Virus record (IMG/VR): IMGVR_UViG_3300045988_175328
Location: 1-64,000 of that record
Origin: a virus
Strand: one strand, 5' to 3'
DNA length: 64,000 bases
Shown: positions 1 through 64,000 of the stretch, piece by piece
Layout: each line of letters begins with the position of its first letter
How positions within the stretch are numbered: the first letter of the stretch is position 1
Notes under the pieces: generated by a model
Databases searched by the model: none
Told to the model about the DNA's origin: nothing
Seen by the model: the letters and a program-made list of their open reading frames with translations, nothing else
Program-made: the position numbers and the translations under genes

Positions 1-16
1 CTTTTTTTTTTATTAT

Positions 17-499
17 ATGGAGGATATTATGGTTGATTTTAAAGCATATTTACTTAATTATATTGTAAATGCTGACGTAAGTTTCCTTGAGAAGATTAAG
101 TTGTATAATAATGCTGTTAAACTTCGAAATGAAACTTCATTTCTTTATTCGCAGGCTGATATTATCACGCCGATTTACGAAGATTTAGATTCTGTTTCTA
201 AAAGAATGAATCGTGAAGAATTATTGGAGCTTATCACAAAGCTTGTTAACGATAAGAAAACAGCTCCATACGCATGCATTAGCGACGCTAATAATAAAGT
301 TCGAACATTATCGAAAGATGAAACTTTAGAAATAATTAGGAATTCTGTCGATAATATGTTAGAATATTATTTAATAGGAGATGAAACTCTAAATATATTA
401 AAACGATTAGAACTTGTTAAGCTTACTGTTAAGGAATTTGAAGAAGGCAAATTTGAGCCAGTTGATGCAATTAGACGCATTAAATTATTAATTCCATAA
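17..499 (+). CDS. hypothetical protein
   Basis: 160-aa ORF, first of a long co-directional + strand gene series. No recognisable motif. Confidence 0.55.
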   Translation: MEDIMVDFKAYLLNYIVNADVSFLEKIKLYNNAVKLRNETSFLYSQADIITPIYEDLDSVSKRMNREELLELITKLVNDKKTAPYACISDANNKVRTLSKDETLEIIRNSVDNMLEYYLIGDETLNILKRLELVKLTVKEFEEGKFEPVDAIRRIKLLIP

Positions 500-542
500 G
501 TAAAATTTTATTATTTATAAGAAAAGAGGAGATTTCTATCAC

Positions 543-1490
543 ATGGTCCAAAAAGATTTGATTGAACAGATTAAAGTAATCTTGTTCGATTATCGAGAGA
601 ATTTTTTCTATTTCGAGGACAGACTCGAAGATCTAATGAATCTCGATTTAACGAGATTGACATTTGCTGATTTCAGATTAGCATTTATGGAAGGCGTATC
701 AGTTAAAAATAGTCGTACCGAGAAATTGTCACGACTTAATATGATTACACTCGCACGTATTTGGCATTTCATTAACGACCCTCGAAATAAGGGCGTTGTA
801 ATGGCTAATTTTTATCCTTACATCAACATTAATAAGGCTAATGAAATGTACTATGCGCCAGATGGAATTATTAAAACATTGGAGGATTCGGGATTGTTCT
901 CGAAAGCAGAGATGACAAATATTAAGAATTTAAACGAAAGAATTAAAACTATCCGTAAGGATTCACAACGTAAACATATTTCTAAGTCAGAATTTTTTAC
1001 TCGATTCTTCGAGTCTGATGACAATTTACATGTTAAAATTGTAACAATTCCTGTTGTATCTTTTAGTTTTAGTGATTTCTTAGTTATGTTTGAAGAAGCT
1101 AAAAAACTTCCAGTACAACGAGAATATTTTGATATTCCATTATATAATAAAGCTAAGTTATATACAATGCTTCGTACTGAAGGAATTAATATTCGTGAAA
1201 AATCTTCGATTCTATCCGATAGTAAAATTATTCTTCGCAAACAAATCATTGAAGGCGTCGGAATCCCGCACTCTAAAACGTTAAATCGTTTAAAAGAAAG
1301 TGGATTCTTTACAGCTAAAGAGATTGCTTTAATCGAAGGATATAAAGATCATGTAAAAATCGAAGTCTTTGACGATGAAATAGAAGAAAAAGTAGAACCT
1401 GTTACTCCTAAGAAACGAGCTCCTCGTAAACCTAAAGAGAAAGAAACTTTCTTCTCTAAGTTGAAAAAGAAATTGTTAGAATGGTTATAA
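543..1490 (+). CDS. hypothetical protein with basic Lys/Pro-rich C-terminus
   Basis: 315-aa ORF with an AAAGAGGAG RBS upstream (523-531), followed by an intrinsic terminator. Confidence 0.65.
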   Translation: MVQKDLIEQIKVILFDYRENFFYFEDRLEDLMNLDLTRLTFADFRLAFMEGVSVKNSRTEKLSRLNMITLARIWHFINDPRNKGVVMANFYPYININKANEMYYAPDGIIKTLEDSGLFSKAEMTNIKNLNERIKTIRKDSQRKHISKSEFFTRFFESDDNLHVKIVTIPVVSFSFSDFLVMFEEAKKLPVQREYFDIPLYNKAKLYTMLRTEGINIREKSSILSDSKIILRKQIIEGVGIPHSKTLNRLKESGFFTAKEIALIEGYKDHVKIEVFDDEIEEKVEPVTPKKRAPRKPKEKETFFSKLKKKLLEWL

Positions 1491-1495
1491 TAGAT

Positions 1496-1524
1496 ACCCC
1501 GCTAAGTGCGGGGTTATTTTTTTT
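1496..1524 (+). terminator. rho-independent terminator
   Basis: ACCCCGC / GCGGGGT stem with a 5-nt loop, followed by a T-run (TATTTTTTTT). Confidence 0.8.
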
Positions 1525-1533
1525 GAGGTATTT

Positions 1534-2082
1534 ATGATATATGATAAAAATGGTAACAAGATTACGATTCTAGATAAGATGTTCGAAGAGCGAACATTAT
1601 TTATTATCGGCTCTATTACTGATGAAACAGCTAACTATATCGTTCCATCATTATTATTATTTGCAAAACAAAGTAATGATCCTATTAAGTTGTTTATCAA
1701 CAGTCCTGGCGGCGAAATCAATGCTGGTCTTGCTATTTGTAATACAATGGATTTAATTAAAGCACCTATTCATACTTATGGTTATGGAATGTGTGCTAGT
1801 ATGGCAAGCTTTCTTCTTGCTAAAGGAGAGAAAGGTCATCGACATATCTTACAAGATACTGTCGTTATGATTCATCAGCCGTTAGGCGGAGCTCAAGGTC
1901 AGCAAACAGAGATCGAGATTGCTTACCAGCGAATTACGTCGCTTCGCGAACGTCTCGAGAAAGAATATGCTGAGATTACAGGTAAAACTGTCAAAGAGAT
2001 TCATAAAGCATGTGATCGTGACAATTATTTAGTCGGCGAAGATGCTGTTAAGTTTGGTCTTGTCGATACAGTATTAAAATAA
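1534..2082 (+). CDS. clpP: ATP-dependent Clp protease proteolytic subunit ClpP
   Basis: 182 aa. INSPGGEINAGLAI, catalytic Ser context GMCASMASFLL, His context VMIHQPLGG, Asp context CDRDNYL. Confidence 0.9.
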   Translation: MIYDKNGNKITILDKMFEERTLFIIGSITDETANYIVPSLLLFAKQSNDPIKLFINSPGGEINAGLAICNTMDLIKAPIHTYGYGMCASMASFLLAKGEKGHRHILQDTVVMIHQPLGGAQGQQTEIEIAYQRITSLRERLEKEYAEITGKTVKEIHKACDRDNYLVGEDAVKFGLVDTVLK

Positions 2083-2091
2083 GGGGCTTAA

Positions 2092-3120
2092 ATGAAAGAA
2101 AATTTAGAAGACTTACTCGGAGCTATATTTGAGAGCGTTGAAGAATCTGGAATTGAAGCTCCGAAAAAAGAAACGAAACCAAAGAAATCTAAAAAGCTTT
2201 GGATGCCTAAAGATATTAAAACATATCTTGATAAATCTGTTGTTAGTCAAGATTTAGCGAAGAAGCTTCTGTCGGTTGGTGTATGTAACCATGAACGAAT
2301 GCTTCAATTTAATGAATCTCGACAAGAAGATGATCCGATTATCGAGAAAGCAAATATCTTAATGGTTGGAACGACTGGTAGCGGTAAAAGTTTCTTACTT
2401 AAAGAGATCGCTAAAATTCTTGATAAACCAATCGTTATCGTATCTGCATCTGGATTAACTAAAACTGGCTATGTTGGTGAAGACGCAACTTCTATCGTTA
2501 ATCGATTATATGAAGTGGCTGGTCGAGACAAAGAACGTGCAGAACAAGGTATTATTTTTATCGATGAGTTCGATAAAATTTCGGCACAAAAGAATAGCAA
2601 TGGTTATCAAGGACAAGATATTGGCGGCCGCGATGTTCAATATGAATTATTAAAAATCATTGAAGGCACACAAGTACCAATTAAATCTAGTTTCGATATG
2701 CTAACGCCTATGGGTATTCAACCAGCCGAGATGATTGATACAAAAAATATTTTATTTATTTGCGGCGGAGCCTTTACTGGTATCGAGAAAAAAATCGAAA
2801 GTCGTATCCGCGGCACTAATGATATGATTTCCTTTAAACAATCGACAAATCTTGTCGAAGAAAAAGAAATCTATTCATATAATAATGTGATTGAACATAT
2901 TTCGACCGATGATTTTAAAGAATTTGGTATTATACCAGAACTTCTTGGTCGATTACCGATTATTTGTCCGTTACGTAATTTAACGATCGAAGATTTAAAA
3001 GATATTCTAACAAAACCTCAACATGCAACCATGAAACAAATTGAAAAATTGGCGTCGATGTACAATGTTAAGTTAGAATATGAAGACGAGTCAATTGAAT
3101 TAATTGCTAAGATAGCTTAT
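2092..3120 (+). CDS. clpX: ClpX-like AAA+ unfoldase, exon 1 (no zinc-binding N-domain)
   Basis: Walker A GTTGSGKS, Walker B IIFIDEFDKI, ELLGRLP motif. The frame hits TGA at 3121, just where ClpX proteins continue into the ...TGARGLRS sensor-2 region. That region is found at 4912 onward. Confidence 0.85.
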
Positions 3121-3611
3121 TGAAATGTCAAAATAATACTTACGATTTTAATCGCGAGATTTATTTTGGCAAACTAGTAAGGATGTTGGGAAACTAGCAT
3201 CTAGTGGCGGATTAAATCCGTCCAACGAAGACACTGAATTGCTGGAAACTCCTAAAGCTCAGAGTGCCAAGCCCCATAAAGGGTTAGGCTACGAAAGTAG
3301 AAACAAACTTTGAGATGGTATATGGTTAAATCCTAAGTACTCTAACAATGGACAATCAGCAGCGAAGCCGGTAGAACTATTTACTAGTACCGGAACGTTC
3401 AACGACTATTCCTCGTGAGGGAAGTACACTACAAGTAATTGGTAGTGGAAGTGGTGTCGCCTAAGTAGTATAGATTTATACTATATGGATAAGATATAGT
3501 CTGTGCCTTGGTGAAAGTCAAGGGTGCGGGTAGTGCCGCCGGTTAGAAAGTAGCGTTTCTAACTGAACGATCATCCTCTCGAATCGTCTTAAACGGTTCT
3601 ATATACTATAC
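3121..3611 (+). ncRNA. group I intron ribozyme core (5' part of the clpX element)
   Basis: P-like AATTGCTGGAAACT 3237-3250, Q-like CAATCAGCAGCG 3353-3364, R-like GTTCAACGACTAT 3397-3409, S-like AAGATATAGTC 3491-3501. These resemble the classical Tetrahymena and phage group I consensus elements. Confidence 0.8.
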
Positions 3612-3770
3612 AAAAACAGCCTACTTTGCTATAATAGTTTTATAAAAACTATTTAGGAAAGGAGGTTTGTCTCAATGATAAGAGCTATTAAACTAAGAGC
3701 TTATTTTACAAAGCATCAAGAAGAGCTAGTTGATAAAAATTTCAACTGTGTATGATTTATCTTTAACTAT

Positions 3771-4766
3771 ATGCTAGATTTAAAATCTAAGCTCTATAAA
3801 AGAACTGGTAAAAATCTTAGTTATAACGAAGCTTGTGCTATTTTAACTAAGCTTAAGTCTAGAAGACCTTGGCTAAAAGAAGATGATGCAGTTGCATTGC
3901 AACAAGTTATCAGAGATTTATTCAGTTCTTATGAAAGATTTTTTAATGGGGCTGGATACCCTAAGTTTAAAAGCTCTCGAGACAAACAATCCTATCGTAC
4001 TAATGTATATTCTTTAGATATTGAGAATAGTACAATTAAAATTCCTAAAGTAGGAGTTGTGAAATTTCGTGACAAATACAAATTTGAAGGTTTAATTCGA
4101 GTTCGAAATGTCACGATTTCAAGATCTAAATCTGGTAAATATTTTGCATCAGTCTGTATCGAAGTAGAAACCACACCTCTTGCGAAAACCAAGAAGAGTT
4201 GTGGTATCGATCTCGGGATAAAAGATTTATGCATATTATCAGATGGAACTAAGTTTGAGAATCCTAGATTTAGAACTTTGCCAGCTGCTAAACGTAGATT
4301 AAGATTTTTGCACAAAGCTTTGTCGCGTAAGGAGAAAGGATCTAAAAGCTGGGAAAGAGCTAGAATCAGACTCGCTAGAGAGTATGAACGTCTAGCTAAC
4401 ATACACTTAGATTATCTTCACAAGCTGACTACTTGGATCATTCAGAATTATGATTTTATATCAGTTGAAACCTTAAAGGTTAAGAACATGCTGAAGAATC
4501 GTAAATTAGCAAGAGCTATTAGCGATGCTGGTTGGTTTGAACTAGTTCGACAATTAGAGTATAAAGCAAATTGGTATGGCAAGCAGTTTGTTAAGATAAG
4601 TACATTTTACGCTTCTAGTCAAATCTGCTCTAGCTGTGGAGATAGAAATTCAGCCGTGAAAAAACTTTCTATTCGCGAATGGGAATGTCCTAGTTGCGGA
4701 GCTTATCATGATCGTGATTTGAACGCAGCGATTAACATTCTGAACGAAGGATTAAAACAAATATAA
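3771..4766 (+). CDS. tnpB: TnpB-like RNA-guided endonuclease (RuvC + zinc ribbon); N-terminus disturbed by an in-frame TGA
   Basis: Ruv[11 protein letters not shown], Ruv[14 protein letters not shown], zinc ribbon CSSCG...CPSCG, Ruv[16 protein letters not shown] stronger start (ATG 3675 behind AAAGGAGG) encodes MIRAIKLRAYFTKHQEELVDKNFNCV in the same frame, but is cut off by TGA at 3753-3755. Confidence 0.85.
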
Positions 4767-4911
4767 ATTTTGTACAGTATATAGAACCGCAGGACATGCG
4801 GGGATAGCCCATGGTATCTGATTTGTCAATGGAAATTGAAACTATGAAGGAGTAAATTCTAAACAATCTTGAATGGGAACCTCGTCACTTATTAGTGAGG
4901 GAGGATGTCAG
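4767..4911 (+). ncRNA. candidate TnpB omega RNA scaffold / right end; also the 3' terminal part of the intron
   Basis: Non-coding tail after tnpB with hairpins CCGCA-GGACA-TGCGG and CCTCgTCACT-TATT-AGTGAgGAGG, ending exactly at the 3' splice site. The 5' limit is uncertain and may lie inside the tnpB 3' end, as in known TnpB omega RNAs. Confidence 0.45.
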
Positions 4912-5082
4912 AATAGGGGTACCGGTGCTCGTGGATTACGAAGTATTGTAAGCTCTATTTTTGACCGAAAAGTCTTCGATATTAATAGCAGAACTAAAGT
5001 CGTTAAAATCACGAAACAGGATATTTTAGAATTATATGCGAAACAATTGGAGGACAGAGACAATGAAACAACAATCATTTGA
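4912..5082 (+). CDS. clpX: ClpX-like unfoldase, exon 2 (sensor-2 / C-terminal helices)
   Basis: NRGTGARGLRSIVSSIFDRKVFDI matches the conserved ClpX TGARGLRSI region. The frame is open only from 4873 and has no independent RBS. Confidence 0.8.
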   Translation, partial: NRGTGARGLRSIVSSIFDRKVFDINSRTKVVKITKQDILELYAKQLEDRDNETTII

Positions 5083-5869
5083 GTTAATCCACCGATATCT
5101 TAATCAATTAGAATCAGCTGAAACTATTACGCCAGAAGATATTGGCGCTATTTCAACGATTCTAGCAATTGAAAAAGAATACGGTGAGTTAACTGAATCT
5201 AAACCAAAACGGAAAACGAAAAAGAAAACTGAAACCGTAAAAGAAGTTGTCGAAGAAATTAAGGAAGAGCTTCCGAAAGAAGAAGAGAAAACTCAAGAAG
5301 TTCCTCAAGAAGAAATAACTCTAGAAGAAGTAAAAGAAGAGACTTCTGTTCAAGGACCAGAATCTATCGATACTCCTACTGAAGTTGAAGAATCTAAGGT
5401 TGAAGAGGTTCCGGCTGAAGAACCTACGAATTTCGATAACTTAACGAAAGATCCAGAAGAAACATTAACTCGTTTTAATGAAGATTATTTTGTTTCTAAA
5501 TACAAAAAAAATACGAAACGAGAAGATTTAACCGACGAGGAATTTGAAGAAGTTAAATTCTTAGCCGAAACCTTAAAACGTTATGCGAGCGAAGGCTCAG
5601 ATAACGTTAAAGAAATCAAGCAAGCTTTCGAAGAAATCCTCGAAGATGAAGATAAAGGTAAAGTAACTTTAAAAGAGATTACTCCATACTATCTTGAACA
5701 TCTTGTTAAGTACATTACAGTTAAGCAAAGTCTTAATAAATTTAAAGAAGAAGACATTGTTGCCACTTTAAAAGATATTTCTGGCGGCATGTTAAATTCT
5801 ATTACTGACCTTAATAGATATAATATTGAGGCAGTATCTAATATCTTAGAAGGAACTCTTAAAAATTAA
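5063..5869 (+). CDS. hypothetical acidic (Glu-rich) protein
   Basis: ORF with TTGGAGGA RBS before ATG 5063 (the track start 5036 is less likely). Long E/K/T-rich low-complexity centre. Confidence 0.6.
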   Translation: MKQQSFELIHRYLNQLESAETITPEDIGAISTILAIEKEYGELTESKPKRKTKKKTETVKEVVEEIKEELPKEEEKTQEVPQEEITLEEVKEETSVQGPESIDTPTEVEESKVEEVPAEEPTNFDNLTKDPEETLTRFNEDYFVSKYKKNTKREDLTDEEFEEVKFLAETLKRYASEGSDNVKEIKQAFEEILEDEDKGKVTLKEITPYYLEHLVKYITVKQSLNKFKEEDIVATLKDISGGMLNSITDLNRYNIEAVSNILEGTLKN

Positions 5870-5924
5870 GAGCCTTTTATACAATTATTAAATTTTTATT
5901 TTTTACAAAAAGGAGACATTTATT

Positions 5925-6341
5925 ATGTTAAACAAAGTTATTTTCCACGGCAAAATGCCATTATCTGAAAAATTCGTTATCGACTATCGCCCAGGCGAAG
6001 AAGGCGGCAAACGTTCTATGTTCCGCGCAGCTATCGACGTACAACGCGATTATAAAGCGAAAGACGAAAAATATTATCCATCCGATATTTTTAATTTTAC
6101 AGCTTGGGGCCCAACAGCAGATTTCTTACATAAACATGCTGGTCCTGGTACTGAACTTGTATTATGTTGCCGAGCAACTAACGATACATATGAAAAAGAT
6201 GGCAAAATGGTTCGTTCTGTAGGATTTACAGTAGAAACTGCCGATATCGTATGGGCTACTGCTAAATCTGACGGTGAACAACCAGCAGCAGGAGCTAAAG
6301 CAACTGAAGCTACAGGCGATGATTTCGATTTAGGCATCTAA
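5925..6341 (+). CDS. ssb: single-stranded DNA-binding protein (OB fold, acidic C-terminal tip)
   Basis: MLNKVIFHGKM start, FNFTAWGPTADFL and VGFTVETADIVW resemble bacterial SSB strands. Gly/Ala-rich tail ends in DDFDLGI. AAAGGAGA RBS. Confidence 0.7.
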   Translation: MLNKVIFHGKMPLSEKFVIDYRPGEEGGKRSMFRAAIDVQRDYKAKDEKYYPSDIFNFTAWGPTADFLHKHAGPGTELVLCCRATNDTYEKDGKMVRSVGFTVETADIVWATAKSDGEQPAAGAKATEATGDDFDLGI

Positions 6342-6350
6342 ATAAGGATT

Positions 6351-6390
6351 TTGGTACCGGCAGAAATGTCGGTACCAAATTTACTTTTTG
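6351..6390 (+). terminator. rho-independent terminator
   Basis: TTGGTACCG / CGGTACCAA 9-bp stem followed by a T-rich tract. Confidence 0.75.
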
Positions 6391-6567
6391 CTGAAAAAAT
6401 GTTAAACTTAATATGACAGATTTTTTAAGAAAGGAGGAACTCCGATCGACTACGTTGAGAATATTGACTCACAGATAGCCGCCTTTGAAAAAGATTTCAA
6501 AGAAGAAGAAAGTCTTGAGTCTGATCTAAAAGATATAGCAGAATATACTGCTAAAAAGATTATTACA

Positions 6568-6837
6568 ATGAAACCCGACGAGATGTTTAAGCTCGATTAT
6601 GACGATAAAATCTTTGGATTTTTATTTAATAAACGAGACGCACATTCGTATCGAGTTATCATGGTAGTAGCTTCAAAAATTCTCATCGCTAAGCCGCGTC
6701 GGTTTTCTGCTATCGTAGAAACAGATCATAAATTAAGTTTAGAAGAAACAATTCGTTTTCAGATTAAAGCACTTCTATACAATTATTATGACTTATACGA
6801 TGAAGAAAACGGCGTTGCCTATGACGATGAGGAATAA
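6568..6837 (+). CDS. hypothetical protein (true start possibly upstream)
   Basis: 89-aa ORF. The frame is open from 6430 behind a strong AAAGGAGG, but no ATG/GTG/TTG lies in frame there. Confidence 0.5.
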   Translation: MKPDEMFKLDYDDKIFGFLFNKRDAHSYRVIMVVASKILIAKPRRFSAIVETDHKLSLEETIRFQIKALLYNYYDLYDEENGVAYDDEE

Positions 6838-6872
6838 GATTGTATTTAATAATTCAGAACTAGGTGTAACAA

Positions 6873-7769
6873 ATGGCCGTAAGAGAACAAAATCCAGACG
6901 AGAAATATTTAGCGCTTGTTAGTGCTGTATTAAATTTTGGCAACTTAACGCATAACCGTACAGGTATTGATACCTATAGCAAGAATCATCAAATTTTAAC
7001 ATTTGATTTAGAAGATAAGTTTCCAATTCTAACATCTAAATTTGTTGGATTTAAAACAGCTCTTAAAGAATTGTTTTGGATATGGCAAGAGCAATCAAAT
7101 AACGTAGAAGTTCTACGTAATAAGTATGGCGTAACGATATGGGATGAATGGGAACTTCCCGATCATACCATTGGAAAAGCCTATGGATATCAGCTAAGTA
7201 AACTATATAAATACAAAAATGTCGACTTAGATAAAGTAATTGAATTATATCGTCAAAATAAAATTAAAAGTTTTATCGATAATGGCGACACAGTTTCTAT
7301 GACACAAGTCGATAAATTAATTTACGACTTATCTTTTAATCAAGAAAGTCGTCGTATGGTAGTTTCTCTATGGAATGTTGAGGACTTACATGAAATGTCA
7401 CTTGAACCCTGTGCATTCCAAACGTTATGGTCTGTCAGAGAAAAACGACTAGACTGTATGTTAATCATTCGTAGTAATGATTTAGGACTTGGATGTCCAT
7501 ATAATATGTGCCAATATGCAGCATTAGTTCATATGCTGGCACATGTATCAAACTTACAACCTGGATTTCTAACTATTGCAATTAATAATGCACACGTGTA
7601 TGTAAATCATATCGATGCATTAAAACAACAACTTAGTAATGAAATCCATTATTCTCCTAGATTAATAATTGATCCAAATGTTAAATCTTTCTATGAGTTT
7701 AATACCGATAACATTCAACTTGAAGGATATAAGCATTCTGGTAAGATAGAAATGGAAGTAGCAATATAA
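6873..7769 (+). CDS. thyA: thymidylate synthase family protein (ThyA or related dNMP hydroxymethylase)
   Basis: HNRTGIDTYS, catalytic Cys context LEPCAFQTLW, RSNDLGLGCPYNMCQYAALVHMLA. All are ThyA-fold signatures. Confidence 0.75.
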   Translation: MAVREQNPDEKYLALVSAVLNFGNLTHNRTGIDTYSKNHQILTFDLEDKFPILTSKFVGFKTALKELFWIWQEQSNNVEVLRNKYGVTIWDEWELPDHTIGKAYGYQLSKLYKYKNVDLDKVIELYRQNKIKSFIDNGDTVSMTQVDKLIYDLSFNQESRRMVVSLWNVEDLHEMSLEPCAFQTLWSVREKRLDCMLIIRSNDLGLGCPYNMCQYAALVHMLAHVSNLQPGFLTIAINNAHVYVNHIDALKQQLSNEIHYSPRLIIDPNVKSFYEFNTDNIQLEGYKHSGKIEMEVAI

Positions 7770-8350
7770 TGAATAACGAATTTAATATTTCAGGCATTTT
7801 AAGAGATGTTAAAGTAAATCATGAACAACAAAATGGAGTAGTTATCTATTCTGGTGTTGTTGATTCTAAAATCAGAGGCAAGGAATATCATATTCCAGTG
7901 CGTTTCCAAGAGAACGTAAAAGAGATTTACAAACTTAAAGAAGGTTTAAAAGTAAATCTTACAGGAGAATTACGAACTCAAAAGAAAAAAGAAGATAAAC
8001 ATTTATCTTTAGTTCCGTATTTTTATGTAATGCAATCTCGTCCACATAAAACAGACTATAATTATGGTCGTTTAGTCGGTAAAGTATGTAAACGCTTCCC
8101 AGTCATCAAACGCAAAGACCATAATATCTGTTCTTTAATTGTGGCAGTACAGCGTCATAACTCAGAACAGTATGATTATATTCCAGTTGTAGGTCATAAC
8201 CTTACAGCTAATTTATTTTCGACATTAAGTATCGGTTCTACAATTGTAGTTAGCGGTACTTTTAAACAACGTAAGTATCACGAGAAAAAAACTGGTGATA
8301 CTAAATATACATACGAAGTTAATGTCGATAAGTTTAGTATTAAACTGTAA
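7769..8350 (+). CDS. hypothetical protein
   Basis: 193-aa ORF, start overlapping the upstream stop (ATAATG). Confidence 0.55.
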   Translation: MNNEFNISGILRDVKVNHEQQNGVVIYSGVVDSKIRGKEYHIPVRFQENVKEIYKLKEGLKVNLTGELRTQKKKEDKHLSLVPYFYVMQSRPHKTDYNYGRLVGKVCKRFPVIKRKDHNICSLIVAVQRHNSEQYDYIPVVGHNLTANLFSTLSIGSTIVVSGTFKQRKYHEKKTGDTKYTYEVNVDKFSIKL

Positions 8351-8356
8351 GTTAAT

Positions 8357-8385
8357 AGCCCTTCCTGATGGAGGGCTTTAATTTT
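8357..8385 (+). terminator. rho-independent terminator
   Basis: AGCCCTTCC / GGAGGGCT stem with a TGAT loop, then TTTAATTTT. Confidence 0.65.
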
Positions 8386-8389
8386 AACT

Positions 8390-9148
8390 ATGATTAATAT
8401 AAACAGACCATTGTATCAATTAAATGGTACAAAGATAAAACAAGTTGTATCGATAAGCCGACTCGATTTTAAAATGACTCAAGATAAAATGGTGTTTTAT
8501 ACCGAGACAGAGAATCTGTTTAATATTGAGCCCGATATTGACTATCTCTTTATGCAAAAAGATGGAAAATATACAGTATGGTCTGGCGTCGAACTTGTTA
8601 AATTTGAAACAAAAAAGATATCGAATGAAGAATCTATTCTTGTAATACCTTTACACAAACGAGACATCACTTTGTTTACCAATAAAGATCGATATCATCG
8701 ATTTGTTTTCGAAGAAGATTTCAAAAAGAAAAATACTTTGAAAGAAAAACGATCGAATATGCGATTAGACTGGGATGAATTTATTAGTTATGGTTTCTCG
8801 ACTTTTACAAAGAAAGGCGAGTATACTAACATAGTTGTCATTAATACGCGTAATCGTGTAAAAATAGTGAGTAATCTTCCTGAACAAGAAATCAAGCGTG
8901 TATCTGATACGTTTAAGTCGAGAAAATTCTTTAAGAATAGATTTACACATATTAATTATGTGTTTGCGTTCGATCAAAATAATATGGCAGTATTAACAGT
9001 CGATTACATCGATATTATTCTTGAAGCGAATAAACTTCCAGATTTGTATTTTAAGCCTAACTATATGGCCGACGGCAATATAATGAAAGAATTGAAATAT
9101 GCAAATCAAATATCGACCAAAGAAATTGTGAAAGGAGGCGTGTACTAA
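8390..9148 (+). CDS. hypothetical protein
   Basis: 252-aa ORF in the co-directional series. Confidence 0.55.
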   Translation: MININRPLYQLNGTKIKQVVSISRLDFKMTQDKMVFYTETENLFNIEPDIDYLFMQKDGKYTVWSGVELVKFETKKISNEESILVIPLHKRDITLFTNKDRYHRFVFEEDFKKKNTLKEKRSNMRLDWDEFISYGFSTFTKKGEYTNIVVINTRNRVKIVSNLPEQEIKRVSDTFKSRKFFKNRFTHINYVFAFDQNNMAVLTVDYIDIILEANKLPDLYFKPNYMADGNIMKELKYANQISTKEIVKGGVY

Positions 9149-9456
9149 TGACTGATGAAGAAATTATGCAAAGTTTAGTTTCATATATCGGAATGCTATC
9201 TTTACAATCTAAAGATACGCCGACGAATTTAAATAAAAGAATTATTGCAAATTTTATGTCTGTAATTCTTAATTTACTTGAAGCCGAAGGCGTTAATAAA
9301 GAAGAAGCTATCAAACCTTTGTATCCAGTAATCGTAAACTATTTAATCGAAAAGAATAATGTATTCAAAGAAGCTTCTGGTAAAGATAGTGAAACGTATA
9401 TCAATGCAATTAAGCTATTAAAGTCATTGGCAAAGAAAGAAGGTACGAATGGCTAG
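9148..9456 (+). CDS. hypothetical protein
   Basis: 102-aa ORF with an ATG overlapping the previous stop. Confidence 0.5.
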   Translation: MTDEEIMQSLVSYIGMLSLQSKDTPTNLNKRIIANFMSVILNLLEAEGVNKEEAIKPLYPVIVNYLIEKNNVFKEASGKDSETYINAIKLLKSLAKKEGTNG

Positions 9457-9709
9457 GAAGAAAGCTGTTGTTGTCGAAGAAGTATCGCATACGCTAACCG
9501 ACGAAGAAAAACGCAAACGAATCGATACGATTGCTTCGACAATCATGCAAAAGTCAAATATCGTCATCGGGCGATTAAGTGACGAAAAAGTCAAAGAAAA
9601 ACTTAAGATTGAATTCATCCCGACTCCGTCCGTTAATTTTAATGCAGCAACTGGAGGAGGGTTTCCAAAAGGAAAGATGACAATCTTATCAGGAACAGAA
9701 GATTCGGGT
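9449..9709 (+). CDS. recA: RecA-like recombinase, exon 1 (ends inside Walker A)
   Basis: ...GGGFPKGKMTILSGTEDSG then the frame dies. Joining to 9978 restores GTEDSGKTSL (Walker A GxxxxGKT). Confidence 0.8.
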
Positions 9710-9977
9710 AAGGTATTAAATTGCCCCTATAACTAGTAATAGTTAATAGAAAACTCTGTGATATGCTGGGAAACCGTCTAGGCAATCAGCAGGCAGCGTA
9801 CGTTTAATGTATTGCGCCCCAACGACTATCGAACACAGAATCTAATAAATGTTTTAGAGGATAAGTTAGTAGAGTACATTCGTTACGAATGGAAGCGCAG
9901 AGCATCTCATAACAAGGCTTGAGATGATGATATAGTCTAGTCCCCTAATAAATATCGGGAAACCGAGGGTGTTAACG
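9710..9977 (+). ncRNA. group I intron (ORF-less), recA intron 1
   Basis: Exon ends GGGU and pairs with GCCC at 9723-9726 (P1). P 9763-9775 ATGCTGGGAAACC, Q 9783-9793 CAATCAGCAGG, R 9817-9830 CCCCAACGACTATC, S 9929-9937 GATATAGTC. Last base is G (9977). Confidence 0.8.
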
Positions 9978-10288
9978 AAAACTTCATTAGTTCTTGAAAC
10001 AATTGGTAAATTGCATCGTGAAAATCCAGAAGGACATTTTGCCTTATGGATTGAAAGCGAAGCATCATTATCATTAGATTATTTAATTAACACATTCGGA
10101 ATTGATCCAGAGCGATTCTACTATATTCAGTACGATCGTGAACATGCAGCTGAAGATTGTTTAAATCAAGCCGAGGCTATTATTAATTCTGGTGTTATCG
10201 ATATCTTCTGTATTAATACTTTAAAAGCTCTTGTGCCTAAAAGCGAGATCCTTAAAAGTATGGAAGATGTTAGCGTGGCCTCCGGGTT
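9978..10288 (+). CDS. recA: RecA-like recombinase, exon 2 (3' limit uncertain, 10288-10304)
   Basis: KTSLVLETIGKL...ALWIESEASL...VIDIFCINTLKALVPKSEILKSMEDVSVASG is collinear with RecA GKTTLAL...IDAEHALD...[24 protein letters not shown]. Confidence 0.75.
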
Positions 10289-10656
10289 TTGGAAGGCATA
10301 TTGCGGTGACGCAGTGTGAAAACTTAGTAAATTGCTGGAATATCTTAATAATTTGTTAGCTACAACAGAATCTGTAAAGATAAATGTGAATGCAGTCGAA
10401 AGACAGAAAAAATAACAAATTTGTTGCAAGCTGAAAAAAAGCTTTTTTTAAAGTGCTAAACAACATTAACAATAGACAATCAGCAGCGAAGCCGACAAAG
10501 ATTTGTTGTCGGAACGTTCAGAGACTATCCTATAGCCACACGCTAAAATATAAATATGGCAACAGGAGTAGGGCCACTATGTGGTTGGTGAGATCCCATT
10601 AAATCGAAAAACTAAGCATCTTTTTTAAGATGATGATATAGTCCAAATCAGGCTTG
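10289..10656 (+). ncRNA. group I intron (ORF-less), recA intron 2 (boundaries +/- ~10 nt)
   Basis: P 10329-10341 AAATTGCTGGAAT, Q 10477-10488 CAATCAGCAGCG, R 10516-10530 GTTCAGAGACTATCC, S 10635-10644 GATATAGTCC. In-frame stops on both sides. Confidence 0.75.
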
Positions 10657-11266
10657 ATATTGCCAAGCCCGTCTTAATGCGACTTTTTGCCGGAAGTTCA
10701 TTCCATTAATCGATGAATTTAAAACAGCAATGATCTGCATCCAACATATGACAACCAATATTGGTTCTTTCAGTATGTATGGAGATAATTTAACATTAGC
10801 CGGTGGCAAAGCTATCCGAACAGCAGTAATGCTATGGGTAGACTTACGCAAAGGCTCGATTCTCGATACCGATCCAATTAAACGAGAAGAGGGTATTAAA
10901 GTAAACTGTACTGTACGGAAGAATCACTGTATTCCAGCTGAATTCCCATATCGTAAGTTTAGCTATTATGCCGTTTTCGGTCAAGGTATCGAACAAATTT
11001 TAAGTACTCTCGATGAGCTAGTAACTCAAGGAGTAATTAATAAAGCCGGTGCATGGCTTCAAGAAATTGATTACGAGACTGGTGAGATTCTCGACAAATG
11101 GAATGGTAAGAATGCCTTTCGTCAAGATATGCTAGATCATCCTGAAAAATTAAAACGATATATTGGTTTAATTCAAGGAACCTTTACTCAATTAACTAGC
11201 GAAGAAGTCGCTAAGTTAAAAGAAGAAGAGGCAAAAGGTGTAGAAGATGAACTCGAAGAAGAATAA
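10657..11266 (+). CDS. recA: RecA-like recombinase, exon 3
   Basis: (Y)CQARLNATFCRKF...ICIQHMTTNIGSFSMYGDNLTLAGGKAIRTAVMLWVDLRK is collinear with RecA LQARLMSQALRKL...IFINQ...[24 protein letters not shown]. Confidence 0.8.
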
Positions 11267-11849
11267 GATTGAAAAACTAGATAATGATTTTTATCTATCC
11301 ATTGAAAATCAATCTTTTAAATTAGATTATTTAAAAGAAAGCTTCGGAGAATCTTACCTTGTTATTACACACAAAGAAAGTCTCCCATTAAAATTGGGAG
11401 ATTCTTTGTATTTTGAACGTAATAAGGTAAACATAGATTACACTGTAGCATCAATTTATCAAGGGCAAGAACTTGGTCCTTGTCAATCAATCGAAACATA
11501 CTATAAGTATGAATTAATGCTTGGTACATCTAAATCTATGTGCTATCATACATTGTCATATTTGAAACATAAAGATTTCTCTTACTATGAAATTGCTAAT
11601 TTAGATCGCAGCATTATTAATTTTATCATTCATGGTCTCGAAGAATTTAGAAATAGAGGCGACTCTGTTTGGATTTACCATGGACAAGAGATTTATTCTA
11701 ATCTTGTCATCGGACAAATTCTTGAAGGGTTTTATTTAATGCGAGATAAGATGTTTGATTACGAAGACACATTAACTAAAGAAGAGCGAGTGACTATTCG
11801 TAGATCTATTATCTTACTTTGGCGTCATTTTGGACAGCTCTGGATTTAA
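11247..11849 (+). CDS. hypothetical protein
   Basis: 200-aa ORF. Confidence 0.5.
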   Translation: MNSKKNKIEKLDNDFYLSIENQSFKLDYLKESFGESYLVITHKESLPLKLGDSLYFERNKVNIDYTVASIYQGQELGPCQSIETYYKYELMLGTSKSMCYHTLSYLKHKDFSYYEIANLDRSIINFIIHGLEEFRNRGDSVWIYHGQEIYSNLVIGQILEGFYLMRDKMFDYEDTLTKEERVTIRRSIILLWRHFGQLWI

Positions 11850-12496
11850 TTATGTGCATCTATGGTGAAGAAGATTATACATGTCTTAAGGTCACTGGTA
11901 TTAAGTGTAATGAATGTATCAAATTAGACGCCGAAAAACAAAAAAGCAGCAAGCAAGTTAAAACATTCAAAGCACCTAAACCTAAATTTAAAACTCGTGC
12001 CGATAAGCGTACTGGTTCTGTTTTTGAGATGAAGAACCACAACAATAATGAGGCTCTTCTTAATGATGTCGTTAATCGTCAGACACCTAATAGCGGTGCT
12101 GGAAAGATTAAAGGTGATCAAGAAATAGAAGGCATCATTAGTGTTAGTGAGGAATTGAAAACAAAAGTGGTACGTCAGGCTAGAGGTAAAGAAACATTTA
12201 CAGTTCATAAGAGTTGGCTCGATAAACTCAAGCGAGAATCTGTTCACAAAGAATTTTATTATTTAAAGTTTTCTTTTCATGAAACAGAAAATGATATTTA
12301 CTGCATAACTGAGCAAGAAATTATCATGGCTATGATTAAAACGATGGTAGAAGATCGTCGAAAAGCAAATCAGGCCGACGAAAAAATAAAAAAAGCTATT
12401 CTTGAAAAAGACATGTATAAAAAAGAAAATGAATTTTTAAAAGCGCGTATTGCGTTTCTAGAATCAGGAGATGAAATTGATGAAGAAACTAAGTAA
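11819..12496 (+). CDS. hypothetical protein (alternative start ATG 11852)
   Basis: 225-aa ORF with a Cys-rich N-terminus and a coiled-coil-like C-terminus. Confidence 0.5.
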   Translation: MASFWTALDLIMCIYGEEDYTCLKVTGIKCNECIKLDAEKQKSSKQVKTFKAPKPKFKTRADKRTGSVFEMKNHNNNEALLNDVVNRQTPNSGAGKIKGDQEIEGIISVSEELKTKVVRQARGKETFTVHKSWLDKLKRESVHKEFYYLKFSFHETENDIYCITEQEIIMAMIKTMVEDRRKANQADEKIKKAILEKDMYKKENEFLKARIAFLESGDEIDEETK

Positions 12497-12947
12497 ACAA
12501 AAAATCCTAGAAATATTGGATCATGCTGATGGAGAGCATCCTTGGATTTTTCCAGGTTGTCATATTTTACATATTCAATCGTATGCAAAAATGCTAAGCT
12601 ATAAGCACCCTTCATACAAAAGCTTAGAGCTCTTAGCATCTGAACTTCAACGGATAAATTCTAATCATATGGAATTTCTTTTCGATTTAGAACTAGAGTT
12701 AAATAGTTTTAGAGAAAAAGAATTAACTGCAAAAGAAGTTGAAGAAAATCTAATGCGAGTTCATTGGTTTAATTTAATTTCTAAACATGAAGAAATCATT
12801 AAAGATCATATTGAAAAATTAACCCCAGAGCATTTCTTTTATGATTCCCTCTCTGAGGGATTAGAATATATTCATCAATATCGATCTATCATGGGAAGAA
12901 TTTATAAGTATATTAATGAACAGTTAAAAGAAATTGAGGAAGGATAA
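12471..12947 (+). CDS. hypothetical protein
   Basis: 158-aa ORF. Confidence 0.5.
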   Translation: MKLMKKLSKQKILEILDHADGEHPWIFPGCHILHIQSYAKMLSYKHPSYKSLELLASELQRINSNHMEFLFDLELELNSFREKELTAKEVEENLMRVHWFNLISKHEEIIKDHIEKLTPEHFFYDSLSEGLEYIHQYRSIMGRIYKYINEQLKEIEEG

Positions 12948-13573
12948 TGGATTTAATTGATTTGTTTCGAGAGAAATATCACGAAAAGCTCGCCGAGGAA
13001 AATCTCTCGTATTTTAATAAATATCAGCTACCGAATTACTCTACAGAAAAGATTATGCCTGTTGGCGATCTGAATTCAGAGATAATCATTGTTCGAGATG
13101 TAGCTCCATATCTTACCGATAAAGCACACAATGAAAGCCAAGAAGACACTTTAAATAATTTAATCAAAGTTCTTGAAGGCTATGGTATTCGTCATTACTA
13201 TATTTTACCGTCATCACCATTTTTACCGATGGCAGATTTCGGCAAAAAATTAGAATTCAGACCTCCTAATCTTAGAGAACAAGCTACTAGCAGAAACTTA
13301 CTGTGGAAATGTATAGAAAATACAAATATTAAACATATTTTACTATATGGTAATGTTTCAACGAATCTATTTACTGAATCCAATGTATTAGATGAACATG
13401 GAAAAAGTTTTAATTTCTTTAATCGATTCTTTTTTCCTGTTTACTCTTTAGATTATATTAAAGATCTTAAGGGCAGAAAGATAAATACAGATTACCAACA
13501 AGAAGAATTTAAAGCAGATATTAAAAACTTTGTTCAATCATTTTTTGGATATCAAGAATTAGAAAAATACTAA
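12947..13573 (+). CDS. uracil-DNA glycosylase superfamily-like protein (divergent)
   Basis: Layout resembles family-4 UDG: PVGDLNSEIIIVRDVAP (cf. GxxxIMxVGExPG), RPPNLREQATSRNLLWKCI, HILLYGNVS, FFPVYSLDYI (cf. HPSxLL). Catalytic motifs are not conserved. Confidence 0.35.
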   Translation: MDLIDLFREKYHEKLAEENLSYFNKYQLPNYSTEKIMPVGDLNSEIIIVRDVAPYLTDKAHNESQEDTLNNLIKVLEGYGIRHYYILPSSPFLPMADFGKKLEFRPPNLREQATSRNLLWKCIENTNIKHILLYGNVSTNLFTESNVLDEHGKSFNFFNRFFFPVYSLDYIKDLKGRKINTDYQQEEFKADIKNFVQSFFGYQELEKY

Positions 13574-13588
13574 CAAAGGACTTTAATA

Positions 13589-13756
13589 ATGAGAGATATT
13601 TTAGTAAAATTTTCAGATGATGGGAAGCCCGTTATTAAACTCAATGAAAGCTTTTCATCTAAAGAAATAAAGGTATTAGAAGATACAATTAAAGGACTTT
13701 CCTCATTATTAGAGAAAGATCCTAATGAATTTGAAAGATTAAAGAAAGGAAGATAA
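13589..13756 (+). CDS. small hypothetical protein (55 aa; below the ORF-track cut-off)
   Basis: ATG 13589 to TAA 13754-13756 fills the gap between neighbouring genes. MRDILVKFSDDGKPVIKLNES... Confidence 0.4.
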   Translation: MRDILVKFSDDGKPVIKLNESFSSKEIKVLEDTIKGLSSLLEKDPNEFERLKKGR

Positions 13757-13758
13757 TA

Positions 13759-14415
13759 ATGGAAGATTTAATTTTAGATATTTTTAGCGATGAAGACGCT
13801 ATTGAAATTCCTAACAAAAAAGAAGAGACTAAGAAAGAAAAACCAGCTGAAGAAGTAATTATTGAAGAAAAAGTTATCGAAGAAGAAATTCCAGAAACTT
13901 CAAAAGAAGATATGCAAGAAATTGAAAAATCAGATATTTCTAGTACTTACTATCAATCAGCTATCGAATATATTGAACGACCAATCGATGATAAAGACTG
14001 GTTAGATTTTAAAGATAATCTTAAAACTAAGATCGACAAAATTAAAATCAAATCCACTTTGACGCCAAACTTAATTTTACCGATCATTTCTGAACTAGAC
14101 GGATTATATAGCATTGCTTATGAAGAACATGTAAAAACAAAAACTGCTCTTCAAAACTTAACAAATAAAGAAGACGGTATGCTTACTGTATGTAAAACTA
14201 TTAATGCTAAAGGAAGCAATGAATCTGAACGTAAATCTAGCGGCATGAAAGCTGCTCAGAAATATAAATTAGGCAATAAAAGTGTTGATTTGTTTGAATT
14301 AGTAGCAGAAACACGTAGTCGCTACTATTTCTTAGAATCTATTCTAGAGCAAATCAAATTCAAAAAAGATTTACTAATTTTAGTAAGCTCTTCTTTCAAA
14401 ACTTTAAACGCTTAA
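13759..14415 (+). CDS. hypothetical protein (acidic N-terminus)
   Basis: 218-aa ORF. Confidence 0.55.
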   Translation: MEDLILDIFSDEDAIEIPNKKEETKKEKPAEEVIIEEKVIEEEIPETSKEDMQEIEKSDISSTYYQSAIEYIERPIDDKDWLDFKDNLKTKIDKIKIKSTLTPNLILPIISELDGLYSIAYEEHVKTKTALQNLTNKEDGMLTVCKTINAKGSNESERKSSGMKAAQKYKLGNKSVDLFELVAETRSRYYFLESILEQIKFKKDLLILVSSSFKTLNA

Positions 14416-14416
14416 T

Positions 14417-14445
14417 TTGCAAAAAGCCCATAACTATGGTATAAT
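14417..14445 (+). promoter_or_regulatory. sigma-70/sigma-A type promoter with extended -10
   Basis: TTGCAA (14417-14422), 17-nt spacer, TGgTATAAT (TATAAT 14440-14445). Confidence 0.6.
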
Positions 14446-14488
14446 CTTACTATAACAATAGAGTGATTGTACCATTAGGAGGGCAAAA

Positions 14489-15109
14489 ATGACACTTAAA
14501 GAATTGTTGCAAAGCGACATGGTTCATAGTTCTTTGCATAAAAGTAATTCATATTTAAATCAAGGCGCAGCTTATCTTGCAATCGATGATGTAACAGGAT
14601 TATTAAATGCATTATTTGATGGCGATTGGGATTTTACGATTCTCGATAAATGGAAAGAAGAGTATTTAGCTTTCGTTGATGGCGACAAAAAAGAAACTTA
14701 CTTCTATATTCACGGCAGATTAACTATTAGAACTAAAACAGAATCTGGCCATGACATATTGATTAAAGAAGATATTGGTTCTAATGTCGTCAAAAAGAAA
14801 GATAAAAGTGGTCGTATCGACTACTCTTCTGGATATAAATCAGCTGTAAGTAATGCGCTTAAAGGCTGTGCAGCTAATTTAAATATTGCAGTGTTAAAAG
14901 ACGAAGATGTTAAAAATATTCGTGCTTTTGTTGCCAAGAAAAAATATTTATTGCTAAAAGATACTCTTGGTGCAAGATTCCAAAAACTACTTGAAAAATT
15001 TTTAGAATCTCATTCTTTAACAAAAGAAGATTTAAAAGATATTAATAATATAATTTCATTAAATCTATATTTGGAGGAACATAGTAGATATGTTGTTTCC
15101 CAACAATGA
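14489..15109 (+). CDS. Rad52/Sak-like single-strand annealing protein (putative)
   Basis: NQGAAYLAIDDVTGLLNALFDGDWDF and SGYKSAVSNALKGCAANLNIA resemble the Rad52-family YV..LN..FG..W and K.A.TDALKR motifs. Confidence 0.45.
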   Translation: MTLKELLQSDMVHSSLHKSNSYLNQGAAYLAIDDVTGLLNALFDGDWDFTILDKWKEEYLAFVDGDKKETYFYIHGRLTIRTKTESGHDILIKEDIGSNVVKKKDKSGRIDYSSGYKSAVSNALKGCAANLNIAVLKDEDVKNIRAFVAKKKYLLLKDTLGARFQKLLEKFLESHSLTKEDLKDINNIISLNLYLEEHSRYVVSQQ

Positions 15110-15278
15110 AGAAAAATTACTCTTTAAATGCGATTGTGGTTCTATGGAGTTTACTGAACACATGACCTATAATTTTAAATATTCAAATCGCATTAAAGAG
15201 TATGAAAAAATCCAAGATGAACACTATTTTAAGTGTATTAAATGTGGAAAAATTTTTAAAAAAGATCAGATTAAATAG
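15090..15278 (+). CDS. small zinc-ribbon protein
   Basis: 62 aa with CDCG ... CIKCG cysteine pairs. Confidence 0.5.
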   Translation: MLFPNNEEKLLFKCDCGSMEFTEHMTYNFKYSNRIKEYEKIQDEHYFKCIKCGKIFKKDQIK

Positions 15279-15298
15279 TCTGGTCTTTTATTTTTTTT
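15263..15298 (+). terminator. rho-independent terminator
   Basis: AGATCAGA / TCTGGTCT stem (one G-U pair) followed by TTTTATTTTTTTT. Confidence 0.7.
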
Positions 15299-15317
15299 AG
15301 GAAGGTGGTGTTGTGTA

Positions 15318-15887
15318 TTGGCGATGATTTATGACTATCGCATTAATATTAAGACAGCCGGTCCATCTGAGTATGGAGTTCGTAGTGAAATATATTTCTC
15401 AGGCTGTCAACGTGCTCTCGATGGCAATCCATGTCCGGGTTGTTTTAATCGAGACCTTTGGAGTTTTAAGAATGGTACATATTTAACTCCAGAACAAATT
15501 ATCGATCGGCTCGAAGATCAAAATAGTGTTAAAGCTGTAACGATTGTTGGAGGAGAGCCTGGCGACCAACCATATGAACTTTATTTACTTGTTAAAGAGC
15601 TTAAAAAGCATGGATATCATATTGCGTTATTCACTCATAAGGAGTATTCTAATTACATAGAGGATGCTAATATTAGAGCAGCTTTAATGTTTGTTGACGT
15701 ATTAATTGATGGTTCTTATGACCCAGATCAGCGTCATTATGATGACACTCATGAAAATCAGTTACTATGTTTTATCGGTAGTAAAAATCAGCGAGTGTAT
15801 GATTTGCGTCAGTTTCCAATCGTTCGATACTATCGATATCCCGAAGATTTAGAAGAAATACGTGAGGTTATGTGTAGTGGCAAATGA
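15318..15887 (+). CDS. radical-SAM activating enzyme, NrdG-like
   Basis: YFSGCQRALDGNPCPGCFNRDLW (NrdG-type GC..C.GC.N..W cluster with an insertion) and VTIVGGEPGDQ. Confidence 0.55.
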   Translation: MAMIYDYRINIKTAGPSEYGVRSEIYFSGCQRALDGNPCPGCFNRDLWSFKNGTYLTPEQIIDRLEDQNSVKAVTIVGGEPGDQPYELYLLVKELKKHGYHIALFTHKEYSNYIEDANIRAALMFVDVLIDGSYDPDQRHYDDTHENQLLCFIGSKNQRVYDLRQFPIVRYYRYPEDLEEIREVMCSGK

Positions 15888-16281
15888 TATTAAATTTAGT
15901 GGTCAATGGTTTCAAGTCAGAGATCGCAATCTTACACCCAAATTTAGTGTAGGATATACTGTTCATATTTCAGAAAAGAAGGAAGTAATTAAATTCGTTG
16001 TCGCAAACGACAAAGAAACTATCGAAAGAATTTTTAATTTAGATTCTGTTAAAGTTAATTCAATTTTAACTAAGACTATCATAAGAAGAGAACATTTTCC
16101 AAATCATCTTAGCGATGAATTAATTAAAGAGTTTTTTGAAGAAAATTTAGTAGAAGAGTCTCTTCGTTTAATTAAAAATATTGAAGATAGAAAATGGATA
16201 TTTGGCGAAGATAAAAAATTGCTTGATCGTCTCGAAATTGAATATGAACTCACATTAGATGGAAAGAAAGGAGAAGCTTAG
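15862..16281 (+). CDS. hypothetical protein
   Basis: 139-aa ORF. Confidence 0.5.
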   Translation: MRLCVVANDIKFSGQWFQVRDRNLTPKFSVGYTVHISEKKEVIKFVVANDKETIERIFNLDSVKVNSILTKTIIRREHFPNHLSDELIKEFFEENLVEESLRLIKNIEDRKWIFGEDKKLLDRLEIEYELTLDGKKGEA

Positions 16282-17777
16282 TGCTCAACGAAAGATTGCT
16301 TAAATTAGGGACTGATGTGTTTGCATCAAAACGATTGCTTTGGTGTCAATCTGAAGACCCTATTTTGATGTTTAAACGAATTCAGAAATTAGCTTTAAAA
16401 TTAGATTCAGAAATTGAAACTCCGTCTATTTCTAAAGTGTTTACTCAGGTATCATATCCTGAAATTCTTGTGATGGATCACCGACAAAATGTATATAAAT
16501 ATCCATTGCAAGAAGAAATCATTTTAGATGGCGGCGATTTATTTTCTAGAAATAATTTAGTCGATATCGATGAAGACAATCCGTTCGATTTCTTAGAAAG
16601 ACAAAAAACATTAGTCGTTATGTTTAATCCGTTATTTTTAAACAACTTAACAATACTCGAAGATTTCGTTAAAATGCTTCATTGCAATACACAACGAAGT
16701 CCTTTTATAATTATCTCTCGAGAACCAATGCATAAAGATTTAAAAGGAATTGCTCATGAAATTAAATTCGATAGCTTATCTGTCGATGAAATTAAGAATA
16801 TTTTAGATGAGTATAAATTAGAAGATCCAAAAGATTTGTTTAAACTAATGGGTTTAAACGAAAGATTTTTAAAAGATTTAATTACTTACTCCAAAGAAGG
16901 TAATATCTTAAAGAAAGATCTTTATGAAGAATTTCTAATGTCTTTACGCGACACGTCTTTAATTGAAATTAAAGAATCCAGTATGACTGTTAAAGATTTA
17001 GTAGGATATGATTCCTTTAAAACATATTTAAATAATCTACCTAAATTCTTTACTAAAGAAGCCAAAGACGCTGGCATTGAACAGCCTAAAGGATTCTTAG
17101 CATTTGGTATCCCAGGATGTTCTAAAACTGTATCGGCTGAAATTACGGCGAGCATATTAAACGTTCCGTTCGTTGAATTTAAAATCGGTAAAGTATTATC
17201 TTCAACTGTAGGTTCTTCAGAACGTAATATGGCTGAAGCATTACGACAAATTAAATCAATTGGTAAATGTGTACTTTTGATCGACGAAATTGAAAAAGTA
17301 TTTGGCGGCATGCAAAGTTCTAATAGTTCTGATGCCGGTACTTTATCTCGAGTTGGCTCTCAACTTTTAACGTTCCTAAACGAAGATCATGAAGCATTTG
17401 CTGTATTTACATCAAATGATGTTATGGCATTACCAGCAGAGCTATTACGTTCAGGACGACTCGACTCTAAATGGTTTTTCAATGTACCAACGATTAAAGA
17501 ACGTATGTTAATTTTCAAACATTATTTAAATAAATATAATGTTAAATTGACTACCGAACAGATTCGTAGTATCATAGAATTAACCGATAACTATACTGGT
17601 GCCGAAATTAAAGAAATTTGTTCCAATCTTAAGAAAGAATTCTTCTTACATTCTGAAATTAATGAAGAATCTGTAAAACGTTCTGTTAGCTTAGTATCAT
17701 CTGTATATAAATCTAATAAAGTGCAATATACAGTACTTCAAGAAATGGCTAAAGAAATGTCAATTAGTGCATCTTAA
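16281..17777 (+). CDS. AAA+ ATPase (classic AAA clade)
   Basis: Walker A GIPGCSKT, Walker B VLLIDEIEKVF, SRH-like region PAELLRSGRLD. Confidence 0.8.
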   Translation: MLNERLLKLGTDVFASKRLLWCQSEDPILMFKRIQKLALKLDSEIETPSISKVFTQVSYPEILVMDHRQNVYKYPLQEEIILDGGDLFSRNNLVDIDEDNPFDFLERQKTLVVMFNPLFLNNLTILEDFVKMLHCNTQRSPFIIISREPMHKDLKGIAHEIKFDSLSVDEIKNILDEYKLEDPKDLFKLMGLNERFLKDLITYSKEGNILKKDLYEEFLMSLRDTSLIEIKESSMTVKDLVGYDSFKTYLNNLPKFFTKEAKDAGIEQPKGFLAFGIPGCSKTVSAEITASILNVPFVEFKIGKVLSSTVGSSERNMAEALRQIKSIGKCVLLIDEIEKVFGGMQSSNSSDAGTLSRVGSQLLTFLNEDHEAFAVFTSNDVMALPAELLRSGRLDSKWFFNVPTIKERMLIFKHYLNKYNVKLTTEQIRSIIELTDNYTGAEIKEICSNLKKEFFLHSEINEESVKRSVSLVSSVYKSNKVQYTVLQEMAKEMSISAS

Positions 17778-17792
17778 GAAAGGAATATAAGA

Positions 17793-18101
17793 TTGTCTAC
17801 ATTAGAGGAAAAAATAAAGTCTGCCAGTGAAGAACTAGACACTCTCATTTTTGATGAAATACAGTTGTCGTTAGATTCAATTAATGATTTCATTTTTTCA
17901 TTTCAAAATGCAGAGATATTAGACGTTTCTTTAATCGAAGGCAACTTAAGTATCGATCAGATTGTTGACCATCTTCAAAGGATCATATTCGAAGAAGATG
18001 GTGAATATAAAAAAATCCGGCAGGATTTAAAAGTTAAATATTTAAAAAAAAGGTTTCCAGAGCATTCTGAATTAATTAATAGAATGGCTCATTTATTTTA
18101 A
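17793..18101 (+). CDS. hypothetical protein
   Basis: 102-aa ORF (TTG start in the track). Confidence 0.45.
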   Translation: MSTLEEKIKSASEELDTLIFDEIQLSLDSINDFIFSFQNAEILDVSLIEGNLSIDQIVDHLQRIIFEEDGEYKKIRQDLKVKYLKKRFPEHSELINRMAHLF

Positions 18102-18120
18102 AAAAAAAGGAGTTTTTACT

Positions 18121-18534
18121 ATGTCCAAGTATATGAAACAACAAGTTCAAAATTTAAAAGATGTTAAAATGAACGAATTAGAAAAAACATTTAAATCTAA
18201 TAAGTTCAGCTTTGATTTCGATATCGATTTCAGCAAAAAACGTTTAGAACCAACTAATCGTATTTATGTTATTCCTGAATCTCAACGTAACGTTGATGCT
18301 GTTGTTACATTTAAAAATGGCAACAATGCTGTTGGTTTAATTCTTAAAGAAAATGGATCTTTAGAAGTAGCTGGCGATTTCTACGGCTCTGGTTATAATG
18401 AACAAACATTTGCACAAGCTTTAGGCATGAGTGTAAACGCACAACGCTTAATCACTAAAGCTAAATTAAATAACTATACAGCAAATGTCGTATCTCAAAC
18501 TAGAGAACAAATTAAATTAGAATTCACAATGTAA
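18121..18534 (+). CDS. hypothetical protein, DUF1257-like (tentative)
   Basis: AAAGGAG RBS. AVGLILKENGSLEVAGDFYGSGYNEQTFAQAL recalls the DUF1257 core pattern. Recognised from memory only. Confidence 0.4.
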   Translation: MSKYMKQQVQNLKDVKMNELEKTFKSNKFSFDFDIDFSKKRLEPTNRIYVIPESQRNVDAVVTFKNGNNAVGLILKENGSLEVAGDFYGSGYNEQTFAQALGMSVNAQRLITKAKLNNYTANVVSQTREQIKLEFTM

Positions 18535-18554
18535 TTAAAGCGAGGGAACAAGAT

Positions 18555-18734
18555 ATGAAAAAAATTGAAGTAACATTAAATGCAGATGGCACAGTTCAAT
18601 ATGAAACACAAGGTTTCACTGGTAAGGTTTGTCAAGAAGAGCTACAAAAAATCATGTTAAATGGTAAGGTAACTTCTGATGAGAATAAACCAGAGTTCTA
18701 TGACGAAGTGCCAAACTTCATTAAAAATATTTAA
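18555..18734 (+). CDS. small protein, DUF2997-like (59 aa; below the ORF-track cut-off)
   Basis: MKKIEVTLNADGTVQYETQGFTGKVCQEELQKIM fits the pattern I.V.I..DG.V..E..G..G..C. GAGGGAAC RBS. Confidence 0.45.
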   Translation: MKKIEVTLNADGTVQYETQGFTGKVCQEELQKIMLNGKVTSDENKPEFYDEVPNFIKNI

Positions 18735-18748
18735 TTAAAAAAAAGAAT

Positions 18749-18782
18749 ACCCGGCCACTTATGTGGTCGGGTTATTTATTTT
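18749..18782 (+). terminator. rho-independent terminator
   Basis: ACCCGGCCAC / GTGGTCGGGT 10-bp stem with a TTAT loop and a T-rich tail. Confidence 0.8.
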
Positions 18783-18799
18783 AAGAAAGGAATTGTCAA

Positions 18800-20701
18800 T
18801 TGAATTACCTGGAATCGCTAAATCCACAGCAATTTGAGGTTGCTAAAATAATTAAAGGTAAACGTATCGTTAATGCAGCTGCCGGTAGCGGAAAAACAAG
18901 TACTGTTGTGTCTAATGTAAGATATACAATAGATAGCGGAGTTGATCCTTCTAATATCTTAATGTTTACCTTTACACGAAAAGCAGCACTAGAAATGAAA
19001 GAACGGCTCAAAAAAGCAATTGGACCTTTAGCTAAGAAGGTAACAATTGGCACTTATCACTCTTTTGCCTGCACTGTCATTAGAAGATTCATCTCGCTTA
19101 CTCCATATGCTAGTAATTTTACTATCATTAGTCCTGACGATATGTTAACTATCGTTAAAGAAATTAGTGGAGTTAAAGATGATATTGCAAATTTAGATTT
19201 CTTACGATTCATCGAAGAAGTAAAATCTAATTTCTTATCGCCAGATGAATTACTTCGACATGAAGAGTATAAAAATAAAACTAAAAATATTATCATTTAT
19301 CGAGAATATCAACGGCGATTAGTTTCTGAAAATACAATGGATTTTAATGATCTTTTATTTCAGTTGCATATTTTAATGAAAGATCAAGGTGTTCTTGATT
19401 ATCTTCACAGTCAATATAAATATATTTGGGTAGATGAGATGCAGGACAGTTCTCGTAAAGATCTAGAATTAATTTTTAATTTAATGGGCAACAACGAAAA
19501 TGTTTGCGGAGTCATGGATAATAATCAGTCTATTTATAAATTCCGCGGCGCAGAAATCGATAAAGTTATCTTGATGCTTAAGAAAAATAACTTTAAAGAA
19601 TATCAGCTAGAACGTAATTATCGAAGCACACAAACTATTGTTAATGCAAGTAATAGCGTTATTGACAGAAACCCAATGCTCGTTAAAAAAAATGCATATA
19701 GTGCTGGTGAAATTGGCACAAAGGTACAGATTAAGCAACTCTTTGGTCAGCAAGAAGAATCAGAATTTATCTTAAAAACTATTTTATCCCTACAGCAAAA
19801 AAATGTAGCTTTACATGAAATAGCAATACTCGCAAGAACTAAAGGTGAACTTAGCCGTATCGAAAAACTGTTTTTAAGTAATTCTATTCCTCACACTCTA
19901 TATTCTGGATTAGCATTTATGGAGCGAGCTGAAATTAAAAATATTTTATCCTTTTTGAGATTTTTATATAATCCAAAAGATGAAACAGCATTCGCTAGAA
20001 TTGTTAATATTCCAAGATCTAGAATCGGAGAGAAGTCTGTTGCTAAAATATTAGCGCTAAAAGATAATGGAGATTATGTCGATATTGTCGATTGTGTTCG
20101 TAAGAATTTAAATTCTTTTAAAGGTGCGACTAAAAATGGACTACAAACTTTTTTAGAAAGATTTGATCTACTCAAATTGTATGCTGAAGAGAATGTGTTA
20201 CCAGCGGCTATTGTCGATAAATACATTGAGGTCTTTAAATATAAAGACTTTATTAAAACCGAATACAAGGAAATTGAAGATTGGTCTTTTAGACTTAATA
20301 ATGTTACAGTTTTTGAAAATATTGCTTCTAATTACTATACTTTAGAAGAATTCTTAACTGGTATTATTGAAGCTATTCCATCTTCTGAAAAACTTGAAGA
20401 TGCTGGCGTTACTTTGATGACAGTCCATGCATCTAAAGGGTTAGAATTTAGAGTAGTTCTTATTATGGGCGCTTCTGAAGGACTGTTTCCACATGCCATG
20501 TCGATGGATACTATTGAAGATATTCATGAAGAACGAAGACTTTGGTATGTAGCTATGACAAGAGCTAAGGAATTGCTTTTAATTACAAGCCCTAAAACAA
20601 GTATTTCAGCTGGTACAATTAAATTTCACAATGTAAGTCGTTTTGTTAATGAAATAGACGGTCAATATAAATTGTTCTATCCATATGCTAAAAAGTCGTA
20701 A
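18800..20701 (+). CDS. UvrD/PcrA/Rep-family SF1 DNA helicase
   Basis: NAAAGSGKTS (motif I), FTFTRKAALEM, VDEMQDS (II), RNYRST, MTVHASKGLEF, RRLWYVAMTRAK. Confidence 0.9.
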   Translation: MNYLESLNPQQFEVAKIIKGKRIVNAAAGSGKTSTVVSNVRYTIDSGVDPSNILMFTFTRKAALEMKERLKKAIGPLAKKVTIGTYHSFACTVIRRFISLTPYASNFTIISPDDMLTIVKEISGVKDDIANLDFLRFIEEVKSNFLSPDELLRHEEYKNKTKNIIIYREYQRRLVSENTMDFNDLLFQLHILMKDQGVLDYLHSQYKYIWVDEMQDSSRKDLELIFNLMGNNENVCGVMDNNQSIYKFRGAEIDKVILMLKKNNFKEYQLERNYRSTQTIVNASNSVIDRNPMLVKKNAYSAGEIGTKVQIKQLFGQQEESEFILKTILSLQQKNVALHEIAILARTKGELSRIEKLFLSNSIPHTLYSGLAFMERAEIKNILSFLRFLYNPKDETAFARIVNIPRSRIGEKSVAKILALKDNGDYVDIVDCVRKNLNSFKGATKNGLQTFLERFDLLKLYAEENVLPAAIVDKYIEVFKYKDFIKTEYKEIEDWSFRLNNVTVFENIASNYYTLEEFLTGIIEAIPSSEKLEDAGVTLMTVHASKGLEFRVVLIMGASEGLFPHAMSMDTIEDIHEERRLWYVAMTRAKELLLITSPKTSISAGTIKFHNVSRFVNEIDGQYKLFYPYAKKS

Positions 20702-20732
20702 TATAGCCCCGTACCCCACGAGGCATATATAA

Positions 20733-21278
20733 ATGGCTATATTAAAAGAACATTTTAAAATAATTTGTATCGGGATCTTGCTTCTTGCTCTAATGTTTGG
20801 TATAATACTAGGATTGAGTAAGAAAGATTCAGATAATTCGATTTACTCACTAGATGCTCAAAGTAAAATGTCTTCTCAAGATTACAGTCAGTTCTTTAAA
20901 CGGAAACTTGACCTCGAACAACATCGAGGCACTCCCATTATAAGAGAGGTTGTTTCTGTTCCTAAAGAGAGCACTGTAATACGAGAAGTAGAGCGTGTCG
21001 TAAAAGGAAAAGATTCAGAATATATTTCTGAATCAACCAAACAAAAAATAATAGAGCCTTCGGATAAAACAGTTGTCATCGAAGAGAAAAAAGAAGTCTC
21101 TGTGTACAAAATCAATAATAATAAATCTCATCAGATAAAAGCTGGAATGAGCATTATCGGTGAAAAACCATATGTGAATTTAGCTTACCAAGCTGGAAAT
21201 TTTGAAATCATTGCACATTCAGATTTAAAAGATAAAGTATCTGGTGTAACAGCAATGTATACTATTAAAAAATGGTAA
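20733..21278 (+). CDS. membrane-anchored hypothetical protein
   Basis: N-terminal hydrophobic helix IICIGILLLALMFGIILGL. Confidence 0.55.
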   Translation: MAILKEHFKIICIGILLLALMFGIILGLSKKDSDNSIYSLDAQSKMSSQDYSQFFKRKLDLEQHRGTPIIREVVSVPKESTVIREVERVVKGKDSEYISESTKQKIIEPSDKTVVIEEKKEVSVYKINNNKSHQIKAGMSIIGEKPYVNLAYQAGNFEIIAHSDLKDKVSGVTAMYTIKKW

Positions 21279-21298
21279 CATTAATTTAGGGTACGCAT

Positions 21299-21333
21299 AA
21301 CAGGTGGCAGTTAATGCTACCTGTTATTTTTTT
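21299..21333 (+). terminator. rho-independent terminator
   Basis: AACAGGTGGCA / TGCTACCTGTT 11-bp stem followed by ATTTTTTT. It overlaps the track's GTG start at 21304, which is therefore rejected. Confidence 0.75.
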
Positions 21334-21348
21334 AAAGAAAGGCAATAC

Positions 21349-22953
21349 ATGTTAATAAAAGACAATATATTGTCGACTGAAAGTGTAAAAAATAAAGATC
21401 TCTTAAATAAACTTGTATTTGGACTCGATAAGACTGGTTCTTATCTTGGCAACCAGAAATGGAATATATTTGATATCCATAAACTTTTAATTTATGCTCC
21501 AGAGTTAAATATAGATGGTATTGGTAAAACTAAATTGCCTCTCTATAATTATCAGCGGAGCTTAATTAAAGAAATACTAGATTGGGATGGCAGCGCTCTT
21601 ATTGTAGCAAGTTGTGGTGCCGGAAAAACACCAATCGCTATCGATCTTTTTTTAGAACTTAAAAGTCGAGGTAGAATAATGAAACAAGGACTCGTTGTCG
21701 TTAAGTCTTCACTTAAAGTGCAATGGTTCCATGAAGTTAAAAAGTTTAGTGACTTAACTCCATCTATTGTTGAAACAACGGCTAAAGCCGGCAAGAAAAA
21801 ATATGCGACTCAATTTGATGGAGATCTTCTAATTTGTAACTACGAAACTCTTAATGATGAAATCGTTAGAGCCGAACTTTTAGAAAGAGTTGACTTTGTA
21901 TTTGCGGACGAAGTACAATATGTTAAGAACTACCAAGCAAAGCGAAGTAAGTCTTTGTATCATTTTAATCATTTAAAATATATATACGGGGCTACTGCAA
22001 CTCCAATCCAAAATAATCCACGCGATATTTTTGGCATTTTTAGATTTATCGACAAGGACATGTTTCCTAATATTAGTACATTCGATAACCGATATGTAAA
22101 GAAGAATCACTTAGGATTTATTATTGGTTCTAAAAATGAAGATGAGTTAAAAGCCCGTATTAAAAATCATATTTTAATTCGAACTAAAGATGAAGTAAGT
22201 TCTTATTTACCTAAACTTGTTGTTACACAGAAATATTGTGAACTTGGTCCGAAAGTTAAAAAATCTCATGATCTTTTACTTGAAGAAATACAAACGCTAA
22301 AGAATCAACAAGAAGAATTAATGACTTCTTTCCGATCTCCAGAAGAGGCCAGAAAGAACGAAGAATTTGTTAAACTCGATAATCAGATTCTTATGAAGCA
22401 AACCTTTGCTCAAGAGATTACCATTACTGATGAGTTGTTGCTTCTTAGCGATTCCAAGCAAGCCAGTGATTATTATACTGGCGAGTCATCTAATAAGATA
22501 TCTTTATTCTTAGATCTTATTGAAAGCATCTTAGAAGAAGGAGAAAAGGTTTGTGTGTTCTCTAGATTTAGAAATCTTCAAGAAATACTGATCGAAAAGT
22601 TAACAGCTCGATTTAAAGATATTGGCATTAGACAGATTCATGGCTCCATGAATAGTGAACAACGTCATAAAAGTGCCACAGAATTTAATGATAATAAAGA
22701 CGTATCAGTGTTATTATTATCAGGCGCCGGTAATGAAGGTATCAATTTACAAGCTGCTAAATATCTAATCGAGATGGAGCCATCTGAAAGTTATCTCGTT
22801 CAGACACAACGGCATGGTCGTATTGAACGAGCTAGTAGTAATCACAAAACAGTATTTGTTTATCAATTAATTGCCGAAGAGTCTTACGATGAAGTAGGTC
22901 TTCGTATTATTAATAAGAAAGAGAAATACCATAATAATTTAATTATCAAATAA
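21349..22953 (+). CDS. SNF2-family (SF2) helicase/ATPase
   Basis: ASCGAGKTP (I), FADEVQYVKN (II), GATATPIQNNPRDIF (III), and a C-terminal helicase domain with QTQRHGRIER. Start moved to ATG 21349 after the terminator. Confidence 0.85.
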   Translation: MLIKDNILSTESVKNKDLLNKLVFGLDKTGSYLGNQKWNIFDIHKLLIYAPELNIDGIGKTKLPLYNYQRSLIKEILDWDGSALIVASCGAGKTPIAIDLFLELKSRGRIMKQGLVVVKSSLKVQWFHEVKKFSDLTPSIVETTAKAGKKKYATQFDGDLLICNYETLNDEIVRAELLERVDFVFADEVQYVKNYQAKRSKSLYHFNHLKYIYGATATPIQNNPRDIFGIFRFIDKDMFPNISTFDNRYVKKNHLGFIIGSKNEDELKARIKNHILIRTKDEVSSYLPKLVVTQKYCELGPKVKKSHDLLLEEIQTLKNQQEELMTSFRSPEEARKNEEFVKLDNQILMKQTFAQEITITDELLLLSDSKQASDYYTGESSNKISLFLDLIESILEEGEKVCVFSRFRNLQEILIEKLTARFKDIGIRQIHGSMNSEQRHKSATEFNDNKDVSVLLLSGAGNEGINLQAAKYLIEMEPSESYLVQTQRHGRIERASSNHKTVFVYQLIAEESYDEVGLRIINKKEKYHNNLIIK

Positions 22954-22969
22954 ACTGGAGGGTATTTAA

Positions 22970-23524
22970 ATGTTAGATCTAAATTTAATCGAAGAAAATG
23001 AAGTCGAATCTGCGATTCAACAAATCATGGAAAACGAATGTCAAGCTATTGCAGTAGCGACAACATTTGAGCAAGCAGATGCGATTGTTGAACAAATTAA
23101 ACGATTGCAAGAACGTAAAGAATTTTTAGCAGAGCAAACAAAAGAAGCTATTGCTAAATATAAAATTAAAGCAGAGGAATTTCTTAGCAAAGAAACAAAT
23201 ACTATCGATGGACAAATTGAACGATATAAAGAAATTATTGCTCCGTTCGTAATGTCTAATATCGAAGGTACTGGTAAAAAATCTATCAATTTCATTTCAG
23301 GCACAGCTGGTTTTAGAAAACAAAAACCATTAGTATCTGTAGACCCAGAAGAAATTGAATCATTGGCTGCTGATGATGATAGATATTATAAAATTACTCG
23401 TAAGTTTAGCGCCAGCACGTTCTTAAAAGATGTTGAAGTTAAGAACGGAAAGGCATTCTTCAAAGATAAACCTATCTTAAGCTATTCTACTGAAGATCAA
23501 GAAGATTCCTTCTACATTAAATAG
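22970..23524 (+). CDS. Mu Gam-like host-nuclease inhibitor (putative)
   Basis: N-terminal coiled coil plus INFISGTAGFRKQKPLVSVD, resembling Mu Gam SGTVSWRVRPPSVSI. Confidence 0.45.
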   Translation: MLDLNLIEENEVESAIQQIMENECQAIAVATTFEQADAIVEQIKRLQERKEFLAEQTKEAIAKYKIKAEEFLSKETNTIDGQIERYKEIIAPFVMSNIEGTGKKSINFISGTAGFRKQKPLVSVDPEEIESLAADDDRYYKITRKFSASTFLKDVEVKNGKAFFKDKPILSYSTEDQEDSFYIK

Positions 23525-23532
23525 AGTTTGCT

Positions 23533-24684
23533 ATGAATATATATAATGAGGATTTTATCCAATTATTAAATAGCAAACTTGATATTGTAAAAATTGCTTC
23601 TAAACATACCAAGCTAGAGAAGAAGGGCAACATCTGGGTTGGATGTTGTCCTCATCCAGATCATAACGACAGTACTCCATCGTTTCGAATATGGGATAAT
23701 GGTGGAGTACAAACTTGGTGTTGTTTTGGATGCCATGCAAACAAAGAGAACTCTTTTAATACATATTTTGGCCGAGATGCCGTATCTTTCGTCCGATGGA
23801 TGAAAAGTACTCCAAGCAAGATATGTAGTTACTCTCGTAACATAAAAGAGATTGCTTTAGCACTAAATATCGAGGTCGACGACCGAGAAAGTATACTGCA
23901 ATCTCGTAATCGTGATTTAGCAATGGGTCATTGTAAACGATTGCAAAATTCAGTTGGAATGCAATATCTAGAAGAACGAGGAATTAATCAAGAATCTATT
24001 ACTAAGTGGAACTTAGGTTTTGAAACTAATAGAATTACTGTTCCATTAATAGATAGTAATGAAAATTATCTAGGATTCATTAAGCGAAGTATTACAGACG
24101 ATGTTGTCGATAAATACTTCGTTGAACCAGATAATGAAATTTTCACCAAATCTACTTTTGTATATGGCATGAATAATTTAGACTATTCTTCAGATTACAT
24201 TTATGTTACCGAGGGGGTTTTTGATACAATACTCGCTACTCAGTATGGTTTAAAAAATGTAGTTAGTGTTCTTGGAACTAATTTTACTGAAGCTCAAGCT
24301 ATGAAAATAGCAAGAACAGGATTAAATCCAGTATTAATATATGATGGAGATAGTGCCGGAGAAAAAGGAACTAGACTAGCATTAAAAATAATGCTAGGAT
24401 TAAATATTTTTCCAGATGTTATTTCACTTCCATATAAAGTAGATTTAGCAGACTATTCTTTGAAGTACAAAGAATCTCTTAATGAACATATACTTGGTGT
24501 GCAGTTACCATATTGGCACCACATATTAAAAGATTTAAAACTTGAATATGACGCCAATACTAGTCGATTGTTTAAGAAGTATTCTGAAGAATTAAATCTT
24601 GCAATCAATAGCGTTTCTAACGATGAGAAACAATTAAAACTTTTAGAAATTTTTCTTAAAAGTGAATTCAATTTAAATATCTAA
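23533..24684 (+). CDS. dnaG: DnaG-type DNA primase (CHC2 zinc finger + Toprim)
   Basis: CCPHPDHNDSTPSFRI...CCFGCH zinc finger. Toprim motifs YVTEGVFD and YDGDSAGEKG. Confidence 0.85.
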   Translation: MNIYNEDFIQLLNSKLDIVKIASKHTKLEKKGNIWVGCCPHPDHNDSTPSFRIWDNGGVQTWCCFGCHANKENSFNTYFGRDAVSFVRWMKSTPSKICSYSRNIKEIALALNIEVDDRESILQSRNRDLAMGHCKRLQNSVGMQYLEERGINQESITKWNLGFETNRITVPLIDSNENYLGFIKRSITDDVVDKYFVEPDNEIFTKSTFVYGMNNLDYSSDYIYVTEGVFDTILATQYGLKNVVSVLGTNFTEAQAMKIARTGLNPVLIYDGDSAGEKGTRLALKIMLGLNIFPDVISLPYKVDLADYSLKYKESLNEHILGVQLPYWHHILKDLKLEYDANTSRLFKKYSEELNLAINSVSNDEKQLKLLEIFLKSEFNLNI

Positions 24685-24701
24685 CATGGTATACTATAAG
24701 T

Positions 24702-24742
24702 AAGGCTGACTGGCATAATGCCGGTTAGCCTTTTTTGTTTTT
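24702..24742 (+). terminator. rho-independent terminator
   Basis: AAGGCTGACTGGC / GCCGGTTAGCCTT 13-bp stem (two G-U pairs) followed by TTTTTTGTTTTT. Confidence 0.8.
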
Positions 24743-24751
24743 AAGAAAGGT

Positions 24752-26269
24752 GTGAGCATCATAAAGATATTCAAAGCTAAGACTTGTCGAGATAAAATTT
24801 TAAAACTTTGTTACGATGAAATTAAAAATCAGATGCTTGGATCTGAATATGTCTCACGTCTAGAAGAAGAAGATTTATTACTACAGGATAAATTAAAATA
24901 CTATCAGTATTTTTATATTGTTAATGATTATGTAAAACAAATTAATAAAAAGAAAATTCATATCGGAATTGGCCGAGGCAGTTGTGTAGCTAGTTTAATT
25001 TGTTATCTTCTAGGATTTACTAAAGTAGATCCAGTTAAACATAATTTAGACTGTCGTAGATTCTATCTAGGTCATGAACCAGATATAGATATCGATATCC
25101 AATCATCTAAAAGATCAATCATTTTGGAATATATTAAAAAGAAATTTGGCGATACTTTTTATCGTGCTGGTACAATGGGTGAGAATGGTACTTTTATTAA
25201 AAGTCCAACAAGTTTTTATATCGATTACGAACAAAAGTTTAAACCTACTGTTCGAGATGAAGAGCTGTATTATTTGAACAAACAGAATACTCCAGCTAAA
25301 TTCGATATCTTATCTTTAACTTGGCTTGATGAACTCGACTTCTTCTTAAAAAATGGTATTGAACCATGTTACGATGACATTTGGGATTATATTTGTTCAC
25401 CAAATAGTGGCTTAATGCAAATTGATACAGAGATGGGTCAACGGACATTAGAAATAATTAATCCGCGTTCTATCGAAGAATTGTCGTTTGTGTTAGCTTT
25501 TATGCGTGGCGGCGTATTCTCAGACAATAATGTATATTATTATTGTAAATGGAGAGATACTGGAGAAGTTAAGCCAGGATTATCGAAAGAGTTGTATGAA
25601 GCGACTAAAGACACTGGCGGGATACTTGTTTTTCAAGAGCAATTCTTGAAGTATGCCAGCAATTGGTTTAATGATAAAGATTGTTACTATCTAATGAAAG
25701 GGAAGTTAAGTGTTCCTGATCATATGAGTAATGAGTTCAAAGAGATTCAAAAGAATGTTGTTAAATATACTTTTAATAAAGCACATGCTATTGCATACGC
25801 TACAATGGTATATGAACAAGCAAGTTATTATAATGCAACAGATATCAGAATTGACGAGAAAGAAAAGAATATTGCAAAGAACATTAAAATGCTAGTTCCA
25901 TTAACACTTCAATCTGAATATGAAACTGTTGTAGAATCTGATCATATCATCGCTGGCTTTAAGAAGATTATTAATAAAAAAGAATTTGGAATTTTAAAAG
26001 GAATTACTATCGATAACTTCTGGAAAGAAGTTTCGAAACTTCCTGATAAAAAAGTTGTATCATTAATTACACTTGGTGTTTTTAATGAGTTGTTTAATTT
26101 AAATCGCCTCGATATATTAAATCGTTGGCGAGAGATTAATGGATTAAAAGGAGTGTTCACGATTACATCGATGGACACTGAGTATAGGAAACACTATGAA
26201 TATTTCAGATTACAACAAAATAGTAAAAGGATATCCATTAATGGAGATTCCAAGTTATGCGGAAAATAG
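24752..26269 (+). CDS. DnaE-like (Pol III alpha family C) polymerase core, short form without a PHP domain
   Basis: GIGRGSCVASLICYLLGFTKVDPVKHNL..RRFY...EPDIDIDI matches DnaE [23 protein letters not shown]...PDIDIDF. FNKAHAIAYA matches FNKSHSAAYA. Confidence 0.75.
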   Translation: MSIIKIFKAKTCRDKILKLCYDEIKNQMLGSEYVSRLEEEDLLLQDKLKYYQYFYIVNDYVKQINKKKIHIGIGRGSCVASLICYLLGFTKVDPVKHNLDCRRFYLGHEPDIDIDIQSSKRSIILEYIKKKFGDTFYRAGTMGENGTFIKSPTSFYIDYEQKFKPTVRDEELYYLNKQNTPAKFDILSLTWLDELDFFLKNGIEPCYDDIWDYICSPNSGLMQIDTEMGQRTLEIINPRSIEELSFVLAFMRGGVFSDNNVYYYCKWRDTGEVKPGLSKELYEATKDTGGILVFQEQFLKYASNWFNDKDCYYLMKGKLSVPDHMSNEFKEIQKNVVKYTFNKAHAIAYATMVYEQASYYNATDIRIDEKEKNIAKNIKMLVPLTLQSEYETVVESDHIIAGFKKIINKKEFGILKGITIDNFWKEVSKLPDKKVVSLITLGVFNELFNLNRLDILNRWREINGLKGVFTITSMDTEYRKHYEYFRLQQNSKRISINGDSKLCGK

Positions 26270-27347
26270 AGAAGAATGTTTACTCCCGATTATGCTCGGG
26301 AGTTTCTTATTATATCGAGATGAAATTAGCGAGACATTGCTTACTAAAATGAAAATGTTTTCAAATATGAGAATTTCATTTTCTGATTTGGTTCAAGATT
26401 ATTTATATAATATTGATCCAAGAATATTAACTAAAGCTATTCTGTATTATGAAAAAGAATATTTTGAGCTATCAGTTATTTATAAAAGTATTATTTATTT
26501 TTTGTATTCAAATTATGGAAAAGATTACTTCTCACAATATTCTGAAGAAAGATTCTTAAAAATTATCGATAATAATATTTTACCAATGGATCTTTCTTAT
26601 GTATTAGAACACACTATTAATATTAAAAGAGCCGGACATCGAGAAATATGTGTCGTACAACCTCATGGAAGACAGCAATATTATGATTTAAAAAGAAATG
26701 ATAGTTTGAAATCACATATTCAAATATTTGCTGGATCAATTAATAATCCACCGGAATTACTCGATCGAGATGATATATTCTACGATGTCGAATCAGGATT
26801 TATTAATTGTAATCATGGAGAAGAGATAGAAACAACTTTTCTAAATTTAACATGGTTTATGTTAAAAAATAAACTTTTTGGAGACAGAGTAAAAAGAGAT
26901 ACGATTTGTGATTATTCTGCTTATTTAATTTTACATTCTGATTTTGAAGTAAAATCTATCGAAAAATATATTTCAGATAATATTCATCGACAATATTATA
27001 CCGTCTATGAAATTAATGAAGTAAATCCAATTAAATTTAATGGGCCTAGATTAACCGACGAGAATGAGGGTCATGAATCTGATGAGGATTTGGTTATTAG
27101 TTTTCCTGAGCCTAAAATGCCAAAGAGAACTAATATGTTAACATCTATCATGCCTCTCGATAAGAAATATTTAGGATTACATATGTTAAGTACTGGTTTC
27201 TGTACTAAAATAGACAACAACTATTTTGTTGGCTCATTTAGAAAAATTAATACTAATTTTAAATATGAAAAAGGAAGAATTAAATTCCAAGAACAGATTG
27301 TTCCAGAATTTTGTAATTATTCTAACGATGGTGTTAGATCTATATAG
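26196..27347 (+). CDS. hypothetical protein
   Basis: 383-aa ORF overlapping the end of the polymerase gene. Confidence 0.5.
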   Translation: MNISDYNKIVKGYPLMEIPSYAENREECLLPIMLGSFLLYRDEISETLLTKMKMFSNMRISFSDLVQDYLYNIDPRILTKAILYYEKEYFELSVIYKSIIYFLYSNYGKDYFSQYSEERFLKIIDNNILPMDLSYVLEHTINIKRAGHREICVVQPHGRQQYYDLKRNDSLKSHIQIFAGSINNPPELLDRDDIFYDVESGFINCNHGEEIETTFLNLTWFMLKNKLFGDRVKRDTICDYSAYLILHSDFEVKSIEKYISDNIHRQYYTVYEINEVNPIKFNGPRLTDENEGHESDEDLVISFPEPKMPKRTNMLTSIMPLDKKYLGLHMLSTGFCTKIDNNYFVGSFRKINTNFKYEKGRIKFQEQIVPEFCNYSNDGVRSI

Positions 27348-27356
27348 GGGGACATT

Positions 27357-30287
27357 ATGAAGATTAATTTTAATGAAGTCACAAAAGGACTTATTCCATA
27401 CATTAAAAGAACTAAATCTTACGATAAAAAAAATTCTATTCATAGAAAAGATAGAATTACTGAAGTATATGTAATTTCTGAAGAAGCTATTCTAATTAAA
27501 GAAGAACTTCCTAAGTCAAGAAAAGAAAGAAATTATATTGCCGAAGGTAAATATATTAAAGATGTTATTAACGACGACAGTCTTGTTGAACAGCTTTTAT
27601 CGCATCGAAAAATTCAACAATATTCTTGGACAGTATTTTCGATGGGAGTATCTGGGTATCAATATAAATTATTGATTCATGGTGATCATGAACATTCACT
27701 TGTTCTTCAATCAGATTGCTTAATTGAAAAAGCTAATGCATTTGAACGAGAAAAAATTCAAGAATATTTCATTAGCTCTTATAACAATGCAATCCATAGA
27801 AGAGGAAATATGCGAGATTATTTATTTCGCCATCCAGATTTTTTCATTAATTCGTTCGATCAAATTGAATCCTTTTTAGATATAACTTATCACTCTAAAT
27901 TAAAATTAAAATTTGTAAACATTCGATGGAAAAAATTAGATCGATTCATTCAAAGCTCTATTGAAGAAGCTTTAACTAGAATGGGTGATCCAATTGTCGA
28001 TCGAAATACTACAAAACAAGAGTTCATCGATAAGTATCAATCAGAGTTAGCTAAATCTATCAATGAAAATTTAAATATAGAGTATGTTCCATTTGAAGGA
28101 AAGTACAATAAAGTCGATGAATACGCTAAGTATTTAACATACAGAAACGACTTTACGTTCCTTACCAATCAAAAGCATATGATTGCCGCTGGTATTACAC
28201 ACCTTAAGAAAAATCATTCATTATTCTTAATTTCTGAAATGGGTACTGGCAAAACTAGTATGGCACTTGCTATGGCAATGCTCCATAAAGGGACTAATAA
28301 AAATGTTGTTGTAATTTGTCCGACACATTTAAACGACAAATGGCGCTATGATATTCAAAAATTAGTTCCTAATTCTATTATCCATGAGCCTAATGATGTT
28401 AAAGATTTTATTGCTAATATTGAGCCTAGATTAAGAGAAGGTATCGGCAATAATTTTGTATTAGTTAATCCGAAACTTCTTCGTCATAAATATATTCAAT
28501 CTTGGATTAGTAAAAATCGAGAAGCTCAATGGTCAAGAGCTAAAATTGGAAATAATCTATTTGATTATACTGAAAAATACGGAGAAAAAGTTGTTGAAGA
28601 ATACACTAAAAAACTTTGGAGTAATACTCAGATGTATGAGAACACATATCCAAAATCTTTAACTAGAAAATATAAAGTTCCGATTACGCAAATAGATTCA
28701 GGCACTCCTGACTATTATGCTTTTCATAGCCAAAAAATTCTTGAAGATGTTTCTTATGAGAAAGATTTCGTATCTTTAGATTGGTATATCTCTAGAAAAT
28801 GTAAGAATCTTTTTGACTTCTGTATTATCGATGAGCTTCATCAATATTTAAGTGACAGCCTTCAATCTTCTGGCGCATCTCGAATTGCTAACTGTTCTAA
28901 AAAGGTAATTGGTTTAACTGGTACTTTATTTAATGGTAGCATTAAAAATATTTGGTATCTATACTATAATTTTAGACGCGGGCCTTTTGTCCAGCACTTA
29001 CGTTCTATTAATCGAAGAGAATCTGCATATAAAACAATTTTTGCAAAAGAATATGCCCTTCGAGAAATGGCAGCTGGATATAAACAGAACGATGAAGAGA
29101 ATATGACAGTTAGCGGTCGTGAAATTCAAGAGATAGCTGAAAAATATAAGATCATCAATGTCGATGATTATTATTTAAAATATGAAAAAGAAAATGGATC
29201 TATCGAATCATATTTACATGGAGTGTGCCTATCTTTAAAATCTGACCTCTTGAATCCAAGACTTTTTAGTGATTTATTAATTGGTGATTGTATCTTCATG
29301 AATATGTCTGACGTATCTGAAAATATGCCAGAAATTCGAGAGAATGTAATCTTATTGAATTTACGAGAAGAAGATCAAGCTATCTATGATAAGAATATTA
29401 GTATTCTATCTCAGCGCCAATATGGTCCACTTGAAAAACATGCATTAATTCGTCATATCTCAGGTTGGATTAATACAGGCTTATCTTGGAGATTGCGCGA
29501 TCATAATTTTGACCAGATTCCACTAATTAATAATAATAAGCTAGAAGAGCTTGTTAAGATCATTAATCATCATGCTAATGAACGTATCTTAGTGTATACA
29601 TATTTTGATGATAATAACTCGGTAAATCACTCGATTGCAAATCAGTTAGATAAACATGGAATTAAATATTCTATTTTAACAGATTCTGTCAAAGCTAAAG
29701 ATCGTATTAGTTGGTTCCAAAAACAAGTAGATGATGATGTACGTGTTGTTATCTGTAATCCACGTCAGATTGAAACTGGCGTCGACTTACTTGATTTTAC
29801 AACTATCGTGTTCTATGAACTTGATCAACGATATTATACGTTTAGACAAGCTAGTCGCCGAAGCTATCGATTAAATCAAAAGAATCCTGTTACTTTATAC
29901 TATTTAGTATATAAGGACACAGTTCAAGAAAATTTAATTAACTATATGGCTGAGAAAGTTCGTAGCGTTAAGCTGATGGAAGGTGAATTTGACGATGAAG
30001 GTCTTGCGGCCCTTGCATCTCCTGAGCGTGATCCATCTGAAGCTATCTTTGCCTCTATGACAAAGAAAGAAAAGATGGAACAAGATGATGATGTCTTTAG
30101 TTTTAATAAATATGCCGAAGCTATTACTAAAGAAATGAAGCGAGAAGACGTAGTCGTTAAGATTACTCCTGTTAAAAAAAAGCTTACTTTAAGTACTTCT
30201 GAACTAATGAAAGATCTTGAGAATATGTGCTTGACAAATAGAAAAGAGTATGATACTCTTATTCTAGAAAATTGTATTTCAATGTAG
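27357..30287 (+). CDS. large SF2 (SNF2/DEAH-like) helicase
   Basis: LISEMGTGKTSMA (I), IIDELHQY (II), GLTGTLFNG (III), and a C-terminal helicase domain with QASRRSYR. Confidence 0.75.
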   Translation: MKINFNEVTKGLIPYIKRTKSYDKKNSIHRKDRITEVYVISEEAILIKEELPKSRKERNYIAEGKYIKDVINDDSLVEQLLSHRKIQQYSWTVFSMGVSGYQYKLLIHGDHEHSLVLQSDCLIEKANAFEREKIQEYFISSYNNAIHRRGNMRDYLFRHPDFFINSFDQIESFLDITYHSKLKLKFVNIRWKKLDRFIQSSIEEALTRMGDPIVDRNTTKQEFIDKYQSELAKSINENLNIEYVPFEGKYNKVDEYAKYLTYRNDFTFLTNQKHMIAAGITHLKKNHSLFLISEMGTGKTSMALAMAMLHKGTNKNVVVICPTHLNDKWRYDIQKLVPNSIIHEPNDVKDFIANIEPRLREGIGNNFVLVNPKLLRHKYIQSWISKNREAQWSRAKIGNNLFDYTEKYGEKVVEEYTKKLWSNTQMYENTYPKSLTRKYKVPITQIDSGTPDYYAFHSQKILEDVSYEKDFVSLDWYISRKCKNLFDFCIIDELHQYLSDSLQSSGASRIANCSKKVIGLTGTLFNGSIKNIWYLYYNFRRGPFVQHLRSINRRESAYKTIFAKEYALREMAAGYKQNDEENMTVSGREIQEIAEKYKIINVDDYYLKYEKENGSIESYLHGVCLSLKSDLLNPRLFSDLLIGDCIFMNMSDVSENMPEIRENVILLNLREEDQAIYDKNISILSQRQYGPLEKHALIRHISGWINTGLSWRLRDHNFDQIPLINNNKLEELVKIINHHANERILVYTYFDDNNSVNHSIANQLDKHGIKYSILTDSVKAKDRISWFQKQVDDDVRVVICNPRQIETGVDLLDFTTIVFYELDQRYYTFRQASRRSYRLNQKNPVTLYYLVYKDTVQENLINYMAEKVRSVKLMEGEFDDEGLAALASPERDPSEAIFASMTKKEKMEQDDDVFSFNKYAEAITKEMKREDVVVKITPVKKKLTLSTSELMKDLENMCLTNRKEYDTLILENCISM

Positions 30288-30295
30288 CAATATAA

Positions 30296-30319
30296 GTAGG
30301 GGAAGTTGAATTCCCCTAC
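30296..30319 (+). terminator. stem-loop after the helicase gene (no U-tract)
   Basis: GTAGGGGAA / TTCCCCTAC perfect 9-bp stem with a 6-nt loop, not followed by T residues. Confidence 0.35.
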
Positions 30320-30796
30320 GAGATTGATACATAGAACTAAATATAACGTCAAAATAGGCACAAATAACTCAATATAGAAAAATCATATTCAAGCCAGATT
30401 CATAAACTGTAACGAATATGCGAGCTACAAGATGCAATGCTTGTAGTGACCTACGGGTTGGTGGTTAGCAAATGGAAGAACACCTTCGAAAAAAAACGTC
30501 CAGTTGATCTTCTGGAAAAAAAGGATTCAGGCGGAGACTGCCGTAATTACATCTTTTAAAAATTAGTAATTAAGCCGTAAGGCTTGTTTGCTGTGCCTAA
30601 AAAGATTAAGATTAGAAAGGTCTGGCTTTTTATTTGGAATTCGAACGTGAGTCATACTTAGAGATGAATGCGTTGTGGCCTTAAATACTTCTAGTAAGAG
30701 CATGGGGCGAATCATGCTTGAGATAAGTAGTCTATACTGACACCATAGAGAAGCTACTTTGAAATTACACTACATGCCTGATAGTCATGAACAGGT

Positions 30797-30932
30797 GTGC
30801 CACCCTCTACAATCTTTCCTGCTCTTTAGCAGGCTAAACAAAAAAATCAAAAAAATAATCGACTGTTTTAAGTAACAGAAAATTATTTTTTCTTTTTTTT
30901 TATTTGTTTTTTAAGATTGTAGGGTGGGTGAA
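30797..30932. repeat. long imperfect palindrome (~130 nt) with an A-run arm and a T-run arm
   Basis: CACCCTCTACAATCTT (30801-30816) versus AAGATTGTAGGGTGGGTG (30913-30930), with a 10-bp perfect core. An A-rich left interior faces a T-rich right interior around a CTGTT/AACAG hairpin. Confidence 0.7.
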
Positions 30933-30989
30933 GTGTAGCCTTAACTGTACTGTATCTTAGTATGAAACATATGCTTCGGCAATTAACTG

Positions 30990-31358
30990 AACTGATAGTT
31001 CTCTTTGAAATAGTTGAATACTCGCCGCATCTCTTCGTACGATTATATTTAATAGGATTATGGCGGCGAGTCTAGTATTCTCTAGTTCAGTAGAGATCAG
31101 TTGATTAGAACTGTATTGTTAAGTTAACTATAGATTCTATAGAATTTAATTACTGCTTCTTATGACTGAAACAATTGTTCGATGGCTACACTGAACCGAG
31201 GAGTACGGTATAACTGATTCTAGTACTGCTGAGTTAATACTAGTATCATTAGCACTGCTTATAGATCAGTTGGATATATGATCAGTACAGTATGAAATAT
31301 ATGTTCTATCTTATTATTAGCACTGCTTGGTTTACCAAATAGTATGGTTGAATCAGTT
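30990..31358. repeat. iteron-like short repeats (ATCAGTT/AACTGAT x6; ATTAGCACTGCTT x2)
   Basis: ATCAGTT at 31096, 31265 and 31352. ATCAGTa at 31281. AACTGAT at 30990 and 31212. 13-nt direct repeat ATTAGCACTGCTT at 31248-31260 and 31316-31328. Hairpin ACTCGCCGC / GCGGCGAGT at 31020-31072. Confidence 0.6.
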
Positions 31359-31410
31359 ATTCAATACAGTAATATATGGTAACTGAGTTTAGCTTGAAGG
31401 AGATAGTAGG

Positions 31411-31788
31411 ATGAAATTCGATATAGATACATACATAATCAAGAGGATAGTCTGGCCTAACGAAAGATATATCAGCAGCTTATCTCATACACTAATAACC
31501 TACCCCAACTATTATATGGAAGATACAGAAACAGGATGCATCTTATCAGTTGAAGAATACAACGAGATTAAGAAGAATCAAGTACACTCTGAGTTCTGTA
31601 ATCCCTATCCAGATGATAGTTGCTTCATGAATTATTACTATGGTGAAATACGAGATGCTATAGAAGATGAGTTTAGAGCTAAGGTAAATTGTATTAGATC
31701 AGAGAATATCTTTGGTAAACAGACAGTTCCAAATATAAAGTACAAAGTTCTTAATGGAGAGCTAGTAGTGATTGACGACGAGAAATAA
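31411..31788 (+). CDS. hypothetical protein
   Basis: 125-aa ORF with a GAAGGAGA RBS. Confidence 0.55.
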   Translation: MKFDIDTYIIKRIVWPNERYISSLSHTLITYPNYYMEDTETGCILSVEEYNEIKKNQVHSEFCNPYPDDSCFMNYYYGEIRDAIEDEFRAKVNCIRSENIFGKQTVPNIKYKVLNGELVVIDDEK

Positions 31789-31842
31789 ATATAGTACAAT
31801 TGTAATTGTAGTATAGTATTTTTCTAACTTTCAAATACTTAC

Positions 31843-31900
31843 AGCACTAGATATAAGTAGAACAAATAATAGCTACTTATATCTAGTGCTATTTCTCTTT
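31843..31900 (+). terminator. strong stem-loop terminator
   Basis: Perfect 18-bp inverted repeat AGCACTAGATATAAGTAG / CTACTTATATCTAGTGCT with a 12-nt loop, followed by ATTTCTCTTT. Confidence 0.7.
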
Positions 31901-31916
31901 ATAAGGAGGTTTTTAC

Positions 31917-32231
31917 ATGTTACAAGAGTTACGACAGAAACTTGACGAGATCTTTGAAACTACTTACGAAGTAATTTTAATTAGCAACAGTAGCTGTCTT
32001 TTAAAAGTATATCTTGGTAGAGCTCAATATGACATTATTATATATGAAGTCGATATCGATAAGTTCAGCGTTTCAATGAAATGTTTCGCCGGCAAATATG
32101 AACCTATGGATAGCGAAATCATATACTATCCACTTACACAGGAACTAGGCATTCTTTGCGATAAAAAAAGAATTATCCAGAGTATTCTACGGTTATTAGT
32201 TGAAGGAGTTCGTGCTAATGGCAACGTATAG
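31917..32231 (+). CDS. hypothetical protein
   Basis: 104-aa ORF with a TAAGGAGG RBS. Confidence 0.55.
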   Translation: MLQELRQKLDEIFETTYEVILISNSSCLLKVYLGRAQYDIIIYEVDIDKFSVSMKCFAGKYEPMDSEIIYYPLTQELGILCDKKRIIQSILRLLVEGVRANGNV

Positions 32232-35200
32232 AATGGTTGACGCCATGGCAACTGCTTGGGATTTTTTCGCTAAGAAAGAAGTTCGTCCTGTAGTTGCTGC
32301 TGGTATAATGGGAAATATATACGGAGAATCTGGATGGAATATTCATATTAAAAATGAAGGCGGCTATACTGGATTATGTCAGTGGGATCCAGAAACTAGA
32401 TGGCCTCGGTTTTTAAGCCAGGGAAGAAATCCAGATCGTGTATTAGATCAGTTAGAATATCTTTGGTGGGAACTTCAAACTGACTATAAAAGTATGATTC
32501 CTAGCACTGATGATGTATTAAATTCTGATACAATCGAAGCAGCAACTAAAAATTTTCATGATTGTTTCGAACGATCAGGCAATTGGACAGATAGTGGTCC
32601 GGAACGGATAAAAAGAGCTAAGGAAGCATATGAACATTTTGTTAATAAAGTTGAATTAAATGAAGTAGATTATCCTTCTATAACAGTTGATGCATATGAT
32701 CCTAATGGTGTCACTCAAATTGATCCTCAAAAATTAGGTAAAGGAGGAGCCGCTAGTTTTAGCTCAACTTCTGCAACTGGGACTCAATTATCGAAGATGG
32801 GCGTTAAACCTACGCCTAAACAATATACTATTTTTAAAGGACAGAAATTAGCTCCTAAAAGCACTCCTTGTGTTCCTGTATATCCCGATATTATATCGGT
32901 ATATAATCAGATTCCAGATTGGGCTATGAAAGATGTATTAGGAGATGAAGCTGGAAAGGTTCAACCACCATCTGGTCATGCTAATCATTATAAAAAAGTT
33001 AAATCTAAAGGAGGTACTAATGCAGGAACAACTGGGGGCAATACTAATAATTCTATTATTGGGACTAAGAATAATAATACCGCTATTAACAATAATAATT
33101 CTTCTTCTGATAGTAAGTCTAGTAATTCTGTTCCTAATTCTAATACAGTAAATTCTAACTCAGGAATTAGTACTAGATCTGCAGAGCCTGTTCCTATTAA
33201 TCCAGGAGCTCCTGCGCCAGGAGACAAGAAAATTCCTGAATCTGATCAAAATAAAGAAGCCACTACAACTAAACCTCAAGAACAAAAACAGAGTCCTACA
33301 ATTTTAACAAATAATGTTCCACAATCAGCTTATGAACAGGTAAACAATGATTATGGTTGTTTTAATGTTGTTCTTCCTGGTGGAGCCATTGCTAAATATG
33401 GTAATGCTAATGCTGCCGAGTCATTAAAATATGTCCAAACTCTTGCACAACGTCAAATTAGATTTAATCCTAAAGATCACAGCAATGCTATTAAAGCGCC
33501 ATTTCCTGGTAAAGTTCAGAACAATAATGATCCATTTCCTGTAGATTTACGAATACGTGATTTAGAAATGCATAATCCACGCATTGTAATCGACAGTATT
33601 AATGGATTAACTGAATTTGAAACCGCTACGGCTAAAGCGTTACTTGAGCTAGGTGGTGATACTGAAAAACGGGTTGTTCAACTTGAAAATCATTTAGCAA
33701 CAACTATGCGATATTTATTTAGATTGGCGTCTATTGTTCCAATTAATGATATTTACTATGGAGGCAATTCTCTTTATGAAAAATATCATGGGATTCGACA
33801 ACTTGACGATATGCTTATTAATGATGGATTTCAAACTCAACTCGATCAATACTTAACTTCAACTCGTGTTGAGCCTATTATTGGTCAAGTATATGAATTA
33901 TTAAATCAAGTCGGCGCCAATTTATCTGTAATCCTTGATGACAATCAAATGGCATATTCTAATATGGATCATTATGTAAAATTAAACGATATTACTCAAT
34001 ATCAGGAACCATTAAAAATGGCTGTTATTCATGAAGCGGCTTCATTAACAAAAAGCACTGAAGATCAAGTCTTAAATGAGATATGGCCTGATGGATTTGT
34101 AATGGATTGGAAATTAATTCCTGTTGAACAACAAACTCCATTAATTAATTGGCGCCAATCTATTATAGACGATGGCTCTGCATTAATGAACAGTGCTCCA
34201 TTATATGGAACTGGAGATGCCGCTGGTGCTGCTATGACCGGCAACGCTAAAAATAATATTTTTTATAAAACTGCTGTTGAGCTTTCTGGGTCTAGTCATC
34301 AAGATGTTGTAAAAATGATTAAAATTGCTGAAGATAAAATTAAACAATATCAAGATATAGCTGAGAATATAGCTAAGTCCAAAGAAGTTTACATGAGTTT
34401 AAATAAATCTTTGAAAGATTCTAATCTTGGTTCTGATTTCTCAACTCCAGTAATTGCAACATTAATGTGTATGAAAGATACGTCTGATTTTGCAGCTGTA
34501 GTTGAAGGGTTAAAAGGTGTTAAAGCTAAAATTAAAGAACAGTCTTCCATTACGAATCCATTATTAATTGCTCTTGCTTATCTAGAAGAAGATCTATATA
34601 TCATTGGCGATAACCCAACGAAAGATCCAACTGATAAAAAGACAGAGCATGAAGAATTAAGAACCCGTTTAGATTTTGTTTATAAAACTAAGAAAACTGA
34701 GTCTAGTTCTGAAAATGGCTCAGGCGGTGGTATACAAAAGATTTATTTCAATCTTACTCTTGGTGAAGAAGAAAAATGGACCTTTAGTCAATTTATGGAG
34801 CCATATTCTATTAACTGCCATAAGAAACGAGAAGAACCAGTAGAGCTTGATAACAAATTACAATCTCTTGTTACATTATGTATTTGTTATAGGGAACTTT
34901 CTAAAAAATTTAGAATGACTGAATTTGATAATGATCAATGGACATTCTTTATTAAACAAGAATTAATTGAAAAAATGTACATTGCTGGATTTCCTGGAGA
35001 AGAAAGAAGTAGTCATATTCATGAAGGATTTGATATCGATATTGAAGGAGCTGAAAGCGGTGAATTTAATGTTGAGGTATTATCTCCTTGTGAAGGATAC
35101 ATAATTGATTCTAGTCAAACATGGGGGACTGTGACCATTCAATCTTCAAATGGAACAAATAATGTAGTTAATTTCTTCCATTTAAAAGAACGTTTTGTTA

Positions 35201-35451
35201 ATACTGGAGATCAAGTTCAAAAAGGAACTCCTATTGGAATTATGGGAGGTATCGGAGGCTCTGGCTCTACAGAATATCCAGAACATATACATGTTGAGCT
35301 TTGGCCAACTGGATATAAATCCCATCCATTTGGAAGTATTGGTAGTTGTTATCCAGGAATTTTCCAAGACTACTGTCAAGATGCTATTGATCGAAGAGTT
35401 CGTGAACATGGAAGTGGGGAGTATTCTTATTTTAGAAACTTCGGCAAATAA
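32218..35451 (+). CDS. virion-associated peptidoglycan hydrolase: N-terminal phage tail-lysozyme-like domain + C-terminal M23 peptidase
   Basis: N-terminus AAGIMGNIYGESGWN...GLCQWD. C-terminus HIHEGFDIDI (HxxxD) and PEHIHVELW (HxH). Asn/Ser-rich linker around 33040-33180. Start moved to ATG 32218 behind GAAGGAG. Confidence 0.7.
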   Translation: MATYRMVDAMATAWDFFAKKEVRPVVAAGIMGNIYGESGWNIHIKNEGGYTGLCQWDPETRWPRFLSQGRNPDRVLDQLEYLWWELQTDYKSMIPSTDDVLNSDTIEAATKNFHDCFERSGNWTDSGPERIKRAKEAYEHFVNKVELNEVDYPSITVDAYDPNGVTQIDPQKLGKGGAASFSSTSATGTQLSKMGVKPTPKQYTIFKGQKLAPKSTPCVPVYPDIISVYNQIPDWAMKDVLGDEAGKVQPPSGHANHYKKVKSKGGTNAGTTGGNTNNSIIGTKNNNTAINNNNSSSDSKSSNSVPNSNTVNSNSGISTRSAEPVPINPGAPAPGDKKIPESDQNKEATTTKPQEQKQSPTILTNNVPQSAYEQVNNDYGCFNVVLPGGAIAKYGNANAAESLKYVQTLAQRQIRFNPKDHSNAIKAPFPGKVQNNNDPFPVDLRIRDLEMHNPRIVIDSINGLTEFETATAKALLELGGDTEKRVVQLENHLATTMRYLFRLASIVPINDIYYGGNSLYEKYHGIRQLDDMLINDGFQTQLDQYLTSTRVEPIIGQVYELLNQVGANLSVILDDNQMAYSNMDHYVKLNDITQYQEPLKMAVIHEAASLTKSTEDQVLNEIWPDGFVMDWKLIPVEQQTPLINWRQSIIDDGSALMNSAPLYGTGDAAGAAMTGNAKNNIFYKTAVELSGSSHQDVVKMIKIAEDKIKQYQDIAENIAKSKEVYMSLNKSLKDSNLGSDFSTPVIATLMCMKDTSDFAAVVEGLKGVKAKIKEQSSITNPLLIALAYLEEDLYIIGDNPTKDPTDKKTEHEELRTRLDFVYKTKKTESSSENGSGGGIQKIYFNLTLGEEEKWTFSQFMEPYSINCHKKREEPVELDNKLQSLVTLCICYRELSKKFRMTEFDNDQWTFFIKQELIEKMYIAGFPGEERSSHIHEGFDIDIEGAESGEFNVEVLSPCEGYIIDSSQTWGTVTIQSSNGTNNVVNFFHLKERFVNTGDQVQKGTPIGIMGGIGGSGSTEYPEHIHVELWPTGYKSHPFGSIGSCYPGIFQDYCQDAIDRRVREHGSGEYSYFRNFGK

Positions 35452-35452
35452 G

Positions 35453-35481
35453 TTGTTAAATTTTACTAATAGTAGTATAAT
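35453..35481 (+). promoter_or_regulatory. sigma-A type promoter
   Basis: TTGTTA (35453-35458), 17-nt spacer, TATAAT (35476-35481). Confidence 0.5.
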
Positions 35482-35516
35482 AATATTGTAATATAGTACA
35501 TTAAGGAGGTCTTACA

Positions 35517-36179
35517 ATGACTACAGAAACCATGACACTTCGAGAAGCTTTATCTGAAAAGAAGCTGATCGAAAAGAAAATTCAGTTTTCTCTCGATGAG
35601 AAGATCATTCATGTTACAACACACGGTTCTAAGATTATCGACGGGTTATCGACCGATGAATGGGCTGATAAAGTTAAATCTAACTATCAGTCTTTAACAG
35701 ATAATATGCGTCGATATAATGCTTTATCTAAAGCTATTTTAAATGCTAATGTAAATCATCGCATTACTGTTAAGAAATTTAAAGGCTTCGAGTCCACGAA
35801 TGAAACCGAAGAAATTTCTTTTGCTGAAGCAATTGCTCGCAAAAATTTCTTTAAAATCATTTTGATGCCTTACATCGAAACGCAATTAGTCGAGATTACT
35901 CGAGCATCTAGAAAGTATGAAACCGAGTGTCAAAAAGCAATTAGTTTAGTCGCTGAAGAGACAAATAAGGCTTGTGCTACAAAAGATACGATGAGCTCTC
36001 GCAATCGAGAGTCTATTGAAGATAACTTTAAAAAGATTTTTGAAGTTACGTATCACGATCCTTTAAAAGCAGCGAAACTAATGGCAGCAGCTAAAGATCA
36101 AGTTGAATCATATTTAAACTCTATCGATGCTTCTCTTGGTCATTTAACTGAAGTAACAGATGTGACAATCGAGTATTAA
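35517..36179 (+). CDS. hypothetical protein
   Basis: 220-aa ORF with a TAAGGAGG RBS. Confidence 0.6.
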   Translation: MTTETMTLREALSEKKLIEKKIQFSLDEKIIHVTTHGSKIIDGLSTDEWADKVKSNYQSLTDNMRRYNALSKAILNANVNHRITVKKFKGFESTNETEEISFAEAIARKNFFKIILMPYIETQLVEITRASRKYETECQKAISLVAEETNKACATKDTMSSRNRESIEDNFKKIFEVTYHDPLKAAKLMAAAKDQVESYLNSIDASLGHLTEVTDVTIEY

Positions 36180-36278
36180 TTAAAACATGTGTTAGTATAT
36201 AGAAAATTGTTTTTCTAACACGCGGCATTTTTTATAGTTGTTTTTTTGCTGCGTAATGCCAATCATAAAAACTACTAA

Positions 36279-36451
36279 ATCAAATTTGTAGAGATCAAAT
36301 AAACTCTAAATACAAGGAAATCAAATATCCTATAGAGATATTTAAAGTGGTGTGAATATATATAAATATCAAATGCCATATAGATATAAAAATAATGGCA
36401 TAAATATATTTTTAATTCACTTAAGAAATCTAGTAATCGATTTAATCAAAT
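36279..36451. repeat. five copies of ATCAAAT in an AT-rich non-coding block
   Basis: ATCAAAT at 36279, 36294, 36320, 36368 and 36445, within the 0.5-kb gap 36180-36680. Confidence 0.5.
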
Positions 36452-36611
36452 ATGTATCAATCTATCTAATCCATTAAATATATGACTTCAATCTATTACT
36501 TAATAATCCGCTTAATCTTGTAATCAATAATTTAATATAAAATCTTGGATTAAAGTTTTGAGTTTGTTAGACATTAACGATTTGTACCAAGCATATATAC
36601 TAACACTTAAT

Positions 36612-36679
36612 ATACCCCAAACGCACATAATACGTTGTATGTACAATGTATATACAACGTATTGGGGTATATTTTTTAT
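36612..36679 (+). terminator. long hairpin + T-run immediately upstream of the tRNA-like gene
   Basis: AATACGTTGTAT / ATACAACGTATT 12-bp stem, extended by ACCCCAA / TTGGGGT, then ATATTTTTTAT. Confidence 0.5.
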
Positions 36680-36753
36680 GCTTTCGTAGTTCAGTGGGAG
36701 AACAGCAGCATGTCACTGATCAGTCGCTGGTTCGAATCCAGCCGGAAGCACCA
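36680..36753 (+). tRNA. tRNA-like gene with encoded CCA; anticodon arm irregular (GUC/Asp or UGU/Thr reading)
   Basis: Acceptor GCTTTCG / CGGAAGC. D arm GTTC-AGTGGGA-GAAC. T arm GCTGG-TTCGAAT-CCAGC. 3' ACCA. The anticodon stem pairs poorly in the standard register. Confidence 0.6.
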
Positions 36754-36782
36754 TTGACAATTAAATATATTAATACTATAAT
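36754..36782 (+). promoter_or_regulatory. perfect consensus sigma-A promoter
   Basis: TTGACA (36754-36759), 17-nt spacer, TATAAT (36777-36782). Confidence 0.75.
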
Positions 36783-36788
36783 AAAGGG

Positions 36789-36880
36789 GCAAGGTTTCAT
36801 GTCTTGTAATTTAGAAAAGACATTTTCTAAGTACCCTCCTTGGTTGCCCACAGTAACGCATGCTGTGGGCATTTTATTTT
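36789..36880 (+). ncRNA. ~90-nt promoter-proximal structured RNA ending in an intrinsic terminator (sRNA or attenuating leader)
   Basis: Hairpin ATGTCTT / AAGACAT, single-stranded CCCTCCTTGG (anti-SD-like), and terminator GCCCACAG / CTGTGGGC + ATTTTATTTT (36846-36880). Confidence 0.45.
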
Positions 36881-36882
36881 AC

Positions 36883-37260
36883 ATGAAAGAGGTGTTTATT
36901 ATTATTTTATTTGGCGGTAACAACCAAATTATGTTAACGAATGGTCAACGTCTTATTGGAACTATCGGTGAAGACGAAGAACTTCTTGTCAAAGGATACG
37001 GAGATTCTGTATTTAAACTCGAAATAAAAGATCATGGTATGAAGCAAATGCTTCGAGTATCTCTACAGTCCCAAAATAATCAATATGGAACACAATTAGT
37101 CATTTCTGAGTTTAATCATAAAGTTGGCGACGAAGTTAAATTCGAAAATTCTAATACTGTTTGGACTGTAATTTCTATTGAAGAAACAGAGGAACCAGCA
37201 TACCAAATTTTATGTGAAGTCCCAGTAAAGATTAACAATTTTCAATTTGATTCCTTTTAA
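36883..37260 (+). CDS. hypothetical protein (start uncertain: ATG 36883 or 36931)
   Basis: The track ORF 36646-37260 runs through the tRNA, promoter and terminator. Only the part after the terminator is plausible coding sequence. Confidence 0.45.
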   Translation: MKEVFIIILFGGNNQIMLTNGQRLIGTIGEDEELLVKGYGDSVFKLEIKDHGMKQMLRVSLQSQNNQYGTQLVISEFNHKVGDEVKFENSNTVWTVISIEETEEPAYQILCEVPVKINNFQFDSF

Positions 37261-37310
37261 GGTTGCATGTTAAAATAGAGGTATACATGCAACTAGGAAA
37301 GGATTTTCAA

Positions 37311-39587
37311 ATGGATATTTTAATTAAAAAACGCAATGGTACAAGTGAACCATTAGACGTGGAAAAAACAAAACGTATGATTTCTTTTGCCTGTAAAGGA
37401 CTTGAAGATTGCAATCCACTTGATTTAGAAATGGATGCGAAACTTCAGTTTGTTGAGAACATGACAACAAAAGAAATTCAAAAGATTTTAATTCAGTCGG
37501 CTATCGAAAAAGTAATTCAAAAAGTAGATGATGGATTCGGCAATCGAGTGAATCGAATGACATCTAATTGGCAATATGTGGCGGCACGATTATACTTATT
37601 TGATCTATATAAAGAAGCTGCTATTGCACGAGAATATACTACTTTTGGATATGGATCTTATATAGAATTAATTAAAAAATTAATTGTATCTGGTAACTAT
37701 AATGAAGATATTTTTTGCAAATATTCTTATGCAAATCTTGTAGAATTAAGTTCTTATATCAAACCAGAACGAGATTATTTATTTAATTACGAAGGCGTTA
37801 AATTGCTTTCTGATCGCTATCTTGTTAAAGGATTTAATAAAGAAGTATATGAACTGCCACAAGAACGATTTATGACGATTGCAATTCATTTAGCATCAGT
37901 CGAAAAAGATAAAGTATATTGGGCTAAAAAGTTCTATGACATGCTATCTTTATTAAAGATGACAGTGGCAACACCAACACTTGCTAATGCCGGAACTAAT
38001 TTTCCACAATTAAGTTCTTGTTTTATCTCGGCAGTAGATGATAGCTTATCTTCTATTTACGATGTAAATACTAAGTTCTCTCGTGTTTCTAAAGAAGGCG
38101 GAGCTCTTGGTATTTATCTTGGAGATGTGAGAGCTATAAATTCTACAATTCGTGGCTATAAAAATTCTTCAGGCGGAGTTATTCCTTGGGTGCGTTTGTA
38201 TAACGATACGGCTGTAGCCGTCGACCAGTTAGGTAAACGTAAAGGTTCAACTTCTATCACGCTCGACATCTGGCATAAGGATTTATACGAGTTTATTGAA
38301 CTTCGTACAAACAATGGCGACGATCGTCGTAAGGCTCACGATATTTTTCCAGCGATTTCTATTCCTAATATTTTTATGGAGCGATTGATTGCTCGCGAAA
38401 ATTTCTCTTTGTTTGATCCATATGAAGTCAAAAAAGAAATGGGTTATACATTATCTGATTATTTTGACGATGTAAATTCTAAAGAATTTTCTAAACGATA
38501 TCAAGAGTGCGAAGCAAACAAAAAGATTTCTCGTATCGAAGTTCCAGCTATGGATATTATGAAGAAAATCATGAAGTCTGCTGTAGAAACAGGTACACCA
38601 TTTATTTTCTTCCGAGATACAGTAAATCAAGCAAATCCTAATAAACATCGAGGTATGATTAAATCATCTAATCTTTGTCATGAGATTACTCAGAATATGA
38701 GTCCTTCAATTCTCAAAGAAAGCATTGAAGAAAATGGATACGTAGTCGAACGATTTATTCCCGGTGACATGGTTACATGTAATCTTAATTCTATTAATTT
38801 AGGGCGTTATAATAAAGAAACGGCAGCTGAAGATATTTCAACACAAATTCGCATGCTTGACAATGTAATTAGCGTTAACATGTTCCCGACAGTAGAAGCT
38901 GGTATTACATCCAATAAATATCGCGCGATCGGTCTTGGCACTAGTGGATATCATCATTACCTCGTTAACAATAATATTAAATGGGAATCTGACGAGCATT
39001 TAAAAGAAGCTAATTCTTTGTTCGAAGATATTGCTTACTACGCTATTAAAGCTTCGATGGAACTTGCTAAAGAGCTTGGTCCGTATCCAGAATTCTATGG
39101 TTCTGAATGGCAAAATGGTATATATTTTGAACGCCGCGGATACATTTCTCCACGATGGCAAGAATTAAAACAAGAAGTAATGAAATATGGTATTCGTAAT
39201 GGATATTTAATTGCAATTGCTCCAACAGGAAGCACTTCTAATATTGCTAACACAACTGCTGGTATTGACCCTATCTTTAAAAAATTCTTTATCGAAGAAA
39301 AGAAAGGCAGCTTTACACCTAAAACGGCGCCAGATTTAAATAGTAAAAATATGTGGCTATATAAAGAAGCCCATACAATTGACCAACAATGGTCTATTAA
39401 AGCTTGCGGTATTCGTCAACGTCATGTTGACCAGGCCCAATCTTTTAATCTTTACATTACTCCAGAAATTTCAGCAAAAGAAATTTTTGATATGTATGTG
39501 TCTTGCTGGAAAAACGGAGTAAAAACTATTTATTATATTCGTAATCAATCTTTAGAAATGGACGAGTGTACAAGTTGTTCATCTTAA
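37311..39587 (+). CDS. nrdE: ribonucleotide reductase class Ib alpha subunit NrdE
   Basis: ATPTLANAGT, SSCFI, NLCHEI, PTGSTS and a C-terminal CTSCSS tail. Start at ATG 37311 behind AGGAAAGGA. Confidence 0.9.
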   Translation: MDILIKKRNGTSEPLDVEKTKRMISFACKGLEDCNPLDLEMDAKLQFVENMTTKEIQKILIQSAIEKVIQKVDDGFGNRVNRMTSNWQYVAARLYLFDLYKEAAIAREYTTFGYGSYIELIKKLIVSGNYNEDIFCKYSYANLVELSSYIKPERDYLFNYEGVKLLSDRYLVKGFNKEVYELPQERFMTIAIHLASVEKDKVYWAKKFYDMLSLLKMTVATPTLANAGTNFPQLSSCFISAVDDSLSSIYDVNTKFSRVSKEGGALGIYLGDVRAINSTIRGYKNSSGGVIPWVRLYNDTAVAVDQLGKRKGSTSITLDIWHKDLYEFIELRTNNGDDRRKAHDIFPAISIPNIFMERLIARENFSLFDPYEVKKEMGYTLSDYFDDVNSKEFSKRYQECEANKKISRIEVPAMDIMKKIMKSAVETGTPFIFFRDTVNQANPNKHRGMIKSSNLCHEITQNMSPSILKESIEENGYVVERFIPGDMVTCNLNSINLGRYNKETAAEDISTQIRMLDNVISVNMFPTVEAGITSNKYRAIGLGTSGYHHYLVNNNIKWESDEHLKEANSLFEDIAYYAIKASMELAKELGPYPEFYGSEWQNGIYFERRGYISPRWQELKQEVMKYGIRNGYLIAIAPTGSTSNIANTTAGIDPIFKKFFIEEKKGSFTPKTAPDLNSKNMWLYKEAHTIDQQWSIKACGIRQRHVDQAQSFNLYITPEISAKEIFDMYVSCWKNGVKTIYYIRNQSLEMDECTSCSS

Positions 39588-39601
39588 AACGGAGGCCTAA
39601 A

Positions 39602-39940
39602 ATGAACGTATTCATTTCACAACCGATGAAGGGGTTAACAATCCAAGAAATTAATGCTGAACGTATTTATGTTCTTGAGGCGTTAGAAAAATATTATAAT
39701 GAAGAAATTGTTCTTATTGAGCAATTCTTCGACAAAGATTTACATTATACTCCAGTCACTTGTTTAGCTGAGTCTTTAAAAATGATGGAACATGCTGATG
39801 TGATTGTATTCACTGGTAAGTGGGAAGCAGCTCGTGGCTGTCAGATCGAGCATAAAGTTGCTCGAGAGTATGGAGTAGCTAAAATTGCATATGCTATTAA
39901 AACACCAGAAGGTGTTCAAATTTTAGAAGAACAAATTTAA
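39602..39940 (+). CDS. DUF4406 / nucleoside 2-deoxyribosyltransferase-like protein
   Basis: MNVFISQPMKGLTIQEI... and WEAARGCQIEHKVA fit that small Rossmann-like family (from memory). ACGGAGG RBS. Confidence 0.4.
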   Translation: MNVFISQPMKGLTIQEINAERIYVLEALEKYYNEEIVLIEQFFDKDLHYTPVTCLAESLKMMEHADVIVFTGKWEAARGCQIEHKVAREYGVAKIAYAIKTPEGVQILEEQI

Positions 39941-39964
39941 ACTAACTAACCAAGGAGGACTATC

Positions 39965-40993
39965 ATGCAAAAGAAATTAATTTTTAACGAAAATGGCGAC
40001 CGCGGAACTCAATCTATGATTTTAGGGAACACAACTAATTTACGTGAATGGAATCGTATTAAATATGATTGGGCCAATCAGTTATATCGTACAATGCTTA
40101 ATAACTTCTGGATTCCAGAAGAAATCTCGTTAGGAGAAGATGTTAAGCAGTTCCCGTATTTAACAGATAGCGAACGCCGTGCTTTCGATAAAGTAATTGC
40201 TTTTCTAAACTTCTTAGATTCAATTCAAAGTGAAAACTTGCCAAACTTAAGTCGCTACATTACAGCACCTGAAGTGGCATCTTTATTAAATATTCAGGCT
40301 TTTCAAGAAGAAATTCATGCTCAATCTTATTCTTATATCTTGGATACTGTAACAAATCCAATCACTCGTGATGCAATTTATGATGAGTGGCGTACCGATG
40401 AAAATCTTTTAAAACGTAATCGTTTCATTGCAGACATCTATCAACGCTTTAATGAAAATCCTTCGATTACTAATTTAATTGAATGTATCATGGCCAACTA
40501 TATTTTAGAAGGCATTTATTTCTATTCTGGATTTAGTTTCTTCTATACATTAGCTCGCCAAGGTAAAATGAGCGCAACAGCAACTATCTTTAAATATATA
40601 AATCGTGACGAAGTAACACACTTAATTATCTTTCAAAATATTATTAAAGAGTTGCGCCAAGAAAATCCAGATATGTTCACCGAAGAATTACAAGAACAAC
40701 TTCTCGATATGTTAAAAACAGGAGTTGAACATGAAATTGAATGGGGCGCCTATGTTACCGACAATAAAATTTTAGGATTAAACAATGAGCTAATCGCTAA
40801 ATACATTAAATATTTAGGTAATAAACGTGCCGATGCAATTGGTCTTCGAATTCCTTATCCTGAGATCAAAGATAATCCAATGGAATGGATTGAAAGCTTC
40901 TCTAATCTAAATGATACTAAAACAGATTTCTTTGAAGCTAAAGTAACTAATTATACTAAAGCAGCTGCTTTTGATTTTGATGAGTTAGAGTAG
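39965..40993 (+). CDS. nrdF: ribonucleotide reductase class Ib beta subunit NrdF
   Basis: Di-metal ligand motifs FQEEIHAQSYSY, LEGIYFYSGF, INRDEVTHL. Acidic C-terminal tail FDFDELE. Confidence 0.9.
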   Translation: MQKKLIFNENGDRGTQSMILGNTTNLREWNRIKYDWANQLYRTMLNNFWIPEEISLGEDVKQFPYLTDSERRAFDKVIAFLNFLDSIQSENLPNLSRYITAPEVASLLNIQAFQEEIHAQSYSYILDTVTNPITRDAIYDEWRTDENLLKRNRFIADIYQRFNENPSITNLIECIMANYILEGIYFYSGFSFFYTLARQGKMSATATIFKYINRDEVTHLIIFQNIIKELRQENPDMFTEELQEQLLDMLKTGVEHEIEWGAYVTDNKILGLNNELIAKYIKYLGNKRADAIGLRIPYPEIKDNPMEWIESFSNLNDTKTDFFEAKVTNYTKAAAFDFDELE

Positions 40994-41001
40994 GTGATAT
41001 T

Positions 41002-41379
41002 ATGATTGCAAAAGTAGTTAATAGATTCGAAGCTCATATTAATGGTATTGCTTTTGATGATGAAGAATGGTTCCAATTTATTGGGCGTTTAATTGAACTT
41101 ATTGAAGATATGACAAATACAGAAGTTCCATTCACTTTTGTATTAGATATTAAAGAAGCATTTCAAGATTATTTTGGAAAAAATGCAAATTTTGAAGAAC
41201 TTCATAAAATAATCAATCGTTGCTTTTTCCTTTCAACAGATAACTTCAAAGAAATTTATCTTCCGACAAATAATATTAAAGATCTAAATTTTATTTTTGA
41301 TTACTCTGATAAGTTTGATGAAATTAATCGAAAAATAAAAGATTGGGATAATACTTACGGAAAGGAACCTGAACAATGA
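41002..41379 (+). CDS. hypothetical protein
   Basis: 125-aa ORF. Confidence 0.5.
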   Translation: MIAKVVNRFEAHINGIAFDDEEWFQFIGRLIELIEDMTNTEVPFTFVLDIKEAFQDYFGKNANFEELHKIINRCFFLSTDNFKEIYLPTNNIKDLNFIFDYSDKFDEINRKIKDWDNTYGKEPEQ

Positions 41380-43589
41380 GAGATTTAATTATTCTACGTG
41401 GATGTCCTGGTTCAGGTAAAACTACTGCATTAAAAGAATCAGGATTAGAGAATTATTCCATCAGTTCTGATAAAATCCGATTAATGCTTCGAGCTCCTGA
41501 ATCAATGATCGATGGCAAAATGCAAATTAGCCAAATGGATAATCAATATGTATTTAAAGTCTTAAATGAAATACTCGAGTCTCGTATGAAAAATGGTTCT
41601 CCAACAATTATCGATGCAACTCATTGTGGTTCGCAAAAATGGCACTCTAAACAAATGAATCACTATCGTAATCTTGCTAAGCAATATAAATATCGATTGT
41701 TCTATTGGGAACCGGAAATTGAAAAATGTTCAGTCTATATCGATCGTAACAAAGAACGAGAAGAATTGTATCAAGTACCAGATTCAGTAATTGAAAAAAT
41801 GTATCAAAATTGGAAATCTGTTCCAATGCATCGAGACTTTACTAAAATTAATTCTATTAAATTTAGAAATGATCTTGAAGGATTCGATACTGATATTTCT
41901 GAACGATATAAAAATATAATCGTCGTTGGCGATATTCATGGATGCTATGAGCCACTAAAAGAATTAGTAGTTAAATATGATATTCATGATGAATCTAATT
42001 TATTTATTTTTGTCGGCGATTATTTCGATCGAGGTATTCAGAATCTAGAAGTTTTAGATTTCTTTTTTGATGTTTATGAGCAAAAGAACGTCATCCTTCT
42101 TGAAGGTAATCATGAAGCTCATTGGATTGACTGGGCTTTTGAAGAAAAACGTGAAGATAGTGGTATGTTTAGATTTATTAATACTACTTTAAAAGAGTGG
42201 AGAATTAAATATAAAAACGAAAACGAATTAAAGAAAAATTTAAGACTTCTTCATCGTAAATTAATTCCAGCTTGTTATTTTAATTTTAATGGCCAAAAAT
42301 ATTTAGTAACACATGCTGGGCTTACTTGTGCTCCTAAAGAAAATATGGCAGCTTGGCAATATATTGCTGGTCACGGTAAATATGAACACAATATATCACA
42401 AGAGTTTGAGAATTATATTAAAGAATCTGGCAATAATATTATTCAAATTTTCGGTCATAGATCTGGATTAATTTCTGAACATTCTAAGCCACTTGAAGGT
42501 CAAGTTGAATTTGGTGGCCATTTGAAATATTTTGTAATAAATAAAGATGGCTCTGAATTATGTAGAATTAAAAATGATATGTATGACAAAAATTCTTTAG
42601 AAAATGATCAAAAATTAAAAAAAATATTTAGTGGCAAATTAATTCAAACAGATGATGATAGAATTAATGTTATTGCGAATAGCCGCCATGTAATTGCAAA
42701 AAAATTACCTGATAATTTAATGAGTCTGAATTTTACTAAAGATGCATTTTATAATGCTATTTGGAATGACATTACTATTAAAGCCAGAGGTTTATTTGTT
42801 GATCAAACTACTGGAGAAGTAATAGCGAGAAGTTACAATAAATTTTTTAATTTTGGAGAACGTTCTGAAAAAGATATTGAAGTTCAAAATTTAATTTATC
42901 CATTACGTATTGCTCGAAAAGAAAATGGGTTCCTTGGAATTATTTCTTGGGACCATCGTAACAATAAAATGATTGTTGCCTCTAAAAGTACAACAAAAGC
43001 TGAATACGTGGGATATTTTAAAGATGTTCTTGATCAAGTTAATAAACAAAATCTAGATTTAATATTAGATATTTGTAAGAAAAATAATGTAAGCGCTATC
43101 TTTGAAGTGTGTCATCCAGAAGATATTCATATTGTAGACTACAATAAAGAAAAGAAACTTTTCTTACTCGATTTTGTAAAGAACTCTTTAGATATTGAAG
43201 GACATGATATTATGTTCTCTCAAAGACTGCTTAATAGATGTCATGATCTTTTAGATAAAAACGATCAATATTTAAAAATAGTTGAATATCAATATGTAAA
43301 CTCTGAAGAAGAATATAAATATATTGCCGAAAAATATTTGACTGACGATAATATCGAAGGATATGTTTGTACTGACCGTTCTGGTAAAATGTATAAACAA
43401 AAATCAGCTTCATATTTACTTTGGAAACGGCGCCGAAGAATTCTTGAGAGTATTTACTCTAATTATAATATCCCAGAGGAAATAGAAGAAGAAGAAAGAG
43501 AATTCATAGAATTCTTAAAAAGAAACGAAACTAAATTTGATTCAATTATTGAAGCGAAAAAGGCTTTTGAACTTGACAACAATAAATAG
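41376..43589 (+). CDS. trifunctional RNA repair enzyme: P-loop polynucleotide kinase + metallophosphatase + RNA-ligase-like nucleotidyltransferase
   Basis: N-terminus LRGCPGSGKTT. Centre VVGDIHGC...VGDYFDRG...LEGNHE (calcineurin-like phosphoesterase). C-terminus ARKENGFLGII (ligase motif I KxxG lysine). Confidence 0.7.
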   Translation: MRDLIILRGCPGSGKTTALKESGLENYSISSDKIRLMLRAPESMIDGKMQISQMDNQYVFKVLNEILESRMKNGSPTIIDATHCGSQKWHSKQMNHYRNLAKQYKYRLFYWEPEIEKCSVYIDRNKEREELYQVPDSVIEKMYQNWKSVPMHRDFTKINSIKFRNDLEGFDTDISERYKNIIVVGDIHGCYEPLKELVVKYDIHDESNLFIFVGDYFDRGIQNLEVLDFFFDVYEQKNVILLEGNHEAHWIDWAFEEKREDSGMFRFINTTLKEWRIKYKNENELKKNLRLLHRKLIPACYFNFNGQKYLVTHAGLTCAPKENMAAWQYIAGHGKYEHNISQEFENYIKESGNNIIQIFGHRSGLISEHSKPLEGQVEFGGHLKYFVINKDGSELCRIKNDMYDKNSLENDQKLKKIFSGKLIQTDDDRINVIANSRHVIAKKLPDNLMSLNFTKDAFYNAIWNDITIKARGLFVDQTTGEVIARSYNKFFNFGERSEKDIEVQNLIYPLRIARKENGFLGIISWDHRNNKMIVASKSTTKAEYVGYFKDVLDQVNKQNLDLILDICKKNNVSAIFEVCHPEDIHIVDYNKEKKLFLLDFVKNSLDIEGHDIMFSQRLLNRCHDLLDKNDQYLKIVEYQYVNSEEEYKYIAEKYLTDDNIEGYVCTDRSGKMYKQKSASYLLWKRRRRILESIYSNYNIPEEIEEEEREFIEFLKRNETKFDSIIEAKKAFELDNNK

Positions 43590-43601
43590 TTAAGGTACAA
43601 T
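43573..43601 (+). promoter_or_regulatory. near-consensus sigma-A promoter
   Basis: TTGACA (43573-43578), 17-nt spacer, TACAAT (43596-43601). Confidence 0.65.
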
Positions 43602-43608
43602 TAGTATG

Positions 43609-43779
43609 TAATCAGGCTAAGCCTGTATATACGCTCCTGCCATAAGGCGGCGAGATGGCAAAACTTCTTTTTAATTTCTCGGAACACCAACCGAGACATT
43701 TTTCCAACTGGAATAATCTTACGCTCCAAAAGATTAAACCGAAAAGACGCCCTGTGCTTAGCGCAGGGCATTCTTTTTG
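43609..43779 (+). ncRNA. ~170-nt structured RNA (sRNA or regulatory leader) ending in an intrinsic terminator
   Basis: Hairpins CAGGC-TAA-GCCTG, TGCCAT...ATGGCA and CTCGG...CCGAG. Terminator GCCCTGTGC-TTA-GCGCAGGGC + ATTCTTTTT (43749-43779). No plausible + strand ORF. Confidence 0.5.
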
Positions 43780-43792
43780 AGAAAGGAAAGGC

Positions 43793-44002
43793 ATGCAAGA
43801 AACAGTTGAACTAATTGTAAAAATGTTTCCAGAGATTCTTGTTAATTCTCATAAGACGCATGAAGAAATTGTCGTAACTAAAAATAATCGACAAATTTTC
43901 TTTAAAGTCTATCCTGAGTACACATTAATCTTCGACGGAATCAATGAGCCTATCAGGACTAAATCAATTCAAGAACTTGAACAATATATTTGTTCATGTT
44001 AG
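43793..44002 (+). CDS. hypothetical protein
   Basis: 69-aa ORF with a GAAAGGAAAGG RBS. Confidence 0.5.
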   Translation: MQETVELIVKMFPEILVNSHKTHEEIVVTKNNRQIFFKVYPEYTLIFDGINEPIRTKSIQELEQYICSC

Positions 44003-44179
44003 CTTCAGACAAAAAGCCGCCTGACGGCGACTATTTGTCTCTTCTCTTTTTAATTCATGTTACACGGTACAAAAAAATGGAACTAAACACACATTTAATG
44101 TCGTTAGTACTAATGGCAAATTTAATTATCTTCATTTTAATTTTCTTGTATGCGGGAAGAGAATCTGAAAGGAATCAAT

Positions 44180-44632
44180 ATGGAAAAACAAATTTCAAAA
44201 ATAATTACAAATAACATTTTTGAAAACCTTATCGACATCTTTGCTTCAAAAGGATATCGATATATTGTTAAATTAAATAATGGAAGATATTATTTAACGA
44301 CAATTAAGCCTTCTCATACCAAAGATGAAACTGGCCTCGATCAAAAAGATTATCTTACAAAACCAATTACTGCTCTAAAAGAATTAGGATTAATTACTGA
44401 TTTTAAACAATCCGTATTCGATATTTATGATTACCTTGGGATTGCAGAATTGTTTGATCTTAAGAAAGGCGATAAAGTTTTAGTATCTCATGATGGATTT
44501 AATTGGAAAAAAGCATATTATTCCTATTACGATGATTTCATGGATAGATACTATGTTTTCATTAACGGCAGAACAGAGTGGTCTTCTAATGGCAAAACAG
44601 AATTTTTTGAGTTCATTAAGGTTGAGAAATAA
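44180..44632 (+). CDS. hypothetical protein
   Basis: ORF, with start moved to ATG 44180 (MEKQISK...). Confidence 0.5.
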   Translation: MEKQISKIITNNIFENLIDIFASKGYRYIVKLNNGRYYLTTIKPSHTKDETGLDQKDYLTKPITALKELGLITDFKQSVFDIYDYLGIAELFDLKKGDKVLVSHDGFNWKKAYYSYYDDFMDRYYVFINGRTEWSSNGKTEFFEFIKVEK

Positions 44633-45045
44633 TGGCTAAAGAAAGAAAAAACGAACAAGAATTAAATTTTAAAGGATATCCTATCATTCGAATGATTACC
44701 AAAGAAGGCAAATTATATTTTTCTTTTAGAGATATCCTAAATGCATTGAATCCTAATTTTGTTTCTAAATCTCACAAAAGTGCTACTGATTATGGAATGC
44801 AGAAACATTGTATTCTCGTTGAAAACTCTAAAAAACGATTGGCATATTATATCTCTTCTAAAGGTATTGAAGAATTTTTTAAATTGCCTCAAGTTAAAGC
44901 ACTTGGTGCTCGTTCTGAAGTGCTCAATTTAAATCTTTTAAAAATAATCAATCCAGTTCGAACAAGAAAAAAAGTAGTTCGTCCTAAAAAACGAATCAAA
45001 AAAACTTGGTGGCAACGTTTTAAAGAATTTTTTGGAGTAAGTTAG
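44632..45045 (+). CDS. Bro-N / KilA-N-like DNA-binding protein with a basic tail
   Basis: ELNFKGYPIIRMITKEGKLYFSFRDILNALN fits the Bro-N pattern F..G..vR.i..dG..wF...Di..aLg. Confidence 0.45.
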   Translation: MAKERKNEQELNFKGYPIIRMITKEGKLYFSFRDILNALNPNFVSKSHKSATDYGMQKHCILVENSKKRLAYYISSKGIEEFFKLPQVKALGARSEVLNLNLLKIINPVRTRKKVVRPKKRIKKTWWQRFKEFFGVS

Positions 45046-45504
45046 ATGGCTAAAAACTTTAGAGGATTTGAAGTAATTAAGGAATATAAAGATAAACCTA
45101 TTGTAATGCCAGAACGAAAAACATTAAAAAGTGCAGGCTATGATATTTCTTCAGCTGAAACATATATATTAGAGCCTAAAACTTGTTACTTGATTCCGAC
45201 AGGATTAAAAGCATATATGTTAGATAATGAATTTTTATCATTATACATTCGTTCCAGTATGGCTATTAAACATAATTTGTCTTTAACAAATTCCGTAGCG
45301 ATTATCGATTCTGACTATTACAATAATCCAAATAATGAAGGCCACATTATGATTGGTATTCGAAATAATTCTGAAGAGCCATTTTTACTTGAAAAAGGTA
45401 CTCGTATTGCTCAGGGTGTATTCATGAGCTATGGTATTATTGATGGCGATAAAGCATATCGAACTAGAGTCGGTGGAATTGGTAGTACAGGTCTAGGTAA
45501 ATGA
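45046..45504 (+). CDS. dut: dUTP diphosphatase (trimeric dUTPase)
   Basis: KSAGYDI, AIIDSDYYNNPNNEGHI, RIAQGV, RVGGIGSTG. Confidence 0.9.
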   Translation: MAKNFRGFEVIKEYKDKPIVMPERKTLKSAGYDISSAETYILEPKTCYLIPTGLKAYMLDNEFLSLYIRSSMAIKHNLSLTNSVAIIDSDYYNNPNNEGHIMIGIRNNSEEPFLLEKGTRIAQGVFMSYGIIDGDKAYRTRVGGIGSTGLGK

Positions 45505-45674
45505 GGTACGATCCATTTACCGAAGTAATTTTGTTCACTATCTGTGCTTTAATTTTACTTCTCGGCCATGCTATTATAATGAAATTTCAATATATAAGAA
45601 CAGCATTCGCAGTCATATTTTTTCAGACTGCGATTTGTTTTTATTTAATATTTAATTATTTTAAGAAAGGATAA
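45501..45674 (+). CDS. small two-helix membrane protein (57 aa; below the ORF-track cut-off)
   Basis: ATG overlaps the dut stop (ATGA). Two hydrophobic segments, VILFTICALILLLG and FAVIFFQTAICFYLIF. Confidence 0.4.
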   Translation: MRYDPFTEVILFTICALILLLGHAIIMKFQYIRTAFAVIFFQTAICFYLIFNYFKKG

Positions 45675-45677
45675 TAA

Positions 45678-45860
45678 ATGACAGAGCTTTTATTAATTAA
45701 AATTTTAGTTCTTATCTCATTTGCATTTTTAGCATATAAGATTACGTATCGTATCATTAAATATGTGACAAATATAAAAGAACACCCTAAATTAGATGCG
45801 GCTGTTGTCTCCGGCATCTTATCTTTATTTTTCTATGATTTGTTTTTGAGATTTATTTAG
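45678..45860 (+). CDS. small membrane protein
   Basis: 60 aa with hydrophobic segments LLLIKILVLISFAFLAY and VVSGILSLFFYDLF. Confidence 0.5.
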   Translation: MTELLLIKILVLISFAFLAYKITYRIIKYVTNIKEHPKLDAAVVSGILSLFFYDLFLRFI

Positions 45861-46496
45861 ATGGTTACTAAACTACAAACATTCTGTAAAATTGCAGTAG
45901 AGGACTATCAAGATTTAAATATGTATAAATTAAATCTTGTCCTCTATTTCGCAGATAAACTCTATCGATTTAAATATAGCGAGCCATTTTTTGACGAAGA
46001 ATTTTTAATTGACGAAGAAATGGGTCCGTATCTAGAATCTGTAAAAGATGCATACGAAACATATTCTTTATTTAATATCCCACTATTCGGAGCTTTAAAT
46101 ATTTTTGATGAATCTGATCTTGCAATGGTCGATAAAGATAATAAGTTTGTCGACGATGAGAAAGATCGAGATCATGATGTCGTTGTCGATGAATATGGGA
46201 CTATTCTCGATATTAAGTTTGAAAATAAAAAAGAGCAAGATATTTATGACTTTATTAAGGCTACACTTGAGCCATTAGATTTTACTGGTGTTCTGTATCT
46301 TTATGAATCCTCCAAAGATAAAGAAGAAGAGTTTAATCTATTTTTAGCATCTAAATTTGCAGCATATCAAAAATGGGTTAAAGACGGTAAACCTGAACCA
46401 GATAAAACGAAACCTATTAAAGAAAACGTAATGCATGAAGCTGAGATTTCAGTCGATGATATCGCAGAACGAATATCTCGCCGTAAAAAAATGTAA
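45861..46496 (+). CDS. DUF4065 (Panacea/SocA-like) domain protein (tentative)
   Basis: MYKLNLVLYFADKLYRFKYSEPFFDEEF...GPYLESV resembles the family pattern KL.KLLYFA......G.P.F.E.F.AW..GPV. Confidence 0.35.
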   Translation: MVTKLQTFCKIAVEDYQDLNMYKLNLVLYFADKLYRFKYSEPFFDEEFLIDEEMGPYLESVKDAYETYSLFNIPLFGALNIFDESDLAMVDKDNKFVDDEKDRDHDVVVDEYGTILDIKFENKKEQDIYDFIKATLEPLDFTGVLYLYESSKDKEEEFNLFLASKFAAYQKWVKDGKPEPDKTKPIKENVMHEAEISVDDIAERISRRKKM

Positions 46497-46520
46497 TATA
46501 GTGCCTCAGGAGGCTTGATA

Positions 46521-47198
46521 ATGAATGAATTAAAAACAGAATCTTACGACAAAGATTTAGCTGAACAATTAGACTCATTCGTTGAACAATACAACTCTTG
46601 GGGCTATACAGACCGCGGCAAACAAATATACAATAAAGCAATGCATATGCTAAATACAGATCATGCTATGTATGCTAGACTGCCAATTATTTGCAAGGGC
46701 GAAAATTGTATTTATAAAAACGATCCGCTTCATAAACATAGTGTTGTCCAAGTAGGAGAACCGTGTATTTGTGAAACGACAATGATCGCACAGAAATATG
46801 CCCAGTATAAAGAAGAATTTGACCTTGATAACGCTTCTTATACTGATAAAGTATTAGTTCATGAATTAATTACGCTAGATCTTTTGATTTCTCGTTCGCT
46901 TCAATATATTAATAATAAAGATTACTTACCAGTAATCGATGTTGTTACTAATGTAACAGAAACGGGCGAAGAAATTGTACAACCAATGGTTTCAAAAGGT
47001 ATCGAATTATATTCATCTCTCGTTAAAAAGCGAGATGATGTATTTAGCTTGCTTGTTTCGACACGTAAAGATAAACTTAAAAATAATATTGATACAAATG
47101 ACCATGACGTATATTTAATTAATCAGTTAAGTAACGATGATTTCTTTGTTACAGAAGCTGATATTCAAAAAGAGAAAGAGAGCGTGCTTAGTCGATGA
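46521..47198 (+). CDS. hypothetical protein (position compatible with a small terminase; unproven)
   Basis: AGGAGG RBS 7 nt before ATG 46521. First gene of the late cluster. No motif recognised. Confidence 0.5.
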   Translation: MNELKTESYDKDLAEQLDSFVEQYNSWGYTDRGKQIYNKAMHMLNTDHAMYARLPIICKGENCIYKNDPLHKHSVVQVGEPCICETTMIAQKYAQYKEEFDLDNASYTDKVLVHELITLDLLISRSLQYINNKDYLPVIDVVTNVTETGEEIVQPMVSKGIELYSSLVKKRDDVFSLLVSTRKDKLKNNIDTNDHDVYLINQLSNDDFFVTEADIQKEKESVLSR

Positions 47199-47713
47199 TA
47201 CAAAATTTTTTTAAAGGTTTTGCAAAAGGCATTGACAACATTAATAAAGTAGTTAGTGCTACTAGTGTAATGAATAAAGGATTCAGAACAGCTTCTGAGA
47301 GCATTGCAAAAAAAATTAAAAGCCAAGGAATGATTGAAGGCGCTTTGAATCCATTACACAATATTGCCCAAGGTGGTTTTGGTTATCGTGCTACCGGCAA
47401 ATATGCTGATGCATATAAATTAGCATATGCAGATCAACAAACAGTTGGCAAGGTAATGGATTTAATGCAAGACACAGGCGCCTATAAAGGTAAAGGTTAT
47501 CATGCCGCATTACAAGCTGGTGAAGGACATGCTGGTTATGAAGAAGCTAGAGCAGCTTATGATGCCATCATGAAAGATGCCAAACTTGATAGGACCAGAA
47601 TGATCACGCATGGTGTCATTGGTGCCGGAACAGGATATCGATTGCTTTCTGGTGGAGGCGTATATCGAGATCATAATGGCCAAGTAAATATTCCAGTAGT
47701 TCCGGGTATTTAA
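47195..47713 (+). CDS. hypothetical protein (Gly/Ala-rich)
   Basis: 172-aa ORF. Confidence 0.5.
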   Translation: MIQNFFKGFAKGIDNINKVVSATSVMNKGFRTASESIAKKIKSQGMIEGALNPLHNIAQGGFGYRATGKYADAYKLAYADQQTVGKVMDLMQDTGAYKGKGYHAALQAGEGHAGYEEARAAYDAIMKDAKLDRTRMITHGVIGAGTGYRLLSGGGVYRDHNGQVNIPVVPGI

Positions 47714-47716
47714 TCA

Positions 47717-48940
47717 ATGGCTAAAAAAAATAAAAAGAATAAAGAAAGATATATTCCAAAAGAAGAAAGAAGACTAGCTCAAGAAGCTGTAGAAAATAAC
47801 TTCAGAGAAAGTCTGTCAAAAGGATTTAAACCTAATTTTGAAGAAATTCCTAAACCTAAAATTGCAGATAATTTTAAAGAATTAGCTGATTATGCAAAAA
47901 CTCCGTCTCCTTATTATGCATATAAGAAAGATGGAGGGATAATTAAAGCCAGAAAAGAAAACTCTTTAAATTTAGGCAGTGTTCGTGTTAATAAAAACTC
48001 AGAAACTTATCTTCGTAACGAAAAAGGCAATTTTAAATTTAAATTTGGCAAACAACATATTCCATCGGAAGAAGAAGTTTCTTCTAAAATATCTTTAATT
48101 GCAGATAAGCCAGTAATTGACTATGATGATATAGGCCATCATAAAAAAGATTTACAATCTAATCAAAAAGAGCCGTTAAGTAAAGTAAAAAATGATACTA
48201 TGCCAAAAGGCATGCCTTCTCGTGAAGAATATACTTACAATAGAGGGAGTCATGCTCCGGAGTATGTAAATAAATCTGTAAAAACATCAAATACAGTTTA
48301 TCCAGATCCAAACTTTCCTCCGATGGGGCCAAATCCTGCACCAGAAATTTCTCAATTAGAAAGTAATATTTCTAATACAAAAAAATCTTCAAGTCCTCAA
48401 AAATCTAGACGAGAAAGAATAAGAGATAATATTCATTCAACAGTTGATACTGTTAAAGATAAAACTGGCGCAGCTATTGATACAGTAAGAAATAAAACTA
48501 ACACAGCTGTTGATGCAGTAAAAGATAAAGCAGATATAGCCATTAGTGCTGTAAAAGAAAAATCTGAAGTTGCTGTTAATGCTACAAAAAAAGGTATTAA
48601 TGCTACCGATAAATTTTTATCAAAAAGTCCAGACTTAATTAAAATAAACAAAGAAAGTCCTGATATTTTTGGCGGGAAATTTAGATTAACTAAAGCTGGC
48701 GCTTTAGGAGCAGTTGTGGCTGGTTCATTATTTGCTGTCAAAGATTTTGCAGAATCTTATCAAAGAGAGCCTGCATCTGCAGGTTCAGCTACACCTTTAA
48801 TTTCATCTCCTGTTGTTAATGCTATTCAGTCATCATCTTCGGGATTGACTCCTAAAAATGCATTAGATAATATGAGCGCTAGTGGTGATTTAAATTTTGC
48901 ATTACGAGAACGCAACCGAATAGCTCCTGGTCAGCTTTAA
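47717..48940 (+). CDS. hypothetical protein with five tandem 11-residue repeats
   Basis: 407-aa ORF. Repeats TVDTVKDKTGA / AIDTVRNKTNT / AVDAVKDKADI / AISAVKEKSEV / AVNATKKGINA are encoded at 48440-48604. Confidence 0.55.
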   Translation: MAKKNKKNKERYIPKEERRLAQEAVENNFRESLSKGFKPNFEEIPKPKIADNFKELADYAKTPSPYYAYKKDGGIIKARKENSLNLGSVRVNKNSETYLRNEKGNFKFKFGKQHIPSEEEVSSKISLIADKPVIDYDDIGHHKKDLQSNQKEPLSKVKNDTMPKGMPSREEYTYNRGSHAPEYVNKSVKTSNTVYPDPNFPPMGPNPAPEISQLESNISNTKKSSSPQKSRRERIRDNIHSTVDTVKDKTGAAIDTVRNKTNTAVDAVKDKADIAISAVKEKSEVAVNATKKGINATDKFLSKSPDLIKINKESPDIFGGKFRLTKAGALGAVVAGSLFAVKDFAESYQREPASAGSATPLISSPVVNAIQSSSSGLTPKNALDNMSASGDLNFALRERNRIAPGQL

Positions 48941-48955
48941 AAAAGGATTTAAATA

Positions 48956-49444
48956 ATGGGAATTTTTACAGGCGCAGCCAATATAGCTAAAAAAGCATTT
49001 GCAAAAGGGTCTGGCTTAAAAGACAAGGCCTTTGCTCCAGGTCAAAACATTTTCACCAAAAGTAATCTTCTTGGTGCCGGTGTTTCTGGATATTTTGCTA
49101 AAGATGCTTACGATACAGCTATTGAATCTGGAGAAGGACAAGCTAAAGGATTAAGAGATGCGACTTTTCAATTAGGAACTGATTTATTTTTAGGTCCAGC
49201 TTTAGGTACTGCTGTTTACATGGCAGCAGGATTACCTTCGGCACTTGCATCAGCATCTTCAGAGCTTGCACAACAAGGTCGATTTTTATCGCAACAATCC
49301 TATCGGCCATTTCAATTTAGTCGTCCAGTTAATTCTGGACAATATGCAACGATGCGACAAGCCGGAATGGCGCTCGCAAAACAATCACAATATTCTATGC
49401 AACAAGCCTTAATGGGATCTGAGGCAAAGAATTTTCATAGGTAA
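48956..49444 (+). CDS. hypothetical Gly/Ala-rich (possibly membrane) protein
   Basis: 162-aa ORF. Confidence 0.5.
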   Translation: MGIFTGAANIAKKAFAKGSGLKDKAFAPGQNIFTKSNLLGAGVSGYFAKDAYDTAIESGEGQAKGLRDATFQLGTDLFLGPALGTAVYMAAGLPSALASASSELAQQGRFLSQQSYRPFQFSRPVNSGQYATMRQAGMALAKQSQYSMQQALMGSEAKNFHR

Positions 49445-49453
49445 TAATGATTA

Positions 49454-50575
49454 ATGAATTACAATAATATAACTCCAGAAATGGTTATGTCTATGGATTT
49501 ACAAGAGCTCGTAAAACTTGATTACGCTAAGCTTCCTGAAAAGTCAAAGCTTGCGGTAATTAAAAAAGACCCAGTTATGTGGGCTAAAGCTTTTATTTCT
49601 TCTTATTCAATTGAGCAAGAAGAATATGTTCCATGGACAGCCAGATGGTATCAAGCTGAAATGCTTAGAGATAGGAGTTTACGTAAAGTATATCGATGTG
49701 GTCGTCGGTGTATTGCCGGCGATACATTAATATATGATCCTGAAACTAATAGCTCTATTTCAGCTAAAGAATTGTTCGATACCCGACAGGATGATTTCTT
49801 TACAGTGGCTTGCTTGGATCATGATTTCAAAACAGAGCAGATGCCTCTAGCTAAAATATATGAAAATGGTGTAAAACAAGTATATACAATAACGACAGAA
49901 TACGATAAACAAATTACTGTTACAGAAAATCATCCATTCTTAACACAAGTAGGATGGAAAGAATTAAAACATCTTCGTGTTGGAAATTTAATTGCAGTCA
50001 TTCAAGACGAAGGTATTTTATCAAAGTATGTCGATATCGACAAACAAACAATTGAATTAATACAAAAAGAATTAAATAAAGAAGTAAGTATCGAAAGTTA
50101 TTCAGATCTAATGCTTTATGCAGAAGAGGCTGGACTTGAAACAGTTTACGATATTCTTGATGGCGATTTGGCATGGGAACGAATTAAATCAATTCGATTA
50201 CGTGGCACAGAAATGACATATGATGTGTCCGTACCAGAATATCATAATTTTATTGCGAATGGATTTATCACTCACAATACTGGTAAAACAGAAACAATGG
50301 TTATCGAAGCATTGTACAATTGTTTCACTCGAGATAACTTTGTTCATATGTTTGTAACGCCATACGAAAACCAAGTTCGATTAATTTTCGATAATTTAAA
50401 ATCTAAGATCGATTCCTCGCCAAGGATTCGAACAGCACTCACTCGGTCGACACGGTCGCCGTACGTGATGGAATTTAACAATAAATCAAAAATTGTTGGA
50501 TTTACAACGGGCGCAAGTTCTGGTAGTAGTGCTGCCTCTATCCGCGGATGGCGTAGTGACTGGATCTCACTCGAT
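49454..50575 (+). CDS. terL: terminase large subunit, exon 1 (contains the intein)
   Basis: After intein removal, YRCGRR|TGKTE gives Walker A GRRTGKT. Ends in the Walker B strand IRGWRSDWISLD. Confidence 0.85.
49709..50278 (+). mobile_element. mini-intein (190 aa) inserted in the TerL P-loop
   Basis: Starts CIAGDTLI (block A), TENH (block B-like TxxH), ends FITHN followed by +1 Thr. Too short for a LAGLIDADG or HNH endonuclease domain. Confidence 0.85.
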
Positions 50576-51250
50576 TAAATAATACTATTGTAATAGTTTA
50601 AATAGTCCATTTATTTGGTAACAAGTAAATGTTGAGTTAAATCTCAAGAGTCTATCTAATTGCTGGGAACCCCTAAAGCTTAAAGTGCCTTTGGGCTGCG
50701 AAAGCAGAAATAAATCTTTAAGATGATATATGGTTAAATCCTAAGTATTGTAAACAATGGGCAATCAGCAGCCAAGTTAGTATTATAATTAATATTAAAA
50801 GGTTCAACGACTATCCTGAGAAGGAGTACTATGTAAGCGCATAGGAAATGGTAGAAATCCTACAAAGGATTAAGATATAGTCTATGCTTTATCGAAAGAT
50901 AAAGGTGCGAGTAATGTCGCCGGCTAGAATTAGCGAATCTAGTTGAATTAATATCAGGAAATGGATAATTAAATAATAGTTCATTTAAAACGCCGTTAAA
51001 CAACGAAACTCCTAAGAAGGACAACGATGTACCAAGCTCATTAGTTAATAATGAGTAGTGTTCAACGACTAGGGATGAAATAAGCTCCCCACGAAAGCGG
51101 TGAAACCTACTACAGTCTTATCGTCAAGTTTTATTCTGTAGTACGGAAGACATAGTCTAAACTGGACCAGAACTGACTGGTCGATGAAAATGAAGGTAAC
51201 TTCCAGAGCGCAAGATAAAGAGCTTGCGGTTAATAACAAATTGTATCTAG
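50576..51250 (+). ncRNA. group I intron, terL intron A (boundaries +/- 3 nt), with a second degenerate core in its 3' half
   Basis: P 50658-50670, Q 50761-50773, R 50802-50816, S 50872-50882. The core aligns closely with the clpX intron. A second R-like GTTCAACGACTAG lies at 51060-51072 and a second S-like AAGACATAGTC at 51147-51157. Confidence 0.75.
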
Positions 51251-51379
51251 GTGAAGGTGATTTCGACACAGTATATGCTCTTTGTATGGAACGTGCTAGT
51301 ATCGGAATGACATGTTCATCGACACCAACCGGTAGACGATCTAAGTTTTATGACATTTGTACTCAGAAGAGCCTCGGGT
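51251..51379 (+). CDS. terL: terminase large subunit, exon 2
   Basis: (E)GDFDTVYALCMERASIGMTCSSTPTGRRSKFYDICTQKSLG is collinear with the T4 gp17 region ...ISSGRRSKIIITTTPNGLNHFYDIW. Confidence 0.75.
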
Positions 51380-51622
51380 TAAAAATGGCCCCAATATTAA
51401 GCAATTAATGATTGAAAACCTTTTGAAATGCTGGGACTTCCTTTAAGGAAAATCAGCAGCGAAGCTTCTTAAATTTAAGAAGAACGTTCAACGACTATCC
51501 CATTTGGGAGTAGGGTCAAGCGACTCGAAGCAGAAGGCGTCCTATTGGGACGAAGATATAGTCTGAGCTACATAGAGATATGTAGAAGGTTGCAAGTAGC
51601 GAATGCAATCGTAACAATACTG
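51380..51622 (+). ncRNA. group I intron (ORF-less), terL intron B
   Basis: Exon ends CGGGU and pairs with GCCC at 51388-51391. P 51425-51436, Q 51448-51460, R 51485-51499, S 51553-51563. Last base is G (51622). The splice gives KSLG-F-KEHY, cf. T4 GKSGFEPY. Confidence 0.8.
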
Positions 51623-52119
51623 TTAAAGAGCATTACCATCCCGCACAGCATAGTCCTCTATATTCTCCAGAAATGGAGAAAGAATTCAGGGCGACATTCG
51701 ATAAAAATGCGTATGTACATGAAGTACTTGCAGAATTTGGTATCGAAGAAGCTGGCGTGTTTGATAAAGAAGCTCTCGAAAGAGCGACTCGCATGGACAA
51801 TTATGTCTATAATGACGAGATCAAACCGGTACATAATGAATTTAATTTGCGCTCAGCAAAGAAAATTCACCTTCTTCCAGAAGGACAAACTACATATAAG
51901 TATAACATGTATAGAACTATGGCAGTTGACTGGGATAAATCGCAGGCGCCAACTTCTATACTCGTCTTAGATTATGACCACGAATGGAATAAATTCCGGG
52001 TCATTAATCGAACTATGATCGAGCCATCAGATTTTCATTATGACTTGGCGGTAAAAAAGATCATTAATTTAAATGCTATATATAATCCTACTCATATCTA
52101 TATTGATAGGGGCGCAGGT
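51623..52119 (+). CDS. terL: terminase large subunit, exon 3
   Basis: KEHYHPAQHSPLYSPEMEKEFRATFDKNAYVHEVLAEF...IYIDRGAG. The frame is open only from 51586 and ends at TAA 52123. Confidence 0.75.
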
Positions 52120-52382
52120 AAGTAACTTGCCTCAATATAAAGAAAGCACATATATTTATATTGGATAATGCGGAATTAAGCGAGAACTCTAAGTTAAATA
52201 ATATGAGAACTCGAACCGAAGGCATTGCTAAGTAATGTCAGGGGCAGAGCATAGAAGTTGAAAAGATATAATACTTCCACGAGTCCGCATCACAGTTGTG
52301 CTATTATACTGTGAAAAAATATGCCGAACTTACAGGAAACTATAAGAACTACAAGATAAAAAACTTGTAGGATAACAAATTG
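52120..52382 (+). ncRNA. 263-nt intervening sequence of unclear class, terL intron C
   Basis: Joining 52119 (U) to 52383 (after a G) gives IYIDRGAG|EYQIEAL. It lacks the AATCAGCAG / GTTCAACGACTAT / GATATAGTC set of the other introns. It has ATGCGGA (52168-52174) / TCCGCAT (52284-52290) pairing and several hairpins. Confidence 0.5.
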
Positions 52383-52961
52383 GAGTATCAGATAGAAGCT
52401 CTTAAAATATATGGGAAAGAGCATCCATCTTCCGGCCTCGACAAAAAAATAAAAGGATTTATGTTCTCCGAGAAAATTCCAGTACAAGATCCAATTACTG
52501 GGATGATGGTGAAGAAGCATTTAAAACCATATATGGTAACTCAGCTTTCGATACTTATCGAAAGAAATAATTTAATATTAAGTCCGTATGATAGTCATAT
52601 ATTTAAACAACTTATTGACTATCGTATTGAAAAAATAACACAGTCTGGTGTTCCTGTGTATACTAGCGTTAATGAGCATTTTGTCGATGCACTTGGTCTT
52701 GCTTATCTTGCTTTTGTTCAAAACTTTCCAGAGTTAACGAATCTTGTTAAAGAAGCAGAACATAGACCATGTATTAAAATATTCGACAAATCTCCATTAG
52801 CTTCATATGCAAAAAAAGATTTAGACAATCCATGGGATTCTCGTGGATCTTTTGAATCACCAGACGAAGCATGGCAAAAGGTTCCGATGAACGAACCTTT
52901 AATTTCAACTAAGAAAAAAGCATTTTCAAAAAGTAATTGGTTTAAGAGGTCTATGTTTTAA
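52383..52961 (+). CDS. terL: terminase large subunit, exon 4 (nuclease domain C-terminal part)
   Basis: EYQIEALKIYGKEH...NEHFVDALGLAYLAF (conserved terminase nuclease Asp region). No RBS or ATG of its own. Confidence 0.75.
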   Translation, partial: EYQIEALKIYGKEHPSSGLDKKIKGFMFSEKIPVQDPITGMMVKKHLKPYMVTQLSILIERNNLILSPYDSHIFKQLIDYRIEKITQSGVPVYTSVNEHFVDALGLAYLAFVQNFPELTNLVKEAEHRPCIKIFDKSPLASYAKKDLDNPWDSRGSFESPDEAWQKVPMNEPLISTKKKAFSKSNWFKRSMF

Positions 52962-52963
52962 TT

Positions 52964-54634
52964 ATGGATGAAAATAAAAGAATACTTTTTGAACCGAAGA
53001 TAGAACCATATAGGCATTACGAATCAGATGCCAATTTCTTTCATGACTTAACAATTAATCCTATTGTAGGGGACCCTTTATCGATACCTTTAGGTGAAGA
53101 TACAGAAAAAGAAGTAGATCTTTTATTGGGCGAGTTACAAGAAATATATCAGTTAATTGATTTTATGCCGATTCCGATTCGGCCGATTATCGAAAATATT
53201 CTTGTGACAATAACAACTGAAACCATAATTAAAGAGATTCCTCCTCCGCCACACGAGACTCCGCCTGAAATACATATTCCAGAGGAACCTATTCCGGAGA
53301 AGAAGCCTCCAAAACTTACTCCTCATTTTCCTTCAGATCCTGAAGAGAAAAAAATTGTAACGCCTAAACCTGCGCCTAAAGATGATCCGTTTGGATTCGA
53401 CGAAGGACCCAAGAAAGACGTTAAGATCGGAAAATCTCTTCCGATTTCTGAAGTCGTTAATAAAATAGATTATCGTAATAATGTAAGAATTAAACGTGGT
53501 TGGGTCGCCCAACTATCGTCAGCACTTAGTCGATATATGCATAAAATGATGCACGCTGTAAGGCTGACTGGAGCGGAAGATATAACAGCATTTCTTCTTT
53601 TGTTTGACGGGTGGTTTGTTAAAACCGATAAAAATAAAAAAGAAAAAGCAGCACATGATACAATTGTGCGTAACGATGCTGAAATACGAGAAAAAAGTAA
53701 ATTACTCGCAAAGGTAATTTCGCCAGAAGAACTTCTTAAAAGCATGAGAGCATTAGAAGTTACTTCTCAGACTAGATCTAAATACTATTCATACAAATAT
53801 TCTACAGAAGGAAAGACATTCCTAGAGCAGATGGAAAATGATTTACTGTTCCATAAAAGAAGAAAGTATGATCTTAAGTATATAGATGCGGCGAATAATT
53901 ATTATAAATTATTAACTTCTTCTGTTAAATTAACCGATGATATATTTAATTTAACAGCTGAATCAGCTATGGCAAAAGCTGTACTATTAAATAAAGGGAT
54001 CGATATATTTGCACAACGCCCTATTCCTGATCCTATCTATTATTTAAATACATTAAATCCGTCTCTTGGAGATGTCGATGCCAATGGTCGATCTAGAACA
54101 GGGACATATGCTAAGCAAGCAAATCCAAATGATCCGACATGGAATCATACTGTATATAATCTCGAAGGAGTTGAGATTACTGCTGTCGGCGATTCTTTGC
54201 TTGCAGGGTCTCAAGAAATACTTAGAAGCAAACTTCCTAAATTTGAATCTGACGCTAAAGTAGGTCGACAAGCATCTGAGGCAATCGAGATATTTAAAAA
54301 TTTAGCAGGATCTACTCGTTTAGGAAAATTAGTAATTGTTTCACTCGGTACTAATGGTGATATGGTATCTGATGGTTCTGCCGATAAGATCATGGAAATT
54401 ATTGGTACAGATCGAGATGTTCTATGGTATAATAACTATGCAACGGCATCCAATGTTACTTGGGCCGAAACGAATAATAATTATCTCAATGAATTAAGAT
54501 CCAAATATCCTAAATTAAGAATTTTAGATTGGAAAGGAACTGCATCTAGCAAAAATCTTCTTTCTGGAGATGGAGTGCATCCATCAAGTTATGAAGAGTT
54601 TGCCCAGTTAGCATTAAGTGCATTAGGTAAATAA
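52964..54634 (+). CDS. structural-module protein with a Pro-rich region and a C-terminal SGNH/GDSL hydrolase domain
   Basis: Block I ITAVGDSLLAGS, block III VSLGTNGD, block V GDGVHPS. Confidence 0.65.
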   Translation: MDENKRILFEPKIEPYRHYESDANFFHDLTINPIVGDPLSIPLGEDTEKEVDLLLGELQEIYQLIDFMPIPIRPIIENILVTITTETIIKEIPPPPHETPPEIHIPEEPIPEKKPPKLTPHFPSDPEEKKIVTPKPAPKDDPFGFDEGPKKDVKIGKSLPISEVVNKIDYRNNVRIKRGWVAQLSSALSRYMHKMMHAVRLTGAEDITAFLLLFDGWFVKTDKNKKEKAAHDTIVRNDAEIREKSKLLAKVISPEELLKSMRALEVTSQTRSKYYSYKYSTEGKTFLEQMENDLLFHKRRKYDLKYIDAANNYYKLLTSSVKLTDDIFNLTAESAMAKAVLLNKGIDIFAQRPIPDPIYYLNTLNPSLGDVDANGRSRTGTYAKQANPNDPTWNHTVYNLEGVEITAVGDSLLAGSQEILRSKLPKFESDAKVGRQASEAIEIFKNLAGSTRLGKLVIVSLGTNGDMVSDGSADKIMEIIGTDRDVLWYNNYATASNVTWAETNNNYLNELRSKYPKLRILDWKGTASSKNLLSGDGVHPSSYEEFAQLALSALGK

Positions 54635-56694
54635 TGAATATTTTAAAAATATTAGAGGCCGATACTAGCAAAAAAAAGAAAGACAATTCTAGTATTCGAT
54701 CTGTAATTAAAAGTACTAAAGCTGCAGTGGTTGGGATTATGAATCGATTCTCTTCTAATGGAGGATCAGATCCAGGATCTAGAAATTACGATCTTGCTAA
54801 AATAAAAAATGCTATAGTAACTGATAGTTATTTAGCAGTAAGTATTCGTAAGTTCTCCCAATTAATTGCAAAGGGCGGCTATCAGTTAAAATCAAAAAAT
54901 GAAGATGCCGCCGATTATTTAAAAAAACGAATTCATATTATCGAGTATCGATCTAAAATTCCGTTCGATACTTTGATAACTTCTATAGCGAGAGACTTGT
55001 GTTCTTTCTCGAATTCGTATATAATTAAAACGAGAGATAATAATCTTTCTAAATTTGAATTAGAAGGTGAGCCTATTTTCTCTGGAGGAACGATATCTGG
55101 ATTATTCTTATCCGATCCATGCAACACAAAAATAGTACGAGATGATGATGGTTATATCTCACATTATGAAGTTGGGAATAAAGAATATCCGGCGCAAGAT
55201 GTTGTTCATATCTATATCGATAAAAATAATAACTCAGACTATGGCACTTCAAGAATTTATCCTATTCTTGAAGATTTAACTATGCTCAGAAAAGCTGAAG
55301 GATTAGTTATGTCTATATTGTATCGTTTTGCGATGCCAATCCTCCAGATTAAAGTTGGTAATGTTGCTGAAGGGCAATATGCTACAGACAAAGAAATTAA
55401 TGAAGCAAAAGAAGCGTTTGAAAATCTTTCAAATGATGGATTTATTGTTACAAATGAACGTACCGAAATTAAATCTATCACTCCAGATATGCAAGCAAAT
55501 CAATTGCTTAATTTTTTGCAGTATGCAGAAAATCGTGTATTTACAGGACTTAATACTTCTATTAGTATTATGGGTCGTGGCGGCACACAAAAAAGTGCTG
55601 ACAACACGGATGTTCAAATGCACGATGAAATTAAATTTTTGCAAAAGACAATTTCTTCATTCTTAGAGAAATATTTATTCTCTGAAATATTAATGGAAGG
55701 CGGATTCAATCCATTAATTGAAACAGATGATTATGTTCATTTTGCATTCAATGAAATTAATGTCGATACAAAAATTAAATCAGAATCTCATACAATTCAA
55801 AAATATCAAGGCAATGTTATTTCTTTAGCTGAAGCAAGACGAGAACTTGGATTCGATAATGAAGTAAAAGAAGAAGATATGTATGCTTTCACTGTTACTC
55901 ACAAATCGAAAGAAGAACTTATCGATGCACAAGCTGATGCGACTATTAAAGTTGCTAAATACCAAAATTCAGTTCAATCAGATACTTCATCAGAAGATAA
56001 AACAAATCTAGACGAACGGAAATTTAATGGTAAGAAAAAAGATATAAAGCCAAATAAATTCTTTAAAAATGATGCTCAACCTGAAAATCAAAACACGAAA
56101 AATGTTAAACTCTCAGAATCGTTAGAAGATAATTTAGCCTCTTTTGAGGAAAATTTTCCAACGATATATGGTAGCTATAAAAATCTAAGTAATATACTGC
56201 CAGAATTTTCGCCCAGCGTATTCGTCGACGCAGAAACAGATTTAGTTAATGCTCTTTTAAAAGACCTAACTCCATTTGCAGAAAATGGGATTGAAAATTA
56301 TATAGCGAACAACATCACTAATACTAACCAAATGGCTGAAATTGATTTCGGCGAGATTGAAGCTCATGCTTCAGAAACAATACATAAGATATTAAGTGAT
56401 TTACAAGATCGCTTATCCAATAATCAAGATACGGTGTATATCGAATCTTTGTTGTCAAAGATGGAATATAGAATCCGTTTCATGGCAGACATGATGGGCA
56501 AAAAAGCCTATTGGTTTCACTACATTTCCCAAGCAAAATTAGATGGTGTAAAAACTATTAATATTGACTTTGGAGAGAGTGAACACCAAAATGGACGATA
56601 TACACATCTTGCAACTGACAATATAAAATTCGAAGATATTCCAGCTTACTCCCCGTACTGTAAGTGCGGGATTAAACATATTTTGAAAGGCTAG
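54634..56694 (+). CDS. portal protein (putative)
   Basis: 686 aa, located between terminase and prohead protease. Assignment rests on size and position only. Confidence 0.5.
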   Translation: MNILKILEADTSKKKKDNSSIRSVIKSTKAAVVGIMNRFSSNGGSDPGSRNYDLAKIKNAIVTDSYLAVSIRKFSQLIAKGGYQLKSKNEDAADYLKKRIHIIEYRSKIPFDTLITSIARDLCSFSNSYIIKTRDNNLSKFELEGEPIFSGGTISGLFLSDPCNTKIVRDDDGYISHYEVGNKEYPAQDVVHIYIDKNNNSDYGTSRIYPILEDLTMLRKAEGLVMSILYRFAMPILQIKVGNVAEGQYATDKEINEAKEAFENLSNDGFIVTNERTEIKSITPDMQANQLLNFLQYAENRVFTGLNTSISIMGRGGTQKSADNTDVQMHDEIKFLQKTISSFLEKYLFSEILMEGGFNPLIETDDYVHFAFNEINVDTKIKSESHTIQKYQGNVISLAEARRELGFDNEVKEEDMYAFTVTHKSKEELIDAQADATIKVAKYQNSVQSDTSSEDKTNLDERKFNGKKKDIKPNKFFKNDAQPENQNTKNVKLSESLEDNLASFEENFPTIYGSYKNLSNILPEFSPSVFVDAETDLVNALLKDLTPFAENGIENYIANNITNTNQMAEIDFGEIEAHASETIHKILSDLQDRLSNNQDTVYIESLLSKMEYRIRFMADMMGKKAYWFHYISQAKLDGVKTINIDFGESEHQNGRYTHLATDNIKFEDIPAYSPYCKCGIKHILKG

Positions 56695-56705
56695 ATAGAC
56701 CAAGA

Positions 56706-57914
56706 ATGCAAATCAAAGAAATACTTGGCTTTAAACCTTCTCAAGAGGAATCATCGAATGAACCGAATGAAACTGTTGAAAAGAAGACTCACGGCATAGT
56801 TGTTGAGATTGAAGCTATTCATTCTGAACCATATGTAACTGGCAACTCTACTATCTATACAGTAAAAGGCATTCAGGAGTCTATTCCTAAATGGACAAAG
56901 CCATATAACATCCCGGTCATCAAACATCATAATGATAGCGATGGCGATATTATTGGTCGCGTTATTGATGCAAAAATTAAAGATAGTGTACTGGTGCCAG
57001 GAACAAAAGCTTTAGTATTAACAGCCGATATTATCGAATCTGAAGCTAAAGAAGGTGTCAGAACAGGTCTACTACAAACAGTAAGCATAGGCGGAAGAAC
57101 TAATGACGTTAGATGTTCTATCTGCGGCGCAGATATGAAAAACGATCCATGCAATCATGTGCGTGGTCAAGTCTATGAAGGTCAAGTTTGTACTTGGATG
57201 ATCAATGATGTAACACCTGATGAGGTTAGTTATGTTATTGTACCATCGGATAAAAACGCTAAGAATATTAAAATACATTACGATGACAGCATTGATGCGA
57301 AAGTATCAGAAAATGCTGGAAATGTGAGGGAAGCTCAAACTGAGCTTCCTGATTTCATTAAAGGAGAAGAAGAAGTTTCAATTTCTGAATCTCAGAAAGA
57401 AGAAACTGAAGCTAATATGGAAAAAGAAACTCAAACACCAGAAGATGTTAAAACAGTTCCAGAAAAAGCAGATGATGTTCAAGTAAAAGAATCTGAACAA
57501 GAACCTGCTATTCAGGAGCCAGGTGTTGCGGGCGAAGAAATTAAATTAAAAGAATCCATTGAAGATTTACTTCAAAAAGTAAATGCTATTTCTATGGAAG
57601 TAATTTCTTTACGTCAAAGCTTAACTCAAGAAGTCTCTGCTGTTAAAGAACAAGCTGAAACTTTAAAAGAAAGCTTAGCGACAACTGATAAAAAAATCGA
57701 AGATTTTAAAACTTCTAGCAAAGCTGAATTAGAAGAAGCAGTAACAACTGTTAAAGAATCTTTGACACAAAAAATTAAAAATACAGAACTCACTAAACAA
57801 GATGTTCCAAATCCAGTTGTTGAAAAACAATCTGAACCGCAAAAACAAGAAGATGTTAAATTACAAGAACAATTGAAGCCTTTATCTGACTTCAGTCGTT
57901 ACTTTCAAAAATAA
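56706..57914 (+). CDS. prohead serine protease (HK97/S78-like) fused to a scaffold-like acidic coiled-coil C-terminus
   Basis: PVIKHHNDSDGDIIGRVI (His) and GLLQTVSIGG (Ser) fit the prohead protease pattern. The C-terminal half is E/K/Q-rich and helical. Confidence 0.55.
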   Translation: MQIKEILGFKPSQEESSNEPNETVEKKTHGIVVEIEAIHSEPYVTGNSTIYTVKGIQESIPKWTKPYNIPVIKHHNDSDGDIIGRVIDAKIKDSVLVPGTKALVLTADIIESEAKEGVRTGLLQTVSIGGRTNDVRCSICGADMKNDPCNHVRGQVYEGQVCTWMINDVTPDEVSYVIVPSDKNAKNIKIHYDDSIDAKVSENAGNVREAQTELPDFIKGEEEVSISESQKEETEANMEKETQTPEDVKTVPEKADDVQVKESEQEPAIQEPGVAGEEIKLKESIEDLLQKVNAISMEVISLRQSLTQEVSAVKEQAETLKESLATTDKKIEDFKTSSKAELEEAVTTVKESLTQKIKNTELTKQDVPNPVVEKQSEPQKQEDVKLQEQLKPLSDFSRYFQK

Positions 57915-58004
57915 GGACTAATTATTAAGTAATTTATTTTATAAATAAAAGCGCAAATAAGTGGACAAATATATATTATATTTCTTGTTTACACTTGCTT
58001 AATA

Positions 58005-58231
58005 ATAGGTTTCGAGCCTTAGTGACTGCTACTATCGAAAGATATGTTGCAGATATGAACTACGTTATGGAAAAGGTTAAAGACACACCTTTAGATGTGC
58101 TCGTCAGTCTGAAGCTCTGTGAATGCCAATCAAGAAACTATGCTAATGTCCTGCATAGATAACAGAGAAACATACATACCCTCCACGACATTGGCAAGAC
58201 GAAAAATGCTCCGAAAGGAAGGTCTCCAGAG
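58005..58231 (+). ncRNA. candidate IscB omega RNA (HEARO-like) scaffold; 5' limit uncertain
   Basis: ~230-nt structured non-coding region directly abutting the iscB start. CTGC..TATC-GAAA-GATA..GCAG, AAGGT/ACCTT, CTATGC/GCATAG nested in the long-range pair TGCCAAT/ATTGGCA, and a terminal CTCC-GAAA-GGAAGG. Confidence 0.55.
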
Positions 58232-59470
58232 ATGGAAAATAAAATTGAATATTGCTTTGTAATTGATAAAGATAACCAACCATTAGCGCCAACAAAAGTG
58301 AATAAGGGATGGTATTTAATTAGAAAAGACAGAGCAAAATTAAAGTCTAAATACCCTATGGTAATTCAATTAAAAAAAAGAGTTAAATTTGATAAAAATG
58401 ACAAAAGTTGCATAGTTTGTGGTATAGATGATGGTTCTGTACATGTTGGATTAGCTATTGTACAAAAATGTTCTACTAAAAATAAGGTAGTATTTAAGGG
58501 AACTATCGAACAACGTCAAGATGTAAAACATAAAATAGATTCTAGACGTGGATATAGACGTTATCATCGTTATCACAAAAGACATAGACAAGCTAGATTT
58601 GATAATCGTTCTTCTTCTAAAAGAATTGGTAGATTGGCTCCAAGTATTAAACAAAAGAAAGATGCTATTTTAAGAGTACTGTATCAATTAAATAAATGGA
58701 TAAACATTAAAGAATATTATCTTGAAGATGTTTGTATAGACATTCGTGCAATGACAGATGGATATAAACCTTATAAATGGCAGTATCAAAAATCTAATCG
58801 TTTGGACGAAAATCTTAGAAAAGCTGCTATTATTCGTGACAATTCCAAATGTCAAGAATGTGGAAAATCTAATTGCATATTAGAAGTACATCATATACGC
58901 GCAAGAAGATATGGTGGAGCAAATACTATTGGAAACTTAATCACGCTTTGTCCTAAATGTCATCAAAAAACAGAAGGTAAGGAACGAGATTTTGAAGATA
59001 AATACTTCAAAATTATTGGTTTTAAACCTAAGCGATTTGATTATGCAATGCATGTTATGCAAGGCAAGAATTATCTCAGAAAGAAAATATCCGAATTAGG
59101 ATTGTTGCATTTAACTAATGGCGGCAAAACTGCGAATAAAAGAATTGAATGGAATATAGAAAAATCTCATAGTAATGATGCGATATGTATTACAAATAAT
59201 ATTCCAGATTCTTGTAATCTAAAAGAATGGATTATTAAGCCAATGCGAAGAAAATCAAAAGCAAAAACTAATAATGTATTAGGAATTAAGCATAGGGATT
59301 TAGTTTCTTATATATATAGAAATGGAGAAGTACATACAGGCTATGTTACGGCTTTATATCCAGAACAGTTAGCTTTAAATTTTCAATCAAAAACTAAACA
59401 TTGCAAAAAAGTAAATGCACGAAAATGTAGATTGCTTTGGCAGTTTAGTAAAATTTATTGGCTAGAATAA
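58232..59470 (+). CDS. iscB: IscB RNA-guided nuclease (PLMP-like N-terminus, split RuvC, bridge helix, HNH)
   Basis: [13 protein letters not shown] (PLMP-type), Ruv[15 protein letters not shown], Arg-rich bridge [22 protein letters not shown], Ruv[39 protein letters not shown], Ruv[13 protein letters not shown]. Confidence 0.85.
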
Positions 59471-59517
59471 TATTATATATATTTAAGAGTATTTTTTTTA
59501 AGGAGATATTGTAAACA

Positions 59518-61113
59518 ATGGCAAATCGTCCATGGGGTTATGGCCCTACAAAATTATCATTAGGTAGTGACGGAAAAGTCTTTAAATCTAATGGCTTCGA
59601 AAGCTTAAATGGCACAGAACGTCGTGTAACTCGTACTGGCGTTCGTTTAAATACTGCTAACCATGATACTTCCAATATTCAATATTGGACAGATTCTCGT
59701 TTGCCAGTATTGTTCCGTTACAACTATGCAGAAATGTACAACCAAATCGTTATTCCAAAAGGACGTATGGTTGCAGTAGATGCTGATGTTAAATCTAAAG
59801 CTGAAAATCCTGAAATTTTCTTAAACGTTTTAACTTTAGCAAATGGTGGATCTCCAGTTCGTTTGCGTAAAATGACTGACGTATATCCAGCAGCCGCTCC
59901 TGATGGTATCGTTTCTGCAGATGGCGCAGCTAAACCTTTAGCTAATACAGACACAGAATGGACTCCAGTAGCTGCTGATGCATATACTGAAAAATATTAT
60001 AAACCATTTGCTAATGGTGGCAATGAAGCTATCATGAAAGCTAATGCATTAGAAAAAGATGAATTCACTGGTTTAGTTAAAAAAGATGGTAAACCAGTTC
60101 TTGATCATCGTGCAGGTAACGTACCAGTAGGTATGTTAGTTCGCAATGAATATACTCGTGATGAAGATGCATTCAATGGCATGATGCCAGGTGCAATTAA
60201 AACTGATATCTTAGTTGAACTTCCTCACTTCTTACATAAAGATAAAGCTGAACTTAACCCATGGGGTTCTGTTTATGGTAAATTAGTTCCTGGCGACTTA
60301 GTAAAATCTGATGAAAATGGTCGTATTGTACGTTCTCCATTATCTGACGAAGCAGAAGTTGCTAAAATGAATATGGTAGAATACCATAATGAATTACGCC
60401 AAGTAATTGGTCAAGTACATGAAGTATCTCCTAACTTAGTTCCAGCTGGTTCTACTAAATGGGCTAAATGGGCTGTTTCTGATATGGAAAACTTTGTAGA
60501 ATATGACAATGGCCAAGGCTATGGTTTCACTAACCGTCGTGGCGAAGATATCTATGATGTTCCAGCTTACTATCGTAGCATGGATGGTTATGAATATAAC
60601 GAATTATATAACGAACATGATTTAAACATGACAGCTGGTAATTCTAAATTAGATGTTTATGATTCTCGTTTTGGTGCTAAATATGAATATCCTGGCATCA
60701 TTGGTTTAACTGATGGTCGCAACGTAGCTAAATCTGAACGCAAAGATGTTGTTTTAGGATTCATGCAAGCAGCAGCTCCTAATCAAGAATATGTTGACTT
60801 TAACTTCCGTGTTCCAGATCGTTTCGTAGAACCTAATACAACTCAAATTTCCTTGGGTGGCGGCGCTTATACTCCATTAACTGTTGGTGCTGTTCTTAAT
60901 AACGCTTTCCAAGTAGTTTACTACAATCATCAAAATGGCTTAATTCGTTTACGTGTTACTGATAAAGCAGCAGCTACTGCAGCTATCGCAGCAGGTAAAG
61001 AAGGTCGTTTAGAAGTTAAAGTATCTTATATGAAAGCAGGTTTAGCTGGCGTTCCTACATTTATGGATTGGGACGGTTGCGTTGGTTCTGCTAAAATTTT
61101 GTTACAAAAATAG
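59518..61113 (+). CDS. abundant virion structural protein (second capsid/decoration candidate)
   Basis: 531-aa ORF with a TAAGGAGA RBS. Codon usage is visibly shifted (CGT, GGT, GCT, TTC, TCC), like the adjacent capsid gene. Confidence 0.4.
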   Translation: MANRPWGYGPTKLSLGSDGKVFKSNGFESLNGTERRVTRTGVRLNTANHDTSNIQYWTDSRLPVLFRYNYAEMYNQIVIPKGRMVAVDADVKSKAENPEIFLNVLTLANGGSPVRLRKMTDVYPAAAPDGIVSADGAAKPLANTDTEWTPVAADAYTEKYYKPFANGGNEAIMKANALEKDEFTGLVKKDGKPVLDHRAGNVPVGMLVRNEYTRDEDAFNGMMPGAIKTDILVELPHFLHKDKAELNPWGSVYGKLVPGDLVKSDENGRIVRSPLSDEAEVAKMNMVEYHNELRQVIGQVHEVSPNLVPAGSTKWAKWAVSDMENFVEYDNGQGYGFTNRRGEDIYDVPAYYRSMDGYEYNELYNEHDLNMTAGNSKLDVYDSRFGAKYEYPGIIGLTDGRNVAKSERKDVVLGFMQAAAPNQEYVDFNFRVPDRFVEPNTTQISLGGGAYTPLTVGAVLNNAFQVVYYNHQNGLIRLRVTDKAAATAAIAAGKEGRLEVKVSYMKAGLAGVPTFMDWDGCVGSAKILLQK

Positions 61114-61128
61114 GAGCTATTTGAGCAA

Positions 61129-62346
61129 GTGAAACTACAAGAATTTATCCAAGACAATTTGGCACAACGAGAAATTGCTCGTAAAGCCGGTTTAGAACAA
61201 AATCTTTCTCCTGAAAAAATCACGGAGTCTTTGAAAAAATATGATATGTTATCTGATGTTGTTGGTAAATTAAACAACATGAGCTTAACAGATAAAAAAT
61301 TTACAATCCGCGAAACTATTAATACAACTGATGTTGTAGATTTAGTACCTCGCATTATCGAAACTAAAATGATGGAAGCTGAAGATGAAGCTTCTATTAT
61401 TTCTCCATTCTTCACAAAAATCCAAGCAGGTAACTCTAATGGTACAGTAGTTGTTCCAATCATCGGCGAATTGCAAGCACATGAAGTTGGTGAAGGTACT
61501 ACATACAATGAAGAGAATGTAGAAATTACAACAATGCAATATACCAACTTGGAAATCCGTCCTAAAAAAATCGGCTTAAAAGTATCTATTACTGAAGAAG
61601 CGATTATGGATTCCTATTGGGATATCTTTGCAGCTAACATTAATAAAATTGGTTCCGCGATGGCTCGTTATAAAGACGAATGGTGTGCTCGTGAATTCTC
61701 TACTCATGGTCATACAGTATTTGATAACAGCTTAGCAGTTCAACAACCTGGTGCAGCTACAAATGGTTTAGGCGAAGACAGCTTACCAAATGGCACATTG
61801 TCTGTTGAAGACTTTATGTCTATGTGCTTATCCTTAATGACTAACGACAAAACTCCAACTGATGTAATCATGCATCCATTGTGTTGGTTAGTATTTGCTC
61901 GTAATGCTATGGTAGGCCAAGGTATGACATTCGGCGCAGCTGGTGCTATGAATGTACATCCATTTGGCGGTACTCAAGGTACTCCAGGTTTTGCTGGTTT
62001 ACAAAATAATATGGGTCCACAAAAATTTGTATTGACTCCAGATCAAGTTAGATTTAACTTGCCAATGCCTATCAATGTATTGTTGAGCCCTCGTGTTAAA
62101 TTCGATAAGAAAAACAAAACATTTGATATGTATGTAATCGATCGCAACAACATTGGTGCTATCGTTCAACGTGAAGATTTGTCCATTGAAAAATGGTCTA
62201 ATCCAGAAACTGACGTTCGTTTCATCAAAGCAAAAGAACGTTATGGTATCGGCATCATGGATAACGGTCGTGGTATTGCAGTAGCTAAAAATATTGCAGC
62301 TCTTCCAAGCTATCCACGCCCAGCAGTTGTTCGTGTTACAGAATAA
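61129..62346 (+). CDS. major capsid protein (HK97-fold type, putative)
   Basis: 405 aa with a helical N-terminal delta-like region. Highly expressed-type codon usage, position after the protease/scaffold gene, strong terminator downstream. Confidence 0.55.
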   Translation: MKLQEFIQDNLAQREIARKAGLEQNLSPEKITESLKKYDMLSDVVGKLNNMSLTDKKFTIRETINTTDVVDLVPRIIETKMMEAEDEASIISPFFTKIQAGNSNGTVVVPIIGELQAHEVGEGTTYNEENVEITTMQYTNLEIRPKKIGLKVSITEEAIMDSYWDIFAANINKIGSAMARYKDEWCAREFSTHGHTVFDNSLAVQQPGAATNGLGEDSLPNGTLSVEDFMSMCLSLMTNDKTPTDVIMHPLCWLVFARNAMVGQGMTFGAAGAMNVHPFGGTQGTPGFAGLQNNMGPQKFVLTPDQVRFNLPMPINVLLSPRVKFDKKNKTFDMYVIDRNNIGAIVQREDLSIEKWSNPETDVRFIKAKERYGIGIMDNGRGIAVAKNIAALPSYPRPAVVRVTE

Positions 62347-62370
62347 CAATAACTTAAAATAAAATATTAA

Positions 62371-62400
62371 GGGGGAGCACATGCTCTCCCTTTTTTCTTT
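62371..62400 (+). terminator. rho-independent terminator
   Basis: GGGGGAGC / GCTCTCCC stem followed by TTTTTTCTTT. Confidence 0.8.
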
Positions 62401-62418
62401 ACATAGAAAGGAAACACA

Positions 62419-62946
62419 ATGGCAGCAATTGCAGTAATTAAACTTGCCGATGGCGAGGTTACTTATTATGATCCTAAAACAGGAATTCGTTTAACGCAAG
62501 GATCTCCATATGCGACAATTGATGAAACTATGGACATCACAAATATTCGTAAATCTGTTCGTTTAGGTCGATTATCTTTGGTGCAAGGATTACTTCCAGC
62601 AGCAAATCAAGGATATGATAAAATTGTAGATCGTATTATTAAATCCACAAAAGAAGAAATTGATTCTGGCGTGCCTTTGAAAGATTTTGATGAAGAAGCA
62701 GCCTTGCGCGAAGCTGATGCTCAATTGGCAGAAGTTCAAAAAGAAATCGAATTAAAAGAAAAAGAAACATCTGTGCTAATTGAAGATGAGCTTATGAAAG
62801 TCGAAGCTGAGATTACAGAAGAAGATCCGATTACATTACAACCTGTTCATCAAGATGGACTTAGCTTAGACATTATTGACGAAGTAGAAGAAGAAAAAGA
62901 AGAAACTAAACCTTCTAAAAAAGGTCGTCCTTCTAAAAAGAAATAG
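62419..62946 (+). CDS. hypothetical structural-module protein with an acidic centre and a basic tail
   Basis: 175-aa ORF with a GAAAGGAAA RBS. Confidence 0.55.
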   Translation: MAAIAVIKLADGEVTYYDPKTGIRLTQGSPYATIDETMDITNIRKSVRLGRLSLVQGLLPAANQGYDKIVDRIIKSTKEEIDSGVPLKDFDEEAALREADAQLAEVQKEIELKEKETSVLIEDELMKVEAEITEEDPITLQPVHQDGLSLDIIDEVEEEKEETKPSKKGRPSKKK

Positions 62947-62954
62947 GTAAGTAA

Positions 62955-64000
62955 ATGTATAAAGAATTTGCCTTAGTAGATTTAGAAGTTAACCCTACAG
63001 AAAAAACAGTTAAATTCTTTTTTACTTCCAATGTTGATCCTGATTCTATCAATACTAAAACATTAAATATGGTTCACGGCGAGTCTCAAGAGATTTACCG
63101 ATTAAAATATACAGTATCTAAAAAAGTAGTTATCGTAAGAGTACTCGATGATATTGTCCCGAATGAAGAATATCGTTTTAATATTAATAAATTAATTAAA
63201 GATATTGCCGGAATTTCATTACAATCTTCTTTAATTAGAAACGTATTTTTTAATACTAAGATATATTCGAATACAAAAATTCTTTCGCCGGCAAATCATG
63301 AACTTGTAACTGGACCTATTACTATTGAATGGCAAGAGATTCTTAAGGATAAACGTAGAAAACCAATTCTACAATATCGATTGCAAATTAGTACTGATAT
63401 TGTCTTTAATAAGATAGTTGTAGATACAACGGTTTCTAATAAACAGACTTTAACGATTCCTTCGTTCGAGAAGCCATTGCAATATTTTGCACGTATTCGT
63501 GTAGAATCAGATGGCGAGTTTGGCAAATGGTCAGAAACAGTGACATTTACTTACGATACTTCTGATCGAATTAAAAGCGAAGCCGAAAAGGCTGAAGAGA
63601 ATCCTCATAAGATTACGCCTGTAAGTATCTATGCGCCATACAATTACAAGCGAGATATGCACAACAATAAGAGCAATTTAGATCATAATCCAAGTTCTTC
63701 TTGTGGCATGTCTCGAGATGAAATTAATAGTGCAACTCATACATTAACTCCTGTTGACCCAAATGCAGCAGCATCTTCTGCAGTTATGACACCGGAACTT
63801 TTAAAAGATGTATTAAAAGATACAGGGCGAAGATCTGCAACAACAGTTAGACTTGCTGACGGTACAACTATCTCGAAGGCAACTGAAGGAGAAGCAGGTG
63901 TTATTGTCGATGAGTCAGAAGAAGGATCGATTAAACCAATTGTCATCCAAGAACTAAAAGTATTAAAGCGTCCTCAACAAGGAACGTCCGATGCTTTTGT
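62955..64000 (+). CDS. hypothetical protein with an FN3/Ig-like segment, 3'-truncated by the window edge
   Basis: Read by hand from ATG 62955 to the window end with no stop (absent from the track because it is open-ended). ITIEWQEI...YRLQISTD...ARIRVESDGEFGKWSETVTFTY resembles an FN3-type repeat. Confidence 0.6.
   Translation, partial: MYKEFALVDLEVNPTEKTVKFFFTSNVDPDSINTKTLNMVHGESQEIYRLKYTVSKKVVIVRVLDDIVPNEEYRFNINKLIKDIAGISLQSSLIRNVFFNTKIYSNTKILSPANHELVTGPITIEWQEILKDKRRKPILQYRLQISTDIVFNKIVVDTTVSNKQTLTIPSFEKPLQYFARIRVESDGEFGKWSETVTFTYDTSDRIKSEAEKAEENPHKITPVSIYAPYNYKRDMHNNKSNLDHNPSSSCGMSRDEINSATHTLTPVDPNAAASSAVMTPELLKDVLKDTGRRSATTVRLADGTTISKATEGEAGVIVDESEEGSIKPIVIQELKVLKRPQQGTSDAF

Follow-up and report, generated by a model that had tools for sequence, protein, structure and literature searches.

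The interruption of clpX at positions 3121–4911 of the window, the 64,000-nucleotide stretch of viral DNA analyzed here, is very probably a non-autonomous group A IStron of the IS200/IS605 (CdISt1) type, carried passively and tolerated through splicing. The host replicon is an uncultivated phage of ~227 kb, in which the IStron lies in sense orientation to clpX. Elements of this kind are already known; this one is a new example, and the phage clade that it comes from has unusually many of them. The overall architecture of ribozyme, tnpB and structured 3′ end, for which an earlier sequence-only reading had named CdISt1 as the type, was upheld by our analysis. The features of the locus are listed in Table 1.

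Table 1. Features of the interrupted clpX gene and its IStron (positions in the window)
Feature	Position	Strand	Details
clpX exon 1	2092–3120	+	343 codons; AAA+ ATPase module; Pfam AAA_2/AAA
CTTAT, last 5 nt of exon 1	3116–3120	+	Transposon target, presumed TnpB TAM, exon strand of P1
Whole IStron	3121–4911	+	1791 nt; intron and transposon boundaries coincide; homology to copies in other genes starts and stops here
Distal P1 extension	3127–3170	+	Stem 3127–3134/3163–3170 around left-end hairpin
Left-end subterminal hairpin	3139–3158	+	18 nt inside left end; resembles right-end hairpin
Group I ribozyme core	3139–3523	+	P2–P9 with P7.1/P7.2; Rfam RF00028, model 1–253
Internal guide sequence GUAAG	3177–3181	+	Pairs with exon CUUAU, G.U at splice site
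Extra hairpins 3′ of P9 (P9.1-like), conserved	3524–3570	+	Helix 21 compensatory in 2/5 pairs; region nearly invariant
Promoter-like TATACA-17-TATAAT with TG	3607–3635	+	Upstream of tnpB; 10/12, top-scoring site of the region
Shine-Dalgarno AGGAGG	3660–3665	+	Upstream of tnpB
tnpB	3675–4766	+	363 codons; ATG 3675; in-frame TGA 3753–3755; longest open piece 3771–4766 (331 aa)
Conserved 3′ untranslated tail, putative omega RNA scaffold	4767–4911	+	Stem-loop 4787–4801, right-end hairpin ~4881–4901, then AGGATGTCAG
Presumed guide target, first 16 nt of exon 2 (AATAGGGGTACCGGTG)	4912–4927	+	Predicted from the IS200/IS605 TnpB mechanism (PMC10690162, PMC10055086)
clpX exon 2	4912–5082	+	56 codons plus stop; residues 344–399 of P0121

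The interrupted clpX gene

The sequence-only reading had proposed that clpX stops at 3121, resumes at 4912 and regains a conserved region when the two parts are joined, and comparison with uninterrupted alleles agrees on each point. The clpX-like AAA+ ORF spans 2092–3123 and ends with a TGA (3121–3123) contributed by the insert. The last base of exon 1 is U3120 and that of the insert is G4911, as that reading had also stated, and the 3120/4912 join is in frame, giving ...IAKIAY/NRGTGARGLRS. Intron-less alleles, found among the related phages where the same reading had suggested looking (P0121, 399 aa, 97% protein identity), carry exactly IAKIAYNRGTGARGLRS across this junction. Exon 1 is collinear with residues 1–343 of P0121, whose loci (L061–L063 and L066–L068) read ...IAKIAYNRGTGARGLRS... 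at the junction. The spliced product would have 399 aa, and its ClpB_D2-small Pfam match at residues 297–363 spans the junction while being missing from the 343-aa ORF of exon 1.

The dN/dS of exon 1 against the intron-less alleles is 0.007–0.022, and that of exon 2 is 0.05–0.17. Within the 90% identity cluster of clpX, 25 of the 26 sequence variants are uninterrupted, leaving the interrupted allele as the single exception, and clpX is an accessory gene in phages, so its earlier description as an essential-type phage gene does not hold. The natural empty allele reads CATAT+AATAGAGG..., and all four uninterrupted alleles read as DNA differ from the interrupted one at −3, in the presumed target-adjacent motif, and at +6, in the presumed guide target. 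A degenerate empty-site pattern had no matches in IMG/VR. Scanning IMG/VR with ClpX returned only relatives at 29–45%, all of them uninterrupted wherever the match covers the junction, and the best protein identity among GenBank phages is 44%.

The group I ribozyme and its pairing with the exon

The group I core that had been placed in the 5′ part of the insert was recovered by the covariance search that the sequence-only reading had suggested, with a full-length match to Rfam Intron_gpI (RF00028) that scores 74.4 bits, where the gathering score is 50. Rfam gave no report for four clearly homologous and well-aligning copies (L052, L059, L061 and L069); alignments and pair counts were therefore used in its place. 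In the ribozyme alignment, 96.3% of cells are paired and 47 of 116 pairs have changed on both sides, compared with 23.5 ± 3 in shuffles and 5–12 in slid controls. Group A IStrons are expected to have a ribozyme of subgroup IA2; here two additional helices (17 and 18) separate P7 from P3′, in the manner of the P7.1 and P7.2 of subgroup IA. The P1 extension has compensatory changes in five of eight pairs of helix 2 and three of eight of helix 3.

The internal guide sequence and the exon that it pairs with co-vary within and between families. The exon of L052, UCUAU, pairs with GUAGG, which is a compensatory change, and the guide of the TTGAT-targeting relative L069 is GUCAG. No P10 pairing between the guide region and the 3′ exon holds across the copies. 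Because GUAAG pairs with the constant target motif, splicing should be possible from any site that the element has entered. The predicted spliced RNA junction would read ...GCUUAU/AAUAGGGG.

Ends, target and distribution of the element

The 3′ tail had been said to end exactly at the 3′ splice site, and this is where homology between copies stops. Breakpoints corresponding to 3121 and 4911 recur in copies from four other genes, all with junctions in frame. Three copies (L052, L054 and L056), 84–88% identical and with exact ends, lie in frame in other genes of related 215–235-kb metagenomic phages; together with L064, L068 and L061, the last in clpP, they make up the whole-element homologues with identical ends and in frame. 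Since copies with the same exact ends are in frame in other genes, the IStron moves as one unit.

Related copies have the 5′ flanks TTTAT (four times), CTTAT, TCTAT, CTTAC and GTTAT, and the CTTAT flank here is one base off the published targets of group A IStrons, TTGAT, ATTAT and TTTAT (PMC4227781, PMC13565253). At 4911 the element ends in ...GGATGTCAG/AAT, with ...GTCAG as its terminus and G as its last base, and TCAG is kept in every copy in which the 3′ end was read (L052, L054, L056, L061, L064, L068 and L069). With CTTAT before the element and TCAG at its end, the termini are those that mark group A (CdISt1-type) IStrons. The left and right hairpins share the consensus CTCGTGAC-TTTA-GTCATGAG, with compensatory changes in both. 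The subterminal hairpins of IS608 are spaced 19 and 10 nt from its ends, and the 18 and 10 nt found here resemble this spacing.

A tblastn search with IS608 TnpA (E <= 1, validated query) gave no matches to a Y1 (HUH) TnpA in the 64-kb window or in the loci, and the gap of only ~150 nt between ribozyme and tnpB leaves no room for TnpA inside the element. The element also has no protein-only homing endonuclease (HNH, GIY-YIG or LAGLIDADG), tnpB being its sole ORF of more than 140 aa. When the region was searched as DNA against GenBank phages at near identity, the only match was one of 56 nt in clpP; by this comparison the phage has no cultured relative. An exact 33-mer of the ribozyme has one match in IMG/VR, one in JGI metagenomes and none in 185,579 bacterial and archaeal species genomes, and no host copy was found.

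A nonsense-mutated tnpB and a structured tail

The tnpB gene lies on the same strand as the ribozyme and 3′ of it, and has the Pfam domains HTH_OrfB_IS605, OrfB_IS605 and Cas12f1-like_TNB. Its product matches the ISDra2 TnpB structures 8bf8, 8exa and 8h1j (E = 3e-87). The sequence-only reading had considered TnpB intact, which is correct for the residues of the RuvC D/E/D triad (D179, E265 and D348) and the zinc ribbon (two CxxC pairs) but not for the ORF: at codon 27 it has TGA in place of the AGA (Arg) of relatives, and sister copies are intact. With a nonsense codon at this position, the TnpB of the clpX copy is probably inactive. An alternative genetic code was rejected as an account of the TGA, given the AGA of the relatives and the fact that TGA ends 4 of the 38 long ORFs in the window. 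Compared over 2.2 kb (window 2900–5100), four of five independent assemblies match the nonsense allele without a difference, and the fifth does so at 99.7% identity. Among copies, the dN/dS of tnpB is 0.08–0.15. The −10 element and the Shine-Dalgarno sequence are kept in four copies, and the site at 3607–3635 is a putative promoter. For annotation, the locus shows that clpX should be treated as a single gene rather than two, and the ‘transposase’ ORF as a tnpB with a nonsense mutation. GenBank phage records have no TnpB closer than ~46% identity, and the closest GenBank-phage TnpB loci (Enterococcus iF6 and Bacillus SPG24) gave no group I match.

Within the tail, 12 of 59 predicted pairs are compensatory among five sequences, including those of the 4787–4801 stem and the right-end hairpin, and the tail is homologous to that of the Clostridioides phage element L069. 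This gives modest support to its assignment as a putative guide-RNA (omega RNA) scaffold, the start of which may lie inside the 3′ end of tnpB. A search with omega RNA models, another suggestion of the sequence-only reading, had a negative outcome: Rfam at a permissive threshold matched no guide-RNA family over the tail, and its best hit (Ref70) reached 20.7 bits, below the gathering score of 115. The four intron-less clpX alleles, through their differences at −3 and +6, are predicted to escape TnpB cutting.

Proposed mechanism and alternative explanations

We propose that transcription through clpX would be followed by self-splicing at U3120 and G4911, which would restore the 399-aa ClpX. Where a family member is intact, its TnpB would take up an RNA consisting of the 3′ tail and ~16 nt of the downstream exon, and the complex would cut intron-less alleles with a matching target and a TTAT-like motif. 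The cut allele would then acquire the IStron by recombination with an occupied one, and jumps to new sites would require a Y1 TnpA in trans. The clpX copy is most likely passive and splicing-tolerated, unless its RNA serves a related TnpB in trans, and because of the premature stop in tnpB it cannot by itself demonstrate homing.

An alternative that we consider unlikely is that RNA-guided homing is still active in the clpX copy, which would invade intron-less clpX alleles during co-infection with its own tail and exon 2 as guide. The TnpB needed for this would come from readthrough of the TGA, from a restart of translation at Met34, or from a sister IStron of the same genome. The intact catalytic and zinc-ribbon residues, the fully conserved tail and the conserved promoter-like site downstream of the ribozyme favor this alternative, as does the dN/dS of tnpB in the window lineage, which is as low (0.10–0.15) as elsewhere; one related genome does hold two IStrons, with TnpBs 84–92% identical. 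However, the TGA at codon 27 precedes most of TnpB and is a normal stop in the window, and a product starting at Met34 would be without its first 33 residues, part of the HTH_OrfB_IS605 match (residues 1–46). The rarity of the interrupted allele (1 of 26 variants) also argues against active homing, as do the differences at −3 and +6 in four of four intron-less alleles, which fall within the presumed motif and seed.

The passive IStron is expected to splice, and the dispensability of clpX in many phages, along with the same rarity, could instead point to an insertion that no longer splices and a clpX that is a recently inactivated pseudogene. This is quite improbable given that the ribozyme scores as its relatives do (74 bits against 66–96) with no broken core pairs, and that both exons are open and, with dN/dS of 0.013–0.026, under strong purifying selection. 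The pairing of exon CUUAU with GUAAG is intact as well, while CAUAU in the RNA of uninterrupted alleles would mispair with the guide at −3. Least credible of all is an ordinary phage group I intron in which an unrelated IS605-type element has become nested and remains independent. Such an arrangement could account for the same ribozyme lineage being found with different tnpB cargoes (a 419-aa TnpB in L061; L059 and L060) and, in the terminase gene of the window, without any ORF. Against it are the four copies in four different genes that share the whole 1.79 kb at 84–88% with the same first and last bases. Removal of the supposed insertion sequence would furthermore take away both splice sites, since P1 contains the left hairpin and the 3′ splice site is itself the right end.

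IStrons in a clade of large phages

IStrons unite three selfish functions, namely splicing, transposition and RNA-guided cutting, and most of those known are from the chromosomes of clostridia and Bacillus. The same design is seen here to spread in a clade of large uncultivated phages, where at least three tnpB lineages occur on related ribozymes. The insertions are in clpX, in clpP, where one falls within the start codon, and in several genes without a name. Genomes with clpX genes 92–95% identical in DNA show a reciprocal pattern of occupied and empty sites. It is possible, though we hold the idea tentatively, that TnpA-less IStrons spread through the ~215–235-kb phages by TnpB-guided intron homing and that the differences at −3 and +6 represent escape variants. 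What the sequence-only reading had called a different homing logic is not new: IStrons have already been reported in Clostridium botulinum phages (PMC4227781), and TnpB-guided retention and homing of IStrons have been shown experimentally (PMC10690162). ‘Intron homing by TnpB’ is described as still unvalidated in a 2026 review (PMC13565253), and if our tentative reading is true, these phages would be a natural system for it. As phage co-infection is the classical setting of intron homing, they could be used to test both homing by TnpB alone and target escape.

Comparison with known systems

The closest likeness is to CdISt1 and other group A IStrons of Clostridioides difficile, Enterococcus and Fusobacterium (PMC4227781, PMC10690162), which have the same order of ribozyme, tnpB and structured right end, insertion after a T-rich pentanucleotide ending in T, TCAG at the 3′ end, and splice sites that are the transposon ends. 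TnpA is missing from the clpX element, as it is from all eight copies in C. difficile 630 (PMC10690162). The TTGAT-targeting L069 of Clostridioides phage ES-S-0173-01 has a homologous left-end hairpin, ribozyme and tail; its combination of TTGAT and GUCAG differs from the YTTAT motif and GUAAG guide found here. The clpX element further differs from the CdISt1 type in its host, the ~227-kb uncultivated phage, and its tnpB nonsense codon contrasts with the 2026 review, according to which no case of TnpB alone being disrupted had been seen (PMC13565253).

Group B IStrons of the IS607 type, CbISt3 and CbISt4, are present in C. botulinum phages c-st and D-1873 (PMC4227781) and thus resemble the clpX element in residing on phage genomes. 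In CboIStron, which has been studied experimentally, the intron has its 3′ end in common with TnpB and the guide RNA (PMC10690162). In group B elements TnpA is of the serine type, insertion follows GG, the terminus is CGG and the 5′ splice site has a G-C pair, whereas the clpX element has group A termini and IS200/IS605-type hairpins. Classical phage introns (T4 td/nrdB/sunY, SPO1 and Twort) encode HNH, GIY-YIG or LAGLIDADG endonucleases, carry their cargo in a peripheral loop and occupy one cognate site; in contrast, the clpX element is without a protein-only homing endonuclease, has its cargo 3′ of a complete ribozyme, and its type is found in many unrelated genes. The TnpB of the element aligns end to end with that of ISDra2, with the D/E/D triad present. 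The subterminal hairpins, whose distances from the left and right ends are here 18 and 10 nt, and a guide that would be read from the right-end flank are further likenesses to ISDra2 and IS608, from which the clpX element is set apart by having no TnpA and a left end enlarged by ~450 nt of ribozyme.

Interruption of clpX by a group I intron carrying tnpB

The sequence-only reading had proposed that clpX is interrupted at 3121 and resumes at 4912, and natural uninterrupted alleles carry the predicted junction. The frame is maintained when 3120 is joined to 4912, where a short downstream frame encodes NRGTGARGLRS, and the resulting 399-aa product has a ClpB_D2-small Pfam match (residues 297–363) across the junction that the truncated ORF lacks. 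The final U of exon 1 and final G of the insert, also part of that reading, are both found there. Searched at the protein level, the spliced ClpX matched P0121, an uninterrupted allele of 399 aa with 97% identity whose contigs reach 223,884 bp. Its protein reads ...ELIAKIAYNRGTGARGLRSIV..., which is exactly the predicted junction, and its DNA reads ...GCATAT/AATAGAGG... as compared to ...GCTTAT/(1791 nt)/AATAGGGG... in the window. Of the 26 sequence variants in the ClpX 90% identity cluster, 25 have 396–399 aa; the sole truncated one is the window's 343-aa exon-1 product, present on six contigs. Distant viral ClpX genes (36–45% identity) have no break at this position. The alternative raised at the outset, that clpX is two separate genes in relatives, is therefore excluded by the uninterrupted alleles; together with the unbroken distant homologs, they show that clpX is one gene. 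Against four uninterrupted alleles, overall dN/dS is 0.013–0.026, so purifying selection on both exons is strong. An ORF at 5036–5869 (277 aa, acidic) starts within exon 2 with a 47 nt overlap, so that exon 2 is constrained in two reading frames.

Features of the window element, its host gene and related copies
Feature	Position	Description
ClpP gene	1534-2082	upstream of the AAA+ ORF
AAA+ ORF (clpX exon 1 and insert-borne stop)	2092-3123	TGA stop at 3121-3123
Left-end hairpin	3139-3158	18 nt inside left end
Promoter-like site	3607-3635	TATACA-17-TGcTATAAT; downstream of ribozyme; conserved
tnpB frame	3675-4766	starts with ATG; Shine-Dalgarno AGGAGG upstream
Right-end hairpin	~4881-4901	10 nt inside right end
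RecA/UvsX-like gene	9449-9736, 9969-10319, 10730-11266	ORFs; gene in three pieces
L052, L054, L056 copies		84-88% identity over whole 1.79 kb; in other genes
L064 copy		67% identity (second family); in another gene
L061 copy (ENA contig, 223,884 bp)	721-2606	only ribozyme related; TnpB 419 aa; splits clpP after TTTAT; ends TCAG
L068 copy	~175-1945	same-family IStron; TnpB 363 aa; family-type termini; inside clpP start codon

Ribozyme structure and target recognition

The Rfam group I intron model matched end-to-end at 3139–3523 with 74.4 bits (gathering score 50), bearing out the proposed intron class. For covariation counts, eight related copies were aligned to a structure including P1, P3–P9, the P7 pseudoknot and two helices between P7 and P3'. 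Standard pairs occupy 96.3% of the cells, and 47 of 116 pairs have both sides changed, compared with 23.5 ± 3.0 in shuffles (0 of 500 reaching 47) and 5–12 when the structure is slid by 1–3 columns. The exon end CUUAU is matched by the internal guide GUAAG (3177–3181), the pair at the splice site being G.U. At L052, a locus of a related metagenomic phage, exon UCUAU and guide GUAGG represent a compensatory change, and the relative in a Clostridioides phage that targets TTGAT has the guide GUCAG. Because the guide pairs with a constant target motif rather than gene-specific sequence, the element should splice wherever it is inserted, a point on guide pairing also made in the IStron literature (PMC13565253).

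Rfam searches, including one with a permissive E-value, reported no group I ribozyme in three loci of related phages (L052, L059 and L061) or in the Clostridioides phage element (L069), despite good alignment of all four with the window ribozyme; a 33-mer of the core is even present unchanged in L059. Rfam-based intron counts in such phages will therefore be underestimates. At ~12575–12620 of the related locus L060, a ribozyme copy without the left-end hairpin (~20 nt deleted) has kept its guide and core, and may be past mobilisation.

Sister copies, element ends and TnpA

A TnpB protein search returned more than a hundred 90%-identity clusters, with over half of those listed on 200–235 kb contigs. 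L052, L054 and L056 are homologous to the window element from its first base to its last. In all five copies checked (these three, L061 and L064), the insertion is in sense orientation and the joined flanks leave an open frame. The clpP gene split by the L061 element is intact in the window and shows the empty site there; the L061 phage has an uninterrupted clpX with 92% DNA identity to that of the window. The L068 junction reads ...GAGGTATTTAT/G ATT TAC GAT (...TTTAT/G ATT TAC), and clpP would gain a proper ATG only once spliced. The 5' flanks of the copies are CTTAT, TCTAT, CTTAC, TTTAT (four times) and GTTAT, and the 3' terminus is TCAG in every copy with its 3' end read; flanks and ends of this kind are published group A IStron signatures (PMC4227781, PMC13565253). 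On these comparisons, the IStron is a single mobile unit. In related phages (L056/L057, 8265–9092), a gene near another IStron has an Intein_splicing Pfam match, in line with a load of selfish elements across the clade.

The 145-nt tail 3' of tnpB is nearly invariant, folds into stem-loops with compensatory changes in 12 of 59 pairs (five sequences), and fits a putative TnpB guide-RNA scaffold. No curated Rfam model matched it as guide RNA. Positions 4781–4897 gave a weak Rfam match to Ref70, 'Enterococcus sRNA 70' (20.7 bits, gathering score 115); this sRNA family might itself have arisen from the right end of an IS605 element or from a guide RNA. The two end hairpins have a common consensus, and their geometry (18 and 10 nt) is similar to that of IS608, with its spacings of 19 and 10 nt. 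The window element is without TnpA: the ribozyme–tnpB gap is only ~150 nt, and neither the 64-kb window nor the sister-copy flanks matched a validated query of IS608 TnpA.

A nonsense allele of tnpB

All three TnpB Pfam domains are present, and 357 residues align with ISDra2 TnpB structures (E = 3e-87). The RuvC D/E/D and zinc-ribbon motifs described from sequence are in place (D179, E265, D348 and two CxxC pairs), but the gene is not intact as had been thought: codon 27 is TGA, in contrast to AGA (Arg) in five sister copies. The window uses TGA as an ordinary stop, at the end of 4 of 38 long ORFs. Since the truncated 331-aa ORF is common to five separate assemblies, with the 2.2 kb compared (window 2900–5100) identical in four and 99.7% identical in the fifth, this is a real nonsense allele and no sequencing error. 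With a dN/dS of 0.08–0.15 among copies, the tnpB family is under selection.

Proposed mechanism and target-site differences

The architecture, boundaries, structural conservation and presence/absence polymorphism of the element are direct observations. By analogy with IStron and IS605 systems studied by experiment (PMC10690162, PMC10055086), splicing would restore the clpX mRNA. Intact TnpBs of the family would be guided by the tail plus ~16 nt of exon 2 and cut empty alleles beside the TTAT-like motif, and repair of the cut allele would copy the IStron in; Y1 TnpA would be needed in trans for new sites. Speculatively, transcripts from the promoter-like site would be free of the ribozyme, so the guide would be kept.

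All four uninterrupted clpX alleles have A at -3 (motif, P1) and at +6 (guide target), where the occupied allele has T and G, respectively. These differences fit entry of the element into a rare TTAT-bearing clpX allele, and also fit common alleles that may be refractory to it. Under either reading, they predict little homing into the sampled uninterrupted alleles, which is consistent with how rare the occupied allele is and with its decayed tnpB.

Other introns and a possible intein in the window

Two group I introns without ORF lie in the RecA/UvsX-like gene (9700–9959 and 10272–10666; Rfam 60.5 and 55.5 bits), and two more in an apparent terminase large-subunit gene (50605–50904 and 51370–51585; 86 and 91 bits). 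The intron at 50605–50904, preceded by ...CTCGAT, has 74–77% identity to parts of the IStron ribozyme and a 5' region closely like that of the L064-family IStron. Between the terminase introns, ~51045–51165 has group I core-like motifs (GTTCAACGACTA ... AGACATAGTC) with no evident open exon frame, and could represent a third intron, or a degenerate one, missed by Rfam. The terminase-like ORF at 49454–50578 appears to contain an intein (...RCGRR/CIAGDTLIY ... FITHN/TGKTE) that breaks a Walker-A-like motif, in which case the gene would carry an intein and at least two introns.

Comparison with known IStrons

IStrons have been known since 2000–2004 (CdISt1). Clostridioides phage ES-S-0173-01 (GenBank) carries a homologous element inserted after TTGAT, with TTCAG at its end; it shares the left-end hairpin and tail motifs with the window element. 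A 2014 survey found 294 IStron copies, two of them on C. botulinum phages (PMC4227781), and work of 2023–24 demonstrated TnpB-guided retention as well as the conflict of guide RNA with splicing (PMC10690162); the idea that an RNA-guided TnpB represents a different homing logic is thus already anticipated. The copies in C. difficile 630 lack TnpA as a rule (PMC10690162). Less expected are the density and diversity of IStrons in a single clade of large uncultivated phages, the empty clpX alleles that differ at the target site, and a copy disrupted in tnpB only, which according to a 2026 review had not been observed (PMC13565253).

Follow-up and report, generated by a model that had tools for sequence, protein, structure and literature searches.

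The td, nrdB and sunY introns of phage T4 belong to subgroup IA2 of phage introns and home by means of endonucleases. The introns described here resemble them in occupying conserved genes, in being polymorphic among related phages and in adjoining exon tracts that look like products of co-conversion, but the phage and the genes are different and no homing endonuclease gene is left in any of the seven introns of the window (the whole 64 kb stretch of DNA that was analysed). A second comparison is with the multi-intron genes of Herelleviridae (Twort orf142, Brochothrix A9 terL, and pol and terL of Bastillevirinae; PMC11878797), in which one essential gene carries several introns. The two systems are alike in favouring terL, in having small internal exons, in having intron versions with and without ORFs, and in placing related introns at neighbouring sites (PMC11878797). 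There is no kinship at the DNA level between the window phage and Herelleviridae (the megablast match is of 55 nt only), and the window terL differs from their multi-intron genes in having four introns plus an intein, in having an exon of merely 9 nt and in drawing its introns from different lineages.

The third comparison is with the group A IStrons (CdISt1 type; Tourasse et al., 2014, PMC4227781). These have a group I ribozyme in the 5' part and an IS200/IS605 OrfB (TnpB) in the 3' part, as does the element in clpX of the window. Their target is a T-rich pentanucleotide ending in AT; here, the targets are CTTAT, TTTAT and TCGAT, of which CTTAT and TCGAT are absent from the three published group A pentamers and are thus near-matches rather than exact ones (PMC4227781). 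Both the published elements and the phage copies end in TCAG, lack a target duplication and occupy unrelated protein-coding genes, and IStrons without an ORF can form when the IS part excises (PMC4227781). The published group A elements lie in bacterial chromosomes, whereas the present copies belong to a large phage genome of lytic type; the IStrons described from phages to date (phages c-st and D-1873) are of group B (PMC4227781). The window further differs in having no detected tnpA, in the probable pseudogene state of its tnpB and in an IStron-type intron in terL that has no IS part at all. The types of element are already known, and what is new is a densely loaded example.

The window is part of a ∼227 kb metagenomic phage genome. 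The selfish elements in its 64 kb are an IscB element, an intein, an IStron and seven group I introns; the introns come from several lineages and are spread over three essential genes: clpX, recA and terL. A sequence-only reading of the same DNA had placed introns in at least three genes, and Rfam finds cores in all three. It had listed five cores, and these are all true group I introns: RF00028 (gathering score 50 bits) matches at 3139–3523 in clpX (74.4 bits), 9700–9959 in recA-1 (60.5 bits), 10272–10666 in recA-2 (55.5 bits), 50605–50904 in terL-A (86 bits) and 51370–51585 in terL-B (91.4 bits). The list overlooked two further terL introns that fall below the threshold, terL-6 (46.2 bits, E = 1.4e-8) and terL-7 (25.8 bits). 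All seven introns end in G and six are preceded by U, the exception being recA-2, which follows C. Once spliced, the reading frames are all open (RecA, 389 aa; ClpX, 399 aa; TerL, 780 aa including the intein) and agree with intron-less alleles or homologues; TerL aligns to homologues over every junction. Five of the introns (recA-1, recA-2, terL-6, terL-B and terL-7) are ordinary introns with no ORF. All features below are on the plus strand, and a slash marks an insertion point or junction.

The intervening sequence in clpX (3121–4911; 1791 nt) is a group A IStron located after GCTTAT, with target CTTAT and the 3' terminus GTCAG. Its removal leaves a ClpX of 399 aa, equal in length to that of relatives whose allele has no intron (P0403, for example), and the empty site in the relative L142 reads GCATAT/AATAGAGG. 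The ribozyme module (3121–3575) runs from P1 to P9.2 and includes a UGAAC motif; in an alignment of nine clade members, both sides have changed (covariation) in 41 of its 81 predicted pairs. The tnpB gene (IS605 OrfB; 3675–4766, 363 codons) has the Pfam domains OrfB_IS605 (2e-24), Cas12f1-like TNB (9e-26) and HTH_OrfB_IS605 (4e-10). It is probably a pseudogene: codon 27 (3753–3755) is an in-frame TGA, where the intact copy in L015 reads CGG. The right end (4767–4911), presumed from its position to be the ω-RNA scaffold, ends in GGAGGATGTCAG; it is 81–84% conserved in the L015 copy, which has the identical terminal sequence. The ribozyme occupies the 5' part in the clpX, L015 (TTTAT/...GTCAG) and L142 (TTTAT/...TTCAG) copies alike, and there is a conserved hairpin, 10–20 nt in from the 5' end, in which changes compensate one another (CTTACGATTTTAATCGCGAG, CTCGTGATTTTAATCATGAG and ACTATTGTAATAGT); it is a candidate for the subterminal palindromes by which TnpA recognises group A IStrons. 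Insertion occurs without target-site duplication, the empty site being an exact join of the flanks in comparisons of window 43912/43913 with L015, of window 6626 with L142 and of the L142 clpX with the window. Across the phage population this type of IStron is found in several genes, namely clpX, terL, a 69 aa ORF and an 89 aa ORF. The target predicted from sequence for TnpB and its ω-RNA is TTAT followed by AATAGGGGTACCGGTG. A tblastn search of the 64 kb window, a weak test, found no tnpA-like sequence.

In recA, intron 1 (9710–9977; 268 nt) interrupts the Walker A codons (DSG/KT) and is precisely missing from L003 and P0366, the latter an intron-less allele. The same 389 aa allele fixes the junction of intron 2 (10283–10662; 380 nt; last exon base C, not U) at VAS/QARL, and a version of this intron that bears an ORF exists in relatives. 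All four combinations of the two introns occur (both, either one or neither). The closest described counterpart of recA-1 is the terL Walker A intron of Herelleviridae (Listeria List-36/A511 type). The two share the 5' flank GGGT, the guide GCCCC and the P3 strand GAAAACTCTGT, are 94–96% identical over the last ∼55 nt and both lie in P-loop glycine codons. They differ in the host gene (recA versus terL) and in the P4–P6 core (UGCUGG/CAGCAG in recA-1 versus ACGGGCA/CCCGUGC), the latter difference suggesting that recA-1 is a mosaic intron.

The load of terL comprises four introns and an intein of 190 aa in exon 1 (49709–50278; CIAGD...FITHN; Pfam Intein_splicing, E = 2e-22). terL-A (50576–50957; 382 nt) is an IStron-type group I intron without an ORF, located after CTCGAT (target TCGAT) and ending in ATCAG; it is missing from L004, L005 and L015. 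It is separated from terL-6 by a 9 nt exon, GAAATGGAT (50958–50966; E-M-D), which contains the Walker B glutamate. This stretch is uninterrupted in relatives, P0358 and L004 reading ...WISLDEMD... unbroken, and homologues have LDExDY. terL-6 (50967–51243; 277 nt) ends in AACAAATTG, and its core, the sixth, is matched by Rfam at 50939–51180. Of the 290 aa ORF that L004 has at the same site, it keeps the final ∼28 codons; the intron is also present in L015 and is missing from L141. terL-B (51380–51622; 243 nt) is missing from L004 and L015, and its removal gives QKSLG-F-KEHYHP, as in homologues. terL-7 (52120–52382; 263 nt), which also ends in AACAAATTG, is on sequence grounds probably a divergent group I intron: it fills a true gap in the reading frame, its removal restores IDRGAG/EYQIE, it is precisely missing from L015, it is preceded by GGT and its last base is G.

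A search of related phage genomes had been proposed as a check, and it revealed presence/absence polymorphism at most of the sites. recA-1, terL-A, terL-B, terL-7 and the clpX element are missing in varied combinations from ∼95%-identical relatives, and each event may be a gain here or a loss in the relatives. Mismatch clusters adjoin several insertion sites, with 14–15 mismatches in the first 30 nt upstream of terL-B (background ∼1–2 per 30 nt) and seven in the first 30 nt downstream of recA-1 (background ∼2). The codons around terL-B read QKSLGF in the window, QKELGF in L141 and, as an odd tract, DRNLNF in the intron-less relatives; as the window flank resembles that of distant homologues, loss or replacement in the intron-less relatives is as likely as gain here.

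As the introns are by turns present and absent in close relatives and belong to several unrelated lineages, they look like separate invasions. Repeated independent invasion and loss at the DNA level is our best reading of the sequences, and we think it likely that self-splicing group I introns of at least four lineages, all part of the general phage intron pool, have entered clpX, recA and terL. Gain and loss would take place during co-infection, either by repair of breaks triggered by an endonuclease or by TnpB or by plain homologous recombination between intron-plus and intron-minus alleles, with IS200/IS605-type target-specific insertion in the case of the IStron lineage. After transcription, each intron is predicted to splice itself out, so that the host genes would stay functional.

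The window might instead keep a full set of seven introns that were all ancestral to the species complex and were precisely lost elsewhere in different combinations. We consider this rather unlikely. Several of the introns are indeed common in the population (a 95 aa recA exon 1 fragment occurs on many 220–229 kb contigs, and the 374 aa and 379 aa forms of terL exon 1 are both frequent) and the window flank of terL-B looks ancestral when set against L141, but the clpX IStron occurs on six contigs against an intron-less 399 aa ClpX in most relatives, and recA is uninterrupted in more distant relatives (64–70% RecA identity). L141 itself has another intron where the window has terL-A, its terL-6 and terL-B sites are empty, and IStron copies at different sites are 86–91% identical compared with a genome background of 95%. 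In either direction the introns are still of different lineages, and their ultimate origins would thus be separate.

The sequence-only reading had proposed a single family that multiplied inside this genome, as opposed to independent acquisitions, on the strength of three motifs shared by the five cores. Two of these, AATCAGCAG and GATATAGTC, do occur in all five (five exact copies each, all within the cores, with 0.5–0.7 expected); the third, GTTCA(A/G)(C/A)GACTAT, is present in four, recA-1 having CCCCAACGACTAT. By their sequence the motifs are generic: they resemble the Rfam consensus (AAuCCGCAGC, GUUCAaAGACUA and AAGAUAUAGUCu), and at least 120 unrelated IMG/VR contigs have the exact pair AATCAGCAG..GTTCAACGACTAT. 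Kinship between introns of one genome is hence poorly supported by conserved core motifs alone. The cores were aligned with MAFFT (112 cores, 211 columns, with variable loops imperfectly aligned), the five from the window being joined by 107 outside introns selected by the core motif itself from ∼120 contigs among the matches listed. In this set, all window pairs but one (nine of ten) are 48–59% identical and have mutual ranks of 16–110 of 111. The window cores are scattered among the outside introns, and by BLAST each is matched better outside the window than inside it, save for clpX and terL-A in INPHARED, an exception that disappeared once IMG/VR was searched. We therefore rejected the five cores as one family, as in this set they are no closer to one another than to unrelated phage introns, which is the outcome that the sequence-only reading had itself named as its refutation.

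The same proposal explained recA-1 and terL-B by spread, for instance by reverse splicing, to another site with a match to the shared guide. Both introns do follow TCGGGT and have GCCCC 13–20 nt downstream. The guide pairs in part: GCCC pairs with the exon GGGU (GGGU/AA with UUGCCC in recA-1 and GGGU/UA with UGGCCC in terL-B), while the fifth C lies opposite a C. A P1 of the GGGT..GCCC type is found in two of the five window introns and in merely three of the 107 outside introns among the matches listed, and is commoner in the window than independent draws would give; the 5' regions of the two are 72% identical over 54 nt, and another pair, clpX and terL-A, is clearly homologous. However, the recA-1 and terL-B cores are only 53% identical, with mutual ranks of 53–102 of 111 among the matches listed. 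The 5' and 3' modules of recA-1 are 85–96% identical to Herelleviridae terL introns, and the best match of terL-B among those listed is the IMG/VR locus L085 (151 bits, versus 44 for recA-1), which has a terL-B-like CGGGT/...GCCCC; these nearest outside relatives of the two introns thus have the same GGGU/GCCCC P1. In relatives that are ∼95% identical, the empty site is TCCGGC in recA and TTAAAT in terL, neither of which can pair with GCCC; the base preceding the insertion point is C, not U, in three of four empty sites, that of terL-B ending in T. The guide does not match the intron-less alleles, which argues against reverse splicing into a site that matched beforehand, and neither core identity nor the empty-site comparison supports reverse splicing within the window genome. 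Recent copies would also be expected to be near-identical, given a background of ∼95%, but the supposed copies are 53–67% alike. We regard multiplication inside the genome as very improbable; the match between recA-1 and terL-B is, to judge from the sequences and together with the invasion reading, probably due to a P1 type that both have from a widespread intron lineage, and not to mutual copying.

The long similar stretches noticed between clpX and terL-A were borne out (74% over 175 nt and 77% over 82 nt; global alignment z = 33). The two are 67% identical on shared columns (rank 6–8 among the matches listed), and 49 of 60 bootstraps place them in a common clade of at most ten members. Support for the exact clade is low (19 of 100); clpX is paired with L015 in 100 of 100 bootstraps and is the sister of terL-A in 0 of 160. 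Sequence comparison places both in one specific lineage of the group A IStron type, within which clpX (target CUUAU) groups with L015, L142 and L086 through the guide UAGUAAG and a TTAT/TTTAT target, and terL-A (target GAU) groups with L058a and L115 through a common 5' region, the guide UAGUC and a GAT target. Its absence from ∼95%-identical relatives means that terL-A is either recent or was recently lost there. That it derived here from the resident clpX IStron, by transposition and then deletion of the IS part, is scarcely credible: the common clade, extended P5, P9–P9.2 architecture and TCAG end would suit such an origin, as would the formation of ORF-less IStrons by IS excision (PMC4227781), but the two are only 67% identical, are never sisters, sit in separate subgroups with their own guides and targets, and are highly diverged for an intron that is recent or recently lost in relatives.

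For annotation, clpX, recA and terL of this lineage should count as intact genes rather than as fragments. It is a tentative possibility that the group A IStron lineage is actively mobile in the 220–229 kb phage species, that it moves among essential genes and small ones (clpX, terL and the 69 aa and 89 aa ORFs) and that it homes via RNA-guided TnpB cleavage of the empty sites of co-infecting relatives. If so, TnpB would be a phage-against-phage homing nuclease, and terL-A, 9 nt from another intron, would be a stranded ORF-less relic of IStron homing. Nearly all of the elements are present in some and absent from others of a set of ∼95%-identical genomes, of which public metagenomes provide a good sample. 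The species complex thus offers, ready-made, a natural setting in which to measure how introns are gained, lost and co-converted, and in which one could test whether IStrons with a TnpB home from one co-infecting phage to another. The locus is a compact natural record of selfish elements accumulating in conserved phage genes.

An Rfam scan of the window at gathering thresholds returned five group I introns, which coincide exactly with the five cores already recognized (clpX, recA-1, recA-2, terL-A and terL-B), and two more came from a permissive scan: a sixth core (terL-6; 50939-51180, 46.2 bits, E 1.4e-8) and a weakly scoring seventh (terL-7; 52110-52346, 25.8 bits). The boundaries of every element were set from homologous proteins and from the intron-less alleles of relatives. 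They place a 1791 nt intervening sequence in clpX (3121-4911), recA-1 within the Walker A codons of recA (9710-9977, DSG|KT) and recA-2 at 10283-10662, and in terL they give terL-A (50576-50957), terL-6 (50967-51243), terL-B (51380-51622) and terL-7 (52120-52382). After splicing, RecA has 389 residues and is one residue apart from the intron-less allele P0366, ClpX has 399, as do the members of its cluster that lack the intron, and TerL homologues align over all junctions. Starts of terL exon 2 at EGDF and of exon 3 at HYHP were dropped, as the proteins of relatives set different boundaries, and a splice between two TGACTGG repeats (50560 and 51166) was rejected as it removes the Walker B LDE, although it is in frame. 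The U that near-universally precedes a group I 5' splice site is present in six of the seven introns, and all seven end in G; the exception, recA-2, is unusual in being preceded by C. Its 5' splice site (10282|10283) is fixed by P0366 (junction TC|C, Ser), and P1 would then either include a C-G pair or require a bulge. In two relatives (L004 and L005) terL-6 and terL-7 were not re-detected by Rfam although these regions share 95% identity with the window, which is probably a filter effect.

Between terL-A and terL-6 lies a mini-exon of 9 nt (50958-50966, GAAATGGAT) encoding E-M-D, the Walker B glutamate included. It is flanked by group I introns of two different lineages, and its skipping would remove the catalytic Glu. 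The end of terL exon 1 (50560-50575, TGACTGGATCTCACTCGAT) is repeated as TGACTGGTCGAT in the P9 region of terL-6 (51166-51177), which may be a chance repeat, leftover exon sequence or an alternative pairing. Exon 1 (49454-50575) also holds an intein of 190 residues (49709-50278; CIAGD...FITHN; Pfam Intein_splicing, E 2e-22) in the Walker A region (GRR|C...N|TGKT), so that terL carries four introns and one intein.

The sequence-only reading took the five cores to be a single family multiplied within this genome, citing three common motifs. Two of these, AATCAGCAG and GATATAGTC, do occur in all five cores and nowhere else in the window (five occurrences each), while the third is found in four, recA-1 having CCCCAACGACTAT instead. 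All three resemble the Rfam consensus, and the exact pair AATCAGCAG..GTTCAACGACTAT is present in at least 120 unrelated IMG/VR contigs. We aligned the five cores with 107 outside cores, drawn from the matches listed for the motif pair in IMG/VR, over 211 well-occupied columns. Against these 107 cores among the matches listed, clpX and terL-A are 67% identical and rank 6-8 for one another; every other pair in the window shows 48-59% identity and a mutual rank of 16-110 out of 111. Neighbour-joining bootstraps put clpX and terL-A in one small clade in 49 of 60 replicates but never as sisters (0/160), and clpX is sister to its counterpart in L015, a locus of a related genome, in 100 of 100. BLAST scores follow the same pattern: the best outside match of terL-B has 151 bits (≤45 within the window), outside matches reach 78-134 bits for recA-1 (44 within) and 74 bits for recA-2 (∼54 within), and clpX and terL-A reach 212 and 179 bits, respectively, to outside sequences, with a mutual score of 138 bits. 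By alignment ranks, bootstraps and BLAST the cores are no closer to each other than to outside introns, the comparison that the reading had itself proposed as decisive, and the idea of one intragenomic family therefore fails. Overall, terL-6 and terL-7 show no significant likeness either (z = 2.5), having in common only a 3' module of ∼35 nt. In this module (51209-51243 and 52349-52382) a hairpin is preserved by compensating changes (CGCAAG..CTTGCG versus CTACAAG..CTTGTAG), and both introns have the same tail, ATAACAAATTG, which resembles one in the IMG/VR locus L094.

The clpX element comprises a group I ribozyme (3121-3575), a TnpB gene with Pfam matches to HTH_OrfB_IS605, OrfB_IS605 and Cas12f1-like TNB, and a conserved 3' end; it is preceded by GCTTAT and terminates in GTCAG. 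This is a close fit to group A IStrons as published, which insert after TTGAT, ATTAT or TTTAT and have the 3' terminus TCAG (PMC4227781; PMC13565253). Its tnpB is probably dead, judging from an in-frame TGA at codon 27 (3753-3755) where the L015 copy has CGG; three further contigs (L006, L008 and L010) have the same stop. Recoding of the TGA was rejected, as the other ORFs are all intact under code 11 and the L015 codon is CGG. The L015 copy is a complete IStron (84% identity over 1.8 kb) with an intact TnpB of 363 residues, located after TTTAT inside a 69-residue ORF at the equivalent of window position 43912, where the window is empty. A second copy in the same genome (locus L142), with a distinct TnpB of 416 residues, follows TTTAT at the equivalent of position 6626; the clpX gene there has no intron (GCATAT|AATAGAGG). 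These two IStrons of ERZ28634252 scaffold_31, both with clpX-type ribozymes (L142 11746-13628 in an 89-residue ORF; L015 2680-4460 in the 69-residue ORF), are 86-91% identical to each other, compared with a genome background of ∼95%. No target duplication was found at the window clpX, L015 or L142 copies. Searching GTDB genomes with the TnpB gave distant TnpBs only, and at 31-37% identity these offer no clue to the host. The 5.2 kb contig L009 (region of note, 4100-5238) matches the window at 99.5% identity as far as position 3570; its copy of the clpX ribozyme carries compensating changes in P9, P9.1 and P9.2 and leads into unrelated sequence (a 108-residue ORF) in place of tnpB, which a cargo swap or a chimeric assembly could explain.

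The architecture of the terL-A ribozyme is that of clpX, with an extended P5 carrying GAUGGUAUAUGGUUAAAUCCUAAGUA, helices P9 to P9.2 including a GUAGCG loop, and a UGAA motif, past which terL-A runs directly to ...ATCAG without an IS part. The long aligned stretches reported for this pair are indeed present, but they are conserved across the clade, including the IMG/VR loci L058, L086 and L115 (the last with two TnpB genes), and are not special to the pair. Of the 81 predicted pairs, 41 have changes on both sides in an alignment of nine clade members, with only 15 non-canonical cells out of 729. GUUGAG was rejected as the terL-A guide, as it forms a local hairpin in this alignment. The clade splits by target type: (C/U)UUAU is paired with UAGUAAG in clpX, L015, L142 and L086, and GAU with UAGUC in terL-A, L058a and L115. 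This split indicates that terL-A was not copied from the resident clpX element.

The flank and GCCCC guide reported as common to recA-1 and terL-B hold in part: both introns form a GGGU/GCCC P1, and in neither is the fifth C paired. Such a P1 is uncommon, occurring in three of the 107 IMG/VR introns among the matches listed (1.3% expected by chance), and the resemblance is thus real. On the sequences compared, it is also a trait of a wider intron lineage. The two cores are only 53% identical. The terL intron of Listeria List-36 begins GGGT|TAAAATTAGCCCC and shares GAAAACTCTGT and its last ∼55 nt with recA-1 (94-96% identity), and the IMG/VR locus L085, the best match of terL-B, begins ACGGGT|TAAATTTAGCCCC.

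ENA contig ERZ27276323 k141_26322 (227,241 bp) contains the window at 100% identity, and many relatives at ∼95% identity are found on metagenomic contigs of 220-229 kb. No relative was found in the INPHARED phage set by megablast of the window, the sole match being 55 nt at the 3' end of recA-1; RecA tblastn against the phage set gave ≤32% identity, and a RecA search of IMG/VR found no related loci. Among the relatives, the proposed check for presence/absence polymorphism was borne out at several sites. L003 precisely lacks recA-1, L004 and L015 lack terL-A and terL-B, L015 also lacks terL-7, and most relatives lack the clpX IStron; all four combinations of recA-1 and recA-2 presence are seen in the population. 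Three of the four empty sites have C (GGC, GAC and GGC) directly before the insertion point, where the window has T; the terL-B site differs more widely (ACTGATCGCAACTTAAAT|TTC, the window having ACTCAGAAGAGCCTCGGGT|TT). The first 30 nt upstream of terL-B contain 14-15 mismatches and the first 30 nt downstream of recA-1 contain seven, against a background of ∼2 per 30 nt. Reverse splicing into a resident site matching the guide, the suggested route of spread, is not expected to leave such clusters beside the sites; they form the pattern expected of DNA-level exchange, in which intron and flanks would move together. The terL-B flank of the window resembles that of a more distant relative, L141 (∼68% TerL identity). 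At the exact terL-A site (CTGGAT|; L141 4760-4995) this relative carries a compact group I intron distinct from terL-A, and a second terL intron follows VDWD (5570-5791), a site that is vacant in the window; the L141 counterpart of the terL exon 1 product is larger (516 residues). In L003 an ORF is inserted in recA-2, and in L004 terL-6 holds an ORF of 290 residues, the last ∼28 codons of which are still present in the window terL-6. The latter ORF had no match in Pfam, PHROG or PDB; it contains LAGLIDADG-like strings. In this phage group terL is a multi-site intron hotspot.

Elsewhere in the window, a 1.58 kb insertion (57918-59498), absent from L004 and L015, is probably an IS200/IS605-family IscB element between two structural genes: it has a weak HEARO RNA match (57984-58209, 27.7 bits) before an IscB-like ORF (58232-59470) with RRXRR and HNH domains. 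A sub-threshold match to RF03531, a Clostridioides difficile sRNA within a helicase gene, lies at 20501-20596 (41.9 bits, E 0.0018) inside ORF 18800-20701 and may be a hint of the host or merely conserved coding sequence. A tRNA gene is found at 36680-36750 (Rfam, 47.4 bits).

The observation in the sequence-only reading was thus sound but incomplete, and its interpretation mostly wrong. From the sequences, we read the locus as seven introns of at least four lineages, two of them of group A IStron type. The introns would have been gained and lost independently at the DNA level, by homing, recombination or IS-type insertion, in a highly polymorphic phage population. Precedents exist for multi-intron phage genes, small internal exons and IStrons carried by phages (PMC11878797; PMC4227781), which makes the locus an unusually dense new example of kinds of element that are already known.

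Follow-up and report, generated by a model that had tools for sequence, protein, structure and literature searches.

The clpX gene of this virus is interrupted, and the question raised by the locus is what the interruption consists of and whether, as the preliminary description proposed, it specifies an RNA-guided nuclease whose guide equals the start of the second clpX exon, so that the insertion would home into intron-less copies of the gene during mixed infection. The whole stretch of DNA analysed here, referred to as the window (64 kb), is phage-like and AT-rich (33% G+C). Almost all of its long ORFs lie on the + strand, as do all features of clpX and of its insert whose coordinates are given below. 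clpP occupies 1534-2082. The first part of clpX (exon 1, 2092..3120, 343 codons) was recognized from the ORF list, from its Pfam AAA_2/AAA domains, and from its similarity to the matching part of P0001, an uninterrupted 399-aa ClpX encoded by related ~220-kb phage contigs. Exon 1 ends with ...GCT TAT, the hexamer GCTTAT (3115-3120) closing it in frame, and a TGA comes next at 3121. The insert terminates in ...GGAGGATGTCAG at 4911, and from 4912 the sequence is AATAGGGGTACCGGTG, which opens exon 2 (4912..5082, 56 codons and a stop) with the codons AAT AGG GGT ACC GGT GCT CGT GGA TTA CGA (NRGTGARGLR). Joining 3120 to 4912 gave a 399-aa ClpX, to which P0001 is 97% identical. P0001 reads ...IAKIAY and then NRGTGARGLR... 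across the same point, and the junction stretch ...IELIAKIAYNRGTGARGLRSIV... was retrieved from it in a search of 5.8 billion proteins. The left flank had been given as GCTTAT at 3115-3120, and exon 1 does end there in frame; the bases from 4912 onward had been read as the first of exon 2, which the junction in the insert-free P0001 confirms. Since P0001 is uninterrupted and has the predicted junction, the insert is exactly 3121-4911 (1,791 bp) and splits clpX between TAT and AAT.

The 90%-identity cluster of P0001 has 26 members. Among the 15 that are listed, 13 have 399 aa and one has 396 aa, which leaves a single 343-aa protein, the product of exon 1. Vacant and occupied clpX alleles were obtained through protein cluster look-ups. 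Searches for clpX alleles among IMG/VR proteins returned distant ClpX only, and exact and degenerate junction patterns had no match in viral or metagenome contigs. A GenBank search for near-identical phages yielded a 56-nt intron fragment matching Staphylococcus phages and nothing else, and the nearest phage ClpX proteins were ~40-45% identical. Comparison with the vacant clpX alleles showed that no target duplication accompanies the insert. The element ends coincide with the predicted splice sites, between U3120 and U3121 and between G4911 and A4912, the junction made in silico being the same as that of the uninterrupted alleles. The bases at the two ends agree with the U and G rules for splice sites, as read from the sequence, splicing itself being a prediction.

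IStrons join a self-splicing intron to a guide-RNA transposon of the TnpB type. The insert as a whole (3121..4911, 1,791 bp) has this composition, a group I intron being combined with a tnpB-only element of the IS200/IS605 type. The catalytic core of the intron (3139..3523) matched Rfam RF00028 over the full model (1-253) with 74.4 bits, compared with a gathering score of 50. A subterminal palindrome, CTTACGATT-TT-AATCGCGAG, was read from the sequence at the left end (3139..3158), where it would form a hairpin within the P1/P2 region. The left-end hairpin has homologues in sibling elements, and a similar hairpin stands at the right end. The relatives used for comparison come from 27 viral-contig loci and have TnpBs that are 36-60% identical; the close siblings, with TnpBs of 363-365 aa that are 80-92% identical, come from ~220-kb phage contigs of the same clade. 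The motif GAACGA is located 3' of the intron core (3565..3570), and in published IStrons (known since 2000; survey by Tourasse et al. 2014, PMC4227781) the IS part begins after this motif. Duplex prediction paired the segment 3594..3615 with the segment 4768..4789 (-32 kcal/mol), and these are the 5' and 3' arms of an inverted-repeat stem that loops out tnpB, the 3' arm overlapping the first 3 nt of the nexus stem. A long-range helix that encloses tnpB, differing in sequence, is present in 19 relatives and shows covariation. No tnpA lies between the element ends, and the gap from the intron core to tnpB is just ~150 nt. All of the hallmarks of group A IStrons were thus found, namely the CTTAT target, the TCAG terminus, the GAACGA motif, the inverted-repeat stem enclosing the ORF, and the subterminal palindromes. 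We consider it very probable that the insert 3121-4911 is a group A IStron, whose transcript would either be spliced or give rise to an omega RNA, and that the copy present here is now a non-autonomous relic.

The pentanucleotide CTTAT (3116..3120) is the transposon target, the predicted TAM (with a TTAT core), and the putative 5' strand of P1, and the predicted 5' splice site follows directly after U3120. The bases before the element are YTAT in nine insertions, this clpX copy included: CTTAT in the window, TCTAT in L075, ACTAT in L077 and L005, ATTAT in L078 and L017, and TTTAT in L080, L084, and L072. A second subfamily has an NTGAT flank. We predict from the flanks of the nine insertions that the TAM is YTAT, with which the TTAT-type TAM suggested beforehand agrees. 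The intron contains a candidate partner for these bases, GUAAG (3177..3181), which would pair with the exon-1 CUUAU and leave a G3177·U3120 wobble at the predicted splice site; the corresponding GURRG is found about 55-57 nt into the intron. When the nine insertions were compared, TAM -4 and position 4 of GURRG were U-A six times and C-G three times, with no mismatch. From this covariation, which involves two or three independent changes, we infer that GURRG is the internal guide sequence and that the TAM is the P1 strand. The same four bases (YTAT) would then be at once the transposon target, the TAM, and the P1 partner of the intron. A P10 pairing with exon 2 was considered and rejected, as it would comprise only a 3-bp CUA/UAG helix, offset by two bases and showing no covariation across insertions.

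Siblings of the element occupy five additional genes or sites within the phage clade, and presence/absence polymorphism is seen at clpX, which is vacant in nine haplotypes. Since siblings that are 80-92% identical and have an intact TnpB reside at different sites, the IStron family has been mobile. The L072 element sits in clpP, and its intron is 74.5% identical by BLAST to the window intron over 436 nt. An Rfam scan of L072 at the gathering threshold reported no intron, which we took as a filter miss.

If the guide is the DNA directly outside the right end, its identity depends on where that end lies. A 3' non-coding block is common to 25 aligned elements, and the likeness ends at ...GGATGTCAG. 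The block ends in ...GAGGATGTCAG, with minor variants, in all of the collected relatives and siblings, and the flanks beyond it are mutually unrelated. Column conservation in the 25-element alignment falls to zero directly after GTCAG, and all but two of the 25 right ends finish in CAG. Because conservation is lost after GTCAG in 25 elements, the boundary is G4911 and the guide position is 4912 onward. G4911, the terminal G of TCAG (4911..4911), is the right-end boundary, the predicted 3' splice site, and the last nucleotide of the scaffold. The predicted 16-nt guide and target, AATAGGGGTACCGGTG (4912..4927), was assigned by position and consists of the first bases of clpX exon 2; its length of 16 nt is carried over from ISDra2 TnpB.

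The block upstream of G4911 has the makings of an omega-RNA scaffold. It includes a nexus-like stem-loop, CCGCA-GGACA-UGCGG (4787..4801), with five pairs, three of them compensatory, that are 99% paired in 25 sequences. A central domain (4808..4877; nine pairs, eight compensatory) has a variable interior and a long-range closing stem, in which 4808-4812 pair with 4873-4877 and 4820-4823 with 4865-4868. It is followed by the right-end hairpin, CCUCGUCACU-UAUU-AGUGAGGGAGG (4880..4904), where the subterminal palindrome is the last scaffold stem, and by a UGUC tail (4906..4909) that would form a pseudoknot with the nexus loop GACA (4793-4796; helix 95% paired). The pseudoknot pair 44-200 in alignment A2 is A-U 21 times, G-C three times, and G-U once. 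Over 22 pairs in A2, 96.9% of the cells are paired, compared with 86% in column shuffles and 34-47% when the partners were slid. Compensatory changes were seen in 15 of the 22 pairs, the pseudoknot pair included, and the observed covariation score was reached in none of 500 shuffles. The order is thus that of an omega RNA, with a structured scaffold carrying a nexus and a pseudoknot, and then a variable guide. Three stem-loops with a pseudoknot between nexus and 3' end, and the guide directly after, make up the layout reported for the omega RNAs of IS605, IS607, and IStrons. A sibling whose TnpB is intact has a scaffold that is ~90% identical.

One could envisage that 4767-4911 is instead the periphery of the intron together with a transposase-binding right end, and that it has no guide role. 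The match to exon 2 would then be trivial, given that identity of guide and flank is true by construction for any insertion. The stability of the single-sequence fold of the block is not unusual (z = -1.2), and no Rfam family was found for it at E <= 1, so that the case for an omega RNA is made by its architecture and covariation. Moreover, the right-end hairpin could covary as a DNA hairpin recognized by TnpA, and RNA-specific support therefore comes only from the pseudoknot and the nexus stem. Both nevertheless speak against a mere periphery, since the pair joining the nexus loop to the 3' tail is G-C instead of A-U in three sequences, and three nexus pairs covary as well. The same block also follows tnpB in family members that have no intron (L006-L011, L013-L020), which argues that it belongs to tnpB and not to the intron, and its layout is the one reported for IS605 and IStron omega RNAs. 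We regard the periphery interpretation as very improbable. The assignment of the guide to the DNA directly outside the right end is upheld by the 25 elements that set this end at G4911 and by the covarying scaffold with its pseudoknot. With regard to the span of the omega RNA, the scaffold does map within 4767-4911, but the 5' end of the RNA may lie inside tnpB.

We then turn to the uninterrupted alleles, which are the presumed targets. Nine distinct vacant clpX haplotypes were recovered. In the L086 allele, CTTAT is followed by AATAGGGGTACCGGTGCTCG, a perfect match to the TAM and to 20 nt of target. The other eight haplotypes read CATAT and have A as base 6 of the target, two synonymous changes, together with 0-3 further mismatches in the first 16 nt; the L085-type site, for example, is CATAT followed by AATAGAGG... 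An intron-less clpX had been expected to read TTAT and then the target, which is exactly true of L086; in eight of the nine haplotypes, however, ATAT and the position-6 mismatch are found instead, and we expect these eight to be poor substrates. The target in the occupied allele is preceded by GTCAG, where vacant L086 has CTTAT. As TCAG is no TAM, the occupied allele should be protected, and this part of the original proposal holds.

Taken over the whole gene, the closest vacant alleles are L083 and L085 (95-96% nt identity). Between -40 and +36 the window is the same as L083/L085 save at -4 and +6, which are two informative sites only, and at both of these (T at -4, G at +6) it agrees only with L086. 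The pattern could have arisen if a short tract had been co-converted, if vacant alleles had acquired escape mutations, or if the element had entered a rare TTAT haplotype. When the windows of a gene were ranked by their mismatches to vacant alleles, the TAM+16 segment of clpX fell within the top ~5%, and the equivalent segment at the clpP site of L072 within the top ~12%. With these ranks the mismatch excess at the target in vacant alleles is marginal, and neither selection nor an 'escape mutation' signature is claimed.

The sharing of T at -4 and G at +6 with the rare vacant L086 alone would fit a pre-existing TTAT haplotype that was entered by single-strand transposition, with TnpA provided by the host or by another element. 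TnpB would then serve only to restore the element after excision, and there would be no homing from phage to phage. Such a history would also be in keeping with the many unrelated sites that follow YTAT or NTGAT and with the subterminal hairpins at both ends, which are signatures of IS200/IS605 transposition. However, none of the IStron copies examined has a tnpA inside it. Without TnpA the element would not be excised and would need no restoring, and retention therefore fails to account for the intact TnpB kept by the siblings. In addition, TnpA-less IStrons could spread by intron homing (PMC13565253). We consider transposition with TnpA in trans to be rather unlikely, and it is compatible with, rather than exclusive of, our preferred reading of the insert as a group A IStron whose copy in clpX has lost its autonomy.

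That loss is seen in tnpB (3675..4766, 363 codons), which has an in-frame TGA at 3753-3755 (codon 27). The TGA had been overlooked in the preliminary description. The longest open part of the gene (3771-4766) encodes 331 aa (P0123). Pfam domains HTH_OrfB_IS605, OrfB_IS605, and Cas12f1-like TNB were detected in tnpB, and residues 4-360 of TnpB aligned with the ISDra2 TnpB structure 8bf8 (E = 3e-87). A consensus scan located a promoter-like site, TATACA-17-TATAAT with a TG extension (3607..3635, 10/12), upstream of the gene; its TGYTATAAT is kept in four close siblings, and a ribosome-binding site precedes tnpB. The columns that are invariant in 12 sequences, comprising the RuvC motifs DLG, VETL, and HDRD and both CxxC pairs, are all kept. 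The RuvC and zinc-finger motifs are therefore present, yet tnpB is not a complete ORF because of the TGA at codon 27. No second tnpB and no second right end were found in the window, which covers 64 kb of the ~227-kb genome.

The residue at codon 27 is Arg in 11 of 11 relatives, and the four sibling copies compared as DNA have AGA or CGG there. All five contigs with the clpX insertion (5/5), which come from different samples, carry the TGA. They are otherwise essentially identical and thus represent one near-clonal lineage. Sequencing error was rejected as the source of the TGA, since the same TGA is found in five contigs from different samples. Recoding of TGA was likewise rejected, because TGA ends 7 of the 60 long ORFs of the window and the aligned residue is Arg in all relatives; no suppressor tRNA was found within the 64-kb window, where the sole tRNA is Thr(UGU). 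As every one of the five contigs has the stop, autonomous nuclease activity is unlikely for this copy. When tnpB was compared with that of L075, 73 of the 112 differences were at third codon positions, and differences from the other siblings are mostly at third positions as well, which suggests that the gene was under purifying selection until recently and that its inactivation is recent.

In spite of the stop, the copy might still act as a drive if UGA readthrough, or a start at M33 yielding 331 aa, supplied a TnpB of its own that cut intron-less clpX in mixed infection. Apart from codon 27, tnpB is intact with respect to its invariant columns, RuvC motifs, and CxxC pairs. The scaffold is intact too and resembles that of the intact-TnpB sibling (~90% identity), and L086 provides a natural vacant allele with a perfect TAM and 20-nt match. 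On the other hand, the stop is uniform in the lineage, TGA is a normal stop in the window, where readthrough would have no suppressor tRNA to draw upon, and no Shine-Dalgarno-like sequence could be read before ATG 3771. A protein started at M33 would also miss almost all of HTH_OrfB_IS605 (residues 1-46). Furthermore, the occupied allele is confined to one near-clonal lineage, compared with nine vacant haplotypes, which is unlike a sweeping drive. Activity of the copy's own TnpB is therefore quite improbable in our judgement.

Returning to the group A IStron that we favor, a transcript running from the element into exon 2 would adopt either of two folds, that of the intron or that of the omega RNA. 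In the intron fold, the stem 3594-3615/4768-4789 would loop out tnpB and bring the 3' splice site to the intron core, and splicing would restore clpX. In the omega-RNA fold, AATAGGGGTACCGGTG would become the guide. The two folds are expected to compete, since the 3' arm of the inverted repeat overlaps three bases of the nexus stem. TnpB together with the omega RNA would cut TTAT followed by AATAGGGG... in unoccupied clpX. With the occupied genome as the repair template, the element would then be copied into the cut site (homing) or regained where it had been excised. In this lineage, with a broken nuclease gene and no transposase, the element would be a self-splicing passenger that could be mobilized only by a sibling TnpB in trans, and the copy is most likely a non-autonomous, still-spliceable relic. 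The RNA-guided homing originally envisaged for the locus is thus consistent with the architecture, the scaffold, the TAM, and a perfect vacant target, but it is at odds with the TGA at codon 27 of tnpB and with the poor substrates expected in eight of the nine vacant haplotypes.

RNA-guided cleavage, retention, and the conflict with splicing have been demonstrated for an IS607-type IStron and proposed for the IS605 type (10.1101/2023.11.20.567912). According to a 2026 review, IStrons that lack TnpA but have an active TnpB 'can propagate by intron homing', and the triple role of both junctions is set out there as well (PMC13565253). The homing hypothesis is therefore published logic, correctly rediscovered at a new locus, and as an idea it has precedents. 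Reviews have proposed RNA-guided intron homing between phages, and we found no report from a phage in the literature searched. Taken alone, the copy is ordinary, an element in decay that belongs to an already described class. The setting is new, namely the expansion of a group A IStron family within a clade of ~220-230-kb phages, the natural pairs of occupied and vacant alleles, including a perfect vacant target, and the TAM/P1 covariation. The clade offers good test material, as it holds occupied and vacant alleles of the same sites and sibling elements with different guides. One of the vacant alleles is a perfect target, and the others have only synonymous changes in the TAM and the TAM-proximal target. 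Conversion of vacant alleles by an intact-TnpB sibling in mixed infection would, if it occurs, be natural RNA-guided intron homing between phages.

A bolder extension is that the IStrons of the clade are RNA-guided gene drives between co-infecting genomes, that sibling TnpBs load the clpX omega RNA in trans, and that the changes in vacant alleles are escape mutations. We hold this extension to be improbable. Were it true, the synonymous changes at TAM -4 and target position 6 of clpX would be selected escape, as would, for the clpP site, those at TAM -3 and at positions 1 and 4 of the target, and a natural arms race between guide RNA and target would be written in third codon positions.

The element is best compared with the group A IStrons (CdISt1 of Clostridioides difficile; PMC4227781). 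It shares with them the 5' group I intron, the IS200/IS605 ORF B placed after the intron core and GAACGA, the inverted-repeat stem around the ORF, the TCAG 3' terminus, and the subterminal palindromes. ORF-A-less variants are common in that group, and copies lie within unrelated protein-coding genes (PMC4227781). The target here is CTTAT, with YTAT as the family consensus, whereas TTGAT/ATTAT/TTTAT are given for group A (PMC4227781). The inverted-repeat stem here is ~22 bp, in contrast to the 6-10 bp reported for group A, and tnpB has a nonsense codon. The phage IStrons in the survey are of group B and come from C. botulinum phages (PMC4227781), unlike the present one, which belongs to a ~227-kb phage genome.

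With ISDra2 TnpB and its omega RNA (PDB 8bf8, 8exa, 8h1j) the element has in common the RuvC and zinc-finger motifs, a guide RNA from the right end with the guide directly outside, and a TAM that is the transposon's own target motif. The predicted TAM is YTAT here and TTGAT in ISDra2, and, in contrast to ISDra2, the element is without TnpA, is fused to an intron, and has an ORF broken at codon 27. In CboIStron, an IS607-type element of Clostridium botulinum (bioRxiv 10.1101/2023.11.20.567912), the splice sites are likewise the transposon ends, and the guide directly follows the 3' splice site. There, splicing and guide-RNA formation are mutually exclusive, and TnpB cuts vacant sites and promotes retention; the overlap between the inverted repeat and the nexus stem in the present element fits such a conflict. 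CboIStron differs in belonging to group B, with a serine-recombinase TnpA, a TGGG TAM, and a CGG terminus, and its activities were measured, whereas those discussed here are predicted from sequence.

Finally, the locus resembles the phage group I introns that have protein homing endonucleases (T4 td and I-TevI) in that a self-splicing intron lies in a conserved phage gene and is polymorphic among relatives. The expectation is also shared that the element would spread when the intron-less allele is cut during mixed infection, the flanks being co-converted along with it. In contrast to the T4 case, target recognition here would be by an RNA guide and a 4-nt TAM rather than by a DNA-binding protein, and the element can also reach new sites as a transposon.

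An extended -10 element (TGCTATAAT or TGTTATAAT) was found at window positions 3627-3635, approximately 40 nt 5' of the tnpB gene of the clpX IStron, and the same element is kept in close siblings of this IStron on the contigs of related phages (loci L075, L077, L078, and L080). Its conservation among the close siblings suggests that tnpB and the omega RNA could be transcribed from within the intron, without dependence on clpX. Energy prediction gave a duplex around tnpB, between positions 3585-3616 and 4767-4796, that is longer than the 22-bp inverted-repeat stem, and GUCU at about 3586-3589 was identified, by energy prediction only, as a possible partner of the nexus loop GGAC. The loop bases open to GUCU are the same bases that form a pseudoknot with the 3' tail, and this sharing of bases by GUCU and the tail is a hint that three folds compete at the clpX IStron.

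In a sister phage of the window (L072; ENA ERZ28644301 scaffold_19), clpX is vacant and clpP holds a different IStron. This 1,886-bp element (L072 3721-5606) encodes a 419-aa TnpB, is preceded by TTTAT, and has the 3' terminus TTCAG; its intron part shows 74.5% identity to the clpX intron of the window. The clpP gene of the window is vacant at the L072 insertion site, where the potential target sequence has 3 mismatches in its first 16 nt. A sibling IStron at approximately 175-1944 of L084 (ENA ERZ27318958 k141_408045), which encodes a 363-aa TnpB and has an intron 82% identical to that of the window, follows TTTAT and interrupts the clpP start codon between AT and G. The clpP start codon at L084 would form only once the IStron is spliced out.

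In three IMG/VR contigs (L013, L016, and L019; 83-212 kb), tRNA gene arrays house tnpB with the same right-end scaffold, of which the variant GGUGCCAG bears a compensating pseudoknot change. At these loci a tRNA ends about 30 nt upstream of the tnpB ribosome-binding site, and neither an intron nor a left end is recognisable.

Other group I introns are present in the window. A recA-like gene (9449-11266) appears to be in three pieces, with two introns between them (9700-9959 and 10272-10666; RF00028, 60.5 and 55.5 bits), and the pieces at 9449-9736 and 9969-10319 match Pfam RecA. Two further introns (50605-50904 and 51370-51585; 86 and 91 bits) lie within 49454-52125, and the ORF upstream of them also has a match to the intein splicing domain PF14890 (E = 2e-22). 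When compared with the clpX intron, the intron at 50658-50947 showed 74-77% identity over parts of the clpX intron.

Follow-up and report, generated by a model that had tools for sequence, protein, structure and literature searches.

Few large structured RNAs of unknown function have been described; GOLLD, ROOL and OLE are examples. R-loop-primed replication origins are known from phage T4 (ori(uvsY) and ori(34)), from the primary origin of T7 and from ColE1 RNA II. As visualized by recent cryo-EM, GOLLD, ROOL and OLE form striking RNA-only assemblies (PMC12286853). Here we analyse a phage locus for which a large RNA and a replication origin have both been proposed. In the window (the whole stretch of DNA under study, 64,000 nucleotides), an initial annotation had singled out a block at positions 30288-31410, proposing that it holds a replication origin or, in its first ~450 nt, a large RNA of the ROOL/GOLLD type. 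We find this block to be non-coding, composite and functional, and a family of jumbo phages keeps it in the same position.

The window derives from a jumbo phage of ~227 kb with ~32% G+C, which several metagenomes have yielded in assembled form (ENA ERZ27276323 contig k141_26322, among others). Among cultured phages, the Bacillus jumbo phages of the 0305phi8-36 group come closest, with a portal identity of only about 32%, and no GenBank phage matches the window at the DNA level. All window genes are carried on the + strand. The window also contains five group I introns and a single tRNA gene, for tRNA-Thr; a TnpB-like and an IscB-like gene are present as well. Directly upstream of the block lies an SNF2-type helicase gene (27357-30287) that ends a series comprising UvrD helicase, SNF2 helicase, Gam, primase, PolIII-alpha and an unnamed ORF. 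Downstream follows orf125 (31411-31788), a 125-aa ORFan, and 3' of it orf104, a 1083-aa tail lysozyme/M23 peptidase, a tail-fibre-like protein, the tRNA and ribonucleotide reductase. Both flanking genes are intact, and orf125 is equipped with a separate Shine-Dalgarno sequence (GAAGGAG, with the ATG spanning 31396-31413 on the + strand), which marks the end of the block.

The longest ORF within 30288-31410 encodes 50 aa, and each of the six frames contains 20-34 stop codons of all three kinds. A gene hidden by stop-codon recoding was rejected, as no single reassignment opens more than 108 codons. Small conserved ORFs in the most conserved part of the block (region A, see below) are ruled out by segregating frameshifting indels of 1-2 nt at 30572, 30598 and 30626, and by loss of the start codon, the ATG at 30437-39 being absent from 6 of 10 strains. 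The block is thus non-coding. As initially annotated, it is the only stretch of more than 1 kb in the window without a credible ORF, provided that introns are set aside: the other such stretch, 50579-51672, consists of two group I introns. A second apparently gene-free stretch at 43590-44149 was discarded, because an ordinary ORF of ~70 aa sits there between terminators. Paralogous copies of the block were not found elsewhere in the window.

One relative (L011) combines a helicase of 77% identity with a block of 97% identity. We rejected this value as proof of selection, since the genes downstream of the block are equally similar (94-99%); the contrast to the helicase arises from a mosaic boundary at about 30200-30400. 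Owing to this boundary near the block, we relied instead on the pairwise diversity among ten distinct haplotypes of the window clade. Third codon positions differ by 0.25-0.27 in the helicase, 0.14 in orf125 and 0.19 in orf104, and second positions of the flanking genes by 0.02-0.07. The corresponding values within the block are 0.047 for the leader (30288-30375), 0.017 for region A (30376-30800, with 30401-30700 at about 0.01), 0.025 for region B (30801-30932) and 0.064 for region C (30941-31410), which evolves about 3-4 times faster than A and B; the share of variable columns is 18.5% in region C versus 5% in region A. For comparison, the spacer between orf125 and orf104 has a diversity of 0.04, and the other non-coding DNA of the locus 0.04-0.06. 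The ordering of the regions is true for essentially every pair of haplotypes. Purifying selection is hence graded across the block; on regions A and B it exceeds that on synonymous sites 8- to 15-fold and that on the remaining non-coding DNA of the locus ~3-fold, and region A, the most conserved non-coding core, is less diverse than the second codon positions of its flanking genes. DNA-pattern and peptide scans of GenBank phages, IMG/VR, JGI metagenomes and GTDB genomes revealed no close or intermediate relatives of the window clade.

A known large RNA family, be it ROOL, GOLLD, raiA, HEARO/omega RNA or a group I or II intron, would be in keeping with the abundance of mobile RNAs in the window, which features the five group I introns and the TnpB-like and IscB-like genes. 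A cmscan search of the block against Rfam 15, the check suggested by the initial annotation, returned no family at the gathering threshold, and none matches at E<=10 with lax filters over 30100-31600, be it ROOL, GOLLD, raiA, HEARO, a group I intron or any other; all five introns of type RF00028 lie elsewhere. The best sub-threshold score, 23.9 bits for lysM-TM7 against a gathering score of 61.5, is located on the A/T palindrome of region B. No associated protein gene adjoins the block either, and membership in a known family is effectively refuted.

Region A (30376-30800, + strand) would form the body of a putative long non-coding RNA. Two of its + strand hairpins, one with a UNCG cap at 30449-58 and one with a GNRA cap at 30572-85, speak for such an RNA. 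Several observations count against it. The fold z-score of region A is about -1.3 to -1.4 on the + strand (-0.5 to -0.9 on the - strand); the hairpins named in the initial annotation do exist, but the claim that 30360-30800 is full of them fails, as they are no more frequent than expected by chance (z -1.4/-0.9). A value of -3.3 for regions A and B together is due to the palindrome in B only. RNAalifold detected 0 compensatory pairs within the window clade, in which divergence amounts to only about 2%. Polymorphic sites do not avoid the stems predicted by minimum free energy, and variants that keep a pair are about as frequent as variants that break one, on both strands. Finally, consensus scans identified no sigma70-type promoter with at least 9/12 matches ahead of region A. 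The variable leader (30320-30375) likewise contains no convincing sigma70 promoter, and its TTGATA box at 30324-29 varies among strains. Upstream of the leader, 9 nt past the helicase stop codon, the + strand encodes a hairpin with a 9-bp stem, GTAGGGGAA-GTTGAA-TTCCCCTAC (30296-30319), which is locally stable (z -4.4 to -6.5) and varies at 2 of 24 positions among the 10 haplotypes. It is not a canonical terminator of the helicase mRNA, because a U-tract is missing on the + strand.

Region B (30801-30932) is an imperfect hairpin of ~130 nt with a GC-clamped outer stem, in which an A-run opposes a T-run. The initial annotation had described a long imperfect palindrome at 30797-30932, and our folding analysis bears this out: its fold z is -4.2, none of 200 shuffled sequences is equally stable, and on the - strand it scores z = -4.8. 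The outer stem CTACAATCTT/AAGATTGTAG (30807-16/30913-22) is 100% complementary, the A-run and T-run arms (30836-67/30874-905) are 78% complementary, and a small side hairpin CCTGCT/AGCAGG is present. In its centre, 30840-30919 has a G+C content of 15% and represents the sole extreme AT-rich stretch of the block. Behind the inner A/U-rich stem the + strand reads C-U9-A-U3-G-U6, and a similar U-rich tail is present on the - strand. A terminator consensus scan of region B made no call, and a canonical GC stem plus U-tract is lacking. Region B is likely a terminator/insulator or an RNase III-type processing hairpin; alternatively, it could act as a DNA unwinding element.

Region C (30941-31410, + strand) is a faster-evolving control region 5' of orf125 that contains conserved islands. 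Between 30990 and 31358, the 7-mer ATCAGTT, a candidate protein-binding motif, forms a cluster: five copies occur within 369 nt, compared with about 0.1 expected from the window-wide density. They are located at 30990-96 (-), 31096-102 (+), 31212-18 (-), 31265-71 (+) and 31352-58 (+), with irregular spacings of 106, 116, 53 and 87 nt. The cluster in both orientations had been noted before, with a count of six; exact copies number five. The 9-bp GC hairpin ACTCGCCGC...GCGGCGAGT (31020-28/31063-71, z about -3) is present as initially annotated, and so is a 13-nt direct repeat in two copies, although the latter differs between strains. No variation was seen in four of the five ATCAGTT copies or in either arm of the GC hairpin, whereas the 34-nt loop between the arms (31020-31071 overall) varies. 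A weak sigma70-like site, TTGTTA-18-TAGAAT (31116-31145, + strand), has its -10 box inside a 22-nt invariant island at 31134-31155. A degenerate 169-nt tandem duplication in region C proved not significant.

These features bear on whether the block is a replication origin, with region B as unwinding element or cruciform, ATCAGTT and the GC hairpin as binding sites of an initiator and region A as origin transcript or initiator landing pad, comparable to the R-loop-primed origins of T4, T7 and ColE1. The block closes the gene series of primase, PolIII-alpha and helicase, 30840-30919 supplies an adjacent AT-rich unwinding element within a significant palindrome, and the short repeat is clustered as well as conserved. 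The palindrome and the repeats of the initial proposal are compatible with an origin or an operator region in the second half of the block. The proposed iterons, however, are not classical ones: instead of at least three direct repeats of ~17-22 bp at regular spacing, we find five irregular 7-mers of mixed orientation. DnaA boxes are lacking in the block, and the cumulative GC skew, which had been put forward as a check, rises monotonically and does not inflect there, a weak test as all genes are co-oriented. In addition, near-identity extends uniformly over more than 300 nt of region A, which is atypical for origins. We regard an origin as unlikely overall, also in view of the related loci described below.

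No inverted repeats in the 64-kb window are longer than the palindrome of region B and the terminator hairpin between orf125 and orf104; both flank orf125. The same orf125-orf104 spacer harbours host-type signals, namely a TTGACG-17-TACAAT promoter signal and a terminator with an 18-bp stem. This arrangement, the A-tract/hairpin/T-tract symmetry that is typical of bidirectional terminators, and the -10 box within an invariant island would suit ordinary operon-boundary DNA devoid of a trans-acting RNA. The block would then consist of a stabiliser hairpin in the helicase 3'UTR, a long bidirectional terminator or insulator (B) and promoters/operators (C) for the operon of orf125, tail and lysin genes, and region A, which has neither its own promoter nor a stability signal, would be kept for reasons in cis, for example mRNA stability or transcription attenuation. 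Yet constraint on region A is ~3 times that on other regulatory DNA of the locus and exceeds the level at second codon positions, which is hard to reconcile with a 3'UTR, and in related phages the same slot is occupied by a promoter-driven structured RNA. An operon boundary of this kind therefore appears quite unlikely.

The non-coding, palindrome- and repeat-rich character of the block could also indicate a packaging (pac) site or a physical genome end, as at the borders of the terminal repeats in T5-like or 0305phi8-36-like phages; the nearest cultured relatives, with portals about 32% identical, possess terminal repeats of 6.5 kb. Against this, 0 of about 20 long contigs break at the block, and contigs open at unrelated positions. 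Furthermore, the block locus has no synteny with the ends of 0305phi8-36 and the terminase genes are about 19 kb away, making a packaging function highly improbable.

Searches with the helicase and orf125 yielded matches confined to the window clade. By contrast, the tail lysozyme identified two more jumbo-phage lineages at 46-52% identity. The cluster of orf125 counts more than 30 members and that of the lysozyme more than 800. These sister clades, clades 2 and 3, comprise L037-L048 and L049-L066; one locus derives from ENA (L037) and 29 from IMG/VR (L038-L066), on contigs of up to 236 kb. All 30 of these loci have a gap of 1.0-2.0 kb without any ORF of at least 70 aa at the same position. 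Their flanking genes are orthologous to those of the window clade, with 38% identity over 767 aa for the helicase (E 4e-147) and 47% for orf125 (E 3e-42). Distant helicase homologs of 25-27% identity belong to unrelated elements without such a block and were rejected. The sister gaps are built of two parts: the first 780-850 nt equal the best coding DNA in conservation, and what follows can essentially not be aligned from one sub-lineage to the next. A conserved first half followed by a variable half with clade-specific repeats and palindromes is the layout common to all clades.

The conserved part in the sister clades is a transcription unit on the + strand that starts at a promoter after the helicase and ends in an intrinsic terminator, giving an RNA of 660-1000 nt whose structure is backed by covariation. 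In clade 3, an invariant TTGACA-17-TATAAT directly past the helicase stop codon matches the consensus at 12/12 positions; the clade 2 promoter, TTGACG/A-17-TACTAT/TAGTAT, matches at 9-10/12. The clade 2 terminator AGCATACA-GAAA-TGTATGCT is followed by a T-run and defines an RNA of about 660 nt. For clade 2, 246 pairs are predicted, with 98.5% of cells paired, and 28 two-sided pair changes were counted versus 4.5+-1.8 in shuffled alignments (0/500 reached this number) and 0-3 in slid controls. For clade 3, 235 pairs are predicted with 99.3% of cells paired, and 16 two-sided changes compare with 8.9+-1.8 in shuffles (0/500) and 0-3 in slid controls; four adjacent pairs of a long-range helix are among them. 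Stability is biased to the + strand in both RNAs (z = -3.5 to -4.0). The structured RNA of the sister clades is real. Neither RNA matches Rfam at gathering level or at E<=5, and the literature consulted, in which GOLLD, ROOL and OLE are described, yielded no RNA resembling it. When domain covariance models of one clade were applied to the other, each top match was collinear in the RNA of that clade (E 1.6 and 0.29), which suggests that clades 2 and 3 are linked. We propose that these RNAs constitute a new candidate class, absent from Rfam 15 and represented in at least two jumbo-phage clades. That the conserved part of the sister gaps is demonstrably structured RNA also argues against an origin in the window.

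In the variable halves, the repeats and palindromes sit just 5' of the orf125-family gene. Clade 3 carries four direct copies of TTACGATAT...AAGCTA within 165 nt; in clade 2 there are three promoter-like TGACAATGTATATATAAT copies and a 12-mer occurring three times with a 45-nt period. Each clade also has a palindrome, whose arms measure 25 nt in clade 3 and 34 nt in clade 2. The AAGCTA-type repeats and the 12-mer are more iteron-like than the ATCAGTT copies, and clade-specific repeats fit co-evolution with a binding protein, two points in favour of an origin. Conserved, clade-specific short sites in a fast-evolving background are what sites co-evolving with a phage protein would look like, and they fit a promoter/operator region and an origin alike.

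The window block shares with the sister RNAs its slot directly 3' of the orthologous SNF2 helicase and 5' of the orf125-family gene, the gene strand, the conserved-then-variable layout, an enrichment in G+C (0.36-0.40) and GNRA-capped hairpins. It differs in having no sigma70 promoter, canonical terminator or stability signal; these absences do count against a link between window and sister clades. The conserved part is also shorter, about 565 nt versus 660-1000 nt, and region A (z = -1.3 on the + strand) is thermodynamically unlike the sister RNAs, at z = -3.5 to -4.0. Profile searches with nhmmer in both directions detected no homology between window and sister sequences, and the two domain covariance models (R1 and R2), run with filters off on the block alone, gave no match. 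This negative result is weak, because clades 2 and 3 themselves barely match each other (E 0.3-1.6) and the flanking proteins are only 38-47% identical. A word-chain test of collinearity between the window and the sister RNA had no power, even in the positive control. Motifs that seemed common by eye (AACGUC(C)AG, GCCUAA, UUAAGnUUAGAAAG and AGCCGUAAGG...GUCUG...AUUUG) had no statistical support, are partly unconserved in clade 2 and were dismissed.

Because related phages carry a structured RNA gene in the same slot, the block most likely encodes a diverged version of it. To the reading as a whole, in which regions A and B would be a diverged long non-coding RNA gene ending at hairpin B and region C a control region or possible origin, we assign about even chances. 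The sister-clade positional orthologs lend strong indirect support to the general idea of a large phage RNA in the first half of the block, in the direction initially suggested; its assignment to ROOL or GOLLD is excluded by the Rfam search at E<=10. According to this model, 220-236-kb jumbo phages keep a two-part module between the SNF2-type helicase and the orf125-family gene. Part 1 (about 30376-30940) would be a long non-coding RNA gene on the + strand, whose RNA probably arises by read-through from the helicase gene, a route we propose because no promoter of its own is visible, and probably terminated or processed at the 130-nt A/U-rich hairpin of region B. It may represent a strongly diverged counterpart of the 660-1000-nt structured RNA, or else a replacement. 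Part 2 (30941-31410) would serve as a fast-evolving control region of the downstream operon, in which a phage DNA-binding protein presumably recognises the conserved ATCAGTT copies and the GC hairpin.

A broader and more tentative proposal, to which we give somewhat less than even chances, is that the 220-236-kb jumbo-phage family, from human-associated and other metagenomes, carries an undescribed class of structured RNA of 0.6-1 kb, fixed directly behind the replication helicase, of which regions A and B are a highly diverged member. Such a class would serve replication, for example in origin priming or helicase loading, or form an RNA-only assembly like GOLLD and ROOL, and the adjoining clade-specific repeat and palindrome region would be its partner on the DNA side. 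In the window clade, the element in this slot is under strong constraint yet different beyond recognition; a non-coding locus can thus stay fixed in position across a phage family despite complete sequence turnover. For annotation, the 1-2-kb 'empty' region of these genomes is thereby marked as functional.

Compared with described origins, the block resembles lambda ori and SPP1 oriL/oriR in its AT-rich element, clustered repeats, palindrome and adjacent replication genes, and ColE1 RNA II in that a long conserved transcript would lead up to an AT-rich element. It departs from iteron and R-loop origins in that its repeats are too short, mixed and irregular, and in its lack of DnaA boxes, a skew signal and an identified initiator gene. 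GOLLD (RF01998) and ROOL (RF03087) of Firmicutes and their phages fall into the same size class of 0.6-0.8 kb; like the element studied here, they are encoded by phages, do not code for protein and have no known function. The RNAs of the sister clades resemble them in being multi-domain, rich in GNRA loops and covarying, and tRNA genes a few kb away add to the likeness. Neither the window block nor the sister-clade RNAs match the GOLLD or ROOL models, and the element described here is fixed beside a replication helicase and not beside tRNAs. In the sister clades the RNA is invariably flanked by the replication helicase on one side and the same small gene on the other; this fixed link to the replication module provides a functional lead of a kind that GOLLD and ROOL lack.

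Two sister clades of jumbo phages (223-236 kb) encode a structured RNA of ~660-1000 nt, located at L037:6937-7600, L040:6951-7611 and L049:6662-7670 in three of the genomes and found across L038-L066, which starts at a promoter, is supported by covariation and has an SNF2 helicase gene directly 5' of it. Because no match to this RNA was found in Rfam 15, we regard it as a candidate for a new large RNA class.

Nucleotide comparison of the window with L011, a relative that carries the same gene-free block (30288-31410), locates a mosaic boundary at ~26198-30400. Nucleotide identity between the two is only 69-78% in the helicase gene and the preceding ORF (26196-27347), whereas from ~30400 onwards the sequences are 94-100% identical throughout. 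In other strains it is instead the tail-lysozyme alleles that are divergent (73-76%), so that the block is flanked by recombination breakpoints.

Downstream of the block, the spacer between orf125 and orf104 harbours the longest inverted repeat in the window (31828-31905; 33-nt arms, fold z ~-7.5). This repeat, which has a T-rich tail, serves as a terminator, and it is preceded by a sigma70 promoter (31772-31800) with a 10/12 match. A near-consensus promoter, TTGACA-17-TACAAT, also heads the 560-nt stretch at 43573-44149. Although gene-free at first sight, this stretch contains an ORF of ~70 aa with a Shine-Dalgarno sequence and ATG, bounded by two canonical terminators (fold z = -5.2), and is ordinary.

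The tRNA-Thr gene is abutted on its upstream side by a palindrome (36629-36663) whose 17-nt arms, AATACGTTGTATGTACA / TGTATATACAACGTATT, are 94% complementary. In the sister clades, the corresponding position 3' of the lysozyme gene is occupied by 3-5 tRNA genes. The window also encodes, a few kb beyond the 3' end of the block, a 737-aa polynucleotide kinase/phosphatase and RNA ligase fusion (41376-43589; phrog_8238, E 1e-160), an enzyme of the tRNA-repair type.

Among further elements, a TnpB-type transposase ORF (3771-4766; phrog_506, E 1e-114) lies directly 3' of a group I intron (3139-3523), which is an IStron-like arrangement. L011 carries a TnpB (OrfB_IS605 and Cas12f1-like_TNB) with intron-like sequence at 6985-8771, inserted 3' of PolIII-alpha, where the window has no insertion. 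The 317-nt non-coding stretch at 57915-58231, without a match in Rfam at gathering level, could be the omega RNA of the 412-aa ORF that it precedes (58232-59470). Structural genes lie on both sides of this ORF, and since its product combines RRXRR (PF14239, E 6e-46) and HNH domains, the predicted protein resembles IscB.
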